From Hadesarchaea archaeon (GTDB lineage Archaea > Hadarchaeota > Hadarchaeia > Hadarchaeales > WYZ-LMO6), in the NCBI GenBank assembly GCA_029259185.1, contig JAPDJF010000014.1, positions 2,148 to 66,147 on the forward strand: a stretch of DNA of 64,000 bases. Direction: 5' to 3'. Positions 1 through 64,000 of the stretch are shown here, in pieces. Within the stretch, counting starts at the first letter, position 1. Each line of letters opens with the position of its first letter. Position numbers and translations under genes: made by a program. The notes beneath the pieces are model-generated. The model ran no database searches. It had not been told where the DNA came from and saw nothing but the letters and a program-made list of their open reading frames with translations.

Positions 1-24
1 GAAGGAGGGGACGGAGGGTTTGAA

Positions 25-819
25 GTGGATATAGAGATTCGTGCGCTGAACGATGGGGAGATGGAATTCAAGCTCAGTGGGGTGAATCCCGCCTTCGCTA
101 ATGCGTTGAGGCGCGCTGTCATTCGCGAGGTTCCCACGATGGCGGTAGATGAAATCGAAGTGTTGGTCAACGATTCCGCAATTCACGACGAGATAATTGC
201 CCACCGGATTGGAATGGTACCCCTCAAAACCCCCCTCCGGGGATATTCCCTTCCGGAAGAGTGTAACTGCGAGGATGGTAAGTGCCCGAAATGCAGCGTG
301 ACGTTCTCTCTAAAAAAGGAGGGGCCAGGGGTTGTGGTCACGGGGGACTTGAAATCCTCAGACGAAAATGTTGTCCCCGTCGATGACTCGATTCCACTCG
401 TAAAGCTGGAGAAGGGACAAAAGCTTGAGCTACTAGCTATAGCTAGGCTGGGGTTGGGTAGGATGCATGCTAAGTGGCAGCCGGGGGTAGCGACTTACAA
501 GTACATGCCTGTACTCCGAGTGGATCCTCGCAGGTGTGATGGGTGTAACGCTTGTGTTGAAGTCTGTCCACCCAAAATCCTCTCTCCGTCAAACGGAAAG
601 ATAAAGGTGTCCGACGTGACGAAATGCACGATGTGCAGGATGTGCGAAAGGGCGTGCCGGAGAGAGGCGATAACGCTACGCTACGACGATACGGAATTCA
701 TCTTTCGGATTGAAAGCAACGGAGCACTGAAGCCCGAGCAGATCCTCCAGAAAGCCATCAAATCCCTAGAGGACAAATGTAAAGAGTTCATAAAACTCTT
801 GGATAAACTGGTGGAGTGA
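25..819 (+). CDS. rpoD: DNA-directed RNA polymerase subunit D (Rpb3/RpoA-like) with 4Fe-4S ferredoxin-like insert
   Basis: 264-aa ORF. The N-terminal dimerisation fold is typical of archaeal subunit D. Two Cys clusters (CNCEDGKCPKC; CDGCNACVEVCPP...CTMCRMCERAC) match the Fe-S domain of archaeal RpoD. Confidence 0.85.
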   Translation: MDIEIRALNDGEMEFKLSGVNPAFANALRRAVIREVPTMAVDEIEVLVNDSAIHDEIIAHRIGMVPLKTPLRGYSLPEECNCEDGKCPKCSVTFSLKKEGPGVVVTGDLKSSDENVVPVDDSIPLVKLEKGQKLELLAIARLGLGRMHAKWQPGVATYKYMPVLRVDPRRCDGCNACVEVCPPKILSPSNGKIKVSDVTKCTMCRMCERACRREAITLRYDDTEFIFRIESNGALKPEQILQKAIKSLEDKCKEFIKLLDKLVE

Positions 820-859
820 ACAGGAAAAAATAAACCTTTTTGGATAGAATTTCTGTTGC

Positions 860-947
860 GCGGGGGTGGCCGAGCCAGGTCAAAGGTGCCAGCTTGAGGG
901 GCTGGTCCCGTAGGGGTTCGCGGGTTCAAATCCCGTCCCCCGCACCA
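860..947 (+). tRNA. tRNA-Leu (anticodon GAG), long variable arm, CCA encoded
   Basis: Acceptor stem GCGGGGG/CCCCCGC and D-arm GGCCGAGCCAGGTCAAAGG. Anticodon stem CCAGC/GCTGG with loop TTGAGGG. Variable arm is 14 nt. T-arm GCGGGTTCAAATCCCGT, followed by ACCA. Confidence 0.85.
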
Positions 948-1134
948 TCAAGAATAGCCAATGGAGCAGTTTTTGGGAAGATTTCAGAAACCACGGGAGT
1001 TTTTAGAACGGAGTTAGAGCAGACTTGATACTCGCACGTTGAGTTCAGCAGGAGGATGGAGTCACGAGTTTCGAAGAAAACTCCATCTCCTAATATTTTA
1101 TTAATTAAATAAACTTAGTTTATTTTGTGAACTA

Positions 1135-1800
1135 ATGGAAATGGCGAGGCTCACTCCGGAGGGAAAAGTGATTTTTGCGCTGTGGGATGCACCCATGCGA
1201 TTTGGGGAACTAAAAACGGCAACGGGTTTAAGCGGTGCGTGGTTAGATCGAACACTCAAACAGCTTCACCGGAGGGGTCTCGTCGAATACGATGTGCTGA
1301 GCAAGATGTATGCTGTCAAGAGGACCGAGCAGCTCCAAAGCCAGGTCGATGCCTTGAGGCCAGTTTACCTCTTCGAGGTCGCGAACATTATTGCGGAGGA
1401 AATAGCTAGGGACGAACGTGTTCAAGCAGTGATCCTTTTTGGAAGCGTGGCGATGGGCAAGGTTACCGAAGAAAGTGATGTGGACCTTTTAATAGTTCTT
1501 GAGGAACTCGACCATAAGACCGAAGGAGAGTTCAGATCGAAACTCTCCGAGTTCAGGGTCAGATTCAGGGTCCCGATTGAACCGACCCTCCTCGGCAGAA
1601 AAGACTTTGAGGCCACGCTCGCGGTGGATATAGGGTTGATATTCGGGCTCGCGCTGGGGTACAATCTACTTTATGATCGTACGCATGGGCGCCTAACCAA
1701 GCTACTGGAAGAGTCGATTGCAAGGGTTAGGGATAATTACCGGTTCGTACGGGAGGGAGAAGTTTGGATACCGAGGAGAGAGCTTACTGTGAAAGCTTGA
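1135..1800 (+). CDS. Nucleotidyltransferase (MNT-type, Pol-beta superfamily) with N-terminal winged-helix domain; antitoxin-like partner of the HEPN protein
   Basis: 221 aa. Motif GSVAMGKVTEESDVDLLIV matches the G[GS]x9-13Dx[DE] minimal nucleotidyltransferase signature. N-terminal wHTH region (LKTATGLSGAWLDRTLKQLHRRGLVEY). Overlaps the downstream HEPN ORF. Confidence 0.7.
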   Translation: MEMARLTPEGKVIFALWDAPMRFGELKTATGLSGAWLDRTLKQLHRRGLVEYDVLSKMYAVKRTEQLQSQVDALRPVYLFEVANIIAEEIARDERVQAVILFGSVAMGKVTEESDVDLLIVLEELDHKTEGEFRSKLSEFRVRFRVPIEPTLLGRKDFEATLAVDIGLIFGLALGYNLLYDRTHGRLTKLLEESIARVRDNYRFVREGEVWIPRRELTVKA

Positions 1801-2204
1801 TCCAAACCGCGAACTCCGATCTGAAGCTCGCGAAGGAACTGATTAAAATGCGCAGGTATGAAGCGGCGATTTTTTACGCGGCACTATCCGGCGAGAACGC
1901 AGCGAACGCCTTAATTGTAGTGCTGGGGGGTAGGCCAAGCAAACGCCACCGGGCGGATATCGCATTGAATACATATTTCAGAACGAAGGGGGAGAAAACC
2001 CCAACAGATATCGAGCAGGTGATAGAAAAGCTGAGATGGTTGGAGCCACACGTGACCATCTCCCGTTACCCAGTCAAGGTGGGTGGTAAGTGGATTCCCC
2101 CAGCCCAGAGGTATCGGAAAAATGATGCGGAGAAAGCCCTGAGATACGCCGAGAAGATCGTGCGGATGGTTGAGAAGCGAATTCGACAGCAACATCACGG
2201 CTAA
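1764..2204 (+). CDS. HEPN domain protein (toxin-like partner of MNT)
   Basis: 146 aa. Conserved R-x4-H motif (RPSKRH) follows a helical core. The 37-nt overlap with the MNT gene is the usual HEPN/MNT operon arrangement. Confidence 0.65.
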   Translation: MDTEERAYCESLIQTANSDLKLAKELIKMRRYEAAIFYAALSGENAANALIVVLGGRPSKRHRADIALNTYFRTKGEKTPTDIEQVIEKLRWLEPHVTISRYPVKVGGKWIPPAQRYRKNDAEKALRYAEKIVRMVEKRIRQQHHG

Positions 2205-2232
2205 ATAAACTCTGTTTTACCATTTACAGTGA

Positions 2233-2469
2233 GTGAACTACCCAGCTTCGCATGGGGATCTTTCCTCTCTCCTGTCGAAACAGGGAATTCTCCGTCCCCG
2301 CCGGGAAGATCTTCTCGGCAGTAGGATTAACCGAAGGCTTGAACTTTTCCGGCACAGTTTGAACGGGCCAAAAAAGCAAGTAACTCAAGTCCTATATCGT
2401 GTCTTAATGAATCTCCCAAACATATATTTCTCTGTACTCGCAACGCTCACACCTGCTGCATGGCCGTAG
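2233..2469 (+). CDS. hypothetical small protein
   Basis: 78-aa ORF followed by an oligo-T run. No recognisable motif. Confidence 0.2.
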   Translation: MNYPASHGDLSSLLSKQGILRPRREDLLGSRINRRLELFRHSLNGPKKQVTQVLYRVLMNLPNIYFSVLATLTPAAWP

Positions 2470-2477
2470 GTTCTGCC

Positions 2478-2488
2478 TTTTTTTTCGT
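2478..2488 (+). terminator. oligo-T tract (archaeal-type terminator candidate)
   Basis: A T9 run lies immediately after the stop of the 2233-2469 ORF. Confidence 0.3.
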
Positions 2489-3330
2489 CTCAGCTAGTGC
2501 TTGAGGGCCTGACCCAGCTCGATTCGTGCCAGTTCCCAGCGGGCTGAGGTACCCGGCATGGAGGAAGCTCGGGTCGGTGCGCTGATCACACGATTCGGGG
2601 ACGCGGTCAGGGCGCGGAACCCCAAGGTCGCTCTGAGACTGCTGCTGGTGCGCCTAGTGCTTCACAACTTCTCCGCGTCCCTCGTGCGCCTCTGCTAAAA
2701 GAGAGGCGAGAGCGGGTGCACCACGCACGGTTCCGATGAGGAACCGCTACGCCCCTCTCGCCGAATGTTGGTTTACTTCAAGAACGGAAAAATTTTCTAC
2801 ACCTATGTGAGCCGCCCGCTTTCGCCGACCCCCATGCTTTTTACGGTTCGGAAAGCGACCGATGTCGGCGATGGTGGCAGCGATGAGCCATCTCATGGTG
2901 GGAGGTGGGCCAAAAGCGAACGGTCAACATTCGATCAAACCCCGAACTTGAAACAACCTAATCATCAGTTTGCCTCCGGTTCCGTTTTTATGTCGAATCC
3001 TACCCACACACGAGATCCGGCCATTGCCTTGCGACCATATGGACTCGGTTCTCTCACTCAAAAACTGCTATCGTGGGACACTTTCTTCTTCAGCCCATAG
3101 CTCACATAAGAACCAAACGTGTTGCCTTTTCCTCGCAGGATTCTAGCCACTCGCGATCCGCTTCCTTAAACAGACTTCGCGTAGAGTCCAGTAATTGCCA
3201 AGTGAAGTTTCTGACAGATCGCTGAGGGAAAATTTAGCCCAATCGAACGAGAAGTTTTCCGAACCATGAACCATGCCGACCAATGACTGTTCTTCAGAGT
3301 GAATCCAAAAATAAAAGAAAAGTAGGGTTT

Positions 3331-3675
3331 CTACTTCTTCAACGTGTTTATGAGAATCCCTACTATGAGACCTACTGAGATAACCATAGCAGCTAAGACT
3401 ATAGCCCCACCCGTCTGTCCAAAGGTTGACGTGAGTTCAGTTAATGAACATATACCGGCCACAGCAGCTGCAACCGTGAATATCCCCATTACCACCAGCA
3501 CCGAGACAACGATCAGTAGAAGTTTAATGAGCCACTCAATCAGCATCGGTTCACTTCCAGGTTTTATTTTCTGGGACATGCTCACCTCCTCCTTTCTGAA
3601 GCTGATTTGAAAAGACCTTAAAAAAAGCTTTTCCCGGGTGACCGGGTGACGCTTTGCACAAAAAAAATACCACAA
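3331..3675 (-). CDS. hypothetical membrane protein
   Basis: 114 aa. The C-terminal two thirds are strongly hydrophobic (LLLIVVSVLVVMGIFTVAAAVAGI...GAIVLAAMVISVGLIVGILI), consistent with two TM helices. Confidence 0.4.
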   Translation of the reverse strand: MWYFFCAKRHPVTREKLFLRSFQISFRKEEVSMSQKIKPGSEPMLIEWLIKLLLIVVSVLVVMGIFTVAAAVAGICSLTELTSTFGQTGGAIVLAAMVISVGLIVGILINTLKK

Positions 3676-3697
3676 AAGTTAAACGGACTCAACGATC

Positions 3698-4200
3698 GTG
3701 GTTTGCCAGGTTTTTCGTATCCGTTTCAACCCCCGGTGGGCGCATCTGGTGCCCGATGCGGATGTGGCTCCGAAAGCGACTCGGCGAGCGCAAGCTGCTG
3801 CGGGTGATCAAGCGGATAGGCAGAGCGAGCGCCGGCGAATAGACGACCTGTGCCACAAGATCTCGAGGGCGATCGTCAGCGAAGCTAAGGAGCGAAACTG
3901 GTCATCGTGATAGGAGATCTGAAGGGAATCCGCAAGCGGGCAAAGGGGTGGAGGCTCAGGCGCATCTTGCACTCGATGCCCCACCACCGGCTGTCGAGGT
4001 GCATCGAGTACAAGGCTCTCTGGGGGGGGATCCCCGCGGTGCACGCCGGCGAGGCATCCACCAGCCGAACGTGCCACTGGAAACGAAGGACGAAGGGTCT
4101 CTCAAGGCTTCTTCAAATGTCCCTCGTGTGGCCTCGAGTACAACGCCGACCTCAACGGAGCCGTAAACATAGGAAAGAGGTTCGCCGACCATTGGTTGGC
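3698..4200 (+). pseudogene. tnpB: IS200/IS605-family TnpB (OrfB) C-terminal remnant, frameshifted
   Basis: Three successive frames encode TnpB-like segments. These are HKISRAIVSEAKERNWS, then VIGDLKGIRKRAKGW.LRRILHSMPHHRLSRCIEYKA, then the Zn-ribbon FKCPSCGLEYNADLNGAVNIGKR. The N-terminal half is absent and no TnpA is present. Confidence 0.7.
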
Positions 4201-4683
4201 GGACGGGGTACTAGGGTTCGTGCCCTTGAGGGGGATCCCGAGCCCCCAAGCACGGGAATTGGCCTCAGGGGCTATTTGCGCAAAAGCCCCTTTGGCAATT
4301 CTCCACTAAGCTTTGACTAGATAGAATCCCTAGTGGGACGAATCTGGATTCGTTTGAAAACTTTGACCCCCACCTCCTTTGGGCTAATGATTCTCTGCTT
4401 TGATACGCTTATCGATGCTTTTAAATACTAAAACTCTCCCCACACTATTGGGCTCTGGAGCGAAGGTGGGGGCATGAAACGTGAGCCTGTGGCAAGCTTG
4501 GTGAGGGTGAGAGAGGATGTGATTCCTTCATCCTCGAAGTGGCGTGGGATATTGAGTCTCATTAAAACTCTGATCCAAGACCGCAGGAGAAAAGAGATCC
4601 CTGTTGGATATGCGACTTCCTGATTAGGGAAGGTACTTCTGGAAGGAGAAAAATTTATTCTTCTTCAAGCGAGGGGAATTTGA

Positions 4684-4755
4684 GCCGGGGTAGCCTAGTG
4701 GTGAGGCGGTGGGCTGCAGACCCGCTTTACGCCGGTTCAATTCCGGCCCCCGGCT
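4684..4755 (+). tRNA. tRNA-Cys (anticodon GCA)
   Basis: Acceptor GCCGGGG/CCCCGGC. Anticodon stem GTGGG/CCCGC (one G·U pair) with loop CTGCAGA, giving anticodon GCA. T-arm GCCGGTTCAATTCCGGC and discriminator T. Confidence 0.85.
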
Positions 4756-4956
4756 CTAAATCGGAATCTAGAGTGAAGTGCAAAATGGCTTCAAACCCAA
4801 GCTATTTCCTGCCATGACTATTTTTCCTTCTTAATAAGCCATTGATCCTTCAACACGTTTCACCTCGGGGACAAGCCCCTTCCTTTAGGGAGGGGTAGTT
4901 GACTAGCCCGTTTTCTGAGGAAAAGCCCTTGTTCCGACCATATAAAAGCGGGCCCG

Positions 4957-5229
4957 GTGGGATTCATACTCAAATGGGTTCGGGTCCCAACTCAGGGGCG
5001 TACCGTATTAATACCATTTTGGGCAGATGACCGACGGTGGGAAGCGATGCTAAACAAACAAATCGGAATACGACTGACCCCAAGGCACTACGCTCTCGTG
5101 AGGGAAGTCGCCAAGAGGCGCGGAGAGGACGTAAGCGTTTTCGTGCGACGGTCCCTCCTGCGGGAGCTGGCCGTGCTCTCCTACCTTTCAGAGGACGAGA
5201 AGAAAGCCCTGGGGGTTCTAACGAAATGA
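4957..5229 (+). CDS. ribbon-helix-helix (CopG/Arc-like) DNA-binding protein
   Basis: 90 aa. The C-terminal segment VSVFVRRSLLRELAVLSYLSEDEKKAL is typical RHH. The gene starts inside the tRNA-3'-end-like direct repeat at 4949-4965. Confidence 0.45.
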   Translation: MGFILKWVRVPTQGRTVLIPFWADDRRWEAMLNKQIGIRLTPRHYALVREVAKRRGEDVSVFVRRSLLRELAVLSYLSEDEKKALGVLTK

Positions 5230-5660
5230 AGATTTTGGCCCCCTGGGAGGAAGTCGTGGGGGGAGCTCGAGGGGTTGAAGGAGAGGGGGAGTTCTCCACG
5301 TGGTGCTTGACGAGAGGGCGGTGGAGGTTGGTACTTCGGTCCTCCGGGAACTCGCCGGCATGGAAGGGAAGCTCACGGGGATTTTGCGCACGGACTCCGG
5401 GTTCAGGGTGAGGGAAATCAGAGCCGGAGCGGGAACTGCTCGGGGAGAAAAGGGTGAGAGGGGATTAGAGATCGCGAGGACCCTAGAGCAGAAATGGAAA
5501 GGCGAGGACGAGATCGCAACCAGAGAACTTCTTCCGCCGTGCGTGTCGTGGAGGAGGGGTGAGATCCTGAGCAGGAGGCCCACGAAGCCTGACTTCAAAC
5601 CCGAGAAATTTGTGTGCATGTGTGTGCACGACCCCTGTGACGGAAGCCAGGGGAAAAGAG

Positions 5661-5838
5661 GCAGAATTCGGCTTCTTTTCTTCCAATTTATGCAATGTGA
5701 AAGAATTCTACATGTATTTTTCTTCCATACTTCACAAATTTGCTTTCCTATACCTAAATTTGTGAAGAATTCTTCCATAGAAGAATTCTTTTCTTCCATG
5801 GAAGAATTCTACACGAATTTTGCGAGTTTTCTTCCGAA
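5661..5838. promoter_or_regulatory. operator-like repeat array upstream of the 5860 RHH gene
   Basis: Four copies of a GAAGAATTCT palindromic core (GAATTC centre). Five copies of the direct repeat TTTTCTTCCA within ~180 bp. The array lies directly upstream of the ATG at 5860. Confidence 0.45.
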
Positions 5839-5859
5839 CTGCACGCTTGGAGGGTTGGG

Positions 5860-6333
5860 ATGGGGAAGATAAAGGTAAACCACGTGATTGACGAGGAGCT
5901 CTGGAAAACCTTTAAAAAGTTCGTTTTCAGCCAAAGCGGGAAGATCCACGGTTCTTTAAGTGAGGCCGTCTCCCGGGCGCTGGCCGCCTACATGTCTTCC
6001 GGCTCGAACTCTTCCCCTGCCCACACATGCTCACACATTTCCGACCGGAAGGGGGGGAAGAAGGAAAAAACCGAGCGCATCTACCGGGAGCTCGCCGCCC
6101 ATGTGGCCCCAGGAGAAATAAGGGTGAGGAGGGAAGCCATCGAGGAGGCGATCGCGAGGGTGGTGTCGAACGATCCCCGGATGCTCCGCCAGTACCTCCA
6201 GCTACTGCAGACGCTGGGGTACATCGAGCTGGACGGGTTCGGGGTGTACAAGCTCCCCCGTGAGATCGCCCGCCTCGAAGCGGACGAAAGGCTCCGGGCG
6301 ATCCAGAAGGCAGAAGCCGCCGACGGAGCCTGA
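5860..6333 (+). CDS. CopG/RHH-like N-terminal domain protein (plasmid/virus-type regulator)
   Basis: 157 aa. The N-terminus VNHVIDEELWKTFKKFV...SLSEAVSRALAAY resembles beta-strand/helix RHH regulators. The C-terminal half is helical and uncharacterised. Confidence 0.45.
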   Translation: MGKIKVNHVIDEELWKTFKKFVFSQSGKIHGSLSEAVSRALAAYMSSGSNSSPAHTCSHISDRKGGKKEKTERIYRELAAHVAPGEIRVRREAIEEAIARVVSNDPRMLRQYLQLLQTLGYIELDGFGVYKLPREIARLEADERLRAIQKAEAADGA

Positions 6334-6892
6334 GCGTCTAGCGCATTTCCCGGGTGCTCGACTGGTATTTGCTAGGTCTTCCCCGAGTTCCGGCCTTGCG
6401 GATCCGAACCCCGCCGGACCTAGTGCCGCAACGCCTGTCCGCGATAAGCATTATTCATGTGAATATTGTTTACACCCACCGGAATGCGTGTTCAAAAAAA
6501 GGTTCTGCGGGAGGGGCTGGGGGAAAAGGATTCAATGATTACCAGTAACCAGCCGAAGAATACAAAATTTGGCGAAATCGCCAAAACTTGTAAAATCACC
6601 CCCCGCCCCACCGTTCAGCATTCTGAGATCCCGCTGGCTGGCCGAGGGGGGAGGCGATAGAAGCAATACTCACATGAGTAATGCTTCTATTCCCGATCTC
6701 CGCGTGGTCGTCCCGAAATCGGAGTACGGGCGTATCTGCGAGCGCGCGAAGGCTGGCCGAGGGGGAAAGCGATATAAGCAATATTCACATGAATAATGCT
6801 TATATCTATATCCGAAAAGATAAGCAATGTTCACATGAACAGTACTTATAAATTACATCCGAAAAAGGTAACAATATCTGAGCCAGCGGGCG

Positions 6893-7093
6893 GTGGGCAA
6901 AAAATTACAACTTTTACTCAAATTGGTAAAAGTTGTAAAATCCGGATCCGAGCCGATAGAGGAGATCGCCCAGAAACTCGGTCTAGACCTCACGCTGGCC
7001 TGGGCGATGAGACTCGACGGCTTGGACGACCTGTCCCGGCTGAGGCTCTTGAGCGAGGGGGAGGCGGAAGCTCGGCGGGATACACAAAACTGA
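6893..7093 (+). CDS. hypothetical small protein, possible HTH
   Basis: 66-aa ORF between the palindrome copies. Segment IEEIAQKLGLDLTLAWAMRL is HTH-like. Weak call. Confidence 0.2.
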   Translation: MGKKLQLLLKLVKVVKSGSEPIEEIAQKLGLDLTLAWAMRLDGLDDLSRLRLLSEGEAEARRDTQN

Positions 7094-7289
7094 GCTTCCC
7101 AAAATTTTGGGGAAGCTGAAAACCAATTCGGCTTACGTCTAAGGCCTTGGCTATCTCCTCCTGTGTCCCCTTCAAGCCCCTTTCCTGAAGGGGTTATTTC
7201 CGTTTCTCCCCACCCCGGCGGAACTATTCTCCGCCTTCGACTCCCTAGGACAGTCCCACCGAGATTTAAAGCCCCGATTCAAGCTTGAA

Positions 7290-7472
7290 GTGGTGAACGT
7301 CGAACCGGTGATAGGGAGGGAGGTCGAGATAACCTATGCTGACGGGACAAAAAAGCGCAGGGGCAGGCTCCTGAGGGCCCCTTGCGGGTACTTCAAGCTC
7401 CTGAGCCACCACCGCACCTACCTCATCGAACAAAAATCCGTAACCGAGCTGAAGTTTTTAAAGCGCTCTTAG
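7290..7472 (+). CDS. hypothetical small protein
   Basis: 60-aa ORF (MVNVEPVIGREVEITYADGTKKRRGRLL...). No motif recognised. Confidence 0.25.
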   Translation: MVNVEPVIGREVEITYADGTKKRRGRLLRAPCGYFKLLSHHRTYLIEQKSVTELKFLKRS

Positions 7473-7890
7473 ACCCACTCTTCGTTTGCTCAGGCCGCCG
7501 GGGGGAAGGCGATAGAAGCAATATTCACATGAATAATGCTTCTATCCCCGACCTTCGCGTGGTCGTCCCGAGATCTGCGAGCGCGCGAAGGCTGGCCGAG
7601 GGGGAAGACGATGGAAGCAATACTCACATGAGTAATGCTTCCATGCCCCCTTGGTGGTGATAGGGTCTTGGGGGTGGGGGGAGTTCGGTCGGGAACTTGA
7701 GGAGCGCATCCGAGCCGGATTCATCCATATAAGTAGAAAAAGAAAACTGACCGACGAGGATCGAATTGCCATTCTAGACTCATTTTTAGCGGGAAGGGGG
7801 AAGGATTTTTGATCCAAATTTTGCACGCGTAATTTGGATAGGACAGTTCTACTCCCTTTTTAAAATGGTGATCAAAAACATTCTGAGCAC

Positions 7891-9339
7891 ATGACCGATG
7901 ACTCAAGTCCCCCTCCAACCCCCTCGGAGAGGACAAAAAACGGGAATGGCGAGAAAAGTGGCATAGAGTACTTTTCCGGAGGTTCTGCGCGGGTTCCAAG
8001 GACTACCCCCGAGGCTTCCGAAGTGGCTCCAGGGGGATATACCTGCCCTGTGTGCGGGAAGAGGTTCGACCGCCTCGACCAACTGCGAGGGCACGCCGGG
8101 CGGGCCCATAGGAAACGCGTTCGGATATCCGAGGACGGCGGCATAACGCTCTTAGAACCCCGGCACGGGGGGAGGGGGGAGCTCGGTGGGTGTATCGGTA
8201 GCAGCGGGGCGCCATCGGATCTCTGGAAGCGCCCGAAGTCGGCAACTGAGGTTTTACGAGAAGTCCTGGAGGATCACGGGCTAAGGCCTGACTTCGTAGA
8301 ATACGCTTCGAAGCGCTCGGAGCGGATGGGAGGGCTGCACCCCAACGAGCTCTGGAGCCTGCTGACCGACATGGACTCGGGGGTCAAAACGAAGGCCCAC
8401 GCGCGCTACGTTGTCGACGACTACTACTTCGCCCTGCAGCAGGAGCAGGCCAAAGCTAGGGAGGCGGGTGCGCGCGCGTCCTACCCCCTGCGGATGGGGG
8501 AGGCCGAACCCTTGCCCTTTTACTCTTCCTTCCATGAGCAAACCCCGTACCCCACCTACGAGGCCCTCCCGGTGAGGAAGCAGCCCTACGAGCCCTACCC
8601 CAGAAGGGATTACGGGAGGGCCCCAACGCGAGAGGAGGTGAGGGAATGGATAACCCAAGCCCTCGAGGAGAAGCGAAAGCGCGACGAGCTCTCGGAACTC
8701 AAGGAGAAGATAGCATCGCTCGAGTCCTCGCTTCGCGCGCAGGCGCCCTCCACCGGCCTGACCCGGGAGGAGCTCCAGCAGGCCCTGGAGGCGCACCGTC
8801 GGGATGAGGAAGCCAGGCTGATGCGCGAGCGCTTGGAGATGGAGCGCGAGCTTCGAAAAGTCGAGCGGGAGGAGCTCCTGAAGCGCGTGGAGGACCTCGC
8901 GAAGCGGGTGGAGGAGGGCCGGAGCGTCCACATCCCCCCTGCCCAATATTCGGACTCCAAGATCCAGTTCGCCGATACCATAGCTAGAGGGCTGATTCCC
9001 GAGCTGGGGAGGCGCATGCCCGTCAAGTGGGTGATCGAGGCCATCCCCACGCTGACCGGGGAGCAGAGGAGCCCCCCGCCCATAGCACCTCCAAGCGGGA
9101 AATACAAGATCGAGGACTTCGTGTCGCCCGAGTACGTGGTGGAGAATTGCCCTAACTGCGGGGCCGAAGTCACCATGAGAGACCACGCGTGCCCGAGGTG
9201 TGGCGTCCCCCTGCCACGACATCCCTCCCCACGCGTAACCGGTGCAGAGCCTATAACCCCCGTTGTCAAGGAATTGCGAGGGGAGGAACGGGTGAAGCTG
9301 GTGAGGAAAGAGGAGGGCCTTTCGAAACACCCGATATGA
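7891..9339 (+). CDS. zinc-finger / coiled-coil protein, unknown function
   Basis: 482 aa. N-terminal C2H2-like finger (YTCPVCGKRFDRLDQLRGHAGRAH). Long charged coiled-coil in the middle (ELSELKEKIASLESSLRAQ...RERLEMERELRKVEREELLKRVEDL). C-terminal zinc ribbon (CPNCGAEV...CPRCG). Confidence 0.5.
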   Translation: MTDDSSPPPTPSERTKNGNGEKSGIEYFSGGSARVPRTTPEASEVAPGGYTCPVCGKRFDRLDQLRGHAGRAHRKRVRISEDGGITLLEPRHGGRGELGGCIGSSGAPSDLWKRPKSATEVLREVLEDHGLRPDFVEYASKRSERMGGLHPNELWSLLTDMDSGVKTKAHARYVVDDYYFALQQEQAKAREAGARASYPLRMGEAEPLPFYSSFHEQTPYPTYEALPVRKQPYEPYPRRDYGRAPTREEVREWITQALEEKRKRDELSELKEKIASLESSLRAQAPSTGLTREELQQALEAHRRDEEARLMRERLEMERELRKVEREELLKRVEDLAKRVEEGRSVHIPPAQYSDSKIQFADTIARGLIPELGRRMPVKWVIEAIPTLTGEQRSPPPIAPPSGKYKIEDFVSPEYVVENCPNCGAEVTMRDHACPRCGVPLPRHPSPRVTGAEPITPVVKELRGEERVKLVRKEEGLSKHPI

Positions 9340-9878
9340 GTACCACTGACACCTGACGAGGCGGATCCTTCCCCTGGCCTTGGCTTCGGATGCGTTTGCA
9401 CTCGAATTGCTCAAGAGCTTAGAATCGTTGAGTCGGCTGGTTTGTAACCCTTGGGGTAATGTCTCCACTCAAAATCGTTCCGTTCGACGGAGGAGTGCTT
9501 ACAATCCCCGCATTCGTATCCTTGCCTTACCCGATACTTGCGCTTGATCTTGCCGGCCCTTTATCACCCGCTCGGACCTGCAATGGGGGCACTTCAAATT
9601 TTCCTCGCATAATCTGTTATAACCTCCGAAATTAAGCGATCGGGAATTCGGAGGGAGCAGGGTGAAAGCGGGTGGTGAGGATCTGGTCGCCCGTACCGCG
9701 GGACTTGACCGAGTTCCAGCTACACACACGGCTCCTTTTCCAACCCCGATCCCGCTGGAGCTGGAGCTCTCCCCCAAGACCAGGGAAGTCTTGGAGAAGG
9801 TCAAAGGCAAGAGAGGGATCCTGACAAAAAGCGAAATCGCCCAGCTTGTGGAGGAGCTGGACTGAGTTTGGTGGCGGG

Positions 9879-10025
9879 ATGGAGCTCAGGCACATCTTGA
9901 TCCTCGGCTTTCTGCTCGTGCTTGCCGGCATGCTGGTGATCGCCTACGGCATGCTGAGAGTGGCCGAGAGGGCGAGGGTCGGGGGAGGGGGCATCGTGGT
10001 TCTATCCTTTCTCCGAGCGTTCTGA
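9879..10025 (+). CDS. small single-pass membrane protein (48 aa)
   Basis: ATG at 9879 and TGA at 10023. The core is hydrophobic (ILILGFLLVLAGMLVIAYGML). The ORF is below the length cut-off of the supplied track. Confidence 0.25.
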   Translation: MELRHILILGFLLVLAGMLVIAYGMLRVAERARVGGGGIVVLSFLRAF

Positions 10026-10685
10026 GATTAGATTTCGGGCCTGTGCCTCATCGGCTTACCTGAACCGCTCCTCCGTGTGGCCGGGGACAGATAGGGGCCC
10101 CGCTGGCTCTACCCAGATCTCGACATCTAGCTACGCCCGTTCAGTTACGTTAATGGTGTATTGGTCACTTGTGGCTGGCCCTAACTGAGCTGTGCCCTCG
10201 AATTTCGCATACACTTCAACCGTGCTGTCTAGTGGATTCATCTTTTTGGCTATCCATCTTATCGAAAAATAGCCACCTCTGTCAGTGCGGCCTGAAGCAA
10301 TTAAATCATCGCCAACAGGATCGTCGTCGTAAATTCTTGTTGTCCCATAATAGAAGGAATCGCGGCGAGATGGCTGTCTATGTCGCTTTACGAAACTGGG
10401 TTCGATAAGCACGAGTTCAAAAATCGCTTCGGCATGGATGTCGACGAGAAATTCAGATCATTTCTGCGCTGGCTCAAACTCTTTGGGATCATAAAAGTCG
10501 AAGGGGACTACGTTCAAGTTACAAGGAAAGGTATGTACCTCATCCATCTGATGACAAAAACATTCTTGCTCACGTTCATAGCCAAAGCGTGCATCGCGTG
10601 CATAGAAAACCTTAAGCCCTTAAACTTGCGGTTGAGCTAACTATTTGCTATCTTTTTGAGTTTTTGTTTAGAGTGAAAAATGTCA

Positions 10686-11147
10686 CTATGCTTTTTTCTT
10701 ACATTCCGGATGTTCACCCGTTTTGATGAAGTGTTTATAATGCTCAAGCCATTCCGGCTTCTTTGGGGCCCTTTGAACGAATTCCACGAGTTTCTTCAAC
10801 CTGTTCATGGTCTTCCGAGTCACGACGTGCTCGATTTTGCATGCATCGATCTCCGCGATCCTCCTATCCATACCCAAAAGCTCAAGAAAACTTACCAAAA
10901 CCATATGTTTACTACTGACTTCCTTTGCAATTCGCATCCCCCGTGGCGTGAGTGAGACGATGCCGTACTTCTTATGTTTCACGAGCCCCTCTTTGCTGAG
11001 TTTTTCCAGCATCTCTGTGACGCTTGGGGGCTTGTGTCCCAAAAAGGAGGCGATATCCGATGTCTTGACTCTATCCTTCTTTTTCGCAATAAAGTATATA
11101 GCTTCCAGATAATCTTCAACGCTTGAGCTAAACTTTTTCTTGTCCAT
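10686..11147 (-). CDS. DtxR/MntR/IdeR-family metal-dependent transcriptional repressor
   Basis: 153 aa. The N-terminus SVEDYLEAIYFIAKKKDRVKTSDIASFLGHKPPSVTEMLEKLSKEGLV is the canonical DtxR HTH and dimerisation region. Adjacent to the feo genes. Confidence 0.85.
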   Translation of the reverse strand: MDKKKFSSSVEDYLEAIYFIAKKKDRVKTSDIASFLGHKPPSVTEMLEKLSKEGLVKHKKYGIVSLTPRGMRIAKEVSSKHMVLVSFLELLGMDRRIAEIDACKIEHVVTRKTMNRLKKLVEFVQRAPKKPEWLEHYKHFIKTGEHPECKKKA

Positions 11148-11155
11148 AACTCGAC

Positions 11156-11377
11156 CTATCTAATTACCTCCACAATTATTTTTTGTGCTATCCCACGACC
11201 CATAGCGATTTGACCCCCATTACTTTCCACGACAACAGGGCCTCTTGAGGACGAAATCATTCGCAGCCAGCTGCCCTCTTTAATTCCTCGGAGCGCTAAC
11301 TTCTGTCTCATGCCGTGTCCTCCGGCTATTTGAACCACAACGCCGATTTCCCCAGGTCTTAAACTCGTCAGCAGCAT
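11156..11377 (-). CDS. feoA: FeoA-like small SH3-domain protein
   Basis: 73 aa. GEIGVVVQI..G......LALRGIKEGSWLRMI matches the FeoA fold signature. Confidence 0.65.
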   Translation of the reverse strand: MLLTSLRPGEIGVVVQIAGGHGMRQKLALRGIKEGSWLRMISSSRGPVVVESNGGQIAMGRGIAQKIIVEVIR

Positions 11378-11496
11378 GTTTGCACTCTTAGTTTTAGACT
11401 TAGTACAAGTACCTTAAAAATGTTTGTTAGGTTAACCGAAAAATTTAAAAGGGATGTGTTTTAATGCTTTAGGAATGCCTAAAAAGGAGTTGACGC

Positions 11497-11724
11497 ATGG
11501 AGAAGAAATTATCAGATATGAAGCCCGGTGAAAAGGGTCGAATAATTGAGATAGACTCGTCGATTCAAGCAAGCATCGCAGGGATGGGTATCAGAATTGG
11601 CGAGGAATTGAAGGTAGCCGCGGAGCAGCCAATCAGAGGCCCTATTGTAATCGTAGTAAAGGGGAGGGAGACATCGCTTGGAAGGGGACTTGCTAAGTCG
11701 ATCCTAGTGGAGTGTGAAGAATGA
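11497..11724 (+). CDS. feoA: FeoA ferrous iron transport protein A
   Basis: 75 aa. Contains KPGEKGRIIEID and LKVAAEQPIRGPIVIVVKGRETSLGRGLAKSILV. Overlaps the feoB start (ATGA). Confidence 0.75.
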   Translation: MEKKLSDMKPGEKGRIIEIDSSIQASIAGMGIRIGEELKVAAEQPIRGPIVIVVKGRETSLGRGLAKSILVECEE

Positions 11725-13490
11725 AAAAAATCCTCCTTGCGGGCAACCCGAACGTGGGGAAAAGCGTTATGTTCAACAGGCTATCTGGGGCGCGAGCGAC
11801 GGTTTCGAACTACCCGGGGACCACCGTTGACTTCACCAAGAGCTGGATGCGGATAGCCGGAGAAGAATTCGAGATAATAGACCTTCCAGGCGCTTTCTCC
11901 CTTGAGCCGAAGGACAAAGCCGAAGAAGTTGCACGGGATATGCTGGAGAAGGAAAAGGCAGACGTAGTAGTGAGCGTGATAGATGCGACCACCATAGAGC
12001 GAGGACTGTACCTGACCCTAGAGATGATCGAGAAGGGCTATCCGGTTATGGTCGCGCTCAACATGTCCGATGTAGCTAGGGACAAGAAAGTGAAAATAGA
12101 TACCAAAAGACTTGAGGAAATCTTAGGAGTCCCCGTCGTGGAGACCGTGGCGACGACCGGCAGTGGCCTCAAGGAGCTTGTTTCGAGGATAGGTGAGGCA
12201 AAGTCGGTGGATGTGGGGGCTATTAAACGGAGAGCGAGGGGGGTAAGAAGAAAAAATGTCGCCAGGAAATCGCTTAGCGTTGATGAGCGTTGGGAGCTTA
12301 TCGACAGAATCTCCAAACAGGTAGTTTTTCGTGGGAAGTATAAACACACCTTAAAGGACGTCATCTCGGACCTGAGCGTTAGACCTGCGACCGGCATACC
12401 CCTTGCAATCGCCGTCCTATTCGGATTTTGGGCGTTTTTCGGTGCGTTCGCCGGATTTTTCACGGATGGGTTTGCCGTCCCAGCGTTTGACGAGCACTTC
12501 TTGCCTTGGATACAAGGTGCTTGGCCGGCCGAAGGCAGTATTCACTACGCGATTTTCGTAGGCGATCCTGAAGCGGCTTGCTGTTTCGAAGCTTTTGGGG
12601 TCCTGACCAGCGGTTTGTTCGTCGCGTTTGGAGTCGTTTTGCCTGCAATAGCCGCATTTTACTTGATTTTGACGATACTCGAAGACACTGGATATCTGCC
12701 GAGGCTAGCCGTTTTAGTAGATGCCGTTTTCCATAAGATCGGGCTCCACGGGTTTGCGATAGTCCCCACAATTCTCTCGCTGGGGTGCAACGTTCCGGCC
12801 GTGACCGCGACACGTGTCTTGGAGACGAGGAAACAGAGGTTTATGATGATGGCTTTACTGGCGGTATTTATCCCATGTGGAGCTCAGATCGGCATAATGC
12901 AGGAACTCATACCAGCGTACGCCGGGTTGATCCTTATCTACCTCTTCTTCGGGTACTTCGTCACGGGGGCGGTGATAGACAAATTAACCCCTGGCCGGTC
13001 TCCTGAGATCCTCATCGATGTTCCCCCCTACCGTTCGCCGACCATGAAAAATGTGAGAACAAAAACGTGGAGTCGCGTCGCGCAATTTATTAAAATAGCT
13101 GTTCCTTTTGTCCTCGGCGGTATCGTAGTTGTAAACCTACTTTATTGGGTCGGCGTGATGGACTGGTTGGAGGACGTGACGGCGCCGGTATTTCTCACGT
13201 GGTTTGGAGTTCCCTCCGTGACAGTTGGAGCCTTGGTCATGGCTTTCATGAGGAAGGATATGGCCGTCGGCATGCTCGGTGGGATGTCCGCTGCTGGTTT
13301 GTTAACCACCGGTCAACTGATCACTTCGGTTGTACTCGTGTCTATATACTTCCCGTGTTTGGCGACCTTCATAATGATTCTGAAAGAGGGAGGGATTAGA
13401 GATCTCCTGAAGTCCCTAGTCGTCCTAGTGGCTTCGTTCTTCATCTTCGGCGGATTGATGCACGCTATAGTTACCTTGGCAGGTGTCTAA
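11721..13490 (+). CDS. feoB: FeoB ferrous iron transporter (N-terminal GTPase plus membrane domain)
   Basis: 589 aa. G1 motif GNPNVGKS, G3 DLPG and G4 NMSD. The C-terminal domain is polytopic with Gate motifs. Confidence 0.9.
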   Translation: MKKILLAGNPNVGKSVMFNRLSGARATVSNYPGTTVDFTKSWMRIAGEEFEIIDLPGAFSLEPKDKAEEVARDMLEKEKADVVVSVIDATTIERGLYLTLEMIEKGYPVMVALNMSDVARDKKVKIDTKRLEEILGVPVVETVATTGSGLKELVSRIGEAKSVDVGAIKRRARGVRRKNVARKSLSVDERWELIDRISKQVVFRGKYKHTLKDVISDLSVRPATGIPLAIAVLFGFWAFFGAFAGFFTDGFAVPAFDEHFLPWIQGAWPAEGSIHYAIFVGDPEAACCFEAFGVLTSGLFVAFGVVLPAIAAFYLILTILEDTGYLPRLAVLVDAVFHKIGLHGFAIVPTILSLGCNVPAVTATRVLETRKQRFMMMALLAVFIPCGAQIGIMQELIPAYAGLILIYLFFGYFVTGAVIDKLTPGRSPEILIDVPPYRSPTMKNVRTKTWSRVAQFIKIAVPFVLGGIVVVNLLYWVGVMDWLEDVTAPVFLTWFGVPSVTVGALVMAFMRKDMAVGMLGGMSAAGLLTTGQLITSVVLVSIYFPCLATFIMILKEGGIRDLLKSLVVLVASFFIFGGLMHAIVTLAGV

Positions 13491-13935
13491 TGTGATGAAG
13501 TATAAGCTCGGCTCCGTGTACTTCGCAATCTTGGGCGCGATAACATTAGTGTTCGGCGCATGGGAGTTTGGTGCCACGCTTGGCGCACCCGTAACGACGG
13601 AAATTGGGTGGCTTGAGATACCCGCTGGAACGTGGGAGGAGGTGTGGCGGGGGGTCGTCATCTTCCTCGCCGGGGCGCTCATCGTAGTGGGGGCCTTCAA
13701 GCTCCGGGACATCCACGGGCTCGGCAAAGCTGTTTTGGGCTCGATCATGCTTTGGATAGTTGCCGGATGCGACATATTTGGGAGGATACTGGACTCGATC
13801 GCGAGCAATGAGGCTACATGGATCAACTCCTTGGATGAGTTCTTAGCGACTTACGGCCCTCCCTATAACCCAGCACTGTGGTTGCTCCCGTTCTCGCTGG
13901 TGATTATTTACTTCATCCACGCTAGGAGGGAATGA
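13483..13935 (+). CDS. hypothetical membrane protein (feo-linked)
   Basis: 150 aa with 4 predicted TM segments. Overlaps the feoB stop, which suggests the same transcript. Confidence 0.45.
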   Translation: MSNVMKYKLGSVYFAILGAITLVFGAWEFGATLGAPVTTEIGWLEIPAGTWEEVWRGVVIFLAGALIVVGAFKLRDIHGLGKAVLGSIMLWIVAGCDIFGRILDSIASNEATWINSLDEFLATYGPPYNPALWLLPFSLVIIYFIHARRE

Positions 13936-13938
13936 AAA

Positions 13939-14736
13939 ATGAAACTCGTTGGCAAAGCATTCGTGGCTGTTCTGGTTTTATTTGGTCTACTTGCGGTGGT
14001 GGCGGTGATAACGGGGGCGGAGGCTCCAGAGGAAGCCGAGTTTGAGCTGGAGGACATCATGATAGAGGACGACGGGAAAGAGGTTGCTATATCTCTAGAT
14101 GACGTGAGCGAGTACGTAATGGGGAAGATTGAGGATAAAATAGGTAGCTATCCTCAGGGGGAGATGTTCTTCTCGTGTGCGTACAGGGCGGCATTGCTAG
14201 GTATATCCGAGGTATGGAGCGGTGAGGTACCCTCCAGAGACGACATCAGAATCGTCAGCTCGCTCCCGGAACCGGGCTCTGCTCTCTGCTTCCAATATAT
14301 AACAGGAACGGGCCCGTCGATGGAGGATTTGAGGACGGAGGAGGGAGAGTTCAAGATAGTCCTGATAGATGGGACTGAGGTAGAAGATATGTCGATAGAG
14401 CATCTCTACGAACTTTCCGAAGACATAATTGCAGGGGATTGGAAATTTGAGATATCCCGCATCTCCACCGGTGAGACTTTTGAAGCTGTGGTCAAGGAGG
14501 ATGTGTTCCCGGAGGACTTCTTTGAGCTGCACAAAAAGGTGGGTTTCGACCGAACGGCGTCAAAGAAAGATGAGGAGGTATTCACGTGGAGGTGGACGGA
14601 AATTAGGGACAGATTTCAAGGAAGCGAGGATTATGAGCTTTTCGAGGGTATGGAGGAGCCTTCCCCAAGTTCATTTGTTGTCGCTACCTTGATAGCGATA
14701 ATTATAGTAATCAGCGCCATGGCGGTAAAAATATAG
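13939..14736 (+). CDS. hypothetical exported/membrane-anchored acidic protein
   Basis: 265 aa. N-terminal signal/TM helix and C-terminal TM helix with an acidic central domain. Confidence 0.45.
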   Translation: MKLVGKAFVAVLVLFGLLAVVAVITGAEAPEEAEFELEDIMIEDDGKEVAISLDDVSEYVMGKIEDKIGSYPQGEMFFSCAYRAALLGISEVWSGEVPSRDDIRIVSSLPEPGSALCFQYITGTGPSMEDLRTEEGEFKIVLIDGTEVEDMSIEHLYELSEDIIAGDWKFEISRISTGETFEAVVKEDVFPEDFFELHKKVGFDRTASKKDEEVFTWRWTEIRDRFQGSEDYELFEGMEEPSPSSFVVATLIAIIIVISAMAVKI

Positions 14737-14749
14737 GTCAGGGAAAGCA

Positions 14750-15010
14750 ATGTTGAAGGACGTTTTGCGGAAAATGCGGGAAGGCGGCACCGACATCAAC
14801 TCGATAGCGAGAGATCTGGATATCGAGCGGGGCACTTTTGAGGCTATCCTCAAGATGGCGGTCAGGGAAGGATATGTGGAAAAAGCGAGCGCCGCCTCTG
14901 GTTGTGGCGGGTGTCCGCTGAGCAGCAGATGTGGGGCGAAACCCTCTCAATACGATGAGATGAAGATATATGTCTTAACCTCAAAAGGGGAAAAATACGC
15001 CAGTTCCTGA
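14750..15010 (+). CDS. feoC: FeoC-like winged-helix protein with Cys cluster
   Basis: 86 aa. The wHTH region (INSIARDLDIERGTFEAILKMAVREGYV) is followed by CGGCPLSSRC. It sits at the end of the feoAB cluster, as FeoC does. Confidence 0.45.
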   Translation: MLKDVLRKMREGGTDINSIARDLDIERGTFEAILKMAVREGYVEKASAASGCGGCPLSSRCGAKPSQYDEMKIYVLTSKGEKYASS

Positions 15011-15121
15011 TCTAGACTTTCTTGGGACTACTCTGAATTTTCGGGGGAAGCTCGCGCATAAGGGAAGGACTAAACTGGAGAGAGATCTGGGAGAGAAAAT
15101 ACGAAGAGAGGGCGGGAAAAG

Positions 15122-15694
15122 GTGTCAAGGGGAAACTTGGGCCGGGATATTGGGATAAGGTGGCAGAAGACTACTCCCAGCGGGCCAAGTTCAATGACTA
15201 TGATACGGGAGAAAAACGATAGAAGCGATAAAGGAAATAAAGATCCAAGTTTTGAAGTTTTAGACATCGGGGCGGGGCCTGGGACCCTCACGATACCTTT
15301 TGCGAGAGTGGTGAGGAAAGTAACTGCCATCGAGCCCTCAAGGGAAATGACCAAGTATTTGATGAAAAATGCCGAGGAAGAAGGAATCAAGAATATTGAG
15401 ATAATCGACAGAAGTTGGCTGGAGGTCGACGATTCCGAGATCAGCAAGAAGTTCGATGTCGTCGCCTGCTCTCACCTTCTCTGGCAGTTCAGGGATGTCG
15501 GTAGGCAACTCAAGTGGATGGAGGGCGCCTCGAAGGGATATTGCTGTGTGGTTCATCACGCCGACGGAAGGGACCCGATAGTCAAGAATCTGTGGCTCAA
15601 GGTGGTAGGGAGAGAGTATCGCGGGGAGCTGGATCCGGACCGAGATGATCTTGTCTTCTTCGCCCTGCGCGAGAGGGGTACTCGTGAATGTTAG
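15122..15694 (+). CDS. class I SAM-dependent methyltransferase
   Basis: 190 aa. Motif I is VLDIGAGPGTLTIPFA and the acidic post-I residue is in IEPS. Confidence 0.7.
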   Translation: MSRGNLGRDIGIRWQKTTPSGPSSMTMIREKNDRSDKGNKDPSFEVLDIGAGPGTLTIPFARVVRKVTAIEPSREMTKYLMKNAEEEGIKNIEIIDRSWLEVDDSEISKKFDVVACSHLLWQFRDVGRQLKWMEGASKGYCCVVHHADGRDPIVKNLWLKVVGREYRGELDPDRDDLVFFALRERGTREC

Positions 15695-15992
15695 GAAGCT
15701 TGTTGAACTGCTTTACGAAGAGGGGCTGAGCTACAAGGAGATTGCCAGACGGCTGAGGATGAGCCTGAGAGACGTCACACTAATTTTGAAGCGGGGAGGC
15801 GAGCTTGACGAATTAAAAGGATGGATAGGGAGGCTAGAAGTAGAGCTGAGAGAGCTCCAAGACGCAGCAACAGCCCAAATAAACCTACTCGATGCCCGCC
15901 TAAAAAAGCTGGAGACGATAGCAGAGCTGATCACAAAAGGGGAGACCGAACTAGCCAAGTTGCTTGCTGAGAGCACGGAGATAGTTTACTAA
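15645..15992 (+). CDS. HTH plus coiled-coil protein
   Basis: HTH segment LSYKEIARRLRMSLRDVTLILKRG is followed by heptad repeats. The true start is uncertain because the 5' end overlaps the methyltransferase gene. Confidence 0.3.
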   Translation: MILSSSPCARGVLVNVRKLVELLYEEGLSYKEIARRLRMSLRDVTLILKRGGELDELKGWIGRLEVELRELQDAATAQINLLDARLKKLETIAELITKGETELAKLLAESTEIVY

Positions 15993-16088
15993 AAACGGAT
16001 CTGATTCACGACAGCATAAAAGAAGGATCAAAAGCCTAAGACGGTTAAAAATAAATTTAGCGCTTTTCTACTGATCAAAAGGGAAAAA

Positions 16089-16841
16089 ATGGAGAAGAGA
16101 GGAGAAAGTAAAGCTCTCCGGGCAATAGACTGGGTAATACTGATAGTTTCTGTGATCGTTATAGTGGGTAGCACAGTTGGCATGTATAATAGGAGAAGAA
16201 GCGATAACTCCCGCTCAAGCCACAGTTACGACATCGGAGCCCGTAGATCACGAAGGAAGAACATCCATCAAGGTGACCATCGAAGGAGAGCAGTCGGGTT
16301 ACGAAATACGCCTTACAGGTCCTGACGGAACGGAAATCGACTATGAGTATGTTTTGGAAAGTCAAATGGCCGACGGTATAGAGGCCGTTTGGATTTCCAT
16401 GACTGGATATAGAGATTATGTTTCAGCCGACCCCGGAAAATACAGCCTGTTAGTCACAGATTGGCGGGGAAACCTAGTTTATCAAGAAAATTTTGTGGTT
16501 TCAGGGGCCGACCTAAAAGCTAGGGAGGCCATATTTCTAACTTGTGAGGAGGAATATTCCTTTTTATGGAAATGCACGGTAATTATACCTGTTTCGAACA
16601 ATGGAGACCTTCCCGATATGTGACGGAAGTAGAAGTATCCATAAATGGAATACAGAAAACAACTTGGACGAGACAGGTGATCCCAGCGGGGGAAAACAAG
16701 GGAGTATTAGCAGAGGTGCCCCTCTCTTCATCAGAATATATGTCCCTCCTTTTACAAGAACCTAGAACCTACAGATTTGTGCTTAAAGATGACGAAGGGA
16801 AAATCGTAGCAATCTGTACCGAAGTGATGACCTTTTCTTGA
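16089..16841 (+). pseudogene. membrane-anchored secreted protein split over three frames (possible frameshifts)
   Basis: The TM anchor (16089 frame) is not followed by a domain in frame. The 148-aa continuation starts in the +1 frame at 16177 and switches again at 16566. Confidence 0.3.
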
Positions 16842-17678
16842 ACTTTTTATCAAGACCCTAAGCCTCCCACAAAACTACAACGAAGGGGGGGAGGATCTTC
16901 GTTTATCCCGAGTTCGACAGGGGAGTAGAGAATAACCCTATCACCAACCGTACGAACAACCCACCGGACAAGGGTTTTTCCATCCAAATCAACCTGGAAA
17001 GTTTGAGTTGTGCAAGGCTTGGCTATCAAGTCGGCCCAAGCAGGTCAGTGAATTCTGGCTAGGCTTTAAACATCAGCCTTATTAAATGGATCAGTAGCGT
17101 GAGGAGGAGGTAAAAAACGAATGAACGCGAAAAGGGACCAGCAAGGCCCTTCTCGCGCTCGGTTAGCCTCGTGCTCACAACCATATACTTGGGCTCATGT
17201 CTACAAACTTGGTTCCAAGTTTACAACAAGCTTAATCCGTAAACATTAGATAGGGATCCCCTAGAAAAGGGCCGTGCCTAGTAGCTGGTTAGGGGAAAGG
17301 GTTGAGTCCTAGGAACTTCCTGAGAATCCCGTTAGGAAAGCCCCGTAGGAAGCCCTAAGGGAAGGTTATAGGTTTCGTCTATAGGGAAAGCCGTGGGGGA
17401 CCCGTAGGAGGGTTCTCGAGGATCACCCCCTAGTTTTTCAGGGTTCCTAGGGTTGCTGGAAAAGAGTCAGCCCCTGGAGTGCACAAGTTGTGCACAAGGC
17501 TGTGGAGTAGGTGTGGACTCTAAGTGGAATTTGCCCAACATAATGATGTCCAGGGATGTGGAGAAGTGGAAACAGGTCAAAGTCGAGGAAAAGACTACCT
17601 CTCTCCCCTGCACCACAGGAGCAGTTTGAGATGTCCCCCTTATCCCTTTTTATTTTGCCTGCCGTCAAGTGATTATGT

Positions 17679-18152
17679 ATGACTGAGAGACCTGTACCCT
17701 CAAAAAGTGAAGAGGAGCGACGCAAGGAGGTGGAGAAACTGAAAGCGGAAACTGAGCGGAGCCTCGAAGTGGTTAAAGAGAAGTTGGCCCACGGTTTGAT
17801 CGAATCCGTCACGAAACAGCGGAAACTGTCCTCGATCTTTTCCCTACTAGCACGTATAGAGACCTATCGAAAAAGGACGTTGGGACTCCTTGAAACCCTT
17901 ATTCCTTCTGGAAAAGAAGATTTGTCCCTCTCCTCCGTAGAGATAAAACTCGTGCGGGCAACGATGAGGGAGTATGAATCGATACGCGAGGACTTCAAAG
18001 AAGTCATGGAGATGAGCGATGAGAGGCTCGAAAAGCTATTCCCTAAAGTAGCAACGTACTTTGAGAACCGATTCCAGGCCGGCACCATTTTGATCAACAT
18101 GAGATGGCAAATAGAGCAAATGTTGGCGTATTCCCTCCGAATGATTGTGTAG
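17679..18152 (+). CDS. hypothetical coiled-coil protein
   Basis: 157 aa, Glu/Lys/Arg-rich and helical. Confidence 0.4.
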   Translation: MTERPVPSKSEEERRKEVEKLKAETERSLEVVKEKLAHGLIESVTKQRKLSSIFSLLARIETYRKRTLGLLETLIPSGKEDLSLSSVEIKLVRATMREYESIREDFKEVMEMSDERLEKLFPKVATYFENRFQAGTILINMRWQIEQMLAYSLRMIV

Positions 18153-18192
18153 CGAGCGAAGGGCTTGTCGCCGAGTTAGGTAGGGAGATTGA

Positions 18193-18849
18193 ATGGATGT
18201 AATCAGCCTGACGGTAGCGATAATTTCTTTGTTCGCGGCGGTGTCGATGCCATTCATATACGATCGCTTGAGAGCCCCCAAGCTGAGTGCAATCATCCCT
18301 GAAGACGACCCCTCTGTCCAACCACTCCCGGGCGCTAGACGAGGATTTTATCACGTTATGATAGTGAACAAAAACGTAGAGATCAAGGGCAGACGGATAT
18401 TCTGGAGCCATCCGAGTTACCATACTAGGGTCACGATGAAGTTCATGAACGAAAAAGGAAGGAAACTGTTTGAACTCAACGGCAGATGGGATAGGGGTCC
18501 GGAACCTTTAGCGCCCGGAATAGCTGGGGGTAGAGTAGTTTTCTTACCGGATAGCTCCCTAGTTCCGATCTCCGAAACGATTGACATATCACCAGGAAAA
18601 GGAGGCGATAGATTTTGTGTCGTGATGAAGTACGAGGGTGAAGAGGAATGCTGGGGGTTTAGTAACTGGAGTTACATACGCGGGTGGCAACGGGGTTGGA
18701 GGGATCCAGACAGCAGACTTGGAATAGGCAAATATATTGTTGACGTTTACATCACGGCTTCGAACGCGGAGAGATCGTTCAGGTTCATCCTCGAGAACAG
18801 GGGCAGGAAATTAGAAGACGTATCAATCAAAGGACCTTACACACCTTAA
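18193..18849 (+). CDS. hypothetical protein with N-terminal TM anchor
   Basis: 218 aa, beginning MDVISLTVAIISLFAAVSMPFIY. Confidence 0.45.
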   Translation: MDVISLTVAIISLFAAVSMPFIYDRLRAPKLSAIIPEDDPSVQPLPGARRGFYHVMIVNKNVEIKGRRIFWSHPSYHTRVTMKFMNEKGRKLFELNGRWDRGPEPLAPGIAGGRVVFLPDSSLVPISETIDISPGKGGDRFCVVMKYEGEEECWGFSNWSYIRGWQRGWRDPDSRLGIGKYIVDVYITASNAERSFRFILENRGRKLEDVSIKGPYTP

Positions 18850-19126
18850 CCTAACGACTTCGATGCTTGCCTCACCCTCAGCTCCTTCCGCTTCGGCCTT
18901 GGCACGTTTAAATTGGGGCTCGGGTGGAAGCACTTGGGGAGTTTCGGGGAGCTCGTCAGCCTGCCCAAGAGATGGCCGATTGGTAGAAGTTCATTTTTCT
19001 CAAATCTTTTTCAAGTTCCTAGGTTAAAGCCCGAAGGGAATCCCATCCAAAACTCATGGCACCTAGCAAGACCGAGGTAAAATCCTTGGCGTTTGTTGGA
19101 AGTCGGCTAGTCTGATCCTAGAAAGC

Positions 19127-19720
19127 TCATCTAACGATAACCCATAATTTCTCTCTGAATTCTTCTCTTGCTTCTTCCGTACAGATGTTGAAGGCTAGAG
19201 GAAATCTCCCTTCCTTATATCCTTTTACAGAAAACGAACAGACAACACACTCACCTTTTGGCATCCTTCTCGGATTTACGTATTCAATTGTATAGTGATC
19301 GTGCCAATCCTTTGTTTCACATCTAGGAATTGTCCCATATTCTTTTCTTACAAATGCTCTGATATTTTTTATCACTACAGGATGTCCTTTTAATCTGTTC
19401 AAGAAGCCAAAACTTATTATTCTCAATCTTTGAGGGGCATCGAGCCAGAATCTGACATGAAGTTCTACCTCTTTTTTCTTCGGGATCTCTATCTTGCTTC
19501 CGAGAGGGATTTCCTCATCATCCTTTTGTCTTTCAGAAAAATATTTGACAATGTGCTTCCTTTTCTCGGGTAGATAGAACTCGGGACCTCTTATTACTGG
19601 TTTAGAGTATACCTCACCAAAAATCTGTTTTCTTAAAAGGCGAGTTTGATGTGCAACGAAGATAAGTGTTCCAAATGCAAGAACCAACGCCACGAGTTCT
19701 ATTAATTCTAATATTTCCAT
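19127..19720 (-). CDS. hypothetical protein with N-terminal TM anchor (AT-rich island)
   Basis: 197 aa. Lies within the low-GC segment. Confidence 0.45.
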   Translation of the reverse strand: MEILELIELVALVLAFGTLIFVAHQTRLLRKQIFGEVYSKPVIRGPEFYLPEKRKHIVKYFSERQKDDEEIPLGSKIEIPKKKEVELHVRFWLDAPQRLRIISFGFLNRLKGHPVVIKNIRAFVRKEYGTIPRCETKDWHDHYTIEYVNPRRMPKGECVVCSFSVKGYKEGRFPLAFNICTEEAREEFREKLWVIVR

Positions 19721-19733
19721 GCAAACACGATTC

Positions 19734-20285
19734 TTACCTATCTTTTATCGAGTGAGTGCTCCCTGAAAGGTGGTTGAGGGAACAGTCCATTAATTTTTGA
19801 GAAGATTCATCAAATTTGGCAATCTTTACGCGCTCGTAAAAGCCGAACTCATAAACCACAAGGCTATACCTTTTGTCAAAAAAGCGCCTAATCTCTTCGG
19901 GTAACGGTTTAGGAGAAATCAGCATTATATACTTAGCATCGAGCACGATCCCGTAACCCCTCGTCTGGAGGATGTCCTTAATCCTGATTTTGTTAGCCTT
20001 AACTTCCGCCACAATGATGTCCCGAGACTCGTAATGCTCACTTTTGCTCGTTATCACGTAGGCCATTATGTCAGGAATAAACCGCTCCATGTGAAACATA
20101 TAAAGAGAGAGATCGTCCAACTTTCTTTTCAATTGCTTGCTAAGTTCCTTTCTCTCACCAGTTGGCCTCAAGGTGACATTCGCCCCTTTCCATAAAGTGC
20201 AAATAAAATCTTTTAAAACTGGCTCGTAAAGAGTTTCCTCTTTGCTCATCCTAGCACGACTTTTAAAGCTCTTCATAAGGTTCAA
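19734..20285 (-). CDS. hypothetical protein (AT-rich island)
   Basis: 183 aa. Tightly packed between its neighbours on the same strand. Confidence 0.45.
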   Translation of the reverse strand: MNLMKSFKSRARMSKEETLYEPVLKDFICTLWKGANVTLRPTGERKELSKQLKRKLDDLSLYMFHMERFIPDIMAYVITSKSEHYESRDIIVAEVKANKIRIKDILQTRGYGIVLDAKYIMLISPKPLPEEIRRFFDKRYSLVVYEFGFYERVKIAKFDESSQKLMDCSLNHLSGSTHSIKDR

Positions 20286-21189
20286 TTCTCCATCTATCGA
20301 TTAATTCTCCAGTTTTCTGGAGGATTCTCAGATGTTTTCTGATCTCATTTAAAAATTCTTCCTCCGAATTCAAGAACCTCTTTAAATTGTAATTGCTCTC
20401 TGCTATTTGAGATCCAAAATACCACATTCCACAGTTTACTCTTTCTGGGGAAGCGCCAACTCTCTCAGAAGATCTAACGATAAATTTGGCGCGACCTTTG
20501 TCTGTAAGTTTGTTATCTGAAAGTTCATCAACTACTCGCCTAACCCATATATCTATCGGTTGCAAAAGGTACCGATTTTCTTTAACATCAATCCCAAAAA
20601 AGATTGAAACATCACGCAGAAATAGAGATGAGATTTTACTCCCAACACCATTGATTTCTAAAATTTTGTTATGAACATCGTAAACATCCTCTGCTTTGCC
20701 CCGCTGCAGCTTTTCTCTCGCGAATAAAACAATGTCGTGGTCATATTCTTCTTTAAGGTATTTTTGTAAAAACTCAATCGCCGAAAGTCCGCGTGTTTCT
20801 TCTTTTTTGACCTTGCCCTTAATTTTGCGATCATAATGCTCTCCCTTAGGGGCCATAGGATTGTTTCCAACATTTGGCTCCCTCTCACCGAGCTCTCGAT
20901 TGAACTCCTCCCACACTCTGCGGGGCAACTTACTGTCCCAAATATCCTCGCGCTTGAGCCCTCCAACAACCCTTTTCGCTACGTGGGAGTACTCAGGAGG
21001 AGCACCCTGCCTCGCAAAAGCATAATAGCCAAGAAATAATCGTAAAGCACCAATCCAATCTTTCTTCTTATGATACTCCTCAAACACCCGTTCGAGGAAT
21101 CTCCTGTTGAAAATCTCAAAAATTGCCTCAAACTGCTTCATCCACCTGTTCCCAGTTCTCATTTTCTTCATCTTCTTTAGAAACTCCAT
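20263..21189 (-). CDS. helix-hairpin-helix (HhH-GPD-like) DNA glycosylase-like protein
   Basis: 308 aa. KILEINGVGSKISSLFL is a Gly-Val-Gly HhH motif. PIDIWVRRV resembles the EndoIII PVDTHV segment. Confidence 0.4.
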   Translation of the reverse strand: MEFLKKMKKMRTGNRWMKQFEAIFEIFNRRFLERVFEEYHKKKDWIGALRLFLGYYAFARQGAPPEYSHVAKRVVGGLKREDIWDSKLPRRVWEEFNRELGEREPNVGNNPMAPKGEHYDRKIKGKVKKEETRGLSAIEFLQKYLKEEYDHDIVLFAREKLQRGKAEDVYDVHNKILEINGVGSKISSLFLRDVSIFFGIDVKENRYLLQPIDIWVRRVVDELSDNKLTDKGRAKFIVRSSERVGASPERVNCGMWYFGSQIAESNYNLKRFLNSEEEFLNEIRKHLRILQKTGELIDRWRIEPYEEL

Positions 21190-21454
21190 GTACCACGACT
21201 AGACTATCTCTACTTTACCTTTCAAATAGATAACGACTTTAGTCTTGGATAGCTCGTGGATGACTCCTCTAACCTCAGGATCACGATATCTCCTGCCGAT
21301 GCCCAAGCTAACCACTTTGTTTAGGGACTGAAGAATCTACATATAAACCTCATGGAGCTCGGAACTTGGGGTTCTCTTCGAAACTTTTGACCTCTGCTGT
21401 TGAGTGATGTTGGGAGGCTGTGGCCCGTGGTGACCCGAACCCGAGGGGCAATTT

Positions 21455-21763
21455 TTAAGCTTTCCAAAGCGCCAGCGCGAGCCCGATCAAAAACGTTGCG
21501 GATGTGTACGGCAAAACGTCTAAGTATCCCTCACCCGATTCGTACAACTTAGGCAGGAATTCCATCGCTTTACCCCAAAGGTCTTCAAAAGTCACAGTCA
21601 TGGATCCGGTGGCGACTAAAACGATTATCAAAGCCATTACAGCCAAAGCCAACTTTATGACTTTTTTGATTATTGCCCCCACGAGCAGACCGATTATAAA
21701 AGGCACGACGATTGGGATCAACCAAGCGTATTCGGGAGGGATCGGGACTTGAATTCCTGACAC
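21455..21763 (-). CDS. hypothetical membrane protein
   Basis: 102 aa, three hydrophobic helices. Confidence 0.35.
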   Translation of the reverse strand: MSGIQVPIPPEYAWLIPIVVPFIIGLLVGAIIKKVIKLALAVMALIIVLVATGSMTVTFEDLWGKAMEFLPKLYESGEGYLDVLPYTSATFLIGLALALWKA

Positions 21764-22175
21764 CCTATTTTATGTAATTTTTGACTTTCTAAATGCTTTG
21801 CTTTCATGAGCTACTTTGAACCTCTACCTAATTCGATTTTTGGGGTTTTGCGGAGAACGGTGGGAGAAAGAGCAAACTTGAAAGGGATATTCCCCGTTCG
21901 CGGTTTTCTTTTTTCGTGCGTGTTTAGCTGTTTTGCCATCTGAGGCTTAGGGTGGCTACTATTCCCAAGACGCGCATTACGATAGAACCAAAGTGGATTT
22001 CCGTCGCGAGTACTACTTTGAATTCAAGAGGCATCAGTTTCTGACCTTGTATGTATTAAAGCTCATTCAACTTTTTGTGAGCATTAAAGAACTAGAAACG
22101 ATGAAATCAAAGAGCCCGAGAGGACCAATGATGGTGATATAAAAACTGGATCATCGATTTTAGGATGATAGAGGA

Positions 22176-22934
22176 ATGCCCACCGCCCTGCTGAAGGATC
22201 TCAAGGCCAAAATCGCCGAGCTTGAAAAGGAGATAAAAGAGCTGAAACTGAAAGGCCCAGAAACCTGCTCTGCCTGCAGAAAGCCAATTGGGAAGGAAGA
22301 AGGATTCTACTGGAAGGGAAAACCGTATCATTTCTCTTGCCTACCCAAAGAAGCAATAGAAGCAATAGCCCATTACGTGGGCCTTAAGCTCGACATAGCA
22401 GTGATAAGGGAAAGAGAAAGAGAAGAAATCAGCCATTTGTACGAGGAGTACACAAAGAACTGGAAACAACTTAAAGTATCTCCTCTTACTTCGCTTGACG
22501 AGAAGGAAAAGATCGAAGAACTAACTCAATCACTTCAAAAAATTTTGGAGAAGCACGAAAATCTACAAATCCGGAAGCTCTTCCCTGACAGTCCCCAAGA
22601 AATAATTACAACAGCAAGAGTTGAATACTTGCTAGAAAAGTTTTTTTCTCAACCACCAGAGAAGCGTAAACGTGTATTGAACTCTAAGTCTCCGGGGACA
22701 ATTCTGAAGGAATTTATAGATCAGATCTGCCTACTCCCCGAAGAGAAGGAAGTGGGAATTTTGATTTCTCTCGTAGTTAAAAAAGCCCTAGGTGGATTGC
22801 AAAAAAGGAAGGGGCTAGGTGGGTTGCAAAAAAGGAAAGGGCGCTCTATCGCTCCTCGACACGCTAAAAAAACCCCTCCTTGGTATAAAGGGAAAGGAGA
22901 ACTTAGACACGAGCTGCTTGGAAAATATGACTAA
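22176..22934 (+). CDS. coiled-coil protein with Zn-ribbon and C-terminal GLGGLQKRKG tandem repeat
   Basis: 252 aa. Zn-ribbon CSACRKP...HFSC. Duplicated KALGGLQKRKG motif. Confidence 0.45.
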   Translation: MPTALLKDLKAKIAELEKEIKELKLKGPETCSACRKPIGKEEGFYWKGKPYHFSCLPKEAIEAIAHYVGLKLDIAVIREREREEISHLYEEYTKNWKQLKVSPLTSLDEKEKIEELTQSLQKILEKHENLQIRKLFPDSPQEIITTARVEYLLEKFFSQPPEKRKRVLNSKSPGTILKEFIDQICLLPEEKEVGILISLVVKKALGGLQKRKGLGGLQKRKGRSIAPRHAKKTPPWYKGKGELRHELLGKYD

Positions 22935-23550
22935 TCTTCATTTAGGTCTCCTATGTAGGCCCGCCTGAATGACCTCCGTTTTCTCTCTCACCTCTCAGGT
23001 ATAACTTCTGGACGATATTCTCCTATCAGCGGTCTGGTTGCACAATCGATCAGAGCACGATTAAATTTGATTTTACCAATAACTCGATCCGTTTACACAC
23101 AATTTTTCCGGTTAGACAATCTTTAAGACATCGCAAACTCTACCGACTTAGCTCTGACAGGTCTCTAACATTATAGCGAACCAACTATTCCGAGAAGCAA
23201 AAAAAATGATCTTCTCAAAGTTGGGAAGTACGTCTCTGAAGAGAGAAATTGTCAGACAGCTTTCGATCTTTTGGATTGCTAACCAACCGCATTTTTTGAG
23301 GATCGACTTTTCGGTTTTCTTTTTTTCGGACTAACCCTCGTAAGCCTAGAAATAGATGAAATTGAAGGAAAACCTTCCCAAGTTGAGCTGAGGGTTACCT
23401 TAACTTTTATGGTAGCGTAGACGGGGAAACGGAAACAAGTATTCTTCGAAGATGGTGACACTAGATCTTCTTATTTCGGTATGTCCTTCGCTTTGAGGAG
23501 TAGATTCCCCCGTGAGGTTTTACGGAGCTGGACATAATTGGGGAATAGGG

Positions 23551-23667
23551 ATGACATACAAGTGCTGCAAGTGCGGTAGAAAAACGACCTCGGAGGAGCT
23601 CGAGAGGAGGCGCGACGGCAACTTCATGTGTCCGGCGTGCGGGTGCAGCCCGTTCCGAGGAAGGTAA
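23551..23667 (+). CDS. 38-aa zinc-ribbon protein (RpoP/Zn-ribbon-like)
   Basis: MTYKCCKCGRKTTSEELERRRDGNFMCPACGCSPFRGR, with two CxxC pairs. Below the ORF-track size cut-off. Confidence 0.35.
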   Translation: MTYKCCKCGRKTTSEELERRRDGNFMCPACGCSPFRGR

Positions 23668-23789
23668 AGGCGGTATGAGGTTCCTAAGCTCCTGAGCACC
23701 CCGCTGGGCCTGGCCGGAGGCGGAGCTGACGGAGCACGGAATGAGGGAGCTTTTTGCGGGTCGATCCCGAGAGCATCGAGCGAAAACTA

Positions 23790-25178
23790 TCAACCATCGA
23801 TTTCATATTTTCCCCTTTCAATCGGGATCACAACCTCGGTTTCCAATTTCTTCAGGAATGGGACGAACATCTGCGGCTGCTCGGTGTGTATGGGGAAGAA
23901 CTTTTTGGGCCGGAGCCTCTCAACGATCTCGTAGATATCCTCCGGCCTGGCGTGGCCCGGGGTGTGTATCCTGTACAGTGGGATCCCGTAGACCGAAAGC
24001 CAGTTCTTCAGCCTCCTCTCGTCGAGCTCCATCTCCTCCTCGAATGGCTCCGTCTGGGACAGGATGTAAATGCTCCCGGGGGGCGGATCCAAGTACCTGA
24101 TCGGGGTCACTTCCCATGAATCCAGGAAAAGACAGCTTTCTGCCCTGCTCCTCAAGCCCGCCGAATCCACGAATATCTCGCTCCCGTAGCGCTGATCGAG
24201 CACCCTGGCCCTCTTGTTGGAGGGGTGGTAAGGCAGCTCCCTCAGGAAGACTCGGACTTCTTGACTTCTTGTCCCCACTTTGGGTACCCTTCCCAGTTTC
24301 GGATCGTCCTCCACGGACATCAGGGCTATCGCTATCGGGGGAGCCACGACCATCTCCTTGCCGAGCTCATTTGAAATCTCCCAGAACATCCTTATCCTGT
24401 CTATATCGTTCGTGGCGGTGCTGGCTATAACGAGACCGCCCCTGCATGCGGACTCGATCGCTCGAATCGTGTAGTCTTTGACTTCAGCTTCCGTGATGGG
24501 AACACCTCCCCCATCGATGTGCGTGCCCTCGCAGATCATCGCTTGAACCGGCTCGTCCAGCCTTTCCAGTCCGCGGATTAGAGACTCCGTGTAATCCGAA
24601 ACCACACCATGTCTCCTGAAGTCTCCCGTGTAAAGGACGATCCCACTGGACGTTTTCAGCACGAAGGCATACGAGCTAGGGACGCTGTGATCGACGTGGT
24701 GAGGCAAAACGTCGAGCCCTTCCCCGAAGTTCAAAACCTGGCCGGTTCTGAACGTTCGATATCGACCCTTGCTTTTCTCCTGGTATTCCTTTACCGCAAG
24801 GTTTTGCTTGGCCTTGGAGCTCATCGAGCCGTCGTACAGCCTGAATGCGGTTTCGCCCACAAAAACCGGAATGTCCTCTCTGATAAGGGCCGTTGCCCCG
24901 ATGTGGTCGGTGTGGGGATGGGAGACGAGTATCGCGTCGCACAATTTCTCTTTAGTTCTATCGTACATCTCTGGGATGTTTGGACTCAATCCTATGGACG
25001 TGTACTCTTCGATGGAATATCTCGGGGCATCCGTGGGGAAAGAATAGAACTCTTTGAATTTGCTCAGGCACAGCCCGAAGTCCAAAAATATCCTAGCCTT
25101 GCAATCCAAATCGTCCAGCAAAACCGCATTTCCACCTATCGTATTGACTCCACCATAGAAAGTCAGTCTCGCCGACAT
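23790..25178 (-). CDS. metallo-beta-lactamase / beta-CASP ribonuclease (archaeal RNase J-like)
   Basis: 462 aa. Motif VSHPHTDHIGA (HxHxDH). The beta-CASP acidic and His motifs occur downstream. The size matches aRNase J. Confidence 0.8.
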   Translation of the reverse strand: MSARLTFYGGVNTIGGNAVLLDDLDCKARIFLDFGLCLSKFKEFYSFPTDAPRYSIEEYTSIGLSPNIPEMYDRTKEKLCDAILVSHPHTDHIGATALIREDIPVFVGETAFRLYDGSMSSKAKQNLAVKEYQEKSKGRYRTFRTGQVLNFGEGLDVLPHHVDHSVPSSYAFVLKTSSGIVLYTGDFRRHGVVSDYTESLIRGLERLDEPVQAMICEGTHIDGGGVPITEAEVKDYTIRAIESACRGGLVIASTATNDIDRIRMFWEISNELGKEMVVAPPIAIALMSVEDDPKLGRVPKVGTRSQEVRVFLRELPYHPSNKRARVLDQRYGSEIFVDSAGLRSRAESCLFLDSWEVTPIRYLDPPPGSIYILSQTEPFEEEMELDERRLKNWLSVYGIPLYRIHTPGHARPEDIYEIVERLRPKKFFPIHTEQPQMFVPFLKKLETEVVIPIERGKYEIDG

Positions 25179-25445
25179 CGTCTCATTAGTTACTCAACAG
25201 CCCTCCTAATTTATCCTGCTGGCGGTGTCACCGTAGCGTTCAGCATTCAGAGCTATTCAGAGGCCACCACCGGATGTGAACTGACGAGGGCTGCTGGCAC
25301 GCGCTTAGCACGTTTAAATTGGGGGCTCAGGTGGCGCGTGGCTAAAGGGGGCAACTGGATCGGATTTTTCCACCCGAGACCGGCGGTGAGAGAGCGGGAG
25401 AACTCCGAAGCCGGTGATCCCCAATATCACTAGTAAAGAACGAAT

Positions 25446-26069
25446 TTATATCACTTCAACAACCCTTTCTTTGTAAAAATTGCACAGTCGCGAGAGCGGG
25501 CACTCCCCGCACCTCGGTTCGGGCCCGCACACGAGGGCAGCGAAGTCGAGCAGGGCTTCATTGTATTCGGGTCCACTACCTCTAGGAACTAAGTCACTTG
25601 CGAGCTTCAAGAGTGCTTCGTCTCTAGAAGGTGGTCGCCTGCCTTGTAACCCGAAGACCCTCCTGAGGACACGTGCCACATTCACATCAACTATTGATAC
25701 ATCCCTCCGAAATCCAAAGCAGAGGATCGCGTTCGCCGTGTAACTACCTACGCCAGGCAACTTCGTGAGTTCGTCTTGCCGGTCGGGCACATGTCCGCCA
25801 TATTCTTTAACCATTCTTGTCGCAAGTTCGATGAGCCACTGCGCCCTTTTTTGGAGACCCAATGGTGTGAGGAGCTTCCGCAACTCTTTCACGTTTGCGG
25901 ATGCCAAGTGCGTGACGGTGGGGTACTCTTTCAAGAATGATGGATAAAACTCCGCTACCCGCTCGGCGGGTGTACGCTGAAGCAAAATCTCTGCGAGCAG
26001 GACTCGATACGGATCGGTGGACACCCTCCAAGGGAAAGTTCTCCCGTGCTTTCGCCGCCAATCTAACAA
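25446..26069 (-). CDS. nth: endonuclease III / HhH-GPD base-excision glycosylase with 4Fe-4S loop
   Basis: 207 aa. HhH segment LTKLPGVGSYTANAIL. Catalytic-Asp region IVDVNVARVLRRV. C-terminal CGPEPRCGECPLSRLC cluster. Confidence 0.85.
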   Translation of the reverse strand: MLDWRRKHGRTFPWRVSTDPYRVLLAEILLQRTPAERVAEFYPSFLKEYPTVTHLASANVKELRKLLTPLGLQKRAQWLIELATRMVKEYGGHVPDRQDELTKLPGVGSYTANAILCFGFRRDVSIVDVNVARVLRRVFGLQGRRPPSRDEALLKLASDLVPRGSGPEYNEALLDFAALVCGPEPRCGECPLSRLCNFYKERVVEVI

Positions 26070-26091
26070 CGACCGTACGAAGCTCGTCGAT

Positions 26092-28101
26092 TTATTCGGC
26101 AGTTAGACCCCTTCGCTTTTCCATCTCTTCTTCAGCCACGCGAACCGCAAGACGAAATAAGTAGCCGCGGAAGTCTTCTCGGTACAGTCTTACCGTGTCC
26201 TTGACGAACTCGTGGGCGCGGCAGAGAGCCCAAGGAAGTATCGGCCTTGCGCCCGTTTTAAGGGTTTCTGTGTATATGTCGAGAGTTCGAGGGTCCGCTA
26301 GAGCCGTCAGAACCCTCCCCACATACTCCCTTTCTTTCTCGACCAAGTCTGAACTCTCCAGAAGTCTATAGGGAAGGAGTATCTCGTACCGCGGCAGTGC
26401 CGTGCTCTCCGTGGGTAAGTCCTCTAGGGTTAGCCGACCACCCTTTACACCACAGTAGAAGCTCAAAACGGCGGCCCTTGCACAGAGGAGAGCGTACAGC
26501 TCGGGATCTGGTTCTTCTATCAGCTCCTTTTTTTCCTCAATGCGTTTTTCGATAAAGCTAATCCACTGGTCTTCTTTAGTTACCCCTTCCTCCTCCGCTT
26601 GGCGCCTTAACTCGGGCTCCATCATGTAAGAGAAACGGCGCACGAAGCGACATGTACAAACGATCTCGCCCGACGAAAGGTCGGGCGACAAACCCTCAAA
26701 GAGTCTCAAAACAGTCCCCTGATCAGATAGGCGGAAGTGGAATATCAAATCGGGGTCCATATCGGGCCAGATAGGCGACCTCCCTTCCATTCCCGATCCG
26801 AACCGGAGGTACCAAAAAACTAGGGGGGCAATAAATTCAACCCCAGCTCTTTTTACCGTCCCGCAGTAAAGAACGCGGTCGGAGAAATTAACGTCCTTGA
26901 CGAGTTCGCTGAAGGCTCTGAGACTGTTTCTAACCATTTGGCCGTGTATTCTAGGTTGGGTGTAGTCCGAAAAGAGATGCTCTAGCGGGAAAATCCTTCC
27001 GTCTCTGAACACCACATCGGGCCGGCGCCGGCCCCCCCCGTTCAGGGCCTCGTGGTCTTTAAGGTACTGACGGACATTTAGGGCCGCACTCAAAGTTCGC
27101 TCCCATAGCCTTGGATCGGCCAGTTGAAGGTACGCGCTAGGTGGGACTAGGATCCCCTGATCGATGGCTTCTTCAGATGTGTATGTCACCCATGTGCTCG
27201 GCGACGGTTTTGCGTCGACATCCTCTATTTCACTTGTATACAAGTTGTAGTATATGGCAACGGCTGCCAGAATCGCCATCGGGTGGCGCTCAAATTTTTT
27301 AGGCAGGATATCCCCCAACGAGAAAATTTGGAGAGAAGCGTCCGTACCCACTTCAGTGTACGGTTCCTCCAGTTGACCGACTTTAAACCTCTCTAAAAAA
27401 CTTCTTCCGAGCACTACTTGTTTTAAGTGCTTATCGACGATGTCCGGGTCAAAGTGGGCCTCGTCGCTGAGGGTTCGGGGTTTAAACTTTAACTGGAGAC
27501 CTTTTCGTGGCACCCCAAGTTGGCGCGCGAAAACCGAGTCGGCGACATTGTCGATATCCCATACTTTCCTCCCCATCTCTTCCACCCTTTTCTTATCCCC
27601 TGCTTTCTTCGCATTCTTAAGACGATCCACGCAAGCCTTGTGTTCTTCGTAGAGCCATTTAGCAAACTGCAGAAGAAGTTTACGCGGATCCTCAGCCTCG
27701 AGCCGCCGAGCCGCTTCCCGGAAGTATTTTTTGAGCTCGCGGGAGTCGATGTCAACGAGTTCTTTCCTAACGATATCCAATATCAGCCGATTCCCCTTCT
27801 CGAACTCCTCCCTCTCCACCTCCACTCTGAATAGGTCTTTAGGCTCCCCTAGCCAACGGGTCAGCGGGATGGCCGCAAGATGGTAGAGTATCTCAGGGGG
27901 GTTCGACCAATCGTCTTTAATTACGAGACCCCTGCTCACCATGCGTTCGATCGCTTTCCTCACATTCTGGTATGTCGTGCCCAGCTTCGCCGCGATCTGT
28001 GAAATCGTCCCCCTTCCGCCCAAGTCCTCAAGTGCTCGAGATATTCGCGCCTCCAGACCCTTGCCTGCTTGAACCCGTCTCTGTCCAACCATCACAACCA
28101 C
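26092..28101 (-). CDS. large wHTH-containing protein of unknown function, translationally coupled to the HerA-like ATPase
   Basis: 669 aa. N-terminal winged helix (GTISQIAAKLGTTYQNVRKAIERMVSRGLV). The central segment VVFRDGRIFPLEHL resembles the Asp motif of RNase-H-fold nucleases (NurA/PIWI RDG-like), but this is not established. A 10-nt overlap with the upstream ATPase gene indicates translational coupling. Confidence 0.55.
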   Translation of the reverse strand: MVVMVGQRRVQAGKGLEARISRALEDLGGRGTISQIAAKLGTTYQNVRKAIERMVSRGLVIKDDWSNPPEILYHLAAIPLTRWLGEPKDLFRVEVEREEFEKGNRLILDIVRKELVDIDSRELKKYFREAARRLEAEDPRKLLLQFAKWLYEEHKACVDRLKNAKKAGDKKRVEEMGRKVWDIDNVADSVFARQLGVPRKGLQLKFKPRTLSDEAHFDPDIVDKHLKQVVLGRSFLERFKVGQLEEPYTEVGTDASLQIFSLGDILPKKFERHPMAILAAVAIYYNLYTSEIEDVDAKPSPSTWVTYTSEEAIDQGILVPPSAYLQLADPRLWERTLSAALNVRQYLKDHEALNGGGRRRPDVVFRDGRIFPLEHLFSDYTQPRIHGQMVRNSLRAFSELVKDVNFSDRVLYCGTVKRAGVEFIAPLVFWYLRFGSGMEGRSPIWPDMDPDLIFHFRLSDQGTVLRLFEGLSPDLSSGEIVCTCRFVRRFSYMMEPELRRQAEEEGVTKEDQWISFIEKRIEEKKELIEEPDPELYALLCARAAVLSFYCGVKGGRLTLEDLPTESTALPRYEILLPYRLLESSDLVEKEREYVGRVLTALADPRTLDIYTETLKTGARPILPWALCRAHEFVKDTVRLYREDFRGYLFRLAVRVAEEEMEKRRGLTAE

Positions 28102-29666
28102 TTTTCCAGTCCCTCGCTCTCCCCCCTCGGCGGGCCTGCGATTTCCTCCTTCGGTTCGCCAGCCTCGCGTGGGGTTGGTTGAGTTCTAGGTTTCCACTTT
28201 TGGACCTCTGTAACAATATCTGGTGTGGCTCCGCCATGCTTCGTTTCGCGCCCCCTCACTCTGATGGGGACGGCGTGGCGCACCGTCTCTCTGCTTCCGG
28301 TAAGCAAACATGTGCCCTGCTCGAATTTGGGTAGCCGTCCTACCAAGTCACGGGGCGCGTCTGCGAAGACTCCTCTGAGAGAATCGAGCTGGTCTGGCTC
28401 CAAGGCGAAGATGAATCGGGTGTTAGTCACGCGAATCACGCGCTGGTCGATGTCCGTCGGAGAGGGGGTGACCAAAATTAAGCAGACACCGTAGTGGCGA
28501 CCGAACCTGATAGTCTCGCGCAGGACGGTCGAAGAGGGCGTGTCTCCGCTCGAGGGCAAGAACATGTGGGCCTCGTCTATCGAGAGCACCAGTGGGGGTA
28601 TGCGGTTGCGCATCCTCAGGCTTAAAAGTTCTCTAGCGATGGCTGCCGCCACGGCGTGTAATTCGCTGTGACCGAGACCCCGGCAATCTATGTTAACGAG
28701 GGCCTTGGGCCTCAAGAGGGAGGGCCAATCGACTCCTTTTCCGATAACGTGAACGTGCCTTAACGCGCTAGCGCGGTCGGAGGCGATGCTGATGGTGTCT
28801 CGTCGAGCGTTGAACTCGGCACCCACTTTTGGGATTTCGTTCACAAGATCGTCGACATCGAAGTCTCCTCGCTTCTTCAGATTTAAGAAGGCTCGTCGTA
28901 CGAGTTGTTCCTGCAGTTCGGTGAGCCAAGGAATCATGCCTATCACTTCGGGCTCGGCGAGGGACGAAAGGCGAATGGTGAGAGTCTTCCCTGGAGTCAG
29001 GTTAATACCGTTTAGCTCTTCCGTCGCCTCTACGGCTTCGCCGTGAATGTCGAGGTTAACTTGGGGTACTCCCAGCGAGACTAGCTCCTCAGCCAAAACG
29101 CCGCGGAGCCAAGATTTCCCGGTACCCGTGGTTCCCACGATGAGGATGTGCCGAGGAAGCACCTCCTTCGGGTTTAGGGATATAGGCAAGTTAGCGCCCC
29201 CCACCAACGTCCCTACACTGAGACCCTTACTAGGACTGACTAAACCAAGAACGTGTGCCACCGTATCTGGTGTAGCCCGATACACGGGCGATCCCGCCGG
29301 AACTAACGTCTGTGGCTCTCTGAGGTTCCAAGAATCTCCTTGCCGAACTAGTTCCTCGAGCAAATCTAGCATAACGAGTCGGAATCTTCGTGGGAGATCC
29401 TCTCGCACGCTCGGACTTTCGAGCCTGAGTAGCTCCCTCATGTGGGAGAGTTCGGCTGCCTCGTATGGGTTAACCTCGCGTCCCCAGACAACCCTGCCAA
29501 CGCTAAGTGAGACACCCTCCTCCCCGACGGCGACGAGCAACTCTCCAGGTCGGGCGAGCTTCCCCGGTCGGAGGGCAACAAGTAAGGATGAAAAAGAGGG
29601 GGTACTCTCATCTGCGACTACCGTTCCCACCCGCTCCGTTAAGTGGGCGAATGACATTCCTCTCAC
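28092..29666 (-). CDS. HerA/FtsK-like (DUF87-type) P-loop ATPase
   Basis: 524 aa. Walker A ILIVGTTGTGKSWL and Walker B LVLSIDEAHMFL. The N-terminal beta-barrel-like region matches the HerA/DUF87 layout. Confidence 0.75.
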   Translation of the reverse strand: MRGMSFAHLTERVGTVVADESTPSFSSLLVALRPGKLARPGELLVAVGEEGVSLSVGRVVWGREVNPYEAAELSHMRELLRLESPSVREDLPRRFRLVMLDLLEELVRQGDSWNLREPQTLVPAGSPVYRATPDTVAHVLGLVSPSKGLSVGTLVGGANLPISLNPKEVLPRHILIVGTTGTGKSWLRGVLAEELVSLGVPQVNLDIHGEAVEATEELNGINLTPGKTLTIRLSSLAEPEVIGMIPWLTELQEQLVRRAFLNLKKRGDFDVDDLVNEIPKVGAEFNARRDTISIASDRASALRHVHVIGKGVDWPSLLRPKALVNIDCRGLGHSELHAVAAAIARELLSLRMRNRIPPLVLSIDEAHMFLPSSGDTPSSTVLRETIRFGRHYGVCLILVTPSPTDIDQRVIRVTNTRFIFALEPDQLDSLRGVFADAPRDLVGRLPKFEQGTCLLTGSRETVRHAVPIRVRGRETKHGGATPDIVTEVQKWKPRTQPTPREAGEPKEEIAGPPRGESEGLEKWL

Positions 29667-29689
29667 GTTAAGGTTGTTGGAGGGTATAT

Positions 29690-30757
29690 TTAAACCTTAC
29701 CTTTTAACAGTTTCATGATACTTTTCGCCAAGGCCTGGGCCAGCGCCACCGGCATGGCGTTCCCTATCTGTCTCGCTACGGACTGAGCCGTGCCTTCGAA
29801 GACAAACGAGTCGGGGAAGGTTTGGAGCCGCGCGGCCTCTCTGGGTGTGATGGCCCTGTCTTGCTCGGGGTGGATGAATCGCCCGCAACTGGGAGCGTTG
29901 AAGCGAGACGTAATCGTGGGAGACGGAGAATTCCAAGACATCCGGCCGTACACGTTCTCCGCGCCCTTATCGAGCCTACGGTGGCACCGGAGCCACAAGT
30001 AACGAGGTAAGCTCCTCCTGCTCCCCCCGTCCCTAGGGACACGACGGACGGTCTCTAAGACACGGGCGGAGTGGTTCGTCGCCACATGGTTGGGTATTGT
30101 GGGGTGAACTTCTCCCGCGTGCAGGGGGGGCAGGTCTCCTATAGCGTCTCTCACGGTTCGCCACTTGGGAAGGGCGAGTTTCCCAGCGCATGTCGGATTC
30201 GCGTGAGTTGGTGGGGGGAGCCAGACCGACTTGACGGTTCTGTCGACCGAGAGCACTATCAGTCTCTTGCGGAACTGGGGGACGCCGTAGTCGGCGGCCT
30301 CTAAGCACCCCCAAGTGGACCGGTAACCCAGTCGTGCCAGTTTTCCCATGTAAAGTGCAAGGTACTGTCTTGTCTTCCGGTGGATCATCCCCGACACGTT
30401 CTCGAAGAGGACGGCCTTGGGCCTGATCTCGCCGACGAGTCGCAAGAGAGTGCGAACCAGACCGTTCCTCGGATCTCGCGCGTACTTAGGTCGAGTCCTC
30501 CGCAGGCTACTGAACCCCTGACAAGGCGGACACCCCACGACGATGTCGATCTCGCCGCGTCGCGCTCCAGCCGCGGTGAGGATGTCGTCGCCACCGATCC
30601 TCCTCGCGTCGGAGCAAATTGGATCGACACCTAGGTTCCGTTTAAACGTGGCGCAGGCGGAGGGATCATTGTCCACGGCCGCCACCACACGGAAGCCCGC
30701 GCGCTCGAGGCCGAGGGACGCGCCGCCGCAACCGCTGAATATGTCGACCGCCAACAT
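29690..30757 (-). CDS. dcm: DNA (cytosine-5)-methyltransferase
   Basis: Motif I VDIFSGCGGASLG. Motif IV GCPPCQGFS. Motif VI AVLFENV. Motif VIII QFRKRLIVL. Motif X GNAMPVALAQAL. The start was moved to the internal ATG (MLAVDIFSG...) because the track begins at a TTG. Confidence 0.9.
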   Translation of the reverse strand: MLAVDIFSGCGGASLGLERAGFRVVAAVDNDPSACATFKRNLGVDPICSDARRIGGDDILTAAGARRGEIDIVVGCPPCQGFSSLRRTRPKYARDPRNGLVRTLLRLVGEIRPKAVLFENVSGMIHRKTRQYLALYMGKLARLGYRSTWGCLEAADYGVPQFRKRLIVLSVDRTVKSVWLPPPTHANPTCAGKLALPKWRTVRDAIGDLPPLHAGEVHPTIPNHVATNHSARVLETVRRVPRDGGSRRSLPRYLWLRCHRRLDKGAENVYGRMSWNSPSPTITSRFNAPSCGRFIHPEQDRAITPREAARLQTFPDSFVFEGTAQSVARQIGNAMPVALAQALAKSIMKLLKGKV

Positions 30758-30760
30758 CTC

Positions 30761-30792
30761 TGACGTCAATTATGACGTCAAAAGTATAAATA
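30761..30792. promoter_or_regulatory. twin TGACGTCA palindromes plus shared TATA element between divergent genes
   Basis: TGACGTCA-ATTA-TGACGTCA lies at 30761-30780. It is followed by TATAAATA at 30785-30792, about 25 bp upstream of the 30807 ATG. On the other strand TTTATA lies about 27 bp upstream of the dcm ATG. Confidence 0.5.
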
Positions 30793-30806
30793 GCTTTGGT
30801 TCCAAA

Positions 30807-30968
30807 ATGGATGCGATGCCGCGATTGGAAAAGCCGAGAGCAATCCAGATTACGATTCGAGATAGGAGGACGGGGAAGAGCAAATCACGGACGGTGTACG
30901 ACACAACACTCGACGAGGTGTACAAGACTATAGAGCGTGTCTTCGGTGGGAAGGGGAGAGTTCGCTAG
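30807..30968 (+). CDS. 53-aa small protein in the divergent control region
   Basis: MDAMPRLEKPRAIQITIRDRRTGKSKSRTVYDTTLDEVYKTIERVFGGKGRVR. Good TATA spacing and non-repetitive composition. Confidence 0.4.
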   Translation: MDAMPRLEKPRAIQITIRDRRTGKSKSRTVYDTTLDEVYKTIERVFGGKGRVR

Positions 30969-31376
30969 TTTCCCTGCTGGATTTCTTAATGGGGTTCGAT
31001 GATCCCGCGGGAGGGTCTGGAAACGAACCCGAAAGGACGGCAGTACTTGAACTACTCGTACTCGGTGAGGACACCTGAGGGGGAACTGAAATAGGTGGTG
31101 TAACGACACTATAGTGGATGGTGTCCGAAAGCAACGCCCAAATCATCTAGCCGCTCTGAAGAAATTCTGCGAATTCTGTGGAAAAATCCAAGTCAAACTT
31201 CCTCCCATTTACACTTCTTCCCCAATTCAACCCCTAAAGTCATTAAGGCTCATAGGGAGAAAACGGGATTCTCTTCCTTTCCCGCTGAAATTTAAATCAG
31301 TAAAAAAATCAAAAATACTTTTCAACCCCCTCGCAAATTTAATTGACATGGTTTTGGCGGGTGTTGGAGGTCGGGC

Positions 31377-34300
31377 ATGAGATTCGATACCGCTTTTTGG
31401 GTGGATCGGTTCAGGGATCTCGGATATCCCTTGAGACATTTGGGTTTGGATGTCGGGTACCTCAGGGGGCAGGGGATCCTGCCTCGCGAACTCGAGGTGT
31501 CCTCGGCCAAGCTCCTCTACAGGGACGACTACGTCGAGGTGGTCGTCCTGGAGCTCGAGCGTCTCGCCCCCAGGGGCCTGTGCAGTCGCGTCGCGAGGGG
31601 GTGGAAGGGCAGGAGGCTCCGCAGGCCGCTCCTGGTCTTCACGGACGGCGTCGACAGCTACGCGGTGATCGTCCCAGGTCCCGGCGTCGGGGGCGAGGTC
31701 AAGGCCCTTAGGCTCCACGGCGAGCTCTACAGGACGGACAGGGAGGTTCTGGAGTCGCTGAGGTTCCCGGGAGACCCGGAGAAGCTGAGGGAGGCCTACG
31801 ACGCCGTCTTCTTCCCCTACGAGAAGGTCAGGGACGAGTTCTTCCAGGGGTACAGGGCACTGTTCGAGCGGATAATCGACTCCGTCAAGAAGCTGCTCGG
31901 GCAGGACGCCCAGTCGTACGCGCAGCGCTTCCTCGGCAGGCTGATGTTCCTGTACTTCCTCCAGAGGAAGGGTTGGCTGAAGGGCGACAGGAAGTTCATC
32001 GATAAGATCGGCGACTTCCGGGAGCTCAATAGGTTGTTCTACGAGAGCCTGAATAAGGAGGACGGCGAGGAGGGGCTGCCGTTTTTGAACGGTTCGCTCT
32101 TCGAGAGGGAGCCGTACATGACCGACAAGATGGAGGCCGGGCTCTTTCCGGTGATGGACCCCATATTCAAGGAGGCTCGGGAGTTCTTCAACCGGTACAA
32201 CTTCACGGTCGACGAGACGTCTCCCATGGAGGTCGAGGTGAGCATAGACCCCCTCCTGCTGGGGACCGTGCTGGAGAACATGCTGCCCGAGCACGAGAGG
32301 GGTGAGCGGGGCACCTTCTACACCCCGGTGGACGAGATAGGATTCATGTGCAGGAGGGCCATCTCGGTTTACCTTGGACTGGGGGACAGGGTGGAAGCCA
32401 AATCGGACAGAGGCACGGAATTCGTGGACGGCCTGTCGGAGTTCGTCGAGCGGCTGAAGCGAGAAAAGAGTGAAGAAAAAGTGAGGGAGTTCAAGGAGAA
32501 ACTGCTCTCACTGAGAGTTCTCGATCCAGCGGTTGGTTCGGGTGGCTTCCTCGTGGTCATGATGCAAACGCTTGTTCAGCTGATTCATGAGGCCGAGGGG
32601 GCGGTCGGGTGGAAGACCGACCCGGAAGAACTCAAAAGGAGAATACTTCCGAACCTCTTCGGGTTTGACATCGAACCTGAGGCCGTCGAGATAGCGAGGC
32701 TCAGGCTGTGGCTTTCCCTCATCATCGACCAGAAGTATCCTCTCCCCCTCCCCAACCTCGACATGAACATCATGGAGATCCACGACGCACTATCAAGGAA
32801 GTGGGGGTACACCACCAAGCTCGACGAGTTAGAGCATCAGGCAAGTCTCAGGGACAAGTTGGAATGGCTCAGGGAAAAGTACCTCACCGAACACGATCCG
32901 AGGAAGAGACAACACCTCCGAAAAGAGATCAATGAGTTGCAGGAGGTGCTGATGGGGAAGATTGATCCGAAAGGAATTCAAATCGAGTTTTACCTCCCAG
33001 AAAGAGCTGCAGATATCGTAGTTATGAACCCGCCCTACGTGAGGCAGGAGAAAGTACCTCTAAAGAAGAAACAGCAGTACATCAACGACTACAGGCTCGA
33101 TAGAACATCCGACTTGTATGCTTACTTTATGGTGAGATCGCTTGAACTCCTTAAGGAGAATGGGGTAGCGGCGATCATTTCGTCCGACAAGTGGCTTGAG
33201 ACGAACTATGGGAGGACGCTCCAAAAGAGGCTCAAGCCCCACTTGGTTGCGGTCTACGGACAACGTCACAGAAGTTTTACGGCGGATGTGAACACCGTAA
33301 TAACCGTCCTAACGAAGAAGCGACGCGACGCAAAAGAGCCTGTGCAGTTCGTCTACTTGGAGTCGTACACAGAGGGTGTTGTCAGGAACTACAAGGCCAT
33401 CAAGAGAGGAGAGCTGACGCCAGGCAAGTGGTACTACTTGAGAGCTCCAAAGATATTCGAAGAGGTTCTCCTGCCAAAGCTAACCCATAGACTAGAGGAG
33501 TTCGCCGAGATAAAGCGGGGTTTCACTACTGGTGCCAACGAGTTCTTCTACCTCAAGGACGTGAGTCACCTCTACGAGGCCGACAGACTGGCGAACCCCA
33601 AGAAGTTCCGGGAGTGGGGGGTAACCGCTAAGAACGAAGGAGCGCTGAGGAGGCAGGGGCTCATCTACGTGGAAAATGAGGGAGGGGAGAGGTTCCTCTT
33701 GGAGAGGGATGCTGTGAGACCGATTCTTAGATCTCCGAGACAGATCCGGAGCTACGGGGTGGAGGAACCCGAGACCCTCTGTTTCTGGGTTCGAGGAAGA
33801 CCAGGGCCCTTCGCCTCTCGCTACATCGAATGGGGGAGGAGGAAGGGATTCTATAAAAGACCAACGTGCAGGGCCAGGGATCCTTGGTACTCCCTCCACG
33901 AGTTCCAGGAGGCCAAGATTTTCCCACCAATGTCTTGGGGAGATGTCATGTACATTTCCTACAGCCCGGAGCCCTACGTTTGTGACGCTCGTTTGTACGG
34001 GCTTTATCCCAAGAAGCCGGGACTTGAGAACACGTTGGCCTGCTACCTGAACTCCACGCTTTTCTTTCTCACTGTTGAACTCTACTGCAGAAGACTGGGT
34101 GGGGGGGCAACTGATATTAAGGTTGAGGACTACGAGCAGATGCCAGTTCCTGACCTAGCAAAAACTAGGATTGATTTTGATTTCTCCAAGTTTGCTAGAG
34201 AACCGTTGAAGTACATGAAGGAAGTGGAGCAGGCGGACAGAAAGGAACTGGACAGGGCTGTGCTTAGGGCGATGGGTTTCAAGGAGAAAGAGCTGGAGGG

Positions 34301-34403
34301 CCTCGTGGACGAGCTTCACCGCGCCTTCGTGGAGGTCGTGGAGGACAGACTGATAAAAGCCGGCAGGCCACTCAAGCAGGGAGAGGAGGCTGCGGAGGAA
34401 TGA
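31377..34403 (+). CDS. large N6-adenine DNA methyltransferase (type IIG/III Mod / PglX-like, gamma-class)
   Basis: 1008 aa. Motif I VLDPAVGSGGFL at about aa 385. Motif IV VVMNPPYV at about aa 555. Long N-terminal (~380 aa) and C-terminal (~450 aa) regions of unknown function. Confidence 0.85.
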   Translation: MRFDTAFWVDRFRDLGYPLRHLGLDVGYLRGQGILPRELEVSSAKLLYRDDYVEVVVLELERLAPRGLCSRVARGWKGRRLRRPLLVFTDGVDSYAVIVPGPGVGGEVKALRLHGELYRTDREVLESLRFPGDPEKLREAYDAVFFPYEKVRDEFFQGYRALFERIIDSVKKLLGQDAQSYAQRFLGRLMFLYFLQRKGWLKGDRKFIDKIGDFRELNRLFYESLNKEDGEEGLPFLNGSLFEREPYMTDKMEAGLFPVMDPIFKEAREFFNRYNFTVDETSPMEVEVSIDPLLLGTVLENMLPEHERGERGTFYTPVDEIGFMCRRAISVYLGLGDRVEAKSDRGTEFVDGLSEFVERLKREKSEEKVREFKEKLLSLRVLDPAVGSGGFLVVMMQTLVQLIHEAEGAVGWKTDPEELKRRILPNLFGFDIEPEAVEIARLRLWLSLIIDQKYPLPLPNLDMNIMEIHDALSRKWGYTTKLDELEHQASLRDKLEWLREKYLTEHDPRKRQHLRKEINELQEVLMGKIDPKGIQIEFYLPERAADIVVMNPPYVRQEKVPLKKKQQYINDYRLDRTSDLYAYFMVRSLELLKENGVAAIISSDKWLETNYGRTLQKRLKPHLVAVYGQRHRSFTADVNTVITVLTKKRRDAKEPVQFVYLESYTEGVVRNYKAIKRGELTPGKWYYLRAPKIFEEVLLPKLTHRLEEFAEIKRGFTTGANEFFYLKDVSHLYEADRLANPKKFREWGVTAKNEGALRRQGLIYVENEGGERFLLERDAVRPILRSPRQIRSYGVEEPETLCFWVRGRPGPFASRYIEWGRRKGFYKRPTCRARDPWYSLHEFQEAKIFPPMSWGDVMYISYSPEPYVCDARLYGLYPKKPGLENTLACYLNSTLFFLTVELYCRRLGGGATDIKVEDYEQMPVPDLAKTRIDFDFSKFAREPLKYMKEVEQADRKELDRAVLRAMGFKEKELEGLVDELHRAFVEVVEDRLIKAGRPLKQGEEAAEE

Positions 34404-37400
34404 CTAGGATCGTGGACAACAAGGGGGAGACCCTCGCGTCCGTCCTGAACAGGGAGTTCTCCGAGGTGAGCGAGGTCGCGATCGCCTCCGCCTACTTCAA
34501 CATCCGGGGGTACGGTGACATAGAGAGAGGGCTCGGGGACAAGCCGATGCGCCTCCTCCTGGGACGCGAGCCAACCGAGAGCGTGAAGTGGGAGGAGGAG
34601 ATACTCCGGGAGCTCGAGGAGAGCGAGGACGACCTGGACTACTTCCTCCTCCTGCAGCGGGCGATAGAGTACTTCCGGAGCGACAGGCGCCAGGTCAGGA
34701 TCATGGGGGGACCCTTCTTCCACGGCAAGGCCTTCATCGGGGTGCATCCGAACACGTTCTCCGTGAGGCGCGGCGTGGGGGTGGTCGGCTCCAGCAACTT
34801 CACCCACGGGGGCCTCGTGGCCAACCGGGAACTCAACATGGTCAACACCGACCGCGAAGTCGTGCGGGAGCTCGCGGGGTGGTTCGAGGAGCAGTGGCTG
34901 AACTCCCGCGACTACAAGGAGGAGTTCCTCTCCATGCTCAGCAACTACGCAATCACGAGGAGTCCGCTGGAGGTCGTGGCGAAGGCCCTCTACGAGACCT
35001 ACAAGGAGAGCCTGGGCGAGAGGAGGGCGGAGATCTTCAAAGGCATGTACCCCCACCAGCAGCTCTCGTACATAAACGCGGTGGAGAAGCTCGAGAGGTA
35101 CGGGGGCGTGCTGATCGCCGACTCGACGGGACTCGGCAAGACCGCGACCGCACTGAACCTGGCCCACACCGCGATGAGGGACGGAAAGAGGGTACTGCTC
35201 GTGGCCCCCAAGAACGTCCTCGAGACCACGTGGAGGGACGAGATGAGGAGAACCCTCGGGACCAGGGAGTTTCTGGAGACCCTCTCCTCCGAGATGCTCT
35301 CCCAGAACCCGGCGTGCGTGGAGGAGTACGCGGGCGAGAACGGCGTCCAGCTCGTGATCGTCGACGAGGCCCACTACTTCAGGAGGCAGTCCACCAACAG
35401 GTACCAGGCCCTCAGGGAGCTGATAACCAAGAACGGTGCATCGGTGGTGCTCATAACGGCCACCCCCGTGAACACGAGCCTCATGGACCTCTACTCCCTC
35501 CTCGCCCTCTACCTCCCCGAAGACTGCGTGCTCGACCTCTGCGGGATGACCCTCAGGGGCTACTTCACCTCCAACCAGGCTAGGTGGCTCAAGGGTGAGC
35601 CCGTGAACATGGACGAGGTGCTGAGGAGGTTCATCGTGAGGCACTCGAGGGAGCTCGCGAGGGCCATGGACAAGGAGGGGAGGATAAGGTTTCCGGAGAG
35701 GGAGCTGGACAAGATCGAGTACCCGGTGGGCGTCGACCTGTGGGCGGTTCACGAGGTGCTGTCCCGGATGAACTTCGCGTTCTACGACCTCTCCGTGGAG
35801 AGGTTCTCCGGCGACCTCAGGATGCCCGACGGAACCCCCCTCTCGAGAGCCGCGAGTGAGGAGCAGGTGGAGAACCTGAAGGATCTCGTCAAGACGATAG
35901 TGGTCATAGGGCTGTTCAAGCGACTCGAGAGCAGCCTGACCGCCTTCAGGGAGTCCCTCCTGCGGACGCGGAGGTACGTGCGAGTCGCGCGCGAGTACGC
36001 CGTGAAGATGCAGTACTTCGTGCCCCCGAGGGTGAAGGGCGACGTGCTGTCCATTCTCGGGGAGGACGATGAGCTGGAGGAGCTGCCCGACCCCGGGGAC
36101 CTCCTCTCCAAGCTGAGGGGGGAGGATGCCTTGGAGAAGTGCAAGCTGGACCGGCGCGATGCCGAGGAGTTCGCGTCGAGGTGCCTGGAGGACGAACGGG
36201 ACATCGACGAGCTGCTGAAGATGCTCCCGAGCGAGGACGAGAAGTACCGCGCGCTTGAGGAGAAGGTCGGGGAGATGCTGGAGAGGGTGAGCGCGGGCGA
36301 ACCGGGCGTGAAGAACGGCATCATAATATTCACCCAGTACGCCGACACCGCGCGCTACCTGTACGAAATGCTCAGGGCGAGGTTCGGCCGCGCCATGCTG
36401 GTGACGGGGGGAGGGGGGTACGGCGGCGACGGTAGGTCGTGCACCGAGGCCGAGGCTGTCAAGGATTTCCAGAGGCACGGTGGGATACTGATCAGCACGG
36501 ATGTCCTGAGCGCGGGGCAGAACCTTCAGAACGCCCAGTTCGTCGTGAACTACGACTTCCCGTGGAACCCCGTGATCCTGATCCAAAGAGCCGGGAGGGT
36601 CGACAGGATAGGTTCGCCCTACGACAGGATATACCTGGTGAACGTGCTCCCCAAGAGGGGCGACCCGGGGGATCGCCAGAGTCTGGAGTACTTCTTGGGG
36701 CTCATGGAGAGGCTCTACAGGAGGCTCGAGATGATCAGGGAGACCGTGGGGATAGACGCCTCGACCTTGGGTGAGGAGGCCGCCCCCAAGGACTTCAGCC
36801 TACAGGCGAGGATCGCGCGCAACGACCGAGGGGTCCTCAGCCTCCTGGAGAAGAAGATCGAGCAGTTCACGAGGGACCCGCTGGACGTGCTGGCCAAGAT
36901 ACTGAGGGAGAAGGGTCTCGAGTGGATCGAGCGGATCCCGACCGGAATAGGGGCCATAAAGCACGGTAAGTTCAACGGCCTGTTCGTGCTCTTCACCGAC
37001 GGGAAGAATCACTACTGGAGGCTCCACGATCACGACGCCAACTCCACGATCACCTCGATTACCGAGATAACCGACATCCTCATGGAGGGGGAGGTGGCGA
37101 ACAGCGGCGAGAAAATCCCCTACGAGTCCCTGATAGGGAAGCTGAAGGGGGCCAAGGATGCGCTGAGGCGGGAGCTGGAGAGGGCGAGCCTGAGGGAGGT
37201 CACGAGGGGGGAGGCCCCGGAGAAAGTGACGAGAACCATCGCGGAGATCTACGATGCCCTGGCCAAAGCGGGCCCCGAGGGGGAGAAGCTCGCCGCGATG
37301 TTCAGGGGGCTGGCCAACCGGAGTACGGTCGTGGAGGGGCTGAAGAGGGCGAAGAGCGAGGGACGGTTGCTCGAGAAGGCGCGGGAGATACTCCCCCCGC

Positions 37401-37486
37401 TCGCGTCCGCGCCACCCCGAGGAGAGAGCGACGAGTCCATCCCGAAGCTGCGCAGGATGTGCTGGTGCCTCATAACGAAATCGTGA
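34400..37486 (+). CDS. PLD-family nuclease domain fused to SNF2/DEAD-like superfamily-2 helicase
   Basis: 1028 aa. The N-terminal PLD region has an HGKAFIG-like HxK motif and GSSNFTHGGL. Helicase motif I ADSTGLGKT, motif II LVIVDEAHYF, motif III LITATPV and motif VI QRAGRVDRIGS. The start overlaps the methyltransferase stop (ATGA). Confidence 0.85.
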   Translation: MTRIVDNKGETLASVLNREFSEVSEVAIASAYFNIRGYGDIERGLGDKPMRLLLGREPTESVKWEEEILRELEESEDDLDYFLLLQRAIEYFRSDRRQVRIMGGPFFHGKAFIGVHPNTFSVRRGVGVVGSSNFTHGGLVANRELNMVNTDREVVRELAGWFEEQWLNSRDYKEEFLSMLSNYAITRSPLEVVAKALYETYKESLGERRAEIFKGMYPHQQLSYINAVEKLERYGGVLIADSTGLGKTATALNLAHTAMRDGKRVLLVAPKNVLETTWRDEMRRTLGTREFLETLSSEMLSQNPACVEEYAGENGVQLVIVDEAHYFRRQSTNRYQALRELITKNGASVVLITATPVNTSLMDLYSLLALYLPEDCVLDLCGMTLRGYFTSNQARWLKGEPVNMDEVLRRFIVRHSRELARAMDKEGRIRFPERELDKIEYPVGVDLWAVHEVLSRMNFAFYDLSVERFSGDLRMPDGTPLSRAASEEQVENLKDLVKTIVVIGLFKRLESSLTAFRESLLRTRRYVRVAREYAVKMQYFVPPRVKGDVLSILGEDDELEELPDPGDLLSKLRGEDALEKCKLDRRDAEEFASRCLEDERDIDELLKMLPSEDEKYRALEEKVGEMLERVSAGEPGVKNGIIIFTQYADTARYLYEMLRARFGRAMLVTGGGGYGGDGRSCTEAEAVKDFQRHGGILISTDVLSAGQNLQNAQFVVNYDFPWNPVILIQRAGRVDRIGSPYDRIYLVNVLPKRGDPGDRQSLEYFLGLMERLYRRLEMIRETVGIDASTLGEEAAPKDFSLQARIARNDRGVLSLLEKKIEQFTRDPLDVLAKILREKGLEWIERIPTGIGAIKHGKFNGLFVLFTDGKNHYWRLHDHDANSTITSITEITDILMEGEVANSGEKIPYESLIGKLKGAKDALRRELERASLREVTRGEAPEKVTRTIAEIYDALAKAGPEGEKLAAMFRGLANRSTVVEGLKRAKSEGRLLEKAREILPPLASAPPRGESDESIPKLRRMCWCLITKS

Positions 37487-38683
37487 GTGATTTTTCTGTT
37501 AGCTGAGAGGGGATTCTTGCCAACTCTGGAGGATGTAAAGAACGAGGAATTGGGAAAGCTGGCGAAGAGGCTGAAGGGGGGCTCGGAGAAGGAGACCCTC
37601 GCCAACATCTTGGAGTGGCAGGAGAGGAATATCATGTGGGCCGCTGATAGGTGGTACACGTACCGTCTGCTCCAGACAATCGTTGCTTTCACAATACTAC
37701 TACTTATAGTTCCTTTCTATTGGATGAATTTGATGAACCCCGTACTGTGCTGGGGAGGTATTTTAGTGGGAATTGTGACTGTGGTGTCTTTAAACCCGGC
37801 TTATCCACTACCTGCACTCACCCCCCTCACGGTCTACGCTATCCTCTGGCTTTCTCTTAACTCTGGGCCGATTATAACCTCGGTCTTAATCCTGTTAGCC
37901 CTCCTCTTGGGAGGCATGATAGTGGTGGTGATCTACCTGTTAATGAAGTATAAGGACTTTTACAGGGAATTCGGGTTTGGGTTTCTTGCCGACCTCTTCC
38001 GCCCCAGCCTGCCCGTGGAGAAGATCCTGAGGTACCGGTTGGGGGTGTGCAGGGACTACGCGAAGCTCACGGCGGCCCTGCTCTTCAACTTGTATCCGGG
38101 TTCTAAGGTCTGTTTCCTTTCTTTGGGAGGGCACGTTGCCGCGGCCACCAGAATTAAGGGTAAGTACTATGTCCTCGATCAGCGGTTGCCAGTTTCAACG
38201 ATAAACAGGTGGTTGATGAGATGGGATAAAAGGAAAGTAAAAGTTATCGTTTCTAAATTGAAGTGGGGTCGAAGAGGAGAAGTAGTCGACGTTGAAAATT
38301 GGAAGAAAAAATATAATGCGAAACGGGAAAAGTCGTCCTCGCTGAACACTAAGGTACTAACGGAAAAAGTTGTAAAGGCACTTAGGACAAAACAGACCCC
38401 GCGGGAATGCTATCCGGACGTTGAGATGCGTCTGAAAAGCTTCGCCCTCTACTACGAGGACGACGGCGTGGTGGAGTACTCGATGGTAAGGGCGATTAAG
38501 AACAGGGTCGAGGGCGAGCTGTGTGGTGACGTTGGCAGGATCTCCAGGCTTGAGGTCTGCAAGGATGGGCGAGACAATAAGGACTTGATCGCGAAGGTTT
38601 GGGTAGGAGACGACTCTATTTCCATAAGCCGGTTTGGTGATGTGACAAAACAAAAGTTTACAAAATGTAGAAATGTTAATTGA
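37487..38683 (+). CDS. polytopic membrane protein with transglutaminase-like cysteine protease domain
   Basis: 398 aa with about 5 TM helices. The segments LGVCRDYAKLTAALLF and GGHVAAATRIKGKYYVLDQ are spaced like a TGase Cys-His-Asp triad. Starts 1 nt after the helicase stop. Confidence 0.55.
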   Translation: MIFLLAERGFLPTLEDVKNEELGKLAKRLKGGSEKETLANILEWQERNIMWAADRWYTYRLLQTIVAFTILLLIVPFYWMNLMNPVLCWGGILVGIVTVVSLNPAYPLPALTPLTVYAILWLSLNSGPIITSVLILLALLLGGMIVVVIYLLMKYKDFYREFGFGFLADLFRPSLPVEKILRYRLGVCRDYAKLTAALLFNLYPGSKVCFLSLGGHVAAATRIKGKYYVLDQRLPVSTINRWLMRWDKRKVKVIVSKLKWGRRGEVVDVENWKKKYNAKREKSSSLNTKVLTEKVVKALRTKQTPRECYPDVEMRLKSFALYYEDDGVVEYSMVRAIKNRVEGELCGDVGRISRLEVCKDGRDNKDLIAKVWVGDDSISISRFGDVTKQKFTKCRNVN

Positions 38684-38700
38684 CAAACTAATTAGTTTGT
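38682..38700. terminator. perfect 18-bp palindrome ACAAACTAATTAGTTTGT in an AT-rich spacer
   Basis: Lies immediately after the 37487-38683 ORF stop, in an A/T-rich tract. Hairpin terminator or operator candidate. Confidence 0.3.
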
Positions 38701-39203
38701 TAAGTTTCTTTAAATTCCTGATGAAACAGTTTTCATACAAATTTTTGAAAAAATTAAATTTGAACACTGGAGCGGATAGCAGTCCGGATTCATTTCCCTG
38801 AATCCAGAAGGGGCGGGTTTCTCCTCCACGAATATCCCCACCCCGATGGACCCTTCTCCCGCGAGGTGCTCAACCGCTTGATCGAACGCCACGCGGGGGT
38901 CCAAACCCACCCTCCTCAGCTACCGGAAGCAAATGCTGGTGTGGGGGCTCATCGAGGGGGCCTCGCACGGAGGGGTCAGATGGGTAAACGGACGGTGAGT
39001 ATCGTCTTGGAGGACGAGCGCGTCTGGGAGGGCTTCTGCAGGCTTGTGGAGGCGAAATACGGCCGGAAGTGGAAGTTCTTGGGGAGGGGCGCGTTGGTCG
39101 CGTGGGATTTGAACCCCACAGTCTTGGCTTTCGCTTGAGGAGCGATTTTATCGTTTTTACCAATTTTAGCAAATCCGATAATTTCCCAGTTGGACCGCCC
39201 GTA

Positions 39204-39757
39204 AGCATTACCCATGTGGGTATTGCTTACCTTTTCGGGGATGTAAGCAATGTTCACGTGAACATCGCTTACATCGTCTTCCCCCTCGGCCGGCCTTCGC
39301 GCGCTCGCAGATCTCGGGACGACCACGCGGAGATCGGGGATGGAAGCATTATTCATGTGAATATTGCTTCCATCGCCTTCCCTCACCCATCACTGTGAAA
39401 AAATCAGATGGGGGGTTTGTGAATTTTACAAATCGTGGTAGGGGGAATAATGGCAACTAAGAGTTTAGTACCGTTCTCTTTCGCCCTAGGCCGGGCCTAG
39501 CGGGCTTCCGGGAAACCCAAGTTCTTCTTTCCAGGTTTTTCCTAGGCCCCCCAAGGGCCTTCTAGGAAGGTGGGGGTCTTGGCCCTCGTGGATCCGGGCC
39601 TTTGGGGTTAGGGGGGAAATTATAAGCATTACTCATGTGAGTATTGCTTATCTTTTCGGATGTAAGCATTGTTCACGTGAACATTGTTACGTCCGGACGT
39701 AACTTATAGAGACGTAGGAGAGACGGAAGCATTGCTCATGTGAACATTGCTTCCATC
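39204..39757. repeat. Array B of the same ~30-bp near-palindromic repeat family, inverted relative to array A
   Basis: Six copies at ~39204-39233, 39243-39272, 39340-39370, 39622-39655, 39659-39690 and 39723-39757. The composite unit 39243-39370 is the reverse complement of the array-A unit. The ORFs 38976-39386 and 39069-39398 are translations of the repeat. Confidence 0.8.
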
Positions 39758-39877
39758 GCCTTCCCCCCGTATCCAAAAAATGTGCAATTTACCAAGATTG
39801 GTAAAATTCACACTACTTGTAGTAAAAGAATAAATCCGGAAGAGTATAACATGACTCAATTGTTTATTGCTAAATTC

Positions 39878-39925
39878 TAATTCTATCCCTTTTAGAAAAC
39901 TAATTCTATCCCTTTTAGAAAAAGT
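39878..39925. repeat. tandem duplication of 24 bp (CTAATTCTATCCCTTTTAGAAAA x2)
   Basis: Exact direct tandem repeat in an AT-rich region. Confidence 0.6.
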
Positions 39926-40176
39926 ATTGGCTTTGCAGAGAGAAAATAAGAAGGCGCTGGGGCAGGATAAAATGAACCGAGCGAGCGACGGAGAGATCGA
40001 CTTCGTGCGATGTTGGCTTTCCTGCTCTCAAAGAGGACTCGCACCTAGTTGGGCGTGCATACTTCGGTCTCGGCTCCTTCCCGATATTTTACTGGTAAAT
40101 TAGTGCCGAAATCCCGTCCTCATCGCGCTCTTCGAGGATGAGGCCTACCGCAGGAAGGAAATGATAGTGAGGAAGC

Positions 40177-41520
40177 TTAGACACGCTCACAGTCGGGAGA
40201 TGGCCTGCGCACCACGATCCTCCCGCTGTTGAGCTCCCGGACGATCTCCCAGCCCTCGTTCAGGTACCGCACGAGCTCCTCCTCCCCGATGAGCTTGCTC
40301 TCGTACCTCGCGCAGTTTCCGTTGCAGTCTTCCCGGAACCTCGCTGGGGAGATCCTGAGCTTCCTTATTTCTGCCTGGAGGGCCTCGATCTCCTCGCCGA
40401 ACTCCGGCTCGCGCCCAAGTTCCTTCTGCTTCTCGATGCGGACCTTCAGGGGGTCTATTCCAAACGTCTCCGCGACCCTGCGCATCGCCTCGAGCGCCAT
40501 CTCCTCCTTCGAGGGCGCTTTTTCGGACTCAGCAGTCTGGAGGTACTCCTGCGCCCTCCGGTACGCCTCGCGCATGCTCTCCACCACGTCCTCGGGGAGC
40601 CTGCACTTGTTGGTGGTGTACCGCGCCTCGATGTCCCCCTTGTGGCCCATCCAGAAGGTTCGGTAGTCGCGGAGCACGAGCCCCTTGGACTCCGCGAGCA
40701 TGAGCTGGGTGTCGAAGTAGGAGCGCAGCACGTAGGGGCGCCAGGGGAACCCCGCATTCCTGATCGCTGACCTTATCGCGTCGCCCACGTTGGCGGCCGT
40801 GATGAACCCGATCCCCCTAAATCTAGAGGTGATCAGGGGAGACTTGGCGGTGAGCACCTCGCCCCTCCTCATTCGCTCCTCCAGGTAATCCTTTAAGTAC
40901 CCGCACCCCTCCTCGCTCAAAAACGTGAAGTAGCGGTGCCTGGCCTTGCTGAGCTCGCGCCTGACTATTACCATCGCCGGGACTCGCTCGAACTCCACCT
41001 CCCCACCCCTGACCCTGAGTTCGGGCAGGTCCCCGAGCCTCAGCCCGTCGTCCCCCCTGTAGTTGCCAAGGGTCTCGATGCGCAGCCCGGAGTGGGCCAC
41101 GAGCACCGAGGCCGCCCTCGCCTTCTTGTCCCCCGAGAGGAATATGCGTCTCAGCTCTTCCTTGGTGGGAACGCGCTCCTCCGCGAGCGAGGGCGTGTCC
41201 CTGGCCCCCCTTATCTTTATCTTCCCCACGACCGTCCGGTTGTGGTGGGCGAGCCATGACTTCACCGCCTTGAGCGTGGACTCGATGTAGCTCCCCGCCC
41301 TCCCCTTCTCCTCCTCGGCCGAAACGAAGTCGAGCAGTAGGTTGTAGAGCTTCTTCCCCCCCACCCTCCAGAGCTCCTTGGGGGTGAGGCCCACGGACCT
41401 GCAGAAGCTCCCAAGCCTGCGCAGGTAGACGTCCGCCGTGACCTCAGACCCCCTAGCCACGTTCCTGTACCAGCGCTCGACCTCCGGGTCCTCGAGCAGT
41501 TGCCTGTGGGTCCCACGCAT
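40177..41520 (-). CDS. int: tyrosine recombinase / integrase (XerC/D-SSV-like)
   Basis: The C-terminal catalytic domain contains HSGLRIETL, LRSYFDT and WMGHKGDIEARYT (R..K..H..R/H..Y). The start was set at the ATG at 41520. The 55 upstream codons in the track simply read through the tRNA. Confidence 0.85.
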   Translation of the reverse strand: MRGTHRQLLEDPEVERWYRNVARGSEVTADVYLRRLGSFCRSVGLTPKELWRVGGKKLYNLLLDFVSAEEEKGRAGSYIESTLKAVKSWLAHHNRTVVGKIKIRGARDTPSLAEERVPTKEELRRIFLSGDKKARAASVLVAHSGLRIETLGNYRGDDGLRLGDLPELRVRGGEVEFERVPAMVIVRRELSKARHRYFTFLSEEGCGYLKDYLEERMRRGEVLTAKSPLITSRFRGIGFITAANVGDAIRSAIRNAGFPWRPYVLRSYFDTQLMLAESKGLVLRDYRTFWMGHKGDIEARYTTNKCRLPEDVVESMREAYRRAQEYLQTAESEKAPSKEEMALEAMRRVAETFGIDPLKVRIEKQKELGREPEFGEEIEALQAEIRKLRISPARFREDCNGNCARYESKLIGEEELVRYLNEGWEIVRELNSGRIVVRRPSPDCERV

Positions 41521-41542
41521 TCGATGATGGGTAGAGCGGGAT

Positions 41543-41556
41543 TCTATAAAAGCGTT
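41543..41556 (-). promoter_or_regulatory. TATA-box (TTTATAG) for the integrase gene
   Basis: On the minus strand, CTTTTATAGAA lies about 27 bp upstream of the integrase ATG, between the gene and the tRNA. Confidence 0.4.
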
Positions 41557-41574
41557 TCGAACCCAAAATGGTAC

Positions 41575-41700
41575 GGGCCCGGTGGGATTCGAACCCACGA
41601 CCGTCCGGTCTCGCCACGAGTTAAGAGCTTCATCCGGTCCTCCCGACCGACGGATGCTCCACCAGACTGAGCCTCCCGGTAGCATGAGCTACTTACGGGC
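41575..41700 (-). tRNA. intron-containing tRNA, isotype unresolved; target-like site next to the integrase
   Basis: On the minus strand: acceptor GGGCCCG/CGGGCCC, discriminator G and T-arm GTGGGTTCGAATCCCAC. A D-arm-like GCTCAGTCTGGTGGAGC is present. Total length is about 126 nt, which implies one or two introns. A 5-bp hairpin GTAGC-TCAT-GCTAC is present. I could not fold the anticodon arm unambiguously. Confidence 0.55.
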
Positions 41701-41954
41701 CCGGGCCCGATAAAGCTAATTCTCCCCAATGCTAAAAATCTAATCCTCCTCGGAGCCGATCCGCTTTCCCCGGTTGCTCTTGGGTGGGAGATTGCCCCAA
41801 CAGCTCGCCACTGAGGGATCGCTTCAATCGAACAGTTTTAAAGCGGGGCGACAGTATTTCCTCCTCTTGGCGACTCATTTCCTCACAGCGGGTTTCGTTT
41901 TCATGAGTGTTCTTGCATATGTAGCGTTTTACACGGGCTACTACATGAGGATTC

Positions 41955-42317
41955 ATGATATTTTTAGTCACTCCAGCCCTGATAGGGATGTCTATTTCGA
42001 TGATGATGGGGAGCCATCCCAAAGGGGCCTTAGGCATTCTGCTCGGTGCATTGATCTTCTCTTCCGTGACTTTCGTTGCTATGGTCGCGGGAGTCGCATC
42101 GGTGGGACCATCTGGGAAAATCTCTGAAAACCAATGGAACATGTTGGTTGGGCTGAGAGACCAGCTCCCCGAAAACTGTCTCCTTTGCCCCGTGTCCCAC
42201 GAACTCATCCCAGACGACTTTCACTTATTGCCGATCGAATTAGTGCAGTGTACGTATGGTGCTGAAGCCTATGGAATACTGAAACTTCTGGTGGCCGTAC
42301 CCCTCTCGACGGGCTGA
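41955..42317 (+). CDS. hypothetical membrane protein
   Basis: 120 aa, three hydrophobic segments. Competes with an antisense 158-aa ORF (41732-42208). Confidence 0.25.
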   Translation: MIFLVTPALIGMSISMMMGSHPKGALGILLGALIFSSVTFVAMVAGVASVGPSGKISENQWNMLVGLRDQLPENCLLCPVSHELIPDDFHLLPIELVQCTYGAEAYGILKLLVAVPLSTG

Positions 42318-42365
42318 TCGGGTTCACGATGAGATCATTCTTAAGCCTCGCTCGCGTGCTTAAAC

Positions 42366-43154
42366 TCAAATGACCTTATCTCTTCTGAGCCTCATTGCGA
42401 GGTTCACTCCAGCTTCCTCCGGTGTTTCTCCCTCGACGAAAACGCATTTCTTTTCGAAGGGCGGAGCAAAGAGTTCCACAGGCTTCCTCCTCTTCAGCTC
42501 GGAAGGATCTATGTTCAGATCACGGGGGCCCCACCTCACAACAGATTTCCTCATCGCTTCTTTGATCTGGGTCATTGAAATGGATCTTAGTTCTCCTATC
42601 TCGTTGCTAACGGTGAGGAGAGCGGGCACTGAGACCTTCAGTAACTCAAATCCCTCCTCCGTGGACTTTTTGACCACGACTTCCCCGTCCGAGATCTCCA
42701 CCCCACAGACCAAGTTCACGGAAGGGAATCTGAGCATCTCCCCCATAATCAATCCCACTTGGCCAAAATTCCAGTCCGCGGCTTGTCTTCCCGTAAACAC
42801 GAGTTCACAATTACCCAACTTCCTGATCGCCGCTGAGAGTACGTAGGCTGTTGAGTAACTATCAAGATCTGCGAACCTCTCATCGTCCAACAGGATGAGT
42901 TCATCAGCCCCCGCAGCTAGCGCCTTCATCAAAACTGACTTGGAGATCCCAGCCCCCACGCTCATCACCGTTACCCTCGCCGAATCACACTGATCCTTAA
43001 TCCGGAGAGCTGCTTCGAGGGCATTCTCGTCGAAGGGATTTATCACGGGAGGTATCCCGACGGGGATCACCGCCTTCGCCTCGGAATCGATATGGAAAGC
43101 TGAGGGCGGGCCCTCGGGATCGGGAACTAATTTGGCGCAGACCACGATCCTCAT
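42366..43154 (-). CDS. etfB: electron transfer flavoprotein beta subunit
   Basis: 262 aa. MRIVVCAKLVPD start, an AMP-binding fold and a C-terminal recognition loop. Confidence 0.85.
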   Translation of the reverse strand: MRIVVCAKLVPDPEGPPSAFHIDSEAKAVIPVGIPPVINPFDENALEAALRIKDQCDSARVTVMSVGAGISKSVLMKALAAGADELILLDDERFADLDSYSTAYVLSAAIRKLGNCELVFTGRQAADWNFGQVGLIMGEMLRFPSVNLVCGVEISDGEVVVKKSTEEGFELLKVSVPALLTVSNEIGELRSISMTQIKEAMRKSVVRWGPRDLNIDPSELKRRKPVELFAPPFEKKCVFVEGETPEEAGVNLAMRLRRDKVI

Positions 43155-44212
43155 ACCATCTCACGCAACTTGTTCATGAACGCTGGAAGAACCCTTTCGT
43201 ACTCCCCTATCACCCCATAGTCCGCCACTTTGAAGATGTGGGCTTCTGGATCCACGTTTATGGCGACAATGGTTTTGGCCCTCACTATTCCCGCTAGATG
43301 CTGAACGGAGCCGGAGATCCCCACAGCCACATAGAGTTTTGGACAGACCTTCTCCCCCGTCAGACCTATTTGATAAGTCTTTGGTACCCAGCCTAGGTCG
43401 CATGGAGGCCTTGTAGCCCCCACCGCCGATTTCTCTCCGAAATGGGCAAGCAACTCAGACAACTCCCTCAACATTTTGAATCCTCTGGGCCCTTTCACCC
43501 CTCTCCCCCCCGAGATTACGATGTCAGCCTCACCCAACCTAGGAGTCTCCTCCCTTACCGTTCCCACCAACTCGGTTTTCGGTCGCAAATCACCGGAAGG
43601 CTCGAACGGTATCACCTGCCCGAGCGAAGGGGAGGGTTTCGCCCGCTCCCACACTTTAGGCCTCACGGTCACGAACTGGGGTCTCCCCGAGGGCTCGAAA
43701 ACCGCAACAGCATTCCCTCCATAGACTGGCTTAATCCGACGCAGCATCTTTTTCTCCCCGTCCCACTCTAGATCTGTGCAATCGGTGGTCAGCTGAACCC
43801 GAAGCTTGAAGGCCAGCCTGGGAGCAACATCTGCCCCCCTGATGGTGTGACCGAGGAGGATAACATCCGGGTTCACCTCCACACAAATCTGGTATATAAC
43901 TTCCGCGTACACATCTGCATGGAATTCCTCCAGCGCGGGGCTATCCACCTCGTACACCCTATCGACGAACCTGGCCACCTCTCCCGCGATAGCCTTTATC
44001 CCACAACCGAGAACCGCTGCCGAGAGCTCTGCTCCCATTTTCTCAGCTAGTTTTCTCCCCACTTCGAAAAGTTCTAAAGAAACTGGCGCGAGATGTCCTT
44101 GTTTGATCTCAGCTACTGTGAGGACCCCACCCCCCATACACATCACTTTATATAGGTGGAAGGATCCGTGACACCCTTCGGATCCAATACTCGTTGGATC
44201 CTCCTCTGCCAA
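43151..44212 (-). CDS. etfA: electron transfer flavoprotein alpha subunit
   Basis: 353 aa. FAD-binding motif VAVGISGSVQHLAGI. 4-nt overlap with etfB. Confidence 0.85.
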   Translation of the reverse strand: MAEEDPTSIGSEGCHGSFHLYKVMCMGGGVLTVAEIKQGHLAPVSLELFEVGRKLAEKMGAELSAAVLGCGIKAIAGEVARFVDRVYEVDSPALEEFHADVYAEVIYQICVEVNPDVILLGHTIRGADVAPRLAFKLRVQLTTDCTDLEWDGEKKMLRRIKPVYGGNAVAVFEPSGRPQFVTVRPKVWERAKPSPSLGQVIPFEPSGDLRPKTELVGTVREETPRLGEADIVISGGRGVKGPRGFKMLRELSELLAHFGEKSAVGATRPPCDLGWVPKTYQIGLTGEKVCPKLYVAVGISGSVQHLAGIVRAKTIVAINVDPEAHIFKVADYGVIGEYERVLPAFMNKLREMV

Positions 44213-45735
44213 TCCCTATGATCTACATTCATGTGAGGGGCCACAACTTCGTGGAGTGAAAGCCCTTTCCGCGCGGCTAGGAATTTCAAACTCGTCTTCG
44301 GAAAGGCGATCTTCCTTTTTTCAAAGACCTCTTCATTAACCTCTTCATGCAATTTTATCATCGCCTCAACTGACTGGGGATCCCAAGGGTCGTAACCCGT
44401 CTCATTCTCCACCCAACTCATGTGACCATGATCGATGATTGGACATCCCCAGTTACCCTCACCCATGTCGTCCACGAGCTTTCCTCCCTTCACATGCTTC
44501 TTTTTTATCTCGAGTCCGATCCTGAGGGTTTCCACCACGGTCCGCCTGCCTTGTATGTTATGACACAAAATCGGTGTGAAACCACCAGAAGTACCGAAGA
44601 CCGCCCTCGCGGGCAAGCTCCCTCCTTTTATCATGAGGAGAAGTACCGTATCTCGGAGAGCTGGATTCTCTGTGATGAGATCGAGATTCTTTCCCCCCGT
44701 TTCCCCCAAGATCTTTTCCATGACTTTTTCTTGGTACCTCAGCTCGCTCTTTGAATTCGCGACCAACAGTATCGCACAGGTTACGGGAGGAAGAGCGGGA
44801 ATCAAACTCTCCATTATCTCCACCGATTGCCTGTTGGTTTCTCCCGATCCAAACGCCAGCAGACCCCTGTCTAAGATGGCCGCTGCATAAACGATCTCGG
44901 ATTCGGCCAACCTGCGAAGTGCTTCTTCACGACTTTCGAGGGTGTCAAAATACAGATAGTACAGCCTCACGTTCTCCAGAGGTTCCACCAACCTCTCGTC
45001 CACGGGAGGTAGACCCTCGGTCACCACCTCGGGTGGACCTCCCCAGTGATACAGCCTCACTGCACACTTGGTGAAGACTCCCAATCCACCCATCGCTCCC
45101 AGCGTTCCCCTCATCACCCCACGCAAAGAGGGACCGGGTCCATCCCCGGAGATCCAAGAATCGAATGCTAAGGAGCCGAGCCTCAGCACTTCCCCGTCCG
45201 GTAAGACCCATTCCACCCCCAGCACGTTTCTGCTGTTGTAACCCATCGAAACATTAGCATATCCCACCCCTTCTTGGGAAGTACAGCTCGCCAGAACGGA
45301 TGTCGCACTTCCTGCCCCGATCACCATGCAGTTCAGCCCCACCTTCATCGCCTCCGCCTGCAGTTGCGCCCAGCTCACGTATGGTTCCACCACCGCGTAC
45401 ATATCGTGCTCGTTTATCTCCAAGATCCGGTTCATCCTGCGGAGATCTAACAACACGACCCCCTTCACCCCAGCTGCCCCCCAAGCCCCCCACCCCGTGG
45501 AGTGAGCCTTGAACTTCAGCCCGTATCGATTGCATATCCTCACCACCTCCTGGACCTCCTCCGTGCTCCCGGGTAGTACCACGGCCTCGGGCCTGAACGG
45601 CATGAAACGGTTCGCTATCTCTCCCTCGAACTCCCCCATCCACTGCCACGTATACCCGTCCAAAACCGCTGGATCCACCGAGATGTTCTCCGGGCCCACC
45701 ACCGTTTCTAGCATACGATAAATTTTCTTCTCCAT
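44143..45735 (-). CDS. FAD-linked oxidase (GlcD / D-lactate dehydrogenase family)
   Basis: Has a PCMH-type FAD-binding domain and a C-terminal FAD-oxidase domain. The start was trimmed to the MEKKIY Met, which abuts the upstream gene. The track ORF extends 41 codons further. Confidence 0.75.
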   Translation of the reverse strand: MEKKIYRMLETVVGPENISVDPAVLDGYTWQWMGEFEGEIANRFMPFRPEAVVLPGSTEEVQEVVRICNRYGLKFKAHSTGWGAWGAAGVKGVVLLDLRRMNRILEINEHDMYAVVEPYVSWAQLQAEAMKVGLNCMVIGAGSATSVLASCTSQEGVGYANVSMGYNSRNVLGVEWVLPDGEVLRLGSLAFDSWISGDGPGPSLRGVMRGTLGAMGGLGVFTKCAVRLYHWGGPPEVVTEGLPPVDERLVEPLENVRLYYLYFDTLESREEALRRLAESEIVYAAAILDRGLLAFGSGETNRQSVEIMESLIPALPPVTCAILLVANSKSELRYQEKVMEKILGETGGKNLDLITENPALRDTVLLLMIKGGSLPARAVFGTSGGFTPILCHNIQGRRTVVETLRIGLEIKKKHVKGGKLVDDMGEGNWGCPIIDHGHMSWVENETGYDPWDPQSVEAMIKLHEEVNEEVFEKRKIAFPKTSLKFLAARKGLSLHEVVAPHMNVDHRDWQRRIQRVLDPKGVTDPSTYIK

Positions 45736-45736
45736 C

Positions 45737-47020
45737 TCATCCCTCCAAACTCTGCATAAGGAGTTCAACCACGTCGTACACCATGAAATCCATTCCCTCT
45801 TTTTCGATGACGTCTTTGAAGTTCCTCTCACACCAAGGGCACGCGGTGACGATTGCATCGGCTCCGGTGGACCTCGCCTCCTCGATCCGCTCCTTAGCGG
45901 TCCAGAGGGCGAAGTCTTCGTAAGCTTCCTTCACTCCGCCCCCCGCTCCACAGCACCAAGACCATTCCCTGCGCCTATCCATCTCGACCAGTTCTAGGCC
46001 TGGGATGCTTTTGAGTATTCTTCGAGGCGGATCGTAGACCCCCCCAGCTCCTCTCCTTATCTGTTTCTGGGGTTCCGATATGGTGACTTGCCCTAAGACT
46101 TTCTTCCACTCTCCATTCCAAGGCTCATACGTTTCCCCAAGCCTACCCAAGTGACATGGGTCGTGATAGGTCACCCTCATGCGAACCTCCTTCACCGGCC
46201 TGATTTTCCCCTGGCTCATGAGCCTATCGATGAGTTCGGTGATATGAAGCACCTCCACATCCAGCTTGTGCCCGATCATGGGGTAAAGGTACTTGAACGT
46301 TCCGTAGCAATCCGAGCACGGAGTTACGAGTTTGCTGGCCCCCGAGGCCTTGATCCGCCGGATCATGTCGTCCGCGTACTTCTCCATCTCCCCACGATAT
46401 CCAGCATCGAAGACTCTTCCCCCACAGCACCCTTCTTCTCTTCCAGCGATTCCCAAGTTCACACCCGCATCTTTCAGGAGCGTTGCCGCATCCCTTATCA
46501 CCCCCCTCAGCTCTCCATCGTAAGAGAATCTGCACCCAGCGTGGAAGATCACATCGACCCTCTCTTCGTTGATGTCTTTCAGATCGAGACCTTTCGCCCA
46601 ATCTCCCCTCTTCGCTTTTGGTTCCCCAAAGACGTTGTCTTCTCTCTTCAGGCCGTCAACCATGAACTGGATTTCGAGGGGAATCTTTCCTTCCTCCACA
46701 GCCCTTATTTTGAGTTCCCTGGCGATCTCCAGCGGTTCAACGATTTCTCCTATCAAATGACACGTGACCTGACAGGCTCCACAGAGCTGGCACCTGAAGA
46801 TGATCTCTCTCAGCTCATCGGTTATCTCACTCCTCCTTTGGAGAAGGGAGTTAGCCGTTATCACCCTCCCTCCGCCCGAGTATGCGTGGAGGTTATATCT
46901 GGATATGGCCGGACAGCTTTGGGCGAATCTCCATCCCCTTATTTTGTTGAGTGGGATCCACTTGCACTGTGAACATCGGGAGCAGTATTTGGCTTCAAAC
47001 TCATAGTCCTCCAGGGCCAC
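45737..47020 (-). CDS. Fe-S oxidoreductase (GlcF/HdrD-like) with two 4Fe-4S motifs and CCG domains
   Basis: 427 aa. Clusters CSRCSQCKW...CP and CQLCGACQVTC. Two Cys-rich CCG-type segments (HAGCRFSY...; DPCHLGR...WCCGAGGG). Confidence 0.8.
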   Translation of the reverse strand: MALEDYEFEAKYCSRCSQCKWIPLNKIRGWRFAQSCPAISRYNLHAYSGGGRVITANSLLQRRSEITDELREIIFRCQLCGACQVTCHLIGEIVEPLEIARELKIRAVEEGKIPLEIQFMVDGLKREDNVFGEPKAKRGDWAKGLDLKDINEERVDVIFHAGCRFSYDGELRGVIRDAATLLKDAGVNLGIAGREEGCCGGRVFDAGYRGEMEKYADDMIRRIKASGASKLVTPCSDCYGTFKYLYPMIGHKLDVEVLHITELIDRLMSQGKIRPVKEVRMRVTYHDPCHLGRLGETYEPWNGEWKKVLGQVTISEPQKQIRRGAGGVYDPPRRILKSIPGLELVEMDRRREWSWCCGAGGGVKEAYEDFALWTAKERIEEARSTGADAIVTACPWCERNFKDVIEKEGMDFMVYDVVELLMQSLEG

Positions 47021-47029
47021 TCTTCCACC

Positions 47030-48505
47030 TCAGAAGCAAAGTTTTCCAGGGTTCATGATGTTTTTCGGGTCGAACACATTTTTCAACCTCCTGAGGACTT
47101 CCCTAGCCACCGCATCCCTATCGAAAACGATATCCGCGAGCAGGTCGTACGGTCTCGAGAAGAACGCACCATTTTCCATCAACGTTTTGCTCGCCCGTAG
47201 GTACAGGCTTTTGACAATTTCTTTCTGAGAAGAGTCGGTTGGGTCATAGGGAAGACGGAATTCGCAATGGTGACCGTGCCCCTGACACACGGGCTGGATG
47301 TAAACCCCTACCTCCGAGGGGGGGTATCCTTCCCTTCCGCAGATCTCCCCCATCAAGTTCACGAGTTTGGGTACCGCGTTGAATGAGGTTATGAAGTAAA
47401 TGTCTTGGCATCCACCCTTCTCCCTGATCTTCCAGTACGGCTCCTCGGATGGATTACTGGCCGTTCGAAGGAGCTTTTCCGCGGAGATCCCGGCCACGGC
47501 CTCAGAGATTTTCACCCCTATCCTCTGTCCCACCTCCTTCACATCTTTCTCTTGATATTCCACCCTCTCTTCAGGGAGATACTCGTAGCCTGCCAGACAG
47601 AATAGCAACACCCATGTAGGAAGTGCTTCCTTTAGATCTCTTATCGCCTCCCCGTCTTTTTCAAGAAGTGATGCCAAATTTTTTCCATTCAGGATGAAGA
47701 GTTCATCCCCCAGTCTGAGTCTCACGAGCCTGTATCCGAACTCGAGCAGGGTCTCCAGATCTTCACCTGCCGCTATGAACGGTTTTTGGATCCGAGGTAG
47801 GACCTCACACTTGATCGTTGACCAAGTGATGATTCCAAATGTCCCCTGGGATCCCTGAAGCAAACGCATGAGGCTTGTTTGGATTCCCTCACCGATCTTC
47901 TGTCGCCTGCCGGCCTTCCACTGCTCTTCGATCGTCCCAGGTCCTGCGGCTTCACCGGTTCGGAAGAGATCTCCGGTTCCGAACACCACCTCATTGCATA
48001 AAAGGGGATCCGAGTGATCGAGATGGTATTTTGGAATTATGTGGGGTTCTCTCTCAAGACAACTTCCTATCACCGATTTGGTTCTCCTCGGGGAGAGGGG
48101 CATGGGGACCCTCATTCCCTCCTTCTTCACGGCCTCTTGAAGTTCCCCCCATCTGACACCTGGCTCGACCATGACCACCCTATCCAACCGGTCCACCATT
48201 TTTATGCGGTTCATCCTGCTCAGGTCGACGATCACACCCCCAATCTCCGGGATCGTGTCTCCGCGGAACCGAGGGGGCCCCGAGCTGACGGGTATGAGGG
48301 GGATGTTCACTTCGTTCGCCCACTTCACTATCTCCACCACCTCCTCAGAACTTCCAGGCTTCACCACACCCCACGGTCTCCGGGGGGGCACGAAGCTGTG
48401 ATCAGAAGAGTATTGGTCTAGTGTTTCTGAATCTTCATAAAAGTTTTCGACCCCCACGATGTCGATTAGCCTTTCTTTCCTAAACACTTCTTTATTCTTT
48501 TTCAC
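47030..48505 (-). CDS. FAD-linked oxidase (GlcD-like, second paralog)
   Basis: 491 aa. PCMH FAD-binding domain (GVVKPGSSEEVVEIVKWANEVNIPLIP). Confidence 0.8.
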   Translation of the reverse strand: MKKNKEVFRKERLIDIVGVENFYEDSETLDQYSSDHSFVPPRRPWGVVKPGSSEEVVEIVKWANEVNIPLIPVSSGPPRFRGDTIPEIGGVIVDLSRMNRIKMVDRLDRVVMVEPGVRWGELQEAVKKEGMRVPMPLSPRRTKSVIGSCLEREPHIIPKYHLDHSDPLLCNEVVFGTGDLFRTGEAAGPGTIEEQWKAGRRQKIGEGIQTSLMRLLQGSQGTFGIITWSTIKCEVLPRIQKPFIAAGEDLETLLEFGYRLVRLRLGDELFILNGKNLASLLEKDGEAIRDLKEALPTWVLLFCLAGYEYLPEERVEYQEKDVKEVGQRIGVKISEAVAGISAEKLLRTASNPSEEPYWKIREKGGCQDIYFITSFNAVPKLVNLMGEICGREGYPPSEVGVYIQPVCQGHGHHCEFRLPYDPTDSSQKEIVKSLYLRASKTLMENGAFFSRPYDLLADIVFDRDAVAREVLRRLKNVFDPKNIMNPGKLCF

Positions 48506-48696
48506 CTATCATAAAAGTTTGCTGAGGGTGGTAAAGTTAAAACGATAGGAGATGGGACCCCATGGTGCCATAGGGCCCCTCATGAGCACGGATCACCGCA
48601 AGTGGTTGAGGGAGATCGGAAAAGTTTTGGACCCAAACGGGACCACGGACAGAATGCTTTTACCTCGATAGGGATCCGATTCAGCTCCAAGAGCCA

Positions 48697-49302
48697 TCAC
48701 GACTTGGAACACCTATTTTTCTTGATGAGTTTTCTCCAACAGGAATTGCAAAATCTAGGCGACTTTATATCGACTTCTACGATCGAGTTAGAAAAACTCA
48801 TAACACATTCACGATCCCTACAGTGGGCCAACCCGAACACGTGGCCAAGCTCATGGACGGCTTCCTTCGTTATCCGATCCAAGAGAGTAGACAAGCTCTC
48901 CTGACCGCCATAAAACTTCGGATCCAGCCTATGAATGGATACGAGCGCCCCTCTTCCCGGACATTGGGCCAACCCGAAGACGAAGTTCAAACTGGGCACG
49001 TAAAGATCCACTCCTGTGATCGCGAGTACCGACCCACCCATCCGTTCGAGGATATATCGCAACATCACGTTCGCATTATATTGTCCCCTCCTCGGATTGT
49101 ATGCTTCCAGGGGAACCTCCATCGGAAGCCCCAGCGAGACTTTTCTCAAAAGAGGCCCAAAAGCTCTACTAAGCCCGGGCTCGAGAGCGAGGACCAGCTC
49201 CCGTGGAACCTCACCGATGGGAAGCAAGTGAAGGGAAATCGACATCAAGAGAAAAACGAGACTTTCAACGTTTAATCCTAAGGGATTCTGATCAAAATAC
49301 TT
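48697..49302 (-). CDS. amzA: archaemetzincin (zinc metallopeptidase)
   Basis: HELGHVFGLAHC (HExxHxxGxxH) plus a downstream Cys pair (CNSC). The start was trimmed to the MSISLHLL Met. The longer track ORF overlaps cdc6 by 288 bp on the opposite strand. Confidence 0.7.
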   Translation of the reverse strand, partial: KYFDQNPLGLNVESLVFLLMSISLHLLPIGEVPRELVLALEPGLSRAFGPLLRKVSLGLPMEVPLEAYNPRRGQYNANVMLRYILERMGGSVLAITGVDLYVPSLNFVFGLAQCPGRGALVSIHRLDPKFYGGQESLSTLLDRITKEAVHELGHVFGLAHCRDRECVMSFSNSIVEVDIKSPRFCNSCWRKLIKKNRCSKS

Positions 49303-49323
49303 ATTGAACACCTCCCACTGGGT

Positions 49324-50535
49324 ATGGGGCTTATGTTCGACGAGATCTTCAGGGAGGAACTCGAAAAGGAGTCCGTCTTCACCGACGCCAGCAAACTCCT
49401 GCCCGATTACCTCCCTGAGAAACTTCCATGCCGGGAGGAGGAATACAGGCAACTCGTCAGGTTCTTCAAACCCCTGCTCGAGACGAGGTGTCCTCAGCGG
49501 GTGCTGATAACGGGCAAGATAGGGGTGGGCAAGACCGCGCTTGCCCGACGATTTGGCCAGGAGATCGAGAGAGTGGCTCGGAAAAGTGGGATGAACCTCG
49601 ACTACATCCACATCAACTGCAGGGGGAAGAGGACATCTTATTCCCTCTTGTTAACCATAGTTCACCGTTACTTTCCGAGGTGGCCCTCAAGGGGGGTGGG
49701 GGAGGGTGAGCTACTCTCTATGCTCACCAGTCACTTGAACAACCACGATGTATTCTCGATCATAGCCCTAGACGAAATCGACTATTTCGTCCAGCTGAGT
49801 GGATCCGACGTGCTCTATTCCCTCACGAGAGTGTCCGAGGAAAGTGGAACACCGGGGAGGATAAGTCTTATAGCCATATCCCGAAATAGAGATTTCCTCA
49901 AAGGATTGGATGCTCCCACCCAAGGAACTTTCCTACACAATGTCCTAGAACTGAACCCCTACACCGCCGATCAGTTAGAGGAGATACTGAAGTACAGGAT
50001 GAAAGAAGCGTTCAAGCGGGGAAGGGTTCAAGAGGACGTGATTCCCCTGATAGCGGAAATATCCTCTAGGAGCGGGGATGCGAGATTCGCCCTCGAACTA
50101 CTTTTCAGGGCGGGGATGATAGCGGACGAGGAAAAGAGTAAGGTTGTCTTGCCCGAACACGTGCGAGCTGCCAAAGCTTCCGTTCTCCCCGAACTCAGAA
50201 AAGATGCCATGGGGGACCTAACCCTCCATGAACTACTGGTACTTCTAGCATTGGTCAGGAGACTGAAGACGAGCAACCGAGCATACGTCCTGACAGGGGA
50301 ACTCGAAAAGAGTTATCACCTCGTGTGTGAAGAACTAAAAGAACGACCGAGACAGCACTCGAGGATGCTGAGTTACCTGTATCGACTCAGAGACCTAGGG
50401 TTCGTAGAAGTTCAACCCACCACCATACATCCAAAGGGCCAAACACAGAAGATCAGTTTGGAAGAGGTTCCAGCTCGGGAACTTGAAAAAGAGGTGGAGA
50501 AAGTGTTGGAGAGCCTCCGAAAGGAGGAGACCTAG
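49324..50535 (+). CDS. cdc6: Orc1/Cdc6 replication initiator
   Basis: 403 aa. Walker A ITGKIGVGKTALAR, Walker B ALDEIDY and sensor motifs. C-terminal winged helix. Confidence 0.9.
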   Translation: MGLMFDEIFREELEKESVFTDASKLLPDYLPEKLPCREEEYRQLVRFFKPLLETRCPQRVLITGKIGVGKTALARRFGQEIERVARKSGMNLDYIHINCRGKRTSYSLLLTIVHRYFPRWPSRGVGEGELLSMLTSHLNNHDVFSIIALDEIDYFVQLSGSDVLYSLTRVSEESGTPGRISLIAISRNRDFLKGLDAPTQGTFLHNVLELNPYTADQLEEILKYRMKEAFKRGRVQEDVIPLIAEISSRSGDARFALELLFRAGMIADEEKSKVVLPEHVRAAKASVLPELRKDAMGDLTLHELLVLLALVRRLKTSNRAYVLTGELEKSYHLVCEELKERPRQHSRMLSYLYRLRDLGFVEVQPTTIHPKGQTQKISLEEVPARELEKEVEKVLESLRKEET

Positions 50536-51080
50536 GGTTTGCCGAGCAAAACATTTGTCGCTTTGATTATCGCTTTAACTTTGCTCCCCGGTTTGAGTCC
50601 TAAGGCTTCGGCGGCTTCCCTAGTTATGTAAGCCGTTAGCGTGCCCGGTTTCTTAGCTTCTAGCTTGACCACCGCCCCCACCTCTCCCACCTTGACCTCT
50701 TTCACCACACATTCTATTTGATTTCTAGCCGAAAACTTCATCGAGATGTCCTCCCAGAAGGTTTCCTCCGCTACGATCTCGTTGATGGAAGTCTTAAGCC
50801 TCTCAAACTCCTCCAAAATTTTTCTTCCAACCTTTGTCAGTCTCATCCCCCCTTTTTCTTTTCCTCCGCGGGTAGCCGCCACGATTCTAGCTCCAAGCAC
50901 TTTCTCCAAGGTTTTGATGATACCCCACGCGTATCTATAGGACATGCCCAGTTTTCGAGCTGCCCTGCGGAGAGAGCCCTCCCTCTCGACCGCCCGCAAC
51001 AGCTCGATCCTCCCCTCCCCCACCAAGGGTCCCTTCCTAGACTCGAGCCAAAGCTTGATTTTGGGTCTCGCACCCTTCAT
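50532..51080 (-). CDS. modE: ModE-like molybdate/tungstate-responsive regulator (HTH plus TOBE/MOP domain)
   Basis: 182 aa. N-terminal LysR-type HTH (GSLRRAARKLGMSYRYAWGIIKTLE). C-terminal MOP/TOBE fold. Divergent from the wtp operon. Confidence 0.7.
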   Translation of the reverse strand: MKGARPKIKLWLESRKGPLVGEGRIELLRAVEREGSLRRAARKLGMSYRYAWGIIKTLEKVLGARIVAATRGGKEKGGMRLTKVGRKILEEFERLKTSINEIVAEETFWEDISMKFSARNQIECVVKEVKVGEVGAVVKLEAKKPGTLTAYITREAAEALGLKPGSKVKAIIKATNVLLGKP

Positions 51081-51145
51081 GATCCTCCCTCTTTACCACT
51101 TTCGGACATTTCTGGATATCGTTATGTTTTTAAATACATAACGAG

Positions 51146-52177
51146 TTGAAAGTGAGAATGAAAAATTGGCGGGTATACTTGATCGGACTCGGGACGATCG
51201 CGATCCTAGGAATATCGATGTGGGCGAGTCTAGCCCGCCCGCCCGAACTGAAAGTGTTCTTAGCCGGAAGCCTCATGGGGCCATTTGAAGAACTGGAATC
51301 CTCTTTCGAGGATGAATTTCATATCGATGTCCAGCTCGAACCTCATGGAAGCGTGGAGGCCATCATGCAAATAACCGAACTCAATCGATCGGCCGACTTG
51401 GTGGCTGTAGCCGATTACACCCTCATACCACAAATGATGATGCCGGAGCACGCTGATTGGTACATCATTTTTGCTGGGAATGAAATGGTATTGGCATTCA
51501 AGAGAGGAAGCAAGCACGCATCGGACATAAACGAAAACAACTGGTACAGGATACTCGGAGAACCAGAAGTGAGGTTCGGATTCAGTGATCCCAATCTAGA
51601 CCCGTGCGGATATCGAACGCTCATGCTGATCCAACTCTCCGAACTCCATTACGAAAACGATGAAATTTTTGAGGATCTGATCTCCACCAACACGGGGATA
51701 GAATCGAAAACGGTGGATGGAGGATACATCATAGAGGTTCCCAGTTCTGAATACTTGGAACCCAACACGGATAAAATTGAGATCTCCCCGAAGTCTGTTG
51801 AGTTGCTATCCAGATTGGAGGAGGGGGGCCTCGACTACGCGTTCGAATACAAGAGTGTAGCGGTACAACATGGTTTCGAGTTTTTAGAATTTCCGCCCCA
51901 ACTGAACTTAGGTGATAAAAAATTCGAGAACGTTTACTCGCAAATTAGGGTCTACCTGAGCAACGGAAAAATCAAGAAAAGGGGGAAACCCATCCTCTAC
52001 GGGGTCACCATCCCGAAGGGCGCGAAGCGTGAAGTAGATGCCGTGAAGTTCATCCAGATGCTGATCGGCGAAGAGGGGCAACGAATTTTAGAGTCGAAAG
52101 GACAACCTCCCGTGTTCCCCCCAGTCTTGATAGGTGAGGATCTCCCAGAAGAACTTTCCTCCCCGGTGGGTCAATGA
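51146..52177 (+). CDS. wtpA: tungstate/molybdate ABC transporter substrate-binding protein (WtpA/ModA-like)
   Basis: 343 aa. N-terminal TM/signal anchor. Archaeal WtpA-like fold (VFLAGSLMGPFEELES...). Confidence 0.7.
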   Translation: MKVRMKNWRVYLIGLGTIAILGISMWASLARPPELKVFLAGSLMGPFEELESSFEDEFHIDVQLEPHGSVEAIMQITELNRSADLVAVADYTLIPQMMMPEHADWYIIFAGNEMVLAFKRGSKHASDINENNWYRILGEPEVRFGFSDPNLDPCGYRTLMLIQLSELHYENDEIFEDLISTNTGIESKTVDGGYIIEVPSSEYLEPNTDKIEISPKSVELLSRLEEGGLDYAFEYKSVAVQHGFEFLEFPPQLNLGDKKFENVYSQIRVYLSNGKIKKRGKPILYGVTIPKGAKREVDAVKFIQMLIGEEGQRILESKGQPPVFPPVLIGEDLPEELSSPVGQ

Positions 52178-52962
52178 AAGTGGGGACCACCCTATCGTTC
52201 ACCCTGTTAGCATCTCTTCTCCTAGCCCTCCTCGCATTACCTCTGGTCACCATCCTCTTCAAACAGCTCGCTTTCGATTTTCAGGGTTTTCTTTCCACCA
52301 TGAGGGACGGAGCAACCTTGAGAGCAGTGGGACTTAGCTGCTTCGCTGCCTCCATCTCGGTTTTGATTGCACTCGTTTTGGGAACCCCCCTAGCCTATCT
52401 GCTGGCCCGCAAGGAGTTTCGGGGAAAAAAGATCATCGAAGGATTCGTGAACCTACCCGCTGCCGTCCCTCACGTGGTGGCCGGTATAGCATTGCTGACC
52501 GTTTTCGGGAGAGGGGGATGGATAGGAAGGTCCATCTCCCCCATCCTCACCGTCGAAAATTCGATGCTGGGGATAGTCATAGCCATGCTGTTCGTCTCCA
52601 CTCCTTTCTTGGTCAACTCAGCCGTGGATGGATTCAAAAGTGTTGATCCGAGGCTTGAGAGAGTGGCCAGATCGCTGGGGGCAACCGAGTGGGCGGTTTT
52701 CAGAAGAATATCGTTTCCGCTCGCTTTCCCCCACATCTTCAGCGGCGCGGTGATGAGCTGGGCACGCGCGATAAGTGAGTTCGCAGCGGTTGTGATGCTG
52801 GTTGGGTTCTTCCCGATGATAGCCCCGGGGATGATCTGGTATAAGTTTTACACCGCTGGTCTCCAAGCCAGCATGGGTGTGGCCACACTTCTCCTCATCA
52901 TTTCCCTATCCGTGTTCGTGCTCCTCAAGTACACAGGGGTGAGAATGTTTGCTGAGCATTAG
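52174..52962 (+). CDS. wtpB: ABC transporter permease (ModB/WtpB)
   Basis: 262 aa with 6 TM helices. The EAA-like loop ARSLGATEWAVFRRISFP is present. Confidence 0.85.
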   Translation: MKVGTTLSFTLLASLLLALLALPLVTILFKQLAFDFQGFLSTMRDGATLRAVGLSCFAASISVLIALVLGTPLAYLLARKEFRGKKIIEGFVNLPAAVPHVVAGIALLTVFGRGGWIGRSISPILTVENSMLGIVIAMLFVSTPFLVNSAVDGFKSVDPRLERVARSLGATEWAVFRRISFPLAFPHIFSGAVMSWARAISEFAAVVMLVGFFPMIAPGMIWYKFYTAGLQASMGVATLLLIISLSVFVLLKYTGVRMFAEH

Positions 52963-53995
52963 AGGCATGTCCAAGGAATGGGGTGGATTCTCCCTGAGGA
53001 AGATAAATCTGGAAGTCCAAGGAGGGGAGTACTTTGTCATCCTAGGACCCACGGGCGCGGGGAAGACCCTCCTGCTCGAAATCGTGGCTGGATTTCACCG
53101 GCCCGATGAAGGGAAGATAATTGTCGGGGGGGAGGATGTAACGGACTTACCACCAGAGCGGAGGAGAATCGGTTTCGTCTACCAAGAGTACTTCTTATTT
53201 CCCCACCTCAAGGTTAGGGAAAATGTGGAATTCGGGTTGAGGATGAGGGGGGAGGACGAGAAGAAAATTCGGAGAAGAAGTTTGAGAATTATGCGCGCGT
53301 TGGGAATCGACCACTTGAAGGCGCGATACCCAGCAGCCTTGAGCGGGGGGGAAAAGCAGAGAGTAGCGCTCGCCCGTGCCTTGGTGCTAGAACCCAGGCT
53401 TTTACTCCTCGATGAGCCCCTGAGCGCACTGGATCCGATCACTCGGGAGAATTTAAGGAACGAACTCAAGTCGGTGCATCGGAGATTCGGAACGACCTTC
53501 ATCCATGTGACCCATGATCGGGAGGAGGCCCTCCTACTCGCGGATCGAATCGGTGTGATGAACAAGGGGAGAATCGTGGAGATCGGTGAACCGGAGAAGA
53601 TCTTCCGGAAGCCGAGGTCAGAGTTCGTGGCTAATTTCGTCGGGTTCGAAAACGTCTTCCGTGGGACATCCGTGGCGAAGGGAGGGATTGCTGAAGTCGA
53701 TCTAGGGAATGGGGTGAGAATCGAGGCAGTGGGTGAAAAATCTGGTGGGGTGAAAGCTTGTATACGACCCGAGGAGATCTTCCTATCTAAACGTCCCCTC
53801 GAATCGAGCGGGAGAAATGTGCTGAGGGGATGGATTTCTGAGATCTCGGATCGCGGGGCGACGGTGAGGCTCAAAGTAAGGGCCGGAAAGGAGTTCGCGG
53901 TCATCGTAACGAAGAGATCTTTCGAAGATCTCAAATTAAGAACGGGTTCTAAGGTATACCTGACGTTCAAGGCTTCCGCCGTTCACTTGATTTAG
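52949..53995 (+). CDS. wtpC: ABC transporter ATPase with C-terminal TOBE domain (ModC/WtpC)
   Basis: 348 aa. Walker A GPTGAGKT, signature [15 protein letters not shown] and Walker B LLLDEP. C-terminal MOP domain. Confidence 0.85.
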
Positions 53996-54188
53996 CCTTT
54001 TTGAACTCCGTGTACCCACATCGTCCGCAAGACCAGCGGTTTCCATGTTCGGCCATGAAGACCCCCGGACCACACCTGGGACACATCGGCCTCAAATGTT
54101 TGAGCTTTCCGTCTTCCACTTTGTAAAACCCGCTCTTAACCTCCCTCGCCACCGCTTTCACCTCCCTGCGTTTCCTCTTTTCCTTCAC
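53967..54188 (-). CDS. rps27ae: ribosomal protein S27ae (eS31) zinc-ribbon
   Basis: 73 aa. [27 protein letters not shown], with a basic N-terminus. Confidence 0.8.
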
Positions 54189-54468
54189 CTACTTTTTTAC
54201 CCCTTTCTAAGAGGTACCTCGGCTCGAGCTTGTGGAGTTCCTCCACGGAGCGGTACACGTGAGCTATTCCAGAGGCAACCTGCTGTCCGTACAGACTCGC
54301 CATCTTCTGGATCACTATCAGTTCTTCGCCTACACCGAGTTCGGATGCGAGGCGGGCTCGCACCTCCATCCTGCTCGGGGTGGGTCCATGAGGATGTCGA
54401 ACCACGAACCGTACCTCGGTACGCTGAAGCAACGGATTTTCCTTCCTCTCGATTACCTTGAGTTCCAT
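54136..54468 (-). CDS. rps24e: ribosomal protein S24e (eS24)
   Basis: 110 aa. [41 protein letters not shown] matches the S24e N-terminus. Overlaps rps27ae. Confidence 0.8.
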
Positions 54469-54827
54469 CGGAACCTCTATCTCTCTGACACGGGATTTTT
54501 ATAACTCTACCGCCGGGGCCTCTTGCGGAAACGAGGAAACTCACCATACATACTCCGGATCCCAGTTTCTCCGTCTCCTTGGACTTCATCCCTTCGCTGG
54601 AAAGTTCAGCTCAACAAGTGAACTACCCCCCCTCACGGAAGGAGCTTCTCCGACCGTGCCTTCACGGCTTGGAACTCCAGCACGGACCCTTTACGGAGAC
54701 CTCTGTCCCAGAGGCGTCCCCGACAAAGATTTGCGGGCTCTCACCCCCTCCCTTTCGGAAGGGGAACTTCCCACCCGCATCAGTTAAACCACCTGCACCA
54801 ATTAAAAGTTCGGTGAATATCTTTTAT

Positions 54828-54902
54828 GGGGTCGTGGGGTAGCTTGGTCTATCCTTCTGGCTTCGGGAGCCAGAGACCTGGGTTCAAATCCCGGCGACCC
54901 CA
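54828..54902 (+). tRNA. tRNA-Pro (anticodon CGG)
   Basis: Acceptor GGGGTCG/CGACCCC. Anticodon stem CTGGC/GCCAG with loop TTCGGGA. T-arm CCTGGGTTCAAATCCCGG and discriminator A. Confidence 0.85.
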
Positions 54903-54925
54903 CACCAGCTTCTTTTACGAGGAGA

Positions 54926-55195
54926 TCAGAGATCCGGTATCTCACCGGAGTCGATTGCCGCCTGAAATACCGAATTAGCGGCTTCGATGTATTGATTCCC
55001 AGGTATCAACTCACGACTGATGGTTCGCACGAGTTCCTCTGAGATCCTGCCCTCCCTCACCAACTGATGTCCAGCCTCTCTTGCGGCGTCGAGTATATCG
55101 TCCATCTGCAGTCCCAGCCTCTTAAGCAGTTTCAAGCCACCTCCATGGGGGGGGGCAAGAGGGCTCCCGCGAAGTCTCGGTTCGCGTTCTTGCAA
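54926..55195 (-). CDS. hypothetical protein
   Basis: 89-aa ORF. Weak evidence. Confidence 0.25.
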   Translation of the reverse strand: MQEREPRLRGSPLAPPHGGGLKLLKRLGLQMDDILDAAREAGHQLVREGRISEELVRTISRELIPGNQYIEAANSVFQAAIDSGEIPDL

Positions 55196-55638
55196 GATGC
55201 CTTCACGTGGGTCACGAGTGGATCGAAGTTATCTACCTCCGCGAGAAGACCCCTTCCGCAAGGGAGGGAATGAGGGCGATTACCCCAAAAAGATATAAAA
55301 CCTAGCCACGTATATACGTTTGGTAAGTATGACTCGCCATGTCCTCGAAGACCGCGACCACTTCGTACCCTCTTTCTTTCGCGTACTCCCGAAGCATTTC
55401 CCGCTGGCGCTTCAGATCGTCTTTCCGGTCTGCGGACGACACCCTCGCATATTGCCTGATTTTTCCGCACTGGCTGGCCGAGCAAACGCTTGATCTCGCT
55501 TTCGGGGATGCGGTATTGTCCTCCGAGTGTCTTTATCGCATCCACCTTACAAGCGTAGATCCACTTCTTCATCGTGTTGAAATGGATACCCAGCAGTCTG
55601 GCGGCTTTGCCTGTTGAGTACAGTTTTTCCTCGCGCAT
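55132..55638 (-). CDS. MerR/excisionase-family HTH DNA-binding protein
   Basis: The N-terminus STGKAARLLGIHFNTMKKWIYACKVDAIKTLGGQYRIPESEIKRLL is an HTH_17/excisionase-type domain. Confidence 0.5.
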   Translation of the reverse strand: MREEKLYSTGKAARLLGIHFNTMKKWIYACKVDAIKTLGGQYRIPESEIKRLLGQPVRKNQAICEGVVRRPERRSEAPAGNASGVRERKRVRSGRGLRGHGESYLPNVYTWLGFISFWGNRPHSLPCGRGLLAEVDNFDPLVTHVKASCKNANRDFAGALLPPPMEVA

Positions 55639-55661
55639 TGCAGTATTGTTTTAGGTAGCAG

Positions 55662-56309
55662 CTACATCACCCTATATCGCCGGGCAAAGATTTTGGTGAC
55701 CAAGGAGTAGGAAAGCAGTGAGTAAAGACCTCCCCCAGCTAAGTCTTGCCAGTAATGTTCACCGAGGTAGAGGGTGGAAAACAGGACGGTCAGCCAGAGG
55801 ACTGTCCACACCTCTAGCCACCTCCTCCCAATCCTCCTCACGAAGAGCAGGGCCGTCAAGCCGTTCGCAGCGTGCATGCTGGGGAATGCTCCGTAAACGA
55901 AAGCGTTAAACTTCTCACTAGCTCCGAATATTTCCCCCCGGATGTCCCTGACCCCTTCCACGGCTAGCCTAGGTGGTGCTACTGGGTGAAGTAACCAAGT
56001 CGAGAGAGCAAAACACTGGGAGAGAAAGAAAACCCAGAAATACCTTTTGAAGCCAACCACATCCCCCTTCCAGAGGAGGAAGGTGGCCGTCCCGTAAATC
56101 AGAAAAATGTAGCCAGCGGTGTACACGAGAACCCACCAGTAATCCATTACTTCGGACGAGAGGTGGGTTTGGAGGAAGATCACTTCTCCTCCCCCTAGGG
56201 CGGACGGAGCGGAAGGAATAGGGAAGACCCGTGGCAAAACATCGAAGAAAAGGGTGAGGAGGACGAAGAGCAAGAAGAGTATCCCAAATGTCTTCGGTTT
56301 GATCATCAT
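55662..56309 (-). CDS. integral membrane protein (PAP2-like?)
   Basis: 215 aa with 6 TM helices. PSMHAANGLTAL and a following His are reminiscent of the PAP2 PSGH/SR..H motifs. Weak. Confidence 0.45.
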   Translation of the reverse strand: MMIKPKTFGILFLLFVLLTLFFDVLPRVFPIPSAPSALGGGEVIFLQTHLSSEVMDYWWVLVYTAGYIFLIYGTATFLLWKGDVVGFKRYFWVFFLSQCFALSTWLLHPVAPPRLAVEGVRDIRGEIFGASEKFNAFVYGAFPSMHAANGLTALLFVRRIGRRWLEVWTVLWLTVLFSTLYLGEHYWQDLAGGGLYSLLSYSLVTKIFARRYRVM

Positions 56310-56316
56310 CGATTGG

Positions 56317-57057
56317 TCACCTCAGGAGGAAAATGGTTCTCCTCCGCCGGGCGTAGCGTTCGTTGATCTCTTCTATGAGGTTTACCAGTTTTTCCTTAGG
56401 GGCGACGCCAGTCCGGATCAAAGCTTCTGCGAGTTCTCGGGCTTGAATCATCCCAGCCATCTCCCTGTCACACGTCTTCCCGAATGCCGGAGCCCTGCAA
56501 AAGTGTTCGACCCTCAATCCGAAGTACCGGACCGTCTCCTCCGAGGCGGGCTTGCCAAGCACACCTTCCACGGCCTCCCTCGTGGAACCGCACGGAGATT
56601 CGCGCAGCAACTCCAAGCGTGCTATCTTTCCCCCTCTCACCTCCAAATCAAATTTCGGCTTCCCGTAAAACTTAGAGAACTCATCAAAGACCCCGATCCC
56701 CGTGTTACCCTCCAGTGAACACATGGTGGGAGGGGCTAGAACGGATGCGTTTATCCTTCGGGCTTGGTTCAGGAAACCGTGGCCAAAACTTATACCTAGG
56801 ATGGTCGGAACTCCCTCCTCCAAGACTCCGAGTACCACGTCAGGATGTCTGAGATAAGAAACGTACAGGTCTGATGGGGGGAGCTTAACCTCCACCTCGT
56901 CCAGCAGGGAGGATTCGGGGAAGTCGAGAAGGATCCACTCGGCTTCAAATCTCCTCCTCACGTTTTGATAGGTTTTATCCCCGTATTTCCCATCCGAGAT
57001 CACCCCTACTTTCAATCTTGACCCTCCGATCGTTTTTGGCTCACTCAAAGAATCCAT
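56317..57057 (-). CDS. hypothetical protein
   Basis: 246 aa, soluble. No motif recognised. Confidence 0.45.
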   Translation of the reverse strand: MDSLSEPKTIGGSRLKVGVISDGKYGDKTYQNVRRRFEAEWILLDFPESSLLDEVEVKLPPSDLYVSYLRHPDVVLGVLEEGVPTILGISFGHGFLNQARRINASVLAPPTMCSLEGNTGIGVFDEFSKFYGKPKFDLEVRGGKIARLELLRESPCGSTREAVEGVLGKPASEETVRYFGLRVEHFCRAPAFGKTCDREMAGMIQARELAEALIRTGVAPKEKLVNLIEEINERYARRRRTIFLLR

Positions 57058-58084
57058 CCCGGAGGCTCTCGGTCAGGTCCTCGGGTAGTGTCTCGATAAC
57101 AGGTTCACATTGAAATCTCTCCATGAATCCACTATCGCTCGTGTACAGCGGTCTGAATTGGGGTCTGGATATGAGTTTGAAGTTGAGACGATAGTGCTCG
57201 TACAGATCTTCTCCAGCTGGTCCCGAGAAAGAAGTGAGGTTGAACGACTCAACTCCGAGTTTCGCGTAACCTTTGAGAACCCGTGATAACCCCTCCGAAA
57301 ATTCTTCGACATCTCTTGAAGTCATCTCGGTGATCGATGAGATCTCTTTGAAGATGATCCACACCTCGTTCTGCCCTTGGGGGGCGAAGCTCGCAAGCCA
57401 TGAGACGCGATCGGTTTCGAGTATGAGCCTTTCTCCACACCCCCTCTCTCCCCTGAGAAGGTCTGTCCAGAAATTACTCCCGGTCTGGGTTCGGTACCTC
57501 TCACTCGCCTGAAGCATCTCCTCAAGCGTGGGGGTGGGTTTGTGGTCGGCGAGGAGCTGGAAGTGGGGGTGGATTATGCTCGCAGCGGCGGGGGGGAGGT
57601 AATTCCAGTTCAGCATGTGATACTTTGCCTCCTCCTCTATCCGCACAACGTGCTTGAAATATTCCAGTGAGACTTCGATGCCGTGCTTGATGAGTTCTGA
57701 GGTGAACTCCTCCGTCTTCAAGAAATGGCTTTCCGATATGACCACAACCGCATGGAACTGACCAAATGGGAAGAGGTTGGGGAAGAGAATCGCTGAACCT
57801 CTCTTCAACCTTCCCTTCGGGAACCCGGGCGGGAGCATAGGCGTGGACCTCTCCAGATTCTTGGGGCAGAAATAACACTTCTCCGTATCCCGGACGATCT
57901 CCTCAGGGGTCTCCCCTCCTTTTGCCTGCTTTACCCTCCTCGCCCGATTCACGTTTATCCTACACCACCTTTTGGTCAAAGGGTCTTTCCTGAATTCTAT
58001 GCTTTGGGTAGAGGGTTTGAACCCCTCGAGGGGGCTAAGGAAGGTAGCCTCCCTAGTTCTCTTCTCGAAGAACATCGAGCTCAC
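57041..58084 (-). CDS. galT: galactose-1-phosphate uridylyltransferase-like (HIT superfamily) protein
   Basis: 347 aa. Zn-binding CYFCPKN. HIT-like HPHFQ motif (IIHPHFQLLA). Duplicated half-barrel layout. Confidence 0.6.
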   Translation of the reverse strand: MSSMFFEKRTREATFLSPLEGFKPSTQSIEFRKDPLTKRWCRINVNRARRVKQAKGGETPEEIVRDTEKCYFCPKNLERSTPMLPPGFPKGRLKRGSAILFPNLFPFGQFHAVVVISESHFLKTEEFTSELIKHGIEVSLEYFKHVVRIEEEAKYHMLNWNYLPPAAASIIHPHFQLLADHKPTPTLEEMLQASERYRTQTGSNFWTDLLRGERGCGERLILETDRVSWLASFAPQGQNEVWIIFKEISSITEMTSRDVEEFSEGLSRVLKGYAKLGVESFNLTSFSGPAGEDLYEHYRLNFKLISRPQFRPLYTSDSGFMERFQCEPVIETLPEDLTESLRDGFFE

Positions 58085-58126
58085 AATTTATTTCATACAG
58101 GACACCAACATAAATTTGGTGATATG

Positions 58127-58681
58127 TCGACTGGACCCCTACCTAGGTTCACGGAGCTACACGTTCGGGCTGCGGGCGAAATAATAGCCGAGAGAGGGAG
58201 GATAAGCAGGAAAGAACTCGGGAAGAAGCTTGGTGTTGGGGAAGGAAGTGTGAGGACGATCTTGAACATCTTGAAGCAGAGGGGATTCGTCACCTCTTCT
58301 AGAGGTGGGCACGCACTCACCGCGAAAGGTAGGAAGTGGGTGGGCGAACCCCCAGAACTCGTTAAAGTGAACTGTGGGGGACTCACGGTCGGAAAAGTCG
58401 ATGTAGCCACGGTGGTGCGCGGTGGAGCTGGGAAGGTGAAGAAAGGAGTAGAACAGAGGGACGAAGCGATGAAAGCTGGAGCATTAGGAGCGACCGTACT
58501 CGTGTTCCAAGACAGCAGGCTACGGTTCCCCGACGATGCCACCGAGGTTGGGGGGAGTGTCGGAAAAAAGTTGGTGGAGGCGCTGAAGCTCAAGGAGGGT
58601 GATGTAGTGGTTATAGGCACGGCAGACGACGAGGTGAGGGCGGAAATGGGTGCTAGAGCTGCCGCCCGGTCACTGAGGTGA
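58127..58681 (+). CDS. winged-helix transcriptional regulator with C-terminal domain of unknown function
   Basis: wHTH segment ISRKELGKKLGVGEGSVRTILNILKQRGFV. The start was set at MSTGPL to avoid overlap with galT. Confidence 0.5.
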   Translation, partial: STGPLPRFTELHVRAAGEIIAERGRISRKELGKKLGVGEGSVRTILNILKQRGFVTSSRGGHALTAKGRKWVGEPPELVKVNCGGLTVGKVDVATVVRGGAGKVKKGVEQRDEAMKAGALGATVLVFQDSRLRFPDDATEVGGSVGKKLVEALKLKEGDVVVIGTADDEVRAEMGARAAARSLR

Positions 58682-59107
58682 TCACCAGCTCACAACTTCA
58701 TAGCTGAACTTGATGTTGTCTCCGTCCTCCAGCTGATAGGAGCCCGCCCCCACGGGTGCGAGTACCCAGCCATTCTCATTCCACACGTAAAACATCCAGT
58801 ATTGACTGGTCTCTGGATCCTGGGATAGCCCATCGATGGACGTTATGAACTCTCCGAGCCCTGGGTAGTACTGAGTCTCGACGATCGCCACCCTCCGCAG
58901 AGCATCTAATGCAGTGGCACCCCTCGTGAGGTGAACCGTTCCCTCTTTCAAGGCTGTCCCGTTGTCTATCGTTACCCCAACATCAACTATTGTCCACTCC
59001 AGCTCGTTCACGCGCTCTTGGAGAGCCAGAACGCTGTGACCCAAGTAAACCAAGCCCAATGCCATGACGAGCAACACCACCACGATCGCTTGGCTCGCCA
59101 CCTTCAA
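58682..59107 (-). CDS. DUF4430-like exported protein with N-terminal anchor
   Basis: 141 aa. N-terminal signal anchor, then a beta-rich domain (GTVHLTRGATALDALRRVAIVETQYYPGLGEFITSIDGL) typical of transcobalamin-like DUF4430. Confidence 0.5.
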   Translation of the reverse strand: MKVASQAIVVVLLVMALGLVYLGHSVLALQERVNELEWTIVDVGVTIDNGTALKEGTVHLTRGATALDALRRVAIVETQYYPGLGEFITSIDGLSQDPETSQYWMFYVWNENGWVLAPVGAGSYQLEDGDNIKFSYEVVSW

Positions 59108-59111
59108 TCCA

Positions 59112-59789
59112 TCACCTCCTGTGGGTCGATGAGATCCCGGCCCCCGTCCTCACTGCCACGGGAACTGGGATTCTAACGCGAGTGATGATTTTTAAAAAAC
59201 CTACCAGTGGAGGGATGAACGCGAGAGAGGTGAGGTGGTAAAATGTGAATGGGATCTGTCCGATGAACGCCGCAAACCAAGTCGAAGTGGCCGTCAGAGG
59301 ACCGTAGAACCCGGCTAGGGGGCTACCTATCACCCCGGTCCAGAAATCGAAGAGGAGGATAGCGAAAGCCGCCGTCACCATGGTATGACCCAACAAGTTC
59401 CGGAAACCTGAGAATGGAGAAATCTTGTTCTTATTCGCGAGCATCCAGACCAGAAGGAACCCAGACCATGTGAAAACGTAGATTCGGAGGGGACCCCAGA
59501 AAATGAGTTCGATAAGCATTACCCCTAAAATCACAACCACCCCAAAGTAACGATTGAGTTTCTTCCAGTACTCGCTAGATCCGTGCCATAGGTATGTGGA
59601 ACCTGTAACCACCAGCACGGGGAGTATCAGCTCCATGTTCGGAAGGGTGATCCCGGAAAGGTAAAGTAGCTTGCTCGAAATCGCTAGGACAAGACAAGTG
59701 ATCATGAATATCCTGAACCGTTTGATCAGGACTTCATCCGCCGTCTTTCCACCACACAATCTCCTTAAAATGGACATTTCATCCAACAA
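59112..59789 (-). CDS. polytopic membrane protein (possible ECF-type S component)
   Basis: 225 aa with about 6 TM helices. Adjacent to the DUF4430 gene, as often seen with ECF transporters. Confidence 0.45.
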   Translation of the reverse strand: MLDEMSILRRLCGGKTADEVLIKRFRIFMITCLVLAISSKLLYLSGITLPNMELILPVLVVTGSTYLWHGSSEYWKKLNRYFGVVVILGVMLIELIFWGPLRIYVFTWSGFLLVWMLANKNKISPFSGFRNLLGHTMVTAAFAILLFDFWTGVIGSPLAGFYGPLTATSTWFAAFIGQIPFTFYHLTSLAFIPPLVGFLKIITRVRIPVPVAVRTGAGISSTHRR

Positions 59790-59851
59790 TTGGATAATTC
59801 ATCCCGTATATAAATCTTCACCCAAATTTTGCTCATTTGGCGGTTTCAGAG

Positions 59852-59955
59852 TGGTGCGGGGGGAGAGATTTGAACTCTCGAAGACCCTTCGGTCACAGGA
59901 TGTCTTCGCAGGACCCTTAAGTCCTGCCCCTTAGGCCTAGCTCGGGCACCCCCGC
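59852..59955 (-). tRNA. tRNA-Leu (anticodon TAA) with ~14-nt anticodon-loop intron, CCA encoded
   Basis: On the minus strand: GCGGGGG acceptor and a Leu-type D-arm. Anticodon stem CAGGA/TCCTG. Exon loop CTTAAG, then intron GGTCCTGCGAAGAC, then A. Long variable arm TGACCGAAGGGTCTTC. T-arm GAGAGTTCAAATCTCTC. 3' end CCCCCGC-A-CCA. Confidence 0.6.
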
Positions 59956-60012
59956 CAAAAAATGTGAGTTTATTCAAGTTAAAAAAATAAAAAGGGAACC
60001 GGGATTTCCCGA

Positions 60013-61224
60013 CTACTCTCTCTTTATGATGATTGCCTCTCCCTGTCCGCCGCCCACGCATGGTGTTGCCAAACCGTACGTTTTGCCCGTCTGCTGGAGG
60101 ATCCTAGCTAGAGTCCCCACGAGTCTGCATCCCGTTGCCCCCAGAGGGTGGCCTATGGCTATCGCTCCGCCCTTGATGTTAACCTTTTTGGGGTCGATCC
60201 CTAGCTCGTAGATCGCATTCAAAGTTACTATTGCAAAAGCCTCGTTTATCTCCCAGAAATCTATATCCTCCACCTTAAGCCCAGCCTTCTTGAGAGCATT
60301 CCTGCTGGCCGGTACCGGACCGAGACCCATTACTCCAGGGTTGACTGCAGCCCATCCGAGTGAAACTATGGATGCCATCGGCTTCAAACCGTACTCTTCG
60401 GCCTTCTCCCTGGACATCATCATCACTCCGGTTGCTCCCGCGTTCAGGGGTGAAGAATTCCCAGCCGTTATCACTCCATCTTCTTTGAACGCAGGAGGTA
60501 GGGAAGCTACTTTCTCCAGCGTGGTGTCCGGTCTTATCGACATGTCTCTATCTATGACCTTGACCGTTCCATCCGCCTGTTCGGCTTCCACCGGTATTAT
60601 TTCGCCCTTAAAATAACCCTCCTCCAGAGCTTTAGCGGCTTTTTTGTGACTTTCCACCGCCCACTTGTCCATGTCCTCTTTGGTTATCACATCTTTCCTC
60701 ATCTCTGCGAGCTTCTCGGCAGTCAGACCCATGTTCATTCCGGTCAGTAGATCATAGTGTTCGTACTTGGGGTTGGTAGCGAGTTCACTACTGGGTTCCA
60801 CGAACTCCATAAGGTACTCGGGCTGCATCGGCACATGGGTCATGTGTTCGAATCCCCCAGCTAGCACGATGTCTGCGAAGCCACTCATTATCTCCAATGC
60901 TCCTAGGCGGATGGTTGCCATAGAAGAGGCGCACTGTCTGTCGATATGCAATGCCGGGACGGTCTCCGGGAATTCGGCAAGAAAGACGGGGAACCTCCCC
61001 CCGTATGTCCAGTTCTCTTTGACGGGCAATGCGCATCCGGTGAGGACATCGTTTATTTCTTCAGGTTTGACTCCAGTTCTCTCAACGATTTTCTTGTACA
61101 CCATCCCAAGCACTGTATCCATCCGCAACTTGTTGAACACGTCTCTGTCCGGCTCTCGGGGTCTCGATCGAGAGAAGGGAGATCTCAGGAAATCCACTAT
61201 CACGGCTTCTCTCGTCTCCTTCAT
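60013..61224 (-). CDS. acetyl-CoA acetyltransferase (thiolase)
   Basis: 403 aa. Active-site regions GCALPVKENWTYGG...C(89)ASS, NEAFA and CVGGGQGEAIIIKR. Confidence 0.9.
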   Translation of the reverse strand: MKETREAVIVDFLRSPFSRSRPREPDRDVFNKLRMDTVLGMVYKKIVERTGVKPEEINDVLTGCALPVKENWTYGGRFPVFLAEFPETVPALHIDRQCASSMATIRLGALEIMSGFADIVLAGGFEHMTHVPMQPEYLMEFVEPSSELATNPKYEHYDLLTGMNMGLTAEKLAEMRKDVITKEDMDKWAVESHKKAAKALEEGYFKGEIIPVEAEQADGTVKVIDRDMSIRPDTTLEKVASLPPAFKEDGVITAGNSSPLNAGATGVMMMSREKAEEYGLKPMASIVSLGWAAVNPGVMGLGPVPASRNALKKAGLKVEDIDFWEINEAFAIVTLNAIYELGIDPKKVNIKGGAIAIGHPLGATGCRLVGTLARILQQTGKTYGLATPCVGGGQGEAIIIKRE

Positions 61225-61329
61225 TTTGGAACCTATCTCTCCTTTCTTTCTACCTTAAATAATTAACGTCCTCGGCACCACAAGATATTTATGTGCAATA
61301 GCACAAGAAAAAGAAAGAGGTGAAAAGGA

Positions 61330-61539
61330 ATGTGGTGGTCTGGTTTCGGAAGAGGTCGGGGCTGGTATGGGCCTTGGCCGGGAAGGGGACCGTTCAGCTA
61401 CCTCCCACCTTGGCAGAGGCCGGGGTGGATCTTCGGTAGAGGAGCCTGCTGGTGGCTTCTCGGGCCGTGGGCGTGGATGCGGGGTTTCGGGTACCCCTGG
61501 TATCCATACTCACCATACGTGGTACCGATTCTACCCTAG
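61330..61539 (+). CDS. Trp/Pro/Gly-rich small protein (DUF5320-like N-terminal part)
   Basis: 69 aa (MWWSGFGRGRGWYGPWPGRGPFSYLPPWQRPGW...). A stop separates it from the next ORF of similar composition. Confidence 0.35.
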   Translation: MWWSGFGRGRGWYGPWPGRGPFSYLPPWQRPGWIFGRGACWWLLGPWAWMRGFGYPWYPYSPYVVPILP

Positions 61540-61548
61540 GTTCGAGAG

Positions 61549-61827
61549 GTGAGCAGGGTGTGGTGGCCTAGAGGGTGGAGATATTGGTGGTGGTACCCAC
61601 CTTTCTATTCGCCGTACATGTTTTCCCAATTCCAGCAAGAGAGTTCGCAATCTCAGTCAGCTCAACAACCATCTGCGCCTTACTTCACGCCTCCACCTTT
61701 TCCACCTTTCCCGCCACCCGAGCAGGAGATAGAGATGCTTGAAGCCTACAGGAGAGAACTCGAGGAAGAGTTGAAGGGAGTCGAGGCCAGGATCAGAGAG
61801 CTTCGGGAGCACCTCGGCAAGAAGTAG
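61549..61827 (+). CDS. Trp/Pro-rich protein with C-terminal coiled-coil (DUF5320-like)
   Basis: 92 aa. N-terminus WWPRGWRYWWWYPPFYSPY. C-terminus EIEMLEAYRRELEEELKGVEARIRELREHL. Genes of this type sit beside NifX-like genes. Confidence 0.45.
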   Translation: MSRVWWPRGWRYWWWYPPFYSPYMFSQFQQESSQSQSAQQPSAPYFTPPPFPPFPPPEQEIEMLEAYRRELEEELKGVEARIRELREHLGKK

Positions 61828-61835
61828 AAGGGACC

Positions 61836-62705
61836 GTGATGAAGATAGCTATCCCCTCTCACGCACCGGGAGGGTTAGACGCCGAAGTCTCTGAGCATTT
61901 CGGAAGATGTGAATTTTTCACGGTGGTGGAGATAGAATCGGGTGTGGTGAAGAGGGTGGATGTCATCGAGAATCGGGGATCCCATTTCGGTTTCACCTCC
62001 ACTCCCGCCGAGGTATTGGCGTCGGGTGGTTTGGATGCCTTGGTAGTTAAAGGCATGGGGCCCAAAGCGCTGGGACTGCTGAGGCAGAGGGGGATAATGG
62101 TTTACCTCACCTCTGCCTCCAAGGTGGGGGAGGCGGTACAAGAGTTCCTCGATGGCAGAGTGCGAGCGGCCACGATGGAGGACGCATGTGGTGAGGCCAG
62201 AGAGCCCGCGATGACTTCATTTCCTTCCTCCACGGCGCCCTTCGGAGGAGGGTGGGGAATGGGGAGGAGGGGTAGGGTCGGGTTTCAGCCCCCCGGAATG
62301 TATTCCTTCGGATCGGGATCGGTGTGGGGACCCAAGCCAGTACCTCCCCAGGCCCCTCTCACAGGCCGGTTCAAAGTGGGTGTCGCGAGTCAAGGAAGTG
62401 GTGGACTGGATGATTTGGTCTCACCCGTTTTTGGTAGGTGCAATTCCTTTACTTTGGTTGAGGTGGAGGATGGGAAGATCAAAGGTGTAAAGGTGATTCC
62501 GAATCCCCACACCGCCGCGCCTCAGGGAGTTGGGATAGCCGTGGCCCAAATGCTTGCGGGTGAAGGGGTAAAAGTCGCTCTCGCTGGAAGGTTCGGTCCG
62601 TGGGCATCGACGGCCTCCGTCCAATTCGGTATTCAGCTGATTATGGTTCCTCCTGGGATGAAAGTGGGCGACGCTGTTGCCCGATACGTGATTAACCCCC
62701 GCTGA
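61836..62705 (+). CDS. tandem dinitrogenase FeMo-cofactor-binding (NifX/NafY-like) domain protein
   Basis: Two repeats of the fold (KIAIPSHAPGGLDAEVSEHFGRCEFFTVVE... and KVGVASQGSGGLDDLVSPVFGRCNSFTLVE...). Confidence 0.75.
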   Translation: MMKIAIPSHAPGGLDAEVSEHFGRCEFFTVVEIESGVVKRVDVIENRGSHFGFTSTPAEVLASGGLDALVVKGMGPKALGLLRQRGIMVYLTSASKVGEAVQEFLDGRVRAATMEDACGEAREPAMTSFPSSTAPFGGGWGMGRRGRVGFQPPGMYSFGSGSVWGPKPVPPQAPLTGRFKVGVASQGSGGLDDLVSPVFGRCNSFTLVEVEDGKIKGVKVIPNPHTAAPQGVGIAVAQMLAGEGVKVALAGRFGPWASTASVQFGIQLIMVPPGMKVGDAVARYVINPR

Positions 62706-62751
62706 GCACGTCGGGTAGTTGAGAATCGACTGTGAGTTTTTGAGGATAGCC

Positions 62752-63660
62752 ATGCGTGAGATTGTGGTGGCAAGTGGGAAGGGGGGCACGGGTAAGACGA
62801 CGGTTGCAGCATCTCTAGCCGTTTTCCTGTCTAAGGGGGGCGAAAAAGTCGTGGCGGTGGATGCGGATGTTGATGCACCCAATCTCGCTCTTGCTCTGGG
62901 TGGGGGAAAACGGCTTTCATCTGTGAAGGTAGAGGCATCGGAAAAAGCGGAGATCCAAGAGTCTAAGTGTGTCCGATGCGGTGCGTGTCTAGAAGCGTGT
63001 CAGTTCGGGGCGATCTCGGCTCATCGTGGGCAGCCGTTCATCCATCGCTTAATGTGTGAGGGATGTGGTGCATGTGAACTCGTTTGCCACTATGGTGCCA
63101 TCACGATGAAGAAAAGAGATACGGGTGAGATCGTAGTGGAGGAAACCCCATATGGCTTCCGCTCCATTACGGGATATTTGAAGCTGGGTGAGCATAACTC
63201 AGGGCATGTCGTAACGAAGGTGAAAGAACTCGGAAGGGAGGTAGCTGGATCCGAAGGGGCAGGGACGCTGGTGGTGGACGCAGCTCCTGGAATAGGTTGT
63301 TCCGTGATAGCATCGATCTCTGGTGCTAGCTATGTTATCGTCGTGACGGAGCCCACACCCGCTGCGAGACGAAATCTGGGGCGGTTAGCCGAAGTCATAA
63401 ACCACTTTCGAGTCCCTGCGGGGGTGGTAATGAACAGATCGGATATATCCGATTTCGGAGGCACGATGAGGGGATGGATAGAGGATGAACTAGGGTACCC
63501 TTTGCTTGGGGAAGTGCCTTTGGATGGAGAAGTCCTCAGGGCAACGATCGGCATGAGACCGGTGATCGAATTCAATCCCAAAGCTAGAGCCTCCAAGAGT
63601 CTGGTTTCTATTTTCAGGAGGCTTGAGGAGGAAAAGGTGTACGGGTGGGATAAAGAGTGA
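62752..63660 (+). CDS. MinD/ParA-family P-loop ATPase with inserted 2x[4Fe-4S] ferredoxin domain
   Basis: Deviant Walker A ASGKGGTGKTTVAA. Ferredoxin motifs CVRCGACLEACQFGAI and CEGCGACELVCHYGAI. The start was set at MREIVV. Confidence 0.8.
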   Translation: MREIVVASGKGGTGKTTVAASLAVFLSKGGEKVVAVDADVDAPNLALALGGGKRLSSVKVEASEKAEIQESKCVRCGACLEACQFGAISAHRGQPFIHRLMCEGCGACELVCHYGAITMKKRDTGEIVVEETPYGFRSITGYLKLGEHNSGHVVTKVKELGREVAGSEGAGTLVVDAAPGIGCSVIASISGASYVIVVTEPTPAARRNLGRLAEVINHFRVPAGVVMNRSDISDFGGTMRGWIEDELGYPLLGEVPLDGEVLRATIGMRPVIEFNPKARASKSLVSIFRRLEEEKVYGWDKE

Positions 63661-64000
63661 AAGCCCCGGTAGTGGCCGTGACTGGTGGGAAGGGGGGAAC
63701 GGGCAAGACCACGGTGGCGGTGAATCTTGCTATCGGTCTCCAGAAAAGTGGTTTGAGGGTGATGCTGGTAGACGCTGATGTCGATGGTCCGTCGTGTGCC
63801 ACGCTTTTGGGAGTGGAGCTGAACGATGGTGAGGCCATCTCAATTTTTAAACCATTGATCGACGTGGAGAAGTGCACTGGATGTGGAAGGTGCGTGGAGG
63901 CATGCCGTGAACATGCGTTGGCAGGTTTGAGGGGACTTCCCCCGATCTTTTTTGAGGAGCTTTGTTCGGGGTGCGGGGCATGCAAGCTCGCGTGCGAGGA
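63657..64000 (+). CDS. second MinD-family ATPase with ferredoxin domain (partial, runs off window)
   Basis: GTG start overlapping the previous stop. Walker A VTGGKGGTGKTTVAV. Ferredoxin motifs CTGCGRCVEACREHAL...CSGCGACKLACE. Confidence 0.7.
   Translation, partial: MKAPVVAVTGGKGGTGKTTVAVNLAIGLQKSGLRVMLVDADVDGPSCATLLGVELNDGEAISIFKPLIDVEKCTGCGRCVEACREHALAGLRGLPPIFFEELCSGCGACKLACE

What the first reader, a model, noticed from the sequence alone, without database searches (positions are those of the whole stretch)
4949..41590. Possible ~36.6-kb tRNA-integrated element: integrase abutting an intron-containing tRNA, with a 17-bp direct repeat of the tRNA 3' end far upstream
A tyrosine recombinase gene (40177-41520, minus) has its own TATA box and starts about 55 bp from the 3' end of a minus-strand tRNA (41575-41700). 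This is the classic attL-int arrangement. The 17-mer CGGGCCCGGTGGGATTC, which forms the tRNA 3' end and T-arm on the plus strand at 41574-41590, recurs identically at 4949-4965. That second copy lies immediately downstream of tRNA-Cys and exactly at the start of an RHH gene. Unexpectedly, the preceding TATAAAAGCG is also shared (4941-4950 versus 41545-41554), with 19 nt deleted in between. The interval contains plasmid/virus-type RHH regulators, the two inverted repeat arrays, an AT-rich island and the dcm/ATPase/methyltransferase/helicase defence island. Against a single 36-kb element, the interval also contains genes that look like core genes (feoAB, RNase J-like, nth). The true structure may therefore be two or more nested or adjacent elements, or a decayed tandem insertion.
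Basis: partly seen in the sequence, partly recalled or inferred. Interest (0 to 1): 0.65.

Follow-up and report, generated by a model that had tools for sequence, protein, structure and literature searches.

The report
tRNA-Lys-integrated 36.6-kb archaeal genomic island
A 36.6-kb block of foreign DNA carrying iron-uptake and anti-virus genes sits in the end of a lysine tRNA gene of an uncultured Hadarchaeota archaeon; a 99.7%-identical sister strain lacks the block precisely, so it is a real and probably recently mobile element of an ordinary, well-known kind.

Summary

- **Repeat.** The 17-mer occurs exactly twice, at 4949-4965 and 41574-41590.
- **tRNA.** The right copy is positions 57-73 of a tRNA-Lys(CUU) gene (41574-41702, minus strand). 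The gene has three introns, and ARAGORN and Rfam miss it.
- **Integrase.** A 447-aa tyrosine recombinase starts 53 nt from the tRNA end. The fold matches XerA, Cre and lambda Int, and the R..YxxR..Y signature is present.
- **Empty site.** A sister-strain contig that is 99.7% identical in the flanks joins window 4965 directly to 41574 through a single 17-mer.
- **Mixed sample.** In one sequencing run, unitigs break exactly at the edge of the core.
- **Family.** The integrase belongs to a large archaeal family. At least 55 of 80 related genome loci have a same-strand tRNA 45-120 bp upstream, covering 13 amino-acid specificities.
- **Conserved box.** A T-arm-like box, GGGTTCRRAACC, follows the tRNA across the family. 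In the window it flanks the core on both element ends, in inverted orientation.
- **Core-like genes.** The genes that looked like core genes are cargo: a Feo cluster, a divergent beta-CASP nuclease, and an nth-like glycosylase inside a dcm/HerA cluster.
- **Class.** No replication, transfer or virion genes were recognised, so I call it a cryptic integrated element or genomic island.

It is a new member of a known kind.

The parts
4949..4965 (+). int-distal att core: the displaced copy of the tRNA-Lys 3' end, 17 bp
   Evidence: Exact repeat. It is the junction base-for-base in the empty-site contig L007.
4976..4987 (+). Inverted copy of the family box GGGTTCRRAACC (GGGTTCGGGTCC, 10/12), 10 nt inside the element's far end
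   Evidence: The chance of a match of at least 10/12 in a 32-nt window is about 0.7%.
5012..5023 (+). TACCATTTTGGG, an inverted-repeat partner of 41562-41573. Putative accessory or arm site of attP.
   Evidence: One copy per strand in the window.
5047..5229 (+). 60-aa RHH protein (NikA-like). Candidate regulator or excision factor. It would be divergent from int across attP in the circular form.
   Evidence: Pfam PF21983, 1.2e-5, which is just below the curated cutoff. Gene called in public assemblies. The proposed role is inferred.
5860..6333 (+). 157-aa protein with an RHH-like N-terminus and a wHTH-like C-terminus (judged by eye)
   Evidence: Translation. No Pfam, PHROGs or NCBIfam hit.
6446..7640 (+). 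Left array of 6 imperfect palindromes AAGCAWTRYTCAYRTGARYAWTGCTT
   Evidence: 12 copies in the window against 0 expected.
7891..9339 (+). 482-aa protein with a C2H2 finger, a coiled coil and a zinc ribbon. Function unknown.
10686..15010 (.). Iron-uptake cargo: DtxR-like repressor (10686-11147, -), FeoA (11156-11377, -), FeoA (11497-11724, +), FeoB (11721-13490, +), two unknown ORFs, and a FeoC-like wHTH (14750-15010, +)
15122..15694 (+). SAM-dependent methyltransferase (cargo)
19100..23400 (.). AT-rich island (GC 37-45%) of ORFs with no detectable family. Possible secondary acquisition.
   Evidence: No flanking repeats found.
23790..30769 (-). Co-oriented gene run: dcm C5-methylase (29690-30769), HerA-type ATPase (28092-29666), 669-aa wHTH protein (26092-28101), HhH-GPD glycosylase (25446-26069), beta-CASP nuclease (23790-25178)
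31377..38683 (+). Type IIG-like methyltransferase (31377-34403), HKD(PLD)-SNF2 helicase (34400-37486), transglutaminase-like protein (37487-38683)
   Evidence: The same methylase and helicase pair sits next to a same-family integrase in L036.
38980..39138 (+). 52-aa RHH-like ORF preceding the right array
   Evidence: Read from the sequence. 92% conserved in metagenome contig L097. No family hit.
39203..39752 (+). Right array of 6 palindromes, inverted relative to the left array (146-nt arms 7503-7648 and 39237-39382, 90% complementary)
40177..41520 (-). Tyrosine integrase, 447 aa, classical (non-splitting) type with R147..K192..Y263xxR266..H293..Y301
   Evidence: Fold search, phrog_1, invariant columns, family context.
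41545..41554 (-). Putative TATA box of int (CGCTTTTATA on the minus strand)
   Evidence: Sequence. A TTTATA-type motif follows the box at the same place in related loci. Not tested.
41553..41564 (-). Family box GGGTTCGAAACG (11/12), 9 nt after the tRNA end
41574..41590 (+). int-proximal att core, equal to tRNA-Lys positions 57-73
   Evidence: Unitig break in SRR22064148 exactly at 41574.
41574..41702 (-). tRNA-Lys(CUU) gene with three introns (21, 22 and 12 nt). This is the integration target.
   Evidence: Bulge-helix-bulge motifs for introns 1 and 2 were read by eye.

Best explanation
The interval 4949-41590 is one integrated mobile element: a cryptic integrated element, or genomic island, in a Hadarchaeota chromosome.

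**Proposed mechanism.**
1. The element's tyrosine integrase recombined a 17-bp core in a circular attP with the identical 3' terminal 17 bp (positions 57-73) of the tRNA-Lys(CUU) gene.
2. The element supplies the same 17 bp, so the tRNA gene stays intact next to int.
3. The displaced copy marks the far end at 4949-4965.
4. In attP the core would be flanked on both sides, at 8-10 nt, by inverted copies of a T-arm-like box, GGGTTCRRAACC. This box is conserved next to the tRNA throughout the integrase family. I infer that it is the integrase binding site.
5. int and a small RHH gene would be transcribed divergently from attP. The RHH protein is a candidate regulator or directionality factor.

**Cargo.** The element carries an iron-uptake cluster and two restriction-modification or helicase-type defence clusters. 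Nothing recognisable for replication, transfer or virions was found.

**Shown.** The repeat, the tRNA, the recombinase fold, the empty site, the family-wide tRNA adjacency and box, and the cargo annotations.

**Inferred.** The circular intermediate, which protein binds the box, the role of the RHH, and current activity.
For: - The 17-mer is unique to the two ends.
- The right copy is tRNA-Lys positions 57-73, and the spliced gene is a canonical tRNA.
- The empty site in L007 is 99.7% identical in the flanks and has a single core copy as its junction. L007's right end diverges at the same point as L001 from the same sample, so L007 is not chimeric.
- Both occupied junctions are crossed by independent assemblies: L002, L003, L094 and L011.
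- In SRR22064148, unitig L004 ends at 41574 and unitig L095 starts at 41603. The 30-nt overlap is what a k=31 graph branch at the core edge would give (k=31 is my assumption for Logan unitigs).
- The integrase model matches XerA, IntI, Cre, XerD and lambda Int at probability 1.0. R, K, YxxR, H and Y are invariant in 23 homologues. There is a phrog_1 integrase hit.
- At least 55 of 80 related genome loci have a same-strand tRNA ending 45-120 bp upstream of int, covering 13 amino-acid specificities. Most of the remaining loci show a T-arm there.
- The box is present at 10/12 or better, 6-9 nt after the tRNA, in 76% of 37 loci against 0.7% of background windows. It is present on both element ends in the window.
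- The exact integrase and RHH proteins are absent from the sister-strain sample.
Against: - No attP junction or circular form was found, so excision is not shown directly.
- Composition is mosaic: GC ranges from 37% to 64%, with an AT-rich island. This argues for stepwise accretion of the content.
- No replication, conjugation or capsid gene was recognised, so how the element moves between cells is unknown.
- The empty site rests on one 7.5-kb ENA contig plus a graph-break inference.
- The integrase model has low confidence around the catalytic C-terminal segment (pLDDT below 50 at residues 276-308).
Confidence: 0.85

Rival explanations
1. Composite origin. A small integrative backbone (int, attP, RHH genes and palindrome arrays, about 5 kb once circularised) acquired the Feo cluster, the AT-rich island and the defence clusters by later insertions, or by fusion of two related elements. 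On this view the 36.6 kb is an accreted island, not one ancestral replicon. This concerns the element's history and is compatible with it now moving as one unit.
For: - GC is mosaic and there is an AT-rich island at 19.1-23.4 kb.
- There are two RHH-plus-palindrome modules in inverted orientation near the two ends.
- L097 shares the RHH and array module at 92% identity but has different neighbouring sequence.
- L036 shares only the methylase and helicase pair.
- Only the integrase is conserved among 80 related loci.
Against: - No internal att-like site better than 13/17, and no second integrase or transposase was recognised.
- No repeats flank the AT-rich island.
- The sister strain lacks everything at once.
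Confidence: 0.5
2. The sister strain lost a native chromosomal segment by recombination between two fortuitous or tRNA-derived 17-mers. On this view the interval is not a mobile element, and the integrase belongs to a small decayed element only.
For: The interval contains housekeeping-looking functions: Feo, an nth-like glycosylase and a beta-CASP nuclease. No mobility genes other than int were found.
Against: - The repeat is exactly the tRNA 3' end next to an integrase of a tRNA-targeting family.
- The far end carries the family-specific box in inverted orientation, plus a 12-bp inverted repeat with the int-side arm.
- 17 bp is too short for efficient homologous recombination (general knowledge).
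- The housekeeping-looking genes are divergent or sit within defence and regulated-cargo clusters.
Confidence: 0.04
3. It is a provirus or an integrative-conjugative element whose structural or transfer genes are too divergent to recognise.
For: - About a third of the ORFs have no detectable family.
- A HerA/FtsK-type ATPase is present, with a weak PHROG terminase-like P-loop match.
- Archaeal virus proteins are often unrecognisable (general knowledge).
Against: - No capsid, portal, terminase or VirB4-type match.
- The integrase family has no hit in 50,697 phage records, 72,556 plasmid records or IMG/VR.
- The HerA protein matches defence-type HerA models and is flanked by dcm and a nuclease.
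Confidence: 0.1

Closest known systems
Cryptic integrated elements (CIE) and genomic islands of archaea, as catalogued for Thaumarchaeota (Krupovic et al. 2019, PMC6563490)
   Same: - A tyrosine integrase is the only conserved gene.
- Integration is into the 3' part of a tRNA gene, including intron-containing tRNAs.
- The att direct repeats are short. The median there is 17 bp, and this one is 17 bp.
- The size falls within their 2.6-98 kb range.
- The cargo is defence and metabolic genes, with no virus or plasmid hallmark genes.
   Different: - The host phylum is Hadarchaeota.
- The element carries two inverted arrays of palindromes with RHH genes.
- A T-arm-like box flanks the core. I did not find this described in the papers I read.
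pNOB8-type (class II, 'classical') archaeal integrases (She et al. 2002/2004, as reviewed in PMC8371274)
   Same: - The gene stays intact after integration, and att lies outside the ORF.
- The catalytic signature is R..YxxR..Y.
- The target is a tRNA 3' end, following the lambda paradigm.
   Different: - The att core is 17 bp, against 40-50 bp for Sulfolobales pNOB8-type elements (PMC8371274).
- There is no Pfam PF00589 hit at E<=0.01 for this protein.
- It has an extra conserved C-terminal region of about 120 aa.
- Sequence relationship to pNOB8 Int itself was not tested.
Bacterial tRNA-integrated genomic islands (Islander-type; Williams 2002; PMC4383910)
   Same: The integrase abuts the regenerated tRNA gene. 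The displaced 3' fragment marks the other end. The cargo is made of adaptive and defence genes.
   Different: - The host is an archaeon.
- The tRNA has three introns.
- The integrase family is restricted to archaeal MAGs in my searches, except for two loci labelled Kazan and Chloroflexia bacteria (L066, L080).

Membership tests
Tyrosine recombinase superfamily | Two-domain fold: core-binding domain plus catalytic domain | tested here: met
   The AlphaFold model (pLDDT 66.8) matches XerA, IntI, Cre, XerD, lambda Int and Tn1549 Int at probability 1.0 and E down to 1.8e-6. TM-scores are low (0.25-0.33).
Tyrosine recombinase superfamily | Catalytic residues R-K-H/Y-R-H/W-Y | tested here: met
   R147, K192, Y263, R266, H293 and Y301 are invariant in 23 homologues. 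Their assignment to catalytic roles is by motif position and was read by eye. The model is poor at residues 276-308.
Tyrosine recombinase superfamily | Sequence match to curated models (Pfam PF00589, NCBIfam) or to solved structures | tested here: not met
   No Pfam, NCBIfam or PDB sequence hit for this protein or for the family profile. Some homologues carry a precomputed PF00589 hit. phrog_1 matches at 1.3e-5.
SSV-type ('suicidal', class I) archaeal integrases | att site inside the int ORF, so that integration splits int into two fragments | tested here: not met
   int is intact (447 aa, full-length alignment to its homologues). The core lies 53 nt upstream of the ATG.
pNOB8-type / classical (class II) archaeal integrases | Intact int after integration, and the R..YxxR..Y signature | tested here: met
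   The signature definition is taken from PMC8371274. Sequence clustering with pNOB8 Int was not tested.
tRNA-integrated mobile element (integrated MGE) | Direct repeat of the tRNA 3' part at both ends, with an intact tRNA at one end | tested here: met
tRNA-integrated mobile element (integrated MGE) | Empty site in a related genome with a single att copy | tested here: met
   L007.
tRNA-integrated mobile element (integrated MGE) | Excised circular form (attP junction) | tested here: not met
   No exact attP junction in IMG/VR or JGI metagenome contigs. The source samples' reads could not be searched, so this is not evidence of absence.
Provirus | Capsid, portal, terminase or other virion genes | tested here: not met
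   PHROGs and Pfam on about 35 ORFs found only a generic P-loop match of HerA to a terminase PHROG. The integrase family is absent from the phage and IMG/VR collections.
Integrative-conjugative element | VirB4/TraG-type transfer ATPases and mating-pore genes | tested here: not met
   Only a HerA-type ATPase, whose best matches are defence HerA models.
Archaeal intron-containing tRNA | Bulge-helix-bulge motif at the splice sites, and a canonical cloverleaf after splicing | tested here: met
   The spliced sequence is called tRNA-Lys(ctt). Introns 1 and 2 show 3-nt bulges separated by a 4-bp helix (CCCG/CGGG and CATC/GATG), read by eye. Intron 3 (12 nt) fits only a relaxed motif.

The most novel reading that the evidence does not exclude
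The integrase family is about 55-60% identical across Bathyarchaeia, Hadarchaeota, Nitrososphaeria, Thermoplasmata and Asgard archaea, yet sits beside tRNAs of 13 amino-acid specificities. It may recognise an invariant T-arm-like box, GGGTTCRRAACC, present both in the tRNA T-arm and in element-borne copies flanking the core. The choice of tRNA would then be set only by the short DNA core carried in attP. That would make it a naturally retargetable tRNA-site integrase, in which changing about 17 bp of attP switches the target.
Probability: 0.2. Interest if true: 0.6.

Novelty: new member of a known kind. Interest (0 to 1): 0.4.

Why it matters
- **A documented case in Hadarchaeota.** It is a precisely delimited, apparently recently mobile integrative element in Hadarchaeota. 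My literature search found only one paper mentioning integrated elements in that phylum.
- **Strain variation.** About 36 kb of iron-uptake and defence genes can differ between strains that are 99.7% identical.
- **A marker for element discovery.** The work defines a large, very conserved archaeal integrase family that standard domain models miss. Its constant tRNA-then-box-then-promoter-then-int layout could be used to find and delimit integrated elements in archaeal MAGs.
- **An annotation gap.** A three-intron tRNA was invisible to ARAGORN and Rfam, so tRNA-based island finders would miss this site.

Tried and rejected
- **Inversion between two elements.** I first suspected two related elements with an inversion between them, as in the Thermococcales 'flipping chromosomes' case. 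The reasons were a tRNA-3'-like sequence on the + strand at 4975-5027 and the inverted palindrome arrays. The empty site and the family box explain the left-end sequence as the other arm of attP, so this was dropped.\n- **SSV-type split integrase.** The mechanical ORF 40177-41685 reads through the tRNA, which suggested a split int. This was rejected: the N-terminus aligns full-length from M at 41520.\n- **Brute-force intron removal.** Running ARAGORN over all single deletions gave many spurious calls. The solution came from reading the bulge-helix-bulge motifs by hand and was then verified.\n- **attP junction searches.** IMG/VR and JGI metagenome contigs gave nothing.\n- **Integrase against other collections.** Phages, plasmids, IMG/VR and PDB sequences gave nothing.\n- **attR in related loci.** A search within 6 kb downstream found none, so those elements are presumably larger.\n- **Relic integrase in the left chromosomal flank.** I looked for one to explain the shared TATAAAAGCG and found nothing significant.\n- **Left-flank look-up.** A look-up of a 49-aa flank ORF, meant to retrieve left-junction unitigs from SRR22064148, returned only one ENA contig.\n- **Casposon-like insert in the sister strain.** Its visible ends are not terminal inverted repeats.

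Full report
**1. The observation**

The 17-mer CGGGCCCGGTGGGATTC is present exactly at 4949-4965 and 41574-41590 on the + strand. No other match exists at up to 2 mismatches, and 0.02 matches are expected by chance. A looser scan finds nothing better than 13/17 elsewhere, which is chance level, and nothing on the opposite strand. TATAAAAGCG is also exact at 4941-4950 and 41545-41554. These are its only two exact copies in the window.

**2. The tRNA**

ARAGORN, with or without its intron mode, and Rfam call no tRNA at 41575-41700. Reading the minus strand shows a tRNA interrupted three times.

| Intron | Window coordinates | Length | tRNA position |
|---|---|---|---|
| 1 | 41673-41693 | 21 nt | 9/10 |
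| 2 | 41629-41650 | 22 nt | 30/31 |
| 3 | 41609-41620 | 12 nt | 38/39 |

Introns 1 and 2 sit in textbook bulge-helix-bulge motifs.
- Intron 1: helix GGG/CTC, central 4-bp helix CCCG/CGGG, 3-nt bulges TA|A and AG|G.
- Intron 2: helix GAG/CTC, central helix CATC/GATG, bulges CG|T and AA|G.
- Intron 3 fits only a relaxed motif.

These motif readings are my own, made directly from the sequence. Removing the three introns gives a 74-nt sequence that ARAGORN calls tRNA-Lys(ctt) with a perfect cloverleaf. The gene spans 41574-41702 (-). The 17-mer is tRNA positions 57-73, that is, part of the T-loop, the 3' T-stem, the 3' acceptor strand and the discriminator base.

**3. The integrase**

ORF 40177-41520 (-) encodes 447 aa and has no Pfam or NCBIfam hit. 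A family profile has no sequence relative among solved structures. It does hit phrog_1, annotated as integrase, at 1.3e-5.

An AlphaFold model built on 23 homologues (pLDDT 66.8) matches XerA, IntI, Cre, XerD, lambda Int and Tn1549 Int at Foldseek probability 1.0. In the alignment, R147, K192, Y263, R266, H293 and Y301 are invariant. This is the R..YxxR..Y signature given for pNOB8-type, or 'classical', archaeal integrases in the review PMC8371274.

The gene is intact and the core lies 53 nt upstream of its ATG. It is therefore not an SSV-type split integrase.

**4. The decisive comparison**

The window matches ENA contig ERZ25515786 NODE_4 (234.9 kb), 100% over the right-hand 20.8 kb examined, with 17 differences confined to 3879-4078. 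The exact ETF-beta protein to the right of the tRNA, and an exact protein to the left of tRNA-Cys, are also found in another sample, ERZ25515408.

Contig L007 from that sample (7,533 bp) aligns to window 1-4965 at 99.7% identity. It then continues through one copy of the 17-mer directly into window 41574-42227. That is an empty site, and the 36.6 kb between the repeats is absent.

L007 then diverges at 42220-42227. L001, from the same sample, diverges at exactly the same place when approached from the other side. L007 is therefore consistent with a real strain and not a chimera.

Several other contigs support the picture.
- The occupied right junction is crossed by ENA contigs L002 and L003 and by Logan contig L094. 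The occupied left junction is crossed by L011.
- In run SRR22064148, unitig L004 ends at 41574 and unitig L095 begins at 41603. The 30-nt overlap is what a k=31 assembly-graph branch at the edge of the core would produce (k=31 is my assumption for Logan unitigs). It implies two junction variants in that sample.
- The exact integrase and RHH proteins occur only in element-bearing samples.
- The 90%-identity clusters of FeoB and the beta-CASP protein contain no member from the sister sample.

**5. The integrase family**

More than 3,600 homologues were found. The best 120 are 55-71% identical, and the named ones are labelled 'site-specific integrase' in Bathyarchaeia, Freyarchaeota, Nitrososphaerota and Aenigmatarchaeota.

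In one-genome-per-species contigs, 138 loci encode a relative. They come from Bathyarchaeia, Hadarchaeota, Nitrososphaeria, Thermoplasmata, Methanomassiliicoccales, Hodarchaeaceae and Methanomethylicota.

Of the 80 loci fetched, at least 55 have a same-strand tRNA ending 45-120 bp upstream of int. These tRNAs cover 13 amino-acid specificities: Ser, Leu, Pro, Ala, Met, Arg, Ile, Gln, Trp, Val, Lys, Gly and one SeC call, which is doubtful. Most of the remaining loci show a T-arm at the same place. The arrangement of tRNA, short spacer and int is therefore a property of the family.

Only the integrase is conserved among these loci. The neighbouring genes vary. One Bathyarchaeia locus, L036, shares the IIG-like methylase and the HKD-SNF2 helicase, at 52% and 58% identity. 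The family is absent from 50,697 phage records, 72,556 plasmid records and IMG/VR.

**6. A conserved box at the junction**

The spacers between tRNA and int share a T-arm-like box, GGGTTCRRAACC, followed by a TTTATA-type motif. The box is present at 10/12 or better, 6-9 nt after the annotated tRNA end, in 76% of 37 loci. The figure for random 32-nt windows is 0.7%.

The window has the box on the int side (GGGTTCGAAACG, 41553-41564, 11/12). It also has the box in inverted orientation just inside the far end (GGGTTCGGGTCC, 4976-4987, 10/12). In addition, TACCATTTTGGG at 5012 and its complement at 41562 form a unique 12-bp inverted pair.

Joined through the core, the two ends reconstruct an attP with this layout: inverted box, 10 nt, 17-bp core, 9 nt, box. 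Finding the family's box at the far end is independent evidence that 4949-4965 is a genuine att and the true end of this integrase's element.

TATAAAAG directly abuts the core in the empty site too, so the left copy is chromosomal. Why the same 10-mer also lies in the int promoter region remains unexplained. The similarity does not extend further, and I found no integrase relic in the flank.

**7. Content of the element**

| Region | Content |
|---|---|
| 5047-6333 | RHH (NikA-like) and an RHH/wHTH-like protein |
| 6446-7640 and 39203-39752 | Two arrays of six imperfect palindromes, mutually inverted, each preceded by an RHH-type ORF |
| 7891-9339 | Zinc-ribbon and coiled-coil protein |
| 10686-15010 | DtxR-like repressor, two FeoA, FeoB, FeoC-like wHTH |
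| 15122-15694 | SAM methyltransferase |
| 19.1-23.4 kb | AT-rich island of unknown ORFs |
| 23790-30769 (-) | dcm, HerA, wHTH protein, HhH-GPD glycosylase, beta-CASP nuclease |
| 31377-38683 (+) | IIG-like methylase, HKD-SNF2 helicase, transglutaminase-like protein |

The 'RNase J-like' protein scores 83 bits against a cutoff of 400, so it is not the housekeeping enzyme. From general knowledge, an nth-like glycosylase near a C5-methylase is a known association in archaeal plasmids (Mig.Mth on pFV1). I did not test that link here.

No replication, conjugation or virion gene was recognised.

The palindrome motif is absent from the other 80 integrase loci. A JGI metagenome contig, L097, is 92% identical to 39051-39271 and then diverges. 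The RHH and array module therefore recurs with other cargo.

**8. Interpretation**

The best explanation is a tRNA-Lys-integrated cryptic element, or genomic island, delimited by a 17-bp att. It was inserted, and in some lineage possibly excised, by its classical-type tyrosine integrase. This matches the class described for Thaumarchaeota, where the median att length is also 17 bp (PMC6563490).

The content is probably accreted, because composition is mosaic and modules are shared with other elements. Even so, the interval behaves as one unit. The organism is assigned to Hadarchaeota only from the name attached to a FeoB fragment that is at least 90% identical. FeoB is itself carried on the element, so this is weak evidence for the host.

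**9. Verdict**

The element is a new member of a known kind and of moderate interest. The most novel open point is whether the conserved T-arm-like box lets one integrase family be retargeted to any tRNA by changing only the core.

Noticed in passing
window 42220-42227; L001 10937-20789; L005; L007 7489-7533: The sister strain (ERZ25515408, also Logan SRR24791474) diverges from the window about 520 bp to the right of tRNA-Lys, inside a 120-aa ORF. There it carries HNH, a family-B DNA polymerase (PF03175), Cas1, a dcm methylase and an HhH-GPD glycosylase, which is a casposon-like insert. The two visible ends are not obvious inverted repeats.
   Followed up: partly
window 6446-7640 and 39203-39752: There are twelve imperfect palindromes, AAGCAWTRYTCAYRTGARYAWTGCTT, in two mutually inverted arrays (146-nt arms, 90% complementary). 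The Y and R positions co-vary so that the palindrome is kept. Each array follows an RHH-type ORF. In the circular form the arrays would bracket int, attP and the RHH gene. Their function is unknown; operator, iteron and centromere are all possible.
   Followed up: partly
L097 1-350 (JGI Ga0116201_101151): This metagenome contig is 92% identical to window 39051-39271 (the end of the 52-aa RHH ORF and the first palindromes). It then has unrelated sequence, so the RHH and array module occurs with other cargo.
   Followed up: partly
L036 8432-13166: A Bathyarchaeia locus with a same-family integrase carries the same IIG-like methylase (52% identity) and HKD-SNF2 helicase (58% identity) as window 31377-37486. 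In L036 the pair has the opposite orientation relative to int.
   Followed up: no
window 48506-50535: An Orc1/Cdc6 gene (49324-50535) has an intergenic region of about 800 bp beside it, which is a likely replication origin. It lies only about 7 kb from the integration site. The element and the sister strain's casposon-like insert both sit near it.
   Followed up: no
L079 2298-2375 and 5872-5925: Next to this integrase there is only a 3' fragment of tRNA-Arg plus the box. The complete tRNA-Arg lies 3.5 kb upstream without a box. This suggests a second insertion into the same att, or a tandem array.
   Followed up: no
window 40177-40500 (integrase residues ~405-447): The integrase family has a conserved C-terminal domain of about 45 aa, rich in beta strands (invariant-like W424, pLDDT about 80), after a variable linker. 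XerA and Cre have no such domain. It is a candidate extra DNA-binding module.
   Followed up: no
window 3879-4078 and 4860-4892: A 200-bp stretch differs by clustered substitutions and indels between otherwise identical assemblies. The empty-site strain also has 65-bp and 14-bp insertions between tRNA-Cys and the att site.
   Followed up: no
window 1135-2204: A nucleotidyltransferase (MNT) and HEPN gene pair, a toxin-antitoxin-like module, lies between the ribosomal-protein/RNA polymerase D cluster and tRNA-Cys.
   Followed up: no
window 59852-59955 (-): With introns allowed, ARAGORN calls a tRNA-Leu(taa) with a 14-nt intron. Default ARAGORN and Rfam miss it. tRNA annotation in this genome is generally incomplete without intron-aware tools.
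   Followed up: no

Follow-up and report, generated by a model that had tools for sequence, protein, structure and literature searches.

In the cis-acting regions of plasmids and temperate viruses, such as replication origins, centromeres of the sopC/parC type and the OL/OR operators of lambda, imperfect palindromes that differ from one another are clustered in non-coding DNA. These clusters adjoin genes for small DNA-binding proteins and an integrase, have AT-rich stretches beside them, and include two mirror-oriented sets that flank a regulatory module. The same arrangement, as far as can be told from sequence alone, is found in two palindrome arrays (A and B) within an integrated element in a 64,000-nucleotide (64-kb) stretch of DNA from an uncultured Hadesarchaea archaeon (hereafter the window). 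The arrays differ from these regions in their irregular spacing, in the conserved GC-rich core of 66–82 nt between palindromes, and in the compensatory changes of their 26–34 bp palindromes, which a protein site by itself would not need. Moreover, no ParA, ParM, relaxase or replication gene (Rep) could be recognised among the element ORFs scanned; only small RHH-like genes were present, and a plasmid centromere of the parC/sopC type, which requires a partition operon (ParA or ParM plus an adaptor) beside the repeats, was rejected as a candidate.

Integron attC sites are characterized by R''/R' boxes (RYYYAAC ... GTTRRRY) and by gene cassettes adjoining an integron integrase. The array palindromes resemble them in being imperfect and conserved in structure over sequence, in keeping certain positions unpaired and in having a fixed orientation; also, a tyrosine recombinase gene is adjacent and the modules between the sites vary between relatives. 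However, no GTTRRRY box is present in the palindrome arms, the segments between the sites are mostly too short for genes, and neither an attI site nor a cassette promoter is evident. The integrase targets the 3' end of a tRNA at a demonstrated attachment site, and no comparable palindrome arrays were found at four loci with related integrases (L012, L013, L028, L030). An assignment to attC was therefore rejected.

The haloarchaeal PATEs (palindrome-associated transposable elements), which derive from IS200/IS605 elements, have two similar near-terminal palindromes in the same orientation, no inverted ends and no target duplication; they are too short to code, and lose their core by recombination between the two palindromes (PMC3119063). 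These properties recur in the units described here, which may also have lost core sequence in this way, but the units are restricted to two paralogous loci within a single element and are embedded in a larger duplicated segment, and the window contains no IS605-type transposon whose palindromes match.

Finally, the origin recognition boxes (ORB) of archaea share with the arrays a dyad with a G-run, the repetition of copies, and an inverted pair, here A1/A2 around a 190-nt segment (PMC3528665). The dyad of the arrays is twice as long, and their G-run precedes the dyad on the G-rich strand whereas that of ORB follows it. The only orc1/cdc6 gene (49324–50535) lies outside the element, 10 kb away; no such palindromes surround it, and no ORB-like repeats of a host origin were found near it. 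An archaeal oriC, in which ORB repeats adjoin orc1/cdc6 and are inverted around an AT-rich unwinding element, was consequently rejected as well.

The integrated element spans 36.6 kb (window 4966–41573) at the 3' end of a tRNA-like gene. In strain L026, which has an empty site and no palindrome copies, window position 4965 is joined directly to 41574 with a single GGGCCCGGTGGGATTC, as predicted from the 17-nt repeat at the junctions. The junctions, the integration target and the genes around the arrays are the following.

4949–4965, + strand: left copy of the 17-nt attachment repeat, GGGCCCGGTGGGATTC, at the left junction; exact match to 41574–41590
5047–5229, + strand: small RHH gene (60 aa), just within the left junction; Pfam NikA-like E = 1.2e-5, RHH_1 E = 0.035; phrog_4113 E = 2.6e-5
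5860–6333, + strand: orf157, directly upstream of array A; RHH-like N-terminus, winged-helix-like C-terminus
7891–9339, + strand: orf482, first gene past array A; C2H2 zinc finger, coiled coil and zinc ribbon
38980–39138, + strand: small RHH-like gene (52 aa), abutting array B; gene-plus-array block conserved in two relatives (L007 and L019)
39100–39125, − strand: tRNA 3' fragment with T-arm GGGGTTCAAATCCCAC, within the element and fused to the end of the 52-aa ORF; read from the sequence
40177–41520, − strand: tyrosine integrase (447 aa); phrog_1 integrase E = 1.3e-5
41574–41590, + strand: right-hand attachment repeat (17 nt), with which the tRNA-like gene ends at its 3' side
41578–41712, − strand: tRNA-like gene with two insertions, read from the sequence; integration target

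The tRNA-like gene has an acceptor stem GGGCCCG/CGGGCCC, D-arm GCTCAGTCTGGTGGAGC and T-arm GTGGGTTCGAATCCCAC. It was not called by ARAGORN or Rfam, and brute-force splicing of the insert-bearing gene gave no decisive anticodon identity. The integrase has 3694 homologues, of which the best 120 are 55–71% identical; among these 120, some are named site-specific integrase and some contain PF00589. Junction repeats of a tRNA 3' end, an integrase gene adjoining the tRNA-like gene, and an empty site together identify a tRNA-integrating element. For the tRNA 3' fragment inside the element, the L019 copy matches positions 43–63 of the tRNA model weakly (15.8 bits, E = 1.7).

The distance from the left junction to array A is 1.5 kb and that from array B to the right junction 1.8 kb, which implies that in the excised circle they would be 3.3 kb apart. 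It follows from this geometry that the integrase, the attachment site and the small RHH genes would then lie between them. At 1.5–2.7 kb from the attachment site, the arrays are too distant for classical arm-type sites.

Small RHH or RHH-like genes adjoin both arrays. For the 52-aa protein, which has no Pfam match, the RHH assignment is suggested by the strand-helix pattern only. The orf157 product likewise looks RHH-like by its sequence pattern and by an AF2 model of low confidence (pLDDT 47; helix-helix, then an H-H-H-strand-strand topology), which makes the model unfit for fold search; a homologue search returned orf157 itself as the sole database match.

Array A (6444–7644) was recognised in the first-pass annotation as a family of six near-palindromes, and all six were found at their positions. 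The family is genuine, but its extent had been understated: a looser scan and a covariance model (R1) identified 12 copies of 26–34 bp in the 64-kb window, all in array A and in a twin, array B (39199–39756), on the opposite strand and in mirror orientation.

6444–6474, − strand: palindrome A1; 26-nt core 6446–6471; the sole reverse-orientation copy in array A
6657–6690, + strand: A2, X type; 26-nt core 6661–6686; preceded by G-rich leader GGCCGAGGGGGGAGGCGAT
6772–6805, + strand: A3, X type; 26-nt core 6776–6801
6820–6850, + strand: A4, Y type, degenerate; 26-nt core 6822–6847; preceded by CCGAAAAG
7512–7545, + strand: A5, X type; 26-nt core 7516–7541
7611–7644, + strand: A6, X type; 26-nt core 7615–7640
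39199–39232, − strand: B1, Y type; centre ACCCACATGGGT
39241–39274, − strand: B2, X type; centre CACGTG
39340–39373, − strand: B3, X type
39620–39653, − strand: B4, Y type
39662–39691, − strand: B5; centre CACGTG; one arm with a 1-nt deletion
39723–39756, − strand: B6, X type

The outer arms of the palindromes read (A/G)TAAGC...GCTTA(C/T), and start-to-start spacing is irregular (40–740 nt). With up to three mismatches the consensus has nine matches in the window, against 0.00 expected from 100 shuffles. Consensus search, fuzzy scan and model R1 found no copies in the window outside the arrays, nor are half-sites enriched elsewhere, as dispersed operators would be. Degenerate forms are A4, B5 and the A1 remnant; palindrome A1 is followed by a degenerate core remnant at 6376–6397. 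The central CACGTG/CACATG, earlier likened to an E-box, is only where the dyad has its midpoint, and the resemblance is uninformative.

It had also been claimed that the differences between copies are compensatory and preserve self-complementarity. This was borne out in an alignment of 15 copies (12 from the window and three from L007), in which 89.7% of the cells are paired and both-side changes occur in six of the 15 pairs (25 cells). The covariation score is 0.323, compared to 0.172 ± 0.021 for shuffles, none of 500 shuffles reaching the observed value, and sliding the structure by 1–3 columns reduces the score to only 0.056–0.132. As single-stranded DNA, each palindrome folds with −9.9 to −13.6 kcal/mol (z = −4.8 to −7.7). 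Two details correct an earlier description: the axis of symmetry runs between the C and A of CAC/ATG, so that the hairpin has a 4-nt ACAT loop (kept in 13 of the 15 copies), and an A·A mismatch at one stem position is also kept in 13 of the 15. G·T cells (6) are about as frequent as A·C cells (4), and hence an RNA of one strand is not favoured over DNA. Each of the listed copies scores 8–39 bits higher with model R1 on one strand than on the other, and within each array all copies except A1 have the same orientation. Symmetry of this kind could arise mechanically, by template switching in quasi-palindromes, with no need for selection.

We tentatively propose that the arrays are orientation-specific, hairpin-forming cis sites of the element backbone, a reading that we favour without holding it to be probable. 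The other parts of the arrays bear on this proposal as well as on its rivals.

Pairs of palindromes had been described as bracketing a conserved GC-rich core. This was found at both places in array A, and a third such unit is present in array B.

6691–6771, + strand: GC-rich core, long form, including the 16-nt segment AATCGGAGTACGGGCG
7546–7610, + strand: GC-rich core, short form
39275–39339, − strand: GC-rich core, short form, in array B

What separates the long form from the short one is a 16-nt indel, which changes the reading frame, while the flanking nucleotides are identical. The core is about 98–100% identical between paralogues and between organisms whatever the reading frame, indicating that it is non-coding. 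Predicted ORFs across the units are indeed artefacts, as had been suggested, in view of the frame-shifting indel, the absence of an ATG in B2 (the centre being CACGTG) and a peptide with no Pfam match. The idea that the core is left over from the coding sequence of an RHH gene or of tnpB was rejected as unsupported; the peptide matches the neighbouring RHH gene weakly (32% over 34 aa, E = 0.22).

A 146-nt composite unit at 7503–7648 is an inverted copy of 39237–39382 (90% identity), and its ends are sharp in both of these differing contexts. Collinearity between arrays A and B extends over about 300 nt, including sequence outside the units, and these shared neighbours fit a segmental duplication and not the insertion of discrete 130-bp elements. 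A long-range closing stem considered for array A was dropped, as it is not conserved in array B.

With their length of about 130–160 bp and a palindrome at each end, the units had been taken for MITEs with inverted ends, an interpretation that now appears scarcely tenable. Judged by the asymmetric positions, each unit carries its two palindromes as direct repeats: the 26-nt cores in the two array A units have an identity of 0.92 in direct and 0.77 in inverted comparison, and those of the array B unit 0.81 in both. The longest direct repeat flanking the three units and the A superunit (with ±6 nt slack) measures 3–4 nt, so no target-site duplication is present. Dispersed copies are lacking, the 12 palindromes being restricted to two paralogous clusters in the 64-kb window, and no autonomous transposon sharing the unit ends was found there. 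The earlier statement that this is not a CRISPR array stands: spacing is irregular, the repeats are non-identical, and the same core recurs in all three long 'spacers', which in a CRISPR array would be unique. REP/BIME elements, which would number hundreds of intergenic copies and have a RAYT transposase, were rejected as well, since there are no copies outside the arrays and no Y1 transposase among the ORFs scanned against Pfam.

Direct palindromes, a missing target-site duplication and a conserved stem mismatch would instead suit non-autonomous relatives of single-strand transposons of the IS200/IS605 type (PATE- or REP-like) that accumulated in the non-coding DNA of the element. This reading agrees with published PATEs down to the repeat-mediated core deletions (PMC3119063), of which the difference between L019 and the window would be an example, as a deletion or an insertion; the sharp ends of the 146-nt unit and a tnpB remnant in the same window (~3740–4200) also fit. 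Nevertheless, we regard it as quite improbable. The tnpB remnant ends in an unrelated hairpin (CGAATCTGGATTCG; tested within the window), no Y1 transposase was seen among the scanned ORFs, and no further units occur in the 64 kb or at other loci of the same species, the one match being a metagenome contig. The collinearity of the arrays beyond the units likewise argues against it.

The main rival to the cis-site reading is that the arrays encode small non-coding RNAs, which we consider rather unlikely. Function would then reside in the core, with the flanking hairpins needed for stability or processing, and AT-rich TTGTAAAAT boxes about 55–70 nt upstream would be promoters. The AT-rich parts of the arrays are relevant here.

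6561–6592, no strand assigned: AT-rich hairpin TTTGGCGAAATCGCCAAA, followed by a TTGTAAAATC box
6905–6940, no strand assigned: AT-rich hairpin AT2 (ACAACTTTTAC...GTAAAAGTTGT), with a TTGTAAAATC box
39140–39175, − strand: AT-rich hairpin AT1
39783–39950, no strand assigned: AT-rich block (28% GC) that separates array B from the integrase gene; contains hairpin AT3 and two perfect tandem copies of a 23-bp repeat

Blocks of this kind (22–31% GC) flank the array B module, and the AT-rich hairpins, like the palindromes, change in a compensatory manner from copy to copy; for instance, AT2 is 92% identical to L019 5517–5566, with a compensatory change of C:G to T:A. AT1 pairs better on the 'forward' strand of the array, where its odd pairs are G·U, these being A·C on the other strand. 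Besides this strand preference, an RNA would be consistent with the frame-independent conservation of the core, with hairpins that change only in a compensatory way and keep a consistent orientation, and with the presence of a TTGTAAAAT or TTTTTAAAG box upstream of every composite unit, although promoters were assigned by eye only. Against it, the palindromes themselves show the balance of G·U and A·C cells noted above, and the long-range stem of array A is missing from array B. The core alone folds no better than shuffles (long form 6691–6771, z = +1.3), for which reason a structured RNA core was rejected; as an antisense guide it was rejected too, having no complementary target longer than 14 nt within the window. 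No Rfam family matches: when the whole window and the two arrays were searched, nothing but tRNAs reached the threshold, and matches below it were at chance level.

Relatives with the array block could be identified on two contigs only, both short: L007, the sole related contig in a metagenome pattern scan, and L019, which was reached through the 52-aa gene. Pattern scans found no related palindrome units in 185,579 species-representative genomes or in viral contigs; across the genome, viral and metagenome collections they otherwise returned only chance perfect palindromes in bacteria. The core pattern gave nothing in viral contigs, and these contained no relatives of the integrase or orf157 either. 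Comparison with plasmid and phage collections gave no similarity for array A DNA and nothing for the integrase protein.

Both relatives keep the 52-aa gene, the tRNA fragment, the AT hairpin and the array block at 92–98% identity. Their defence cargo differs: the place taken in the window by restriction-modification and Snf2-PLD genes is occupied in L019 by type III-A csm genes. Module content is reshuffled among the window, L007 and L019; L019 carries a hybrid palindrome and L007 a truncated one. The arrays have been rearranged between relatives, probably through recombination at the palindromes; L019 and the window differ by 421 nt, for which an insertion and a repeat-mediated deletion are both plausible.

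Such variation, together with the hybrid and truncated palindromes and the degenerate copies (A4, B5 and the A1 remnant), would be expected if the arrays were decaying, functionless local duplications whose symmetry is kept only by template-switch correction and recombination. This seems unlikely to us: the core is about 98–100% identical between organisms where the flanks are at 92%, the block is retained beside different cargo, and the A·A mismatch persists in most copies, yet template switching would erase it.

According to the cis-site reading, then, the palindromes, the GC-rich core and the AT-rich hairpins would build two paralogous, mirror-oriented non-coding arrays in the element backbone that are not transposable units. 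The sites would need to form hairpins in a defined orientation, be it in a cruciform or within a single strand that is exposed. It is reasonable to regard the neighbouring RHH proteins as candidate binders of the palindromes, and the small RHH-type proteins of the element itself probably bind the array sites. A dimeric protein site by itself needs no compensatory change, so that such binding is an addition to the proposal. We infer that the exact function of the arrays would lie in replication, segregation or control of excision, either in maintaining the excised circle, by starting its replication or by segregating it, or in the excision and regulatory switch. The GC-rich core, which is unstructured and unlike a promoter, is not explained by this model.

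A more speculative view, which we hold to be very doubtful, is that the arrays are a structure-specific recombination or exchange platform of a new kind, used by integrative defence islands of archaea. By analogy with attC, the hairpins would be recognised in a single orientation, and modules, perhaps including cargo, would be swapped by the adjacent tyrosine integrase or by another enzyme. Alternatively, since the arrays meet only in the excised circle, they might sense the integrated versus the excised state.

To our knowledge, almost nothing has been reported about the mobile elements of Hadarchaeota and related uncultured archaea. An empty site fixes the limits of the element described here to the base, and the hairpin arrays are its only recognisable backbone features besides the integrase and the small RHH genes. 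The compensatory evolution of DNA palindromes, in combination with a core conserved independently of frame, provides a well-defined target for binding and transcript experiments. If the arrays are an origin, a segregation site or an excision switch, they would offer a handle for vector building and a means of recognising related elements whose defence cargo differs.

The six palindromes that the first-pass annotation had reported in array A (6444-7644) were found again at their positions, and the palindrome observation is solid. The window contains nine matches to the consensus AAGCAATAYTCACATGARTAATGCTT at no more than three mismatches, against a chance expectation of 0.00, and a looser scan recovered 12 copies, six at 6446-7640 (A1-A6) and six at 39203-39752 (B1-B6) in a twin cluster, array B (39199-39756), which lies on the opposite strand. 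Segment 39237-39382 is an inverted copy (90%) of the 146-nt unit 7503-7648, and 39382-39144 is collinear with 6648-6942. A covariance model trained on these copies found no match in the 64 kb beyond these two clusters. The repeats are dyads of 13+13 nt, and 4-5 more flanking pairs usually bring them to about 34 nt; when single-stranded, each folds into a 15-16-bp stem that contains one A·A mismatch and is capped by an ACAT loop, and DNA folding of single repeats gives -9.9 to -13.6 kcal/mol (z = -4.8 to -7.7). The previously described GC-rich core bracketed by two palindromes was seen at three places, both palindromes being of the X type. The modules are:

X module: G-rich leader GGCCGAGGGGGAAGGCGAT ahead of the palindrome
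Y module: CCGAAAAG ahead of the palindrome
Core, long form: array A unit 1 and related contig L007
Core, short form: array A unit 2 and array B

The two core forms are a 16-nt indel apart; the core is non-coding, unstructured and strongly conserved. A second hairpin family, AT-rich and followed by TTGTAAAAT-like boxes, accompanies both arrays. Short-read (Logan) contigs from the same organism stop within cores or palindromes at window positions 6763, 7577, 39322 and 39617; the repeats thus break assemblies, and the number of copies assembled in the arrays may be too low or otherwise wrong.

Covariation was analysed in 15 copies (12 from the window and three from L007), in which 89.7% of cells pair and 6 of the 15 pairs show double-sided changes (25 cells). 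The covariation score of 0.323 was reached by none of 500 shuffles (0.172 +/- 0.021), and slid-structure controls scored 0.056-0.132, so that the earlier proposal of self-complementarity kept by compensatory change holds beyond chance. The A·A mismatch is kept in 13 of 15 copies, as is the ACAT loop. A compensatory change (C:G to T:A) also distinguishes the array A version of one AT-rich hairpin from its counterpart in L019, a second related contig. The covariance model favours one strand by 8-39 bits in every copy listed, and within each array the copies share one orientation, with A1 as the sole exception. G·T and A·C cells occur in balanced numbers (6 vs 4), and therefore the pairing has no visible specificity for a one-strand RNA. 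A non-coding RNA with a hairpin-flanked core is the weightiest of the rival explanations.

Composite units (palindrome-core-palindrome) had been likened to a MITE with inverted ends. The bracketing palindromes are, however, direct copies: in the two array A units the palindrome cores are 0.92 identical in direct and 0.77 in inverted comparison, and in the array B unit both values equal 0.81. No target-site duplication of more than 4 nt is present, and the copies do not show the dispersal expected of a MITE, as judged from pattern scans of genome, viral and metagenome collections and the covariance model in the window. The MITE label, last in weight among the rivals, is wrong. The view that ORFs across the units are translation artefacts stands, because the 16-nt indel changes the frame while neighbouring nucleotides are identical, copy B2 has no ATG, and the peptide has no family match. 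Two other ORFs are predicted in array A: a 66-aa ORF at 6893-7093, called by one annotation, and a 60-aa ORF at 7290-7472, between the composite units, with an SH3- or Sm-like strand pattern and weak matches (RimP C-terminal SH3, E = 0.18).

The repeat family belongs to the backbone of an integrative element whose limits are defined and which has the following features:

41578-41712, reverse strand: tRNA-like gene with intact acceptor stem, D-arm and T-arm, and two insertions
41520-40177, reverse strand: tyrosine integrase, 447 aa, next after the tRNA-like gene (phrog_1, E = 1.3e-5)
Cargo: FeoAB and a DtxR-type repressor
Cargo within 23790-38683: type IIG restriction-modification enzyme and HKD-Snf2 helicase
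Cargo within 23790-38683: C5 cytosine methylase
Cargo within 23790-38683: HerA-type ATPase with a 669-aa partner
Cargo within 23790-38683: metallo-beta-lactamase-fold nuclease-like protein; HhH-GPD glycosylase

The tRNA-like gene, not called by ARAGORN or Rfam, has one insertion directly after position 9 and the other in the anticodon region, and is the integration target. Its last 17 nt, GGGCCCGGTGGGATTC, recur at 4949-4965. In L026, a second strain from another sample, the order is ribosomal and RpoD genes, tRNA-Cys, a single 17-mer and the tRNA-like gene, with position 4965 joined directly to 41574. From this joint and the 17-nt repeat, the segment 4966-41573 is a 36.6-kb insertion whose attachment-site structure is classical. 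The integrase has thousands of homologues, the best-scoring about 60% identical and some named site-specific integrase. Many genes of the element belong to no recognisable family, and the cargo at 23790-38683 resembles a defence island. A palindrome unrelated to the array family (TTGTTAGGTTAACC, 11424-11443) separates the divergent feoA genes beside the DtxR-type repressor gene and is likely an iron-repressor operator. A second strain-variable point lies 500 bp past the tRNA-like gene (window 42220-42224; L020 5936-10789; L026 7484-7533), where the strain without the 36.6-kb element carries an AT-rich element on which an HNH gene and the gene of a protein-primed family B DNA polymerase (PF03175) are found. 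An orc1/cdc6 gene (49324-50535), 8 kb beyond the element, has no obvious ORB-type repeats in its flanks. At about 3740-4200 (forward strand) the C-terminal part of an IS605-type tnpB survives as a frameshifted remnant (Cas12f1-like TNB domain, E = 1.4e-5), with hairpin CGAATCTGGATTCG downstream at 4341-4354.

The left junction and the start of array A are 1478 nt apart, and the array comes after a 60-aa RHH gene (NikA-like, E = 1.2e-5), orf190 and orf157. At the opposite end of the element, 1817 nt separate the end of array B from the right junction; this array is flanked on one side by a 52-aa RHH-like gene and on the other by the integrase. In a circular form, the arrays would lie 3.3 kb apart as inverted repeats around the integrase, attachment site and RHH genes. 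AT-rich blocks (22-31% GC) occupy 38650-38800 and 39800-39950, and in the interval from array B to the integrase gene a block of 28% GC holds a perfect 23-bp tandem repeat (x2, CTAATTCTATCCCTTTTAGAAAA, 39877-39922). Directly upstream of orf157, a separate palindrome/tandem family (TTCTTCCATGGAAGAATTCT, 21-bp x2 tandem; 5685-5830), where assembly L010 breaks, resembles an operator or promoter region. The interval from the 52-aa gene to array B holds the 3' fragment of a different tRNA (39100-39125, T-arm GGGTTCAAATCCC), which supplies the final codons of the 52-aa ORF and may be left over from another attachment site; in L019 (5574-5600) the ORF end differs and 165 additional nt precede the fragment.

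Only two related contigs were obtained. L007 is 92.5% identical over the 52-aa gene and array flank, after which modules resembling array A (Y, Y, X, long core) run up to a truncated palindrome that borders unrelated DNA. L019, found via the 52-aa protein, is 98% identical to window 38657-39102; its 165 additional nt include AT2, an AT-rich hairpin of array A, and the 421 nt that separate B1 from B4 are missing from it, which leaves a hybrid palindrome. On its cargo side, type III-A csm genes replace those of the window. Thus the array block is a conserved backbone beside variable cargo, and the arrays are remodelled via recombination at palindromes; functionless recombining duplications rank second among the rivals. 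Core identity is about 98-100% both across these organisms and across paralogues. Arrays of this kind were absent from four loci with same-family integrases. The repeat family is hairpin-competent, orientation-specific and specific to this locus type.

We propose that the element uses the arrays in cis, as a candidate replication start, segregation site, or excision or regulatory switch, probably with the adjacent small RHH-type proteins as partners; hairpin or cruciform formation would be part of the mechanism. Against such a role, no partner enzyme was recognised in the element, the core is left unexplained, and the symmetry could persist through template switching without selection. The arrays resemble integron attC sites in shape, and likewise PATEs; a PATE-like relic of a single-strand transposon, third among the rivals, agrees in shape but not in distribution, and the tnpB remnant of the window carries an unrelated hairpin. 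Plasmids and temperate viruses have repeat-rich control regions that the arrays likewise resemble. For each family open to testing, one or more of its defining features is missing from the arrays. We rate the arrays as belonging among the cis-repeat regions of mobile elements, with a function that we infer; the setting is an unexplored archaeal lineage, and the compensatory evolution is unusually clear.

Follow-up and report, generated by a model that had tools for sequence, protein, structure and literature searches.

Positions 30761-30968 of the window (by which we mean the whole stretch of archaeal DNA analysed, 64,000 nucleotides long) reasonably likely hold one copy of a conserved regulatory cassette consisting of a leaderless gene, a TATA box and phased hexamers, which would work as a directional switch similar to those built on Cro or C proteins. 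The gene would start at ATG 30816 and encode a basic beta-beta-alpha protein of approximately 50 amino acids, with the TATA box at -31 to -24 and palindromic hexamers of 12-bp period further upstream, their cores at -54 and -42. The small protein may bind these phased palindromes as a dimer or oligomer. Inverted, A-rich BRE-like flanks would allow the TATA box to nucleate a pre-initiation complex either way, with transcription predicted to begin near 30761 on the minus strand, giving dcm a leader of 4 nt, and near 30815-30816 on the plus strand. Because the operator would lie between the dcm TATA box and start site, covering -19 to +1 of the dcm promoter but remaining upstream of the BRE of the small-gene promoter, its occupancy would turn the dcm-HerA operon off while small-gene transcription is left on or even favoured. 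In this scheme we infer that the small protein binds DNA, where transcription starts and which sign the regulation has, whereas the sequence elements, the membership of the family, the promoter geometry common to its members and the recurring methyltransferase, transposase and CI-like neighbours are seen directly in the sequences.

An earlier note on this DNA had proposed a tandem operator for a dimeric regulator, such as a controller (C) protein of a restriction-modification (R-M) system. The proposed operator has since gained a conserved protein family, matching 12-bp hexamer positions and R-M neighbours. A canonical C protein is not what the small open reading frame (ORF) encodes, given its beta-beta-alpha model and the lack of a helix-turn-helix (HTH) match. 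Instead, this is probably a new, non-helix-turn-helix type of controller for archaeal mobile defence genes. A broader reading, all parts of which we advance jointly and only tentatively, is that there is an unrecognised family of DNA-binding beta-beta-alpha proteins, about 45-50 aa long, whose gene, TATA box and 12-bp-phased palindromic hexamers make up a portable switch. This switch would replace HTH C and Cro proteins in mobile archaeal R-M and transposon modules and in some phages, its specificity would be re-tuned by lineage (GTTAAC, GGTAAC, GACGTC, TTGCAA), and the copy in the window would decide in which direction the single common TATA box fires.

The small protein and its family

By sequence comparison the small plus-strand ORF is a real gene, as the earlier note had supposed, but the start codon chosen there does not agree with the homologues. 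Read from ATG 30807 to the stop codon at 30966-30968 the ORF has 53 codons for amino acids, the first three adding MDA at the N-terminus. Homologues begin M-x-x-(E)KP and align with Met4 of the window ORF (alignments A1-A3), which makes ATG 30816, and a protein of 50 aa, the more likely choice. Since the homologue starts align with Met4, the window TATA box at -31 to -24 can be set against a homologue TATA box at -30 to -23.

A word-indexed search found the protein alone and made it look like an orphan, a view overturned by full HMMER searching. With phmmer against 1.84 billion representatives, approximately 20 small proteins of 42-59% identity were retrieved, and a profile search gathered 75 related small proteins, 43-69 aa in length. 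The window protein matches the profile of this family, defined here as 'KP-RDR-KSKS-TVY', with E = 3.7e-20, and it keeps all of the near-invariant residues K6, P7, D16, S22, T26 and Y28. In a six-frame translation of the window, hmmsearch matched the family at the small ORF only (2.2e-24). Scans with the family alignment gave no more than 6 metagenome loci and 2 viral loci, and an exact-protein look-up returned no record of P0001. Pfam, PHROGs, NCBIfam and PADLOC gave no match for the small protein, and no report of the family was found in the literature. From these alignments and their genomic surroundings, it is an uncharacterised family of about 50 residues adjoining DNA-methyltransferase, transposase and phage-repressor genes.

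The AlphaFold (AF2) model is a confident beta-hairpin followed by a helix (pLDDT 85; strands 9-15 and 22-28, helix 32-43), in which the conserved hairpin motif RDRKxNKSKS is basic. Foldseek against PDB and BFVD and a sequence search of PDB yielded nothing significant for the small protein, and a search of 20 family members for HTH families at E<=0.1 gave no match. A ribbon-helix-helix (RHH) or AbrB-type binder was also considered and rejected, as there was no Pfam RHH/AbrB match and no significant Foldseek match, and the modelled beta-beta-alpha arrangement differs from both the beta-alpha-alpha fold of RHH proteins and the swapped-hairpin barrel of AbrB.

The divergent promoter region in the window

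The small gene lies between a minus-strand operon headed by dcm and a plus-strand module, the features of which are collected in the table. Dcm matches Pfam DNA_methylase at 2.7e-64 and PADLOC MTase_II at 6.4e-97; the A of its ATG is at 30757 on the minus strand (MLAVDIFSGCGG), and its nearest homologue is 58% identical. The plus-strand module, no more than a possible second target of the cassette, starts 408 bp downstream of the small ORF behind elements of its own, a TATA-like AAATTTAATT (31335-31344) and a Shine-Dalgarno-like GGAGGT (31366-31371) ahead of ATG 31377. The intervening spacer contains no convincing ORF and no endonuclease or methyltransferase gene remnant, and Rfam had no match in 30500-31600. 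According to exact-protein look-ups, the locus is otherwise present only on three contigs, which carry no comparative information because they are 100% identical to the window. Neither PLSDB plasmids nor INPHARED phages gave a match. The window itself, with about 52% GC, can be recognised as part of an archaeal chromosome from Orc1/Cdc6, WtpA and its promoter layout.

Table. Features of the putative regulatory region and the flanking modules (positions in the window)
Feature	Position	Strand	Remarks
Operator palindrome 1 (putative), TGACGTCA	30761-30768	.	core GACGTC 30762-30767
Operator palindrome 2 (putative), TGACGTCA	30773-30780	.	core GACGTC 30774-30779
BRE-like hexamer CAAAAG	30779-30784	+	A-rich, directly upstream of TATA; predicted from sequence
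TATA box TATAAATA	30785-30792	.	predicted to serve both directions
BRE-like hexamer for dcm transcription	30793-30798	-	CAAAGC on minus strand, GCTTTG on plus; predicted
Small-protein gene	30816-30968	+	putative DNA-binding regulator; 50 aa from Met4 (MPRLEKPRAIQITIRDRRTGKSKSRTVYDTTLDEVYKTIERVFGGKGRVR) + stop
dcm, C5 cytosine DNA methyltransferase	29690-30757	-	first gene of minus-strand operon
Rest of minus-strand operon	23790-29666	-	
HerA/DUF87 ATPase	28092-29666	-	
669-aa protein	26092-28101	-	weak N-terminal winged-helix match
HhH-GPD glycosylase	25446-26069	-	
MBL-fold hydrolase	23790-25178	-	
Spacer, 408 bp	30969-31376	.	apparently non-coding
Plus-strand module	31377-38683	+	
Eco57I/MmeI-like N6 methyltransferase	31377-34403	+	
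PLD-SNF2 helicase-nuclease	34400-37486	+	
DUF553 transglutaminase-like protein	37487-38683	+	

The divergent start codons are 50 bp apart when the small ORF is read from 30807 (30757/30807) and 59 bp apart when it is read from 30816 (30757/30816). The TATA box had been placed 25-27 bp upstream of each ATG, a distance which does not hold for ATG 30807 (15-22 bp) or for dcm, where the box occupies -28 to -35. With the fourth codon of the small ORF, ATG 30816, taken as the start, the geometry fits, and TATA-like elements precede the ATG of other genes in the window by 24-37 nt. The stretch 30779-30798 forms a quasi-palindrome (7 of 10 pairs) with the TATA box at its centre. By analogy, the suggestion that one TATA box could serve both orientations draws on an established archaeal mechanism, since in Pyrococcus a single TATA box within a BRE-TATA-BRE motif fires both ways in vivo and in vitro (PMC6640164).

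The twin palindromes are exactly where the earlier note had put them, 4-23 bp from the dcm ATG and 27-46 bp from ATG 30807. The first would span +1 to -7 of the predicted dcm promoter and lies at -55 to -48 from ATG 30816, and the second would span -12 to -19 and lies at -43 to -36; a spacer of ATTA between them gives a repeat period of 12 bp. Both occurrences of TGACGTCA in the window are found here (expected 0.68). The search for further palindrome pairs that had been proposed was made within the 64 kb and found none besides 30761-30780, the 20-mer pattern having no other match at up to 2 mismatches, and there is no second copy of the cassette region elsewhere in the window. Viral sequences scanned for TGACGTCA-N4-TGACGTCA gave 47 unrelated loci, about as many as chance would yield, and phage GTGACGTCAC arrays account for many of them. 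In the literature, TGACGTCA operators were not found to be reported in archaea.

Hexamer arrays, neighbouring genes and competing readings

Hexamers of the G(T/G)TAAC type, with a 12-bp period and on both sides of the TATA box, are found in 10 archaeal homologue loci (L131, L134, L137, L140, L144, L145, L147, L148, L152 and L155), many of which may be copies of related mobile elements and hence incompletely independent. In seven of the 10 the hexamers stand at -67/-55/-43 and -22/-10/+2, within 1 nt, and an alignment of eight shows invariant columns at the hexamers and the TATA box, and variable spacers. Across approximately 78 kb of homologue loci, pairs of hexamers with 12-bp spacing occur at the small-gene promoter only. 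The GACGTC cores in the window, at -54/-42, correspond to homologue hexamers 2 and 3 at -55/-43; on this alignment the position of the putative operator is conserved and its sequence is different in the window. The second hexamer triplet of the homologues (-22/-10/+2) is absent from the window copy, where 30793-30830 contains no GACGTC-like site and only an imperfect TTGGTTCCAA. The cassette in the window is partial by comparison and could be a relic. The repeats of the two bacterial prophages are less regular, being spaced at 11/24 bp in L154 and at 40 bp in L139.

Judged from the alignments, the hexamer type tracks residues of the small protein. The eight loci with GTTAAC have an aliphatic residue, Thr or Ala where the window protein has Q11, and Ile after KSKS, and the two with GGTAAC (L152 and L155) have Met at the Q11-aligned position together with Phe or Leu. 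The window, the one locus with GACGTC, has Gln and Arg there (Q11/R25), and L154, with TTGCAA, has Tyr and Lys at these specificity-linked positions. For P0146, GGTAAC was predicted ahead of reading its locus, L157, which bore the prediction out. Codon 2 also shifts with the hexamer, ATGTTAAC (MLT) against ATGGTAAC (MVT). This covariation bears on the question of whether the palindromes could instead be the operator of another regulator, either the 669-aa protein of the dcm operon or a host factor, with the small protein serving some other role. Residues 23-62 of the 669-aa protein do show weak matches to MarR_2/HTH_29 (4.6e-4, below the gathering score), and any repressor could make use of an operator at -19 to +1 of the dcm promoter. 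However, a relative of the 669-aa protein is encoded in none of the homologue loci, the small ORF is the only constant gene beside the phased arrays, and the hexamer type changes along with the small-protein sequence. We regard a different regulator as unlikely.

The proposal that the ORF might be conserved beside methyltransferase operons is borne out at the level of the family, which adjoins DNA methyltransferase or R-M genes in 8 loci, divergent transposases in 7 loci and CI-like repressors in 2 prophages. In L140 an NmeDI_C endonuclease gene overlaps the end of the small ORF by 1 nt (TAATG) and precedes an Eco57I-like methyltransferase gene; in L155 a fusion of N6_N4 methyltransferase and Mrr lies 2 nt downstream; and in L145 the order is small ORF, Dcm (90 bp downstream), Vsr and HATPase. 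In all three the small ORF is the first gene of the operon, the position of a C-protein gene. A methyltransferase adjoins it in L131, L146, L152 and L150 as well. In the prophage-like loci the homologue is the first rightward gene, the Cro position, being divergent from an HTH_31 CI-like protein with a CII/HTH_3-like gene on the right in L139, and having an integrase and Peptidase_S24 on the left and ERF and SSB on the right in L154.

The transposases, which belong to two unrelated families and are divergent from the small gene at a fixed 65-78 bp, raise another reading, in which the small protein acts as an architectural or recombination-directionality factor (Xis-like, or a transposition accessory) that would polymerise on phased hexamers beside the transposase. 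The copy in the window would then be a stranded relic whose two sites no longer regulate anything important. The window copy does lack downstream hexamers, and no transposase is found in the window. In addition, L131 and L132 have a block of about 5 kb in common within different genomic flanks, and the block is therefore mobile. Against this, two unrelated transposase families in one position argue for a generic promoter-level regulator, the hexamers lie on either side of the TATA box and start site as an operator would, the prophage copies are at the Cro position and not beside the integrase, and the window protein retains all invariant residues. A role of this kind is quite unlikely.

Very unlikely, too, is a neutral origin, in which the twin palindrome would be a functionless 12-bp tandem duplication (TGACGTCAA twice) and the ORF expressed or silent regardless of it. 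The two copies are indeed direct repeats with a 12-bp period, and chance would supply an identical 8-bp palindrome pair no more than 20 bp apart at 0.093 per window, with at least one such pair somewhere in the window in 27 of 300 Markov-1 shuffles (9%). The repeats, however, fall within 1 nt of hexamer positions in the family-wide operator layout, and exactly between the TATA box and the divergent gene start.

Most improbable of all is that GACGTC or ACGT are recognition sites of Dcm or a partner restriction enzyme through which the promoter senses its own methylation: GACGTC is a classic 6-bp type II site containing CpG, and the C5 methyltransferase gene begins 4 bp from the palindromes, but the window contains GACGTC, ACGT and TGACGTCA about as often as expected (observed/expected ratios of 0.96, 0.92 and 1.14), no conserved TGACGTCA was found upstream in 80 genome loci of Dcm homologues (<=56% identity), and hexamer identity is independent of the R-M enzyme because GTTAAC accompanies unrelated methyltransferases (N6_N4-Mrr, Eco57I-like, and C5 with Vsr). 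Among the 80 loci TGACGTCA was matched once (L006, at -121), which is what chance would give.

Comparison with known systems

To our knowledge, the regulation of archaeal R-M systems and defence islands is almost unexplored, and the characterised controllers are all bacterial HTH proteins. If the regulatory cassette proposed here is real, its protein family would be the first candidate for a controller of R-M and mobile modules in archaea, with a new small DNA-binding fold. It would also explain some 75 rarely annotated tiny ORFs conserved beside methyltransferases, transposases and phage repressors. Its natural regulator/operator pairs with differing hexamer specificity would lend themselves to studies of DNA recognition by beta-sheets and could be used as orthogonal parts in archaeal genetics, and the window would be a natural example on which to test how an operator selects the direction of transcription at a common archaeal TATA box.

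C proteins belong to the Xre-type helix-turn-helix proteins, measure about 80 aa and work together with the sigma-70 RNA polymerase of bacteria, and the consensus of their C-box operator is GACT...AGTC. As with C.PvuII, C.AhdI, C.Esp1396I and C.Kpn2I, the cassette would have a small regulator gene heading or divergent from R-M genes, and the operator in the promoter region of that gene would consist of tandem palindromes; autoregulation, and a role in the timing or balance of methyltransferase versus nuclease expression, would be expected. C genes often overlap the endonuclease gene, as the homologue does in L140. On the other hand, the window protein is about 50 aa long, has a predicted beta-beta-alpha fold and no HTH match, and would act on archaeal TATA/BRE promoters. 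The C-box, compared here by its consensus, is unrelated in sequence to TGACGTCA-ATTA-TGACGTCA, and in the window 408 bp separate the small gene from the downstream methyltransferase.

The likeness to phage Cro comes from the CI/Cro regions and not from the window copy, with the homologues of L139 and L154 as first rightward genes, a divergent CI-like repressor, and CII-like or early genes following. The small size of the protein, repeated palindromic sites between divergent starts and predicted leftward repression are further points in common. The Cro proteins of lambda, P22 and their relatives, however, are of the helix-turn-helix or winged-helix type, with no similarity in sequence or fold detected.

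Among archaeal repressors, MDR1, LrpA and Phr bind between the TATA box and the start site. The operator proposed here would likewise be downstream of the TATA box, overlap the start of the repressed gene (dcm) and block recruitment of RNA polymerase. These repressors are of the DtxR, Lrp or winged-helix type, in contrast to the uncharacterised family described here.

The promoter itself resembles the BRE-TATA-BRE promoters of Pyrococcus furiosus (PMC6640164), with one quasi-symmetric TATA box, inverted A-rich BRE-like flanks and the TATA box midway between two divergent start points, which in the window are predicted. Those promoters, though, yield mostly non-functional antisense RNA from start sites approximately 49-50 bp apart (PMC6640164), whereas in the window both directions enter genes, the putative operator is on one side only and about 55 bp separate the predicted start sites.

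A small gene of an uncharacterised family

The control region between the two divergent modules contains a plus-strand small ORF which, judged from its relatives, is a genuine gene and belongs to an uncharacterised family. With a word-indexed homologue search, only the ORF itself was recovered; phmmer against 1.84 billion representative proteins gave about 20 matches (43-89 aa, 42-59% identity), and a profile search gave 75 family proteins. Their consensus reads M-x-x-(E)KPK-x-I-x-IT-IRDRK-x-NKSKS-ITVY-x-TTLEEV-x-x-KI, with K6, P7, D16, S22, T26 and Y28 near-invariant. No match to the small protein was found in the Pfam, PHROG, NCBIfam and PADLOC families or among PDB sequences. Its AlphaFold2 model (77-sequence alignment, pLDDT 85) has strands at residues 9-15 and 22-28 and a helix at 32-43, and Foldseek returned nothing significant for this model in PDB and BFVD. 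Homologue N-termini lie 3-4 residues ahead of the KP motif and align with Met4 of the window ORF. Therefore, the likely start is ATG 30816, with a 50-aa product, and the 53-aa start at ATG 30807 proposed in the earlier note is corrected, although the reading frame itself is present as described.

Features of the control region and its surroundings in the window
Feature	Position	Strand	Remark
GAAGAATTCTTC-type palindrome array	5700-5815		four copies; AGAATTCT at 5702, 5766, 5782, 5803
ORF at the array	5218-5799	-
Defence island	24000-38000		54-61% GC
HhH-GPD glycosylase	25446-26069	-	PADLOC 'Type II nicking endonuclease', 1.9e-42
HerA-like (HerA/DUF87) ATPase	28092-29666	-	PADLOC mad8, 4.5e-18
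dcm	29690-30757	-	A of ATG at 30757; Pfam DNA_methylase, 2.7e-64
Twin palindromes TGACGTCA	30761-30768, 30773-30780		ATTA between
TATA element TATAAATA	30785-30792		within CAAAAG-TATAAATA-GCTTTG, 30779-30798
Imperfect palindrome TTGGTTCCAA	30797-30806		between TATA box and small ORF start
Small ORF	30807-30968	+	stop 30966-30968
Spacer	30969-31376		408 bp
TATA-like AAATTTAATT	31335-31344
SD-like GGAGGT	31366-31371
Eco57I/MmeI-like methyltransferase	31377-34403	+	PADLOC mad2, 1.3e-13

Promoter layout in the window and in homologue loci

The twin palindromes, which repeat with a 12-bp period, the TATA element and the dcm start codon are read in the sequence where the earlier note placed them. 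Its TATA spacing of 25-27 bp from each ATG had to be revised, as the distances are 15-22 bp to ATG 30807 and 28-35 bp to the dcm ATG. The TATA box is quasi-symmetric with inverted, A-rich BRE-like flanks. Many genes in the window carry a TATA-like element 24-37 nt ahead of the ATG, an arrangement typical of leaderless or short-leader mRNAs.

Ten archaeal homologue loci (L131, L134, L137, L140, L144, L145, L147, L148, L152 and L155) have G(T/G)TAAC-type hexamers that flank TATA on either side and repeat every 12 bp. In seven of the ten, hexamers at -67/-55/-43 (±1 nt, relative to the small-gene ATG) precede an 8-bp TATA box at -30 to -23, which is followed by hexamers at -22/-10/+2, the last sitting within ATGTTAAC or ATGGTAAC. 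Hexamers and TATA box form invariant columns between variable spacers in an eight-locus alignment, and in about 78 kb of homologue loci, hexamer pairs spaced by 12 bp are confined to the small-gene promoter. In the window, with ATG 30816 as reference, the TATA box lies at -31 to -24 and the GACGTC cores lie at -54/-42, at most 1 nt off hexamers 2 and 3. Thus, the twin palindromes are by position, with a different sequence, the counterpart of a family-wide putative operator. The downstream hexamer triplet is missing in the window copy; the TTGGTTCCAA site falls where homologues carry it and might serve a different factor.

Hexamer type tracks the residues at two protein positions, the one aligned with Q11 and the one after KSKS. 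With GTTAAC, the first residue is aliphatic, Thr or Ala and the second is Ile; with GGTAAC/GTTACC (L152, L155), the first is Met and the second Phe or Leu. The window pairs GACGTC with Gln and Arg, and prophage L154 pairs TTGCAA/TTGCGA with Tyr and Lys. For P0146, the family protein of locus L157 (Met, Phe), GGTAAC was predicted before the locus was read; L157 has GGTAAC at -22 and +2, with TTTACC-N6-GGTAAC upstream. Codon 2 also follows the hexamer, being TTA (MLT) with GTTAAC and GTA (MVT) with GGTAAC. Since no gene other than the small ORF is shared by every one of these loci, the small ORF's product is the best candidate for binding the hexamers. It is unlikely that a different regulator binds the palindromes, for example the 669-aa protein of the dcm operon with its weak N-terminal winged-helix match.

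Mobile and defence settings

A recurring setting of the small gene is the divergent promoter of a mobile module, be it of R-M, transposon or phage type. In L140, it shares a TAATG overlap with an NmeDI_C endonuclease gene, and an Eco57I-like methyltransferase comes next; in L155, its end and an N6_N4 methyltransferase-Mrr fusion are separated by 2 nt; in L145, it precedes a C5 methyltransferase, after which come Vsr and an HATPase_c_3 protein. A methyltransferase also adjoins it in L131, L146, L152 and L150. A divergent transposase lies 65-78 bp from its ATG in L131, L134, L137, L140, L145, L155 and L157, and two types (SWIM+DDE, ~380-410 aa; DDE_Tnp_1, ~525 aa) occupy this same position. This fixed spacing suggests that the cassette may also control transposase expression. 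That the small protein is instead a recombination or transposition accessory factor, with the window copy a relic, we consider rather unlikely. In L139 and L154, which are prophage-like, the small gene and a CI-like repressor gene (HTH_31; Peptidase_S24 beside integrase) are arranged divergently, and the small gene leads the early operon (CII-like, ERF, SSB), the position of Cro. Separately, an identical ~5-kb block (3285-8275 in both L131 and L132) has different flanking genes in the two contigs and so is a mobile unit; it encodes a 75-aa ORF, an N6_N4 methyltransferase-Mrr fusion, a SWIM/IS240 transposase, the small ORF, and 162-, 458- and 66-aa ORFs.

The window itself is an archaeal chromosome segment (~52% GC) which encodes Orc1/Cdc6, WtpA, FeoB and three tRNAs. 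The GC content of its defence island is above that of the flanks (43-49% at 18-24 kb and 38-40 kb), consistent with horizontal acquisition. In the minus-strand operon, dcm comes first, followed by the HerA/DUF87 ATPase, the 669-aa protein, the HhH-GPD glycosylase and an MBL-fold hydrolase. The glycosylase probably serves the m5C methyltransferase as a Mig-like T:G repair partner; in L145, Vsr partners Dcm instead. Beyond the small ORF, the spacer has lower GC and is without a convincing ORF, Rfam match, terminator-like hairpin or endonuclease-gene remnant. The Eco57I/MmeI-like methyltransferase, with separate TATA-like and SD-like elements, is followed by PLD-SNF2 and DUF553 proteins. Given the mad8 and mad2 matches, both divergent modules might belong to a single MADS-like methylation-associated system and not be two systems.

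TGACGTCA has no occurrence in the 64 kb window beyond the two twin-palindrome sites (expectation, 0.68), and the window has no further 20-mer-like site within two mismatches. In Markov-1 shuffles, a pair of identical 8-bp palindromes at most 20 bp apart has an expectation of 0.093 per window. A neutral 12-bp duplication is an improbable origin of the repeat. The octamer, GACGTC and ACGT are neither depleted nor enriched in the window; recognition by a methyltransferase is an improbable reading of the palindromes, because the same GTTAAC hexamers occur beside unrelated methyltransferases. The other contigs that encode this Dcm match the window at 100% identity, the next-nearest Dcm relative has 58% identity, and conserved TGACGTCA was found upstream in 0/80 Dcm-homologue genome loci. 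Elsewhere in the window, the operator-like GAAGAATTCTTC-type array surrounds the start of its ORF, and three of the AGAATTCT copies qualify as twin palindromes of 8 bp, a feature seldom seen in shuffles. IMG/VR phage contigs (L094, L084, L087, L090, L110, L121 and L129) carry (G)TGACGTCA(C) units that recur every 12 bp and often form longer arrays, and L094 (7457-7759) has five twin sites at an iteron-like spacing of 67-78 bp; these arrays are unrelated to the window locus.

A proposed switch and its relation to known controllers

In Pyrococcus furiosus, dRNA-seq and in vitro transcription showed that one TATA within a BRE-TATA-BRE motif initiates both ways, with starts 49-50 bp apart (PMC6640164). 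From the TATA-to-ATG distance of the homologues, the plus-strand start is predicted at ~30815-30816, leaderless at Met4, and the minus-strand start at ~30761, with a 4-nt leader ahead of dcm. The palindromes would then cover -19 to +1 of the predicted dcm promoter and lie upstream of the BRE of the small gene's own promoter. The archaeal repressors MDR1, LrpA and Phr act at such a location and block RNA polymerase recruitment. Given this placement on the two promoters, binding to the putative operator should silence the dcm-HerA operon, with the plus direction spared or favoured.

The earlier note had proposed control by a dimeric regulator, for example a controller protein of an R-M-like system. 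A regulator-type control region is partly supported, but membership in the C-protein family is not borne out. R-M controller proteins and phage Cro, both of which the cassette resembles functionally, have a helix-turn-helix fold, which the model of the small protein lacks, and the putative window operator is unrelated to the C-box. The cassette is probably a controller/Cro-like switch that combines a protein of an uncharacterised beta-beta-alpha family with archaeal TATA/BRE promoters.
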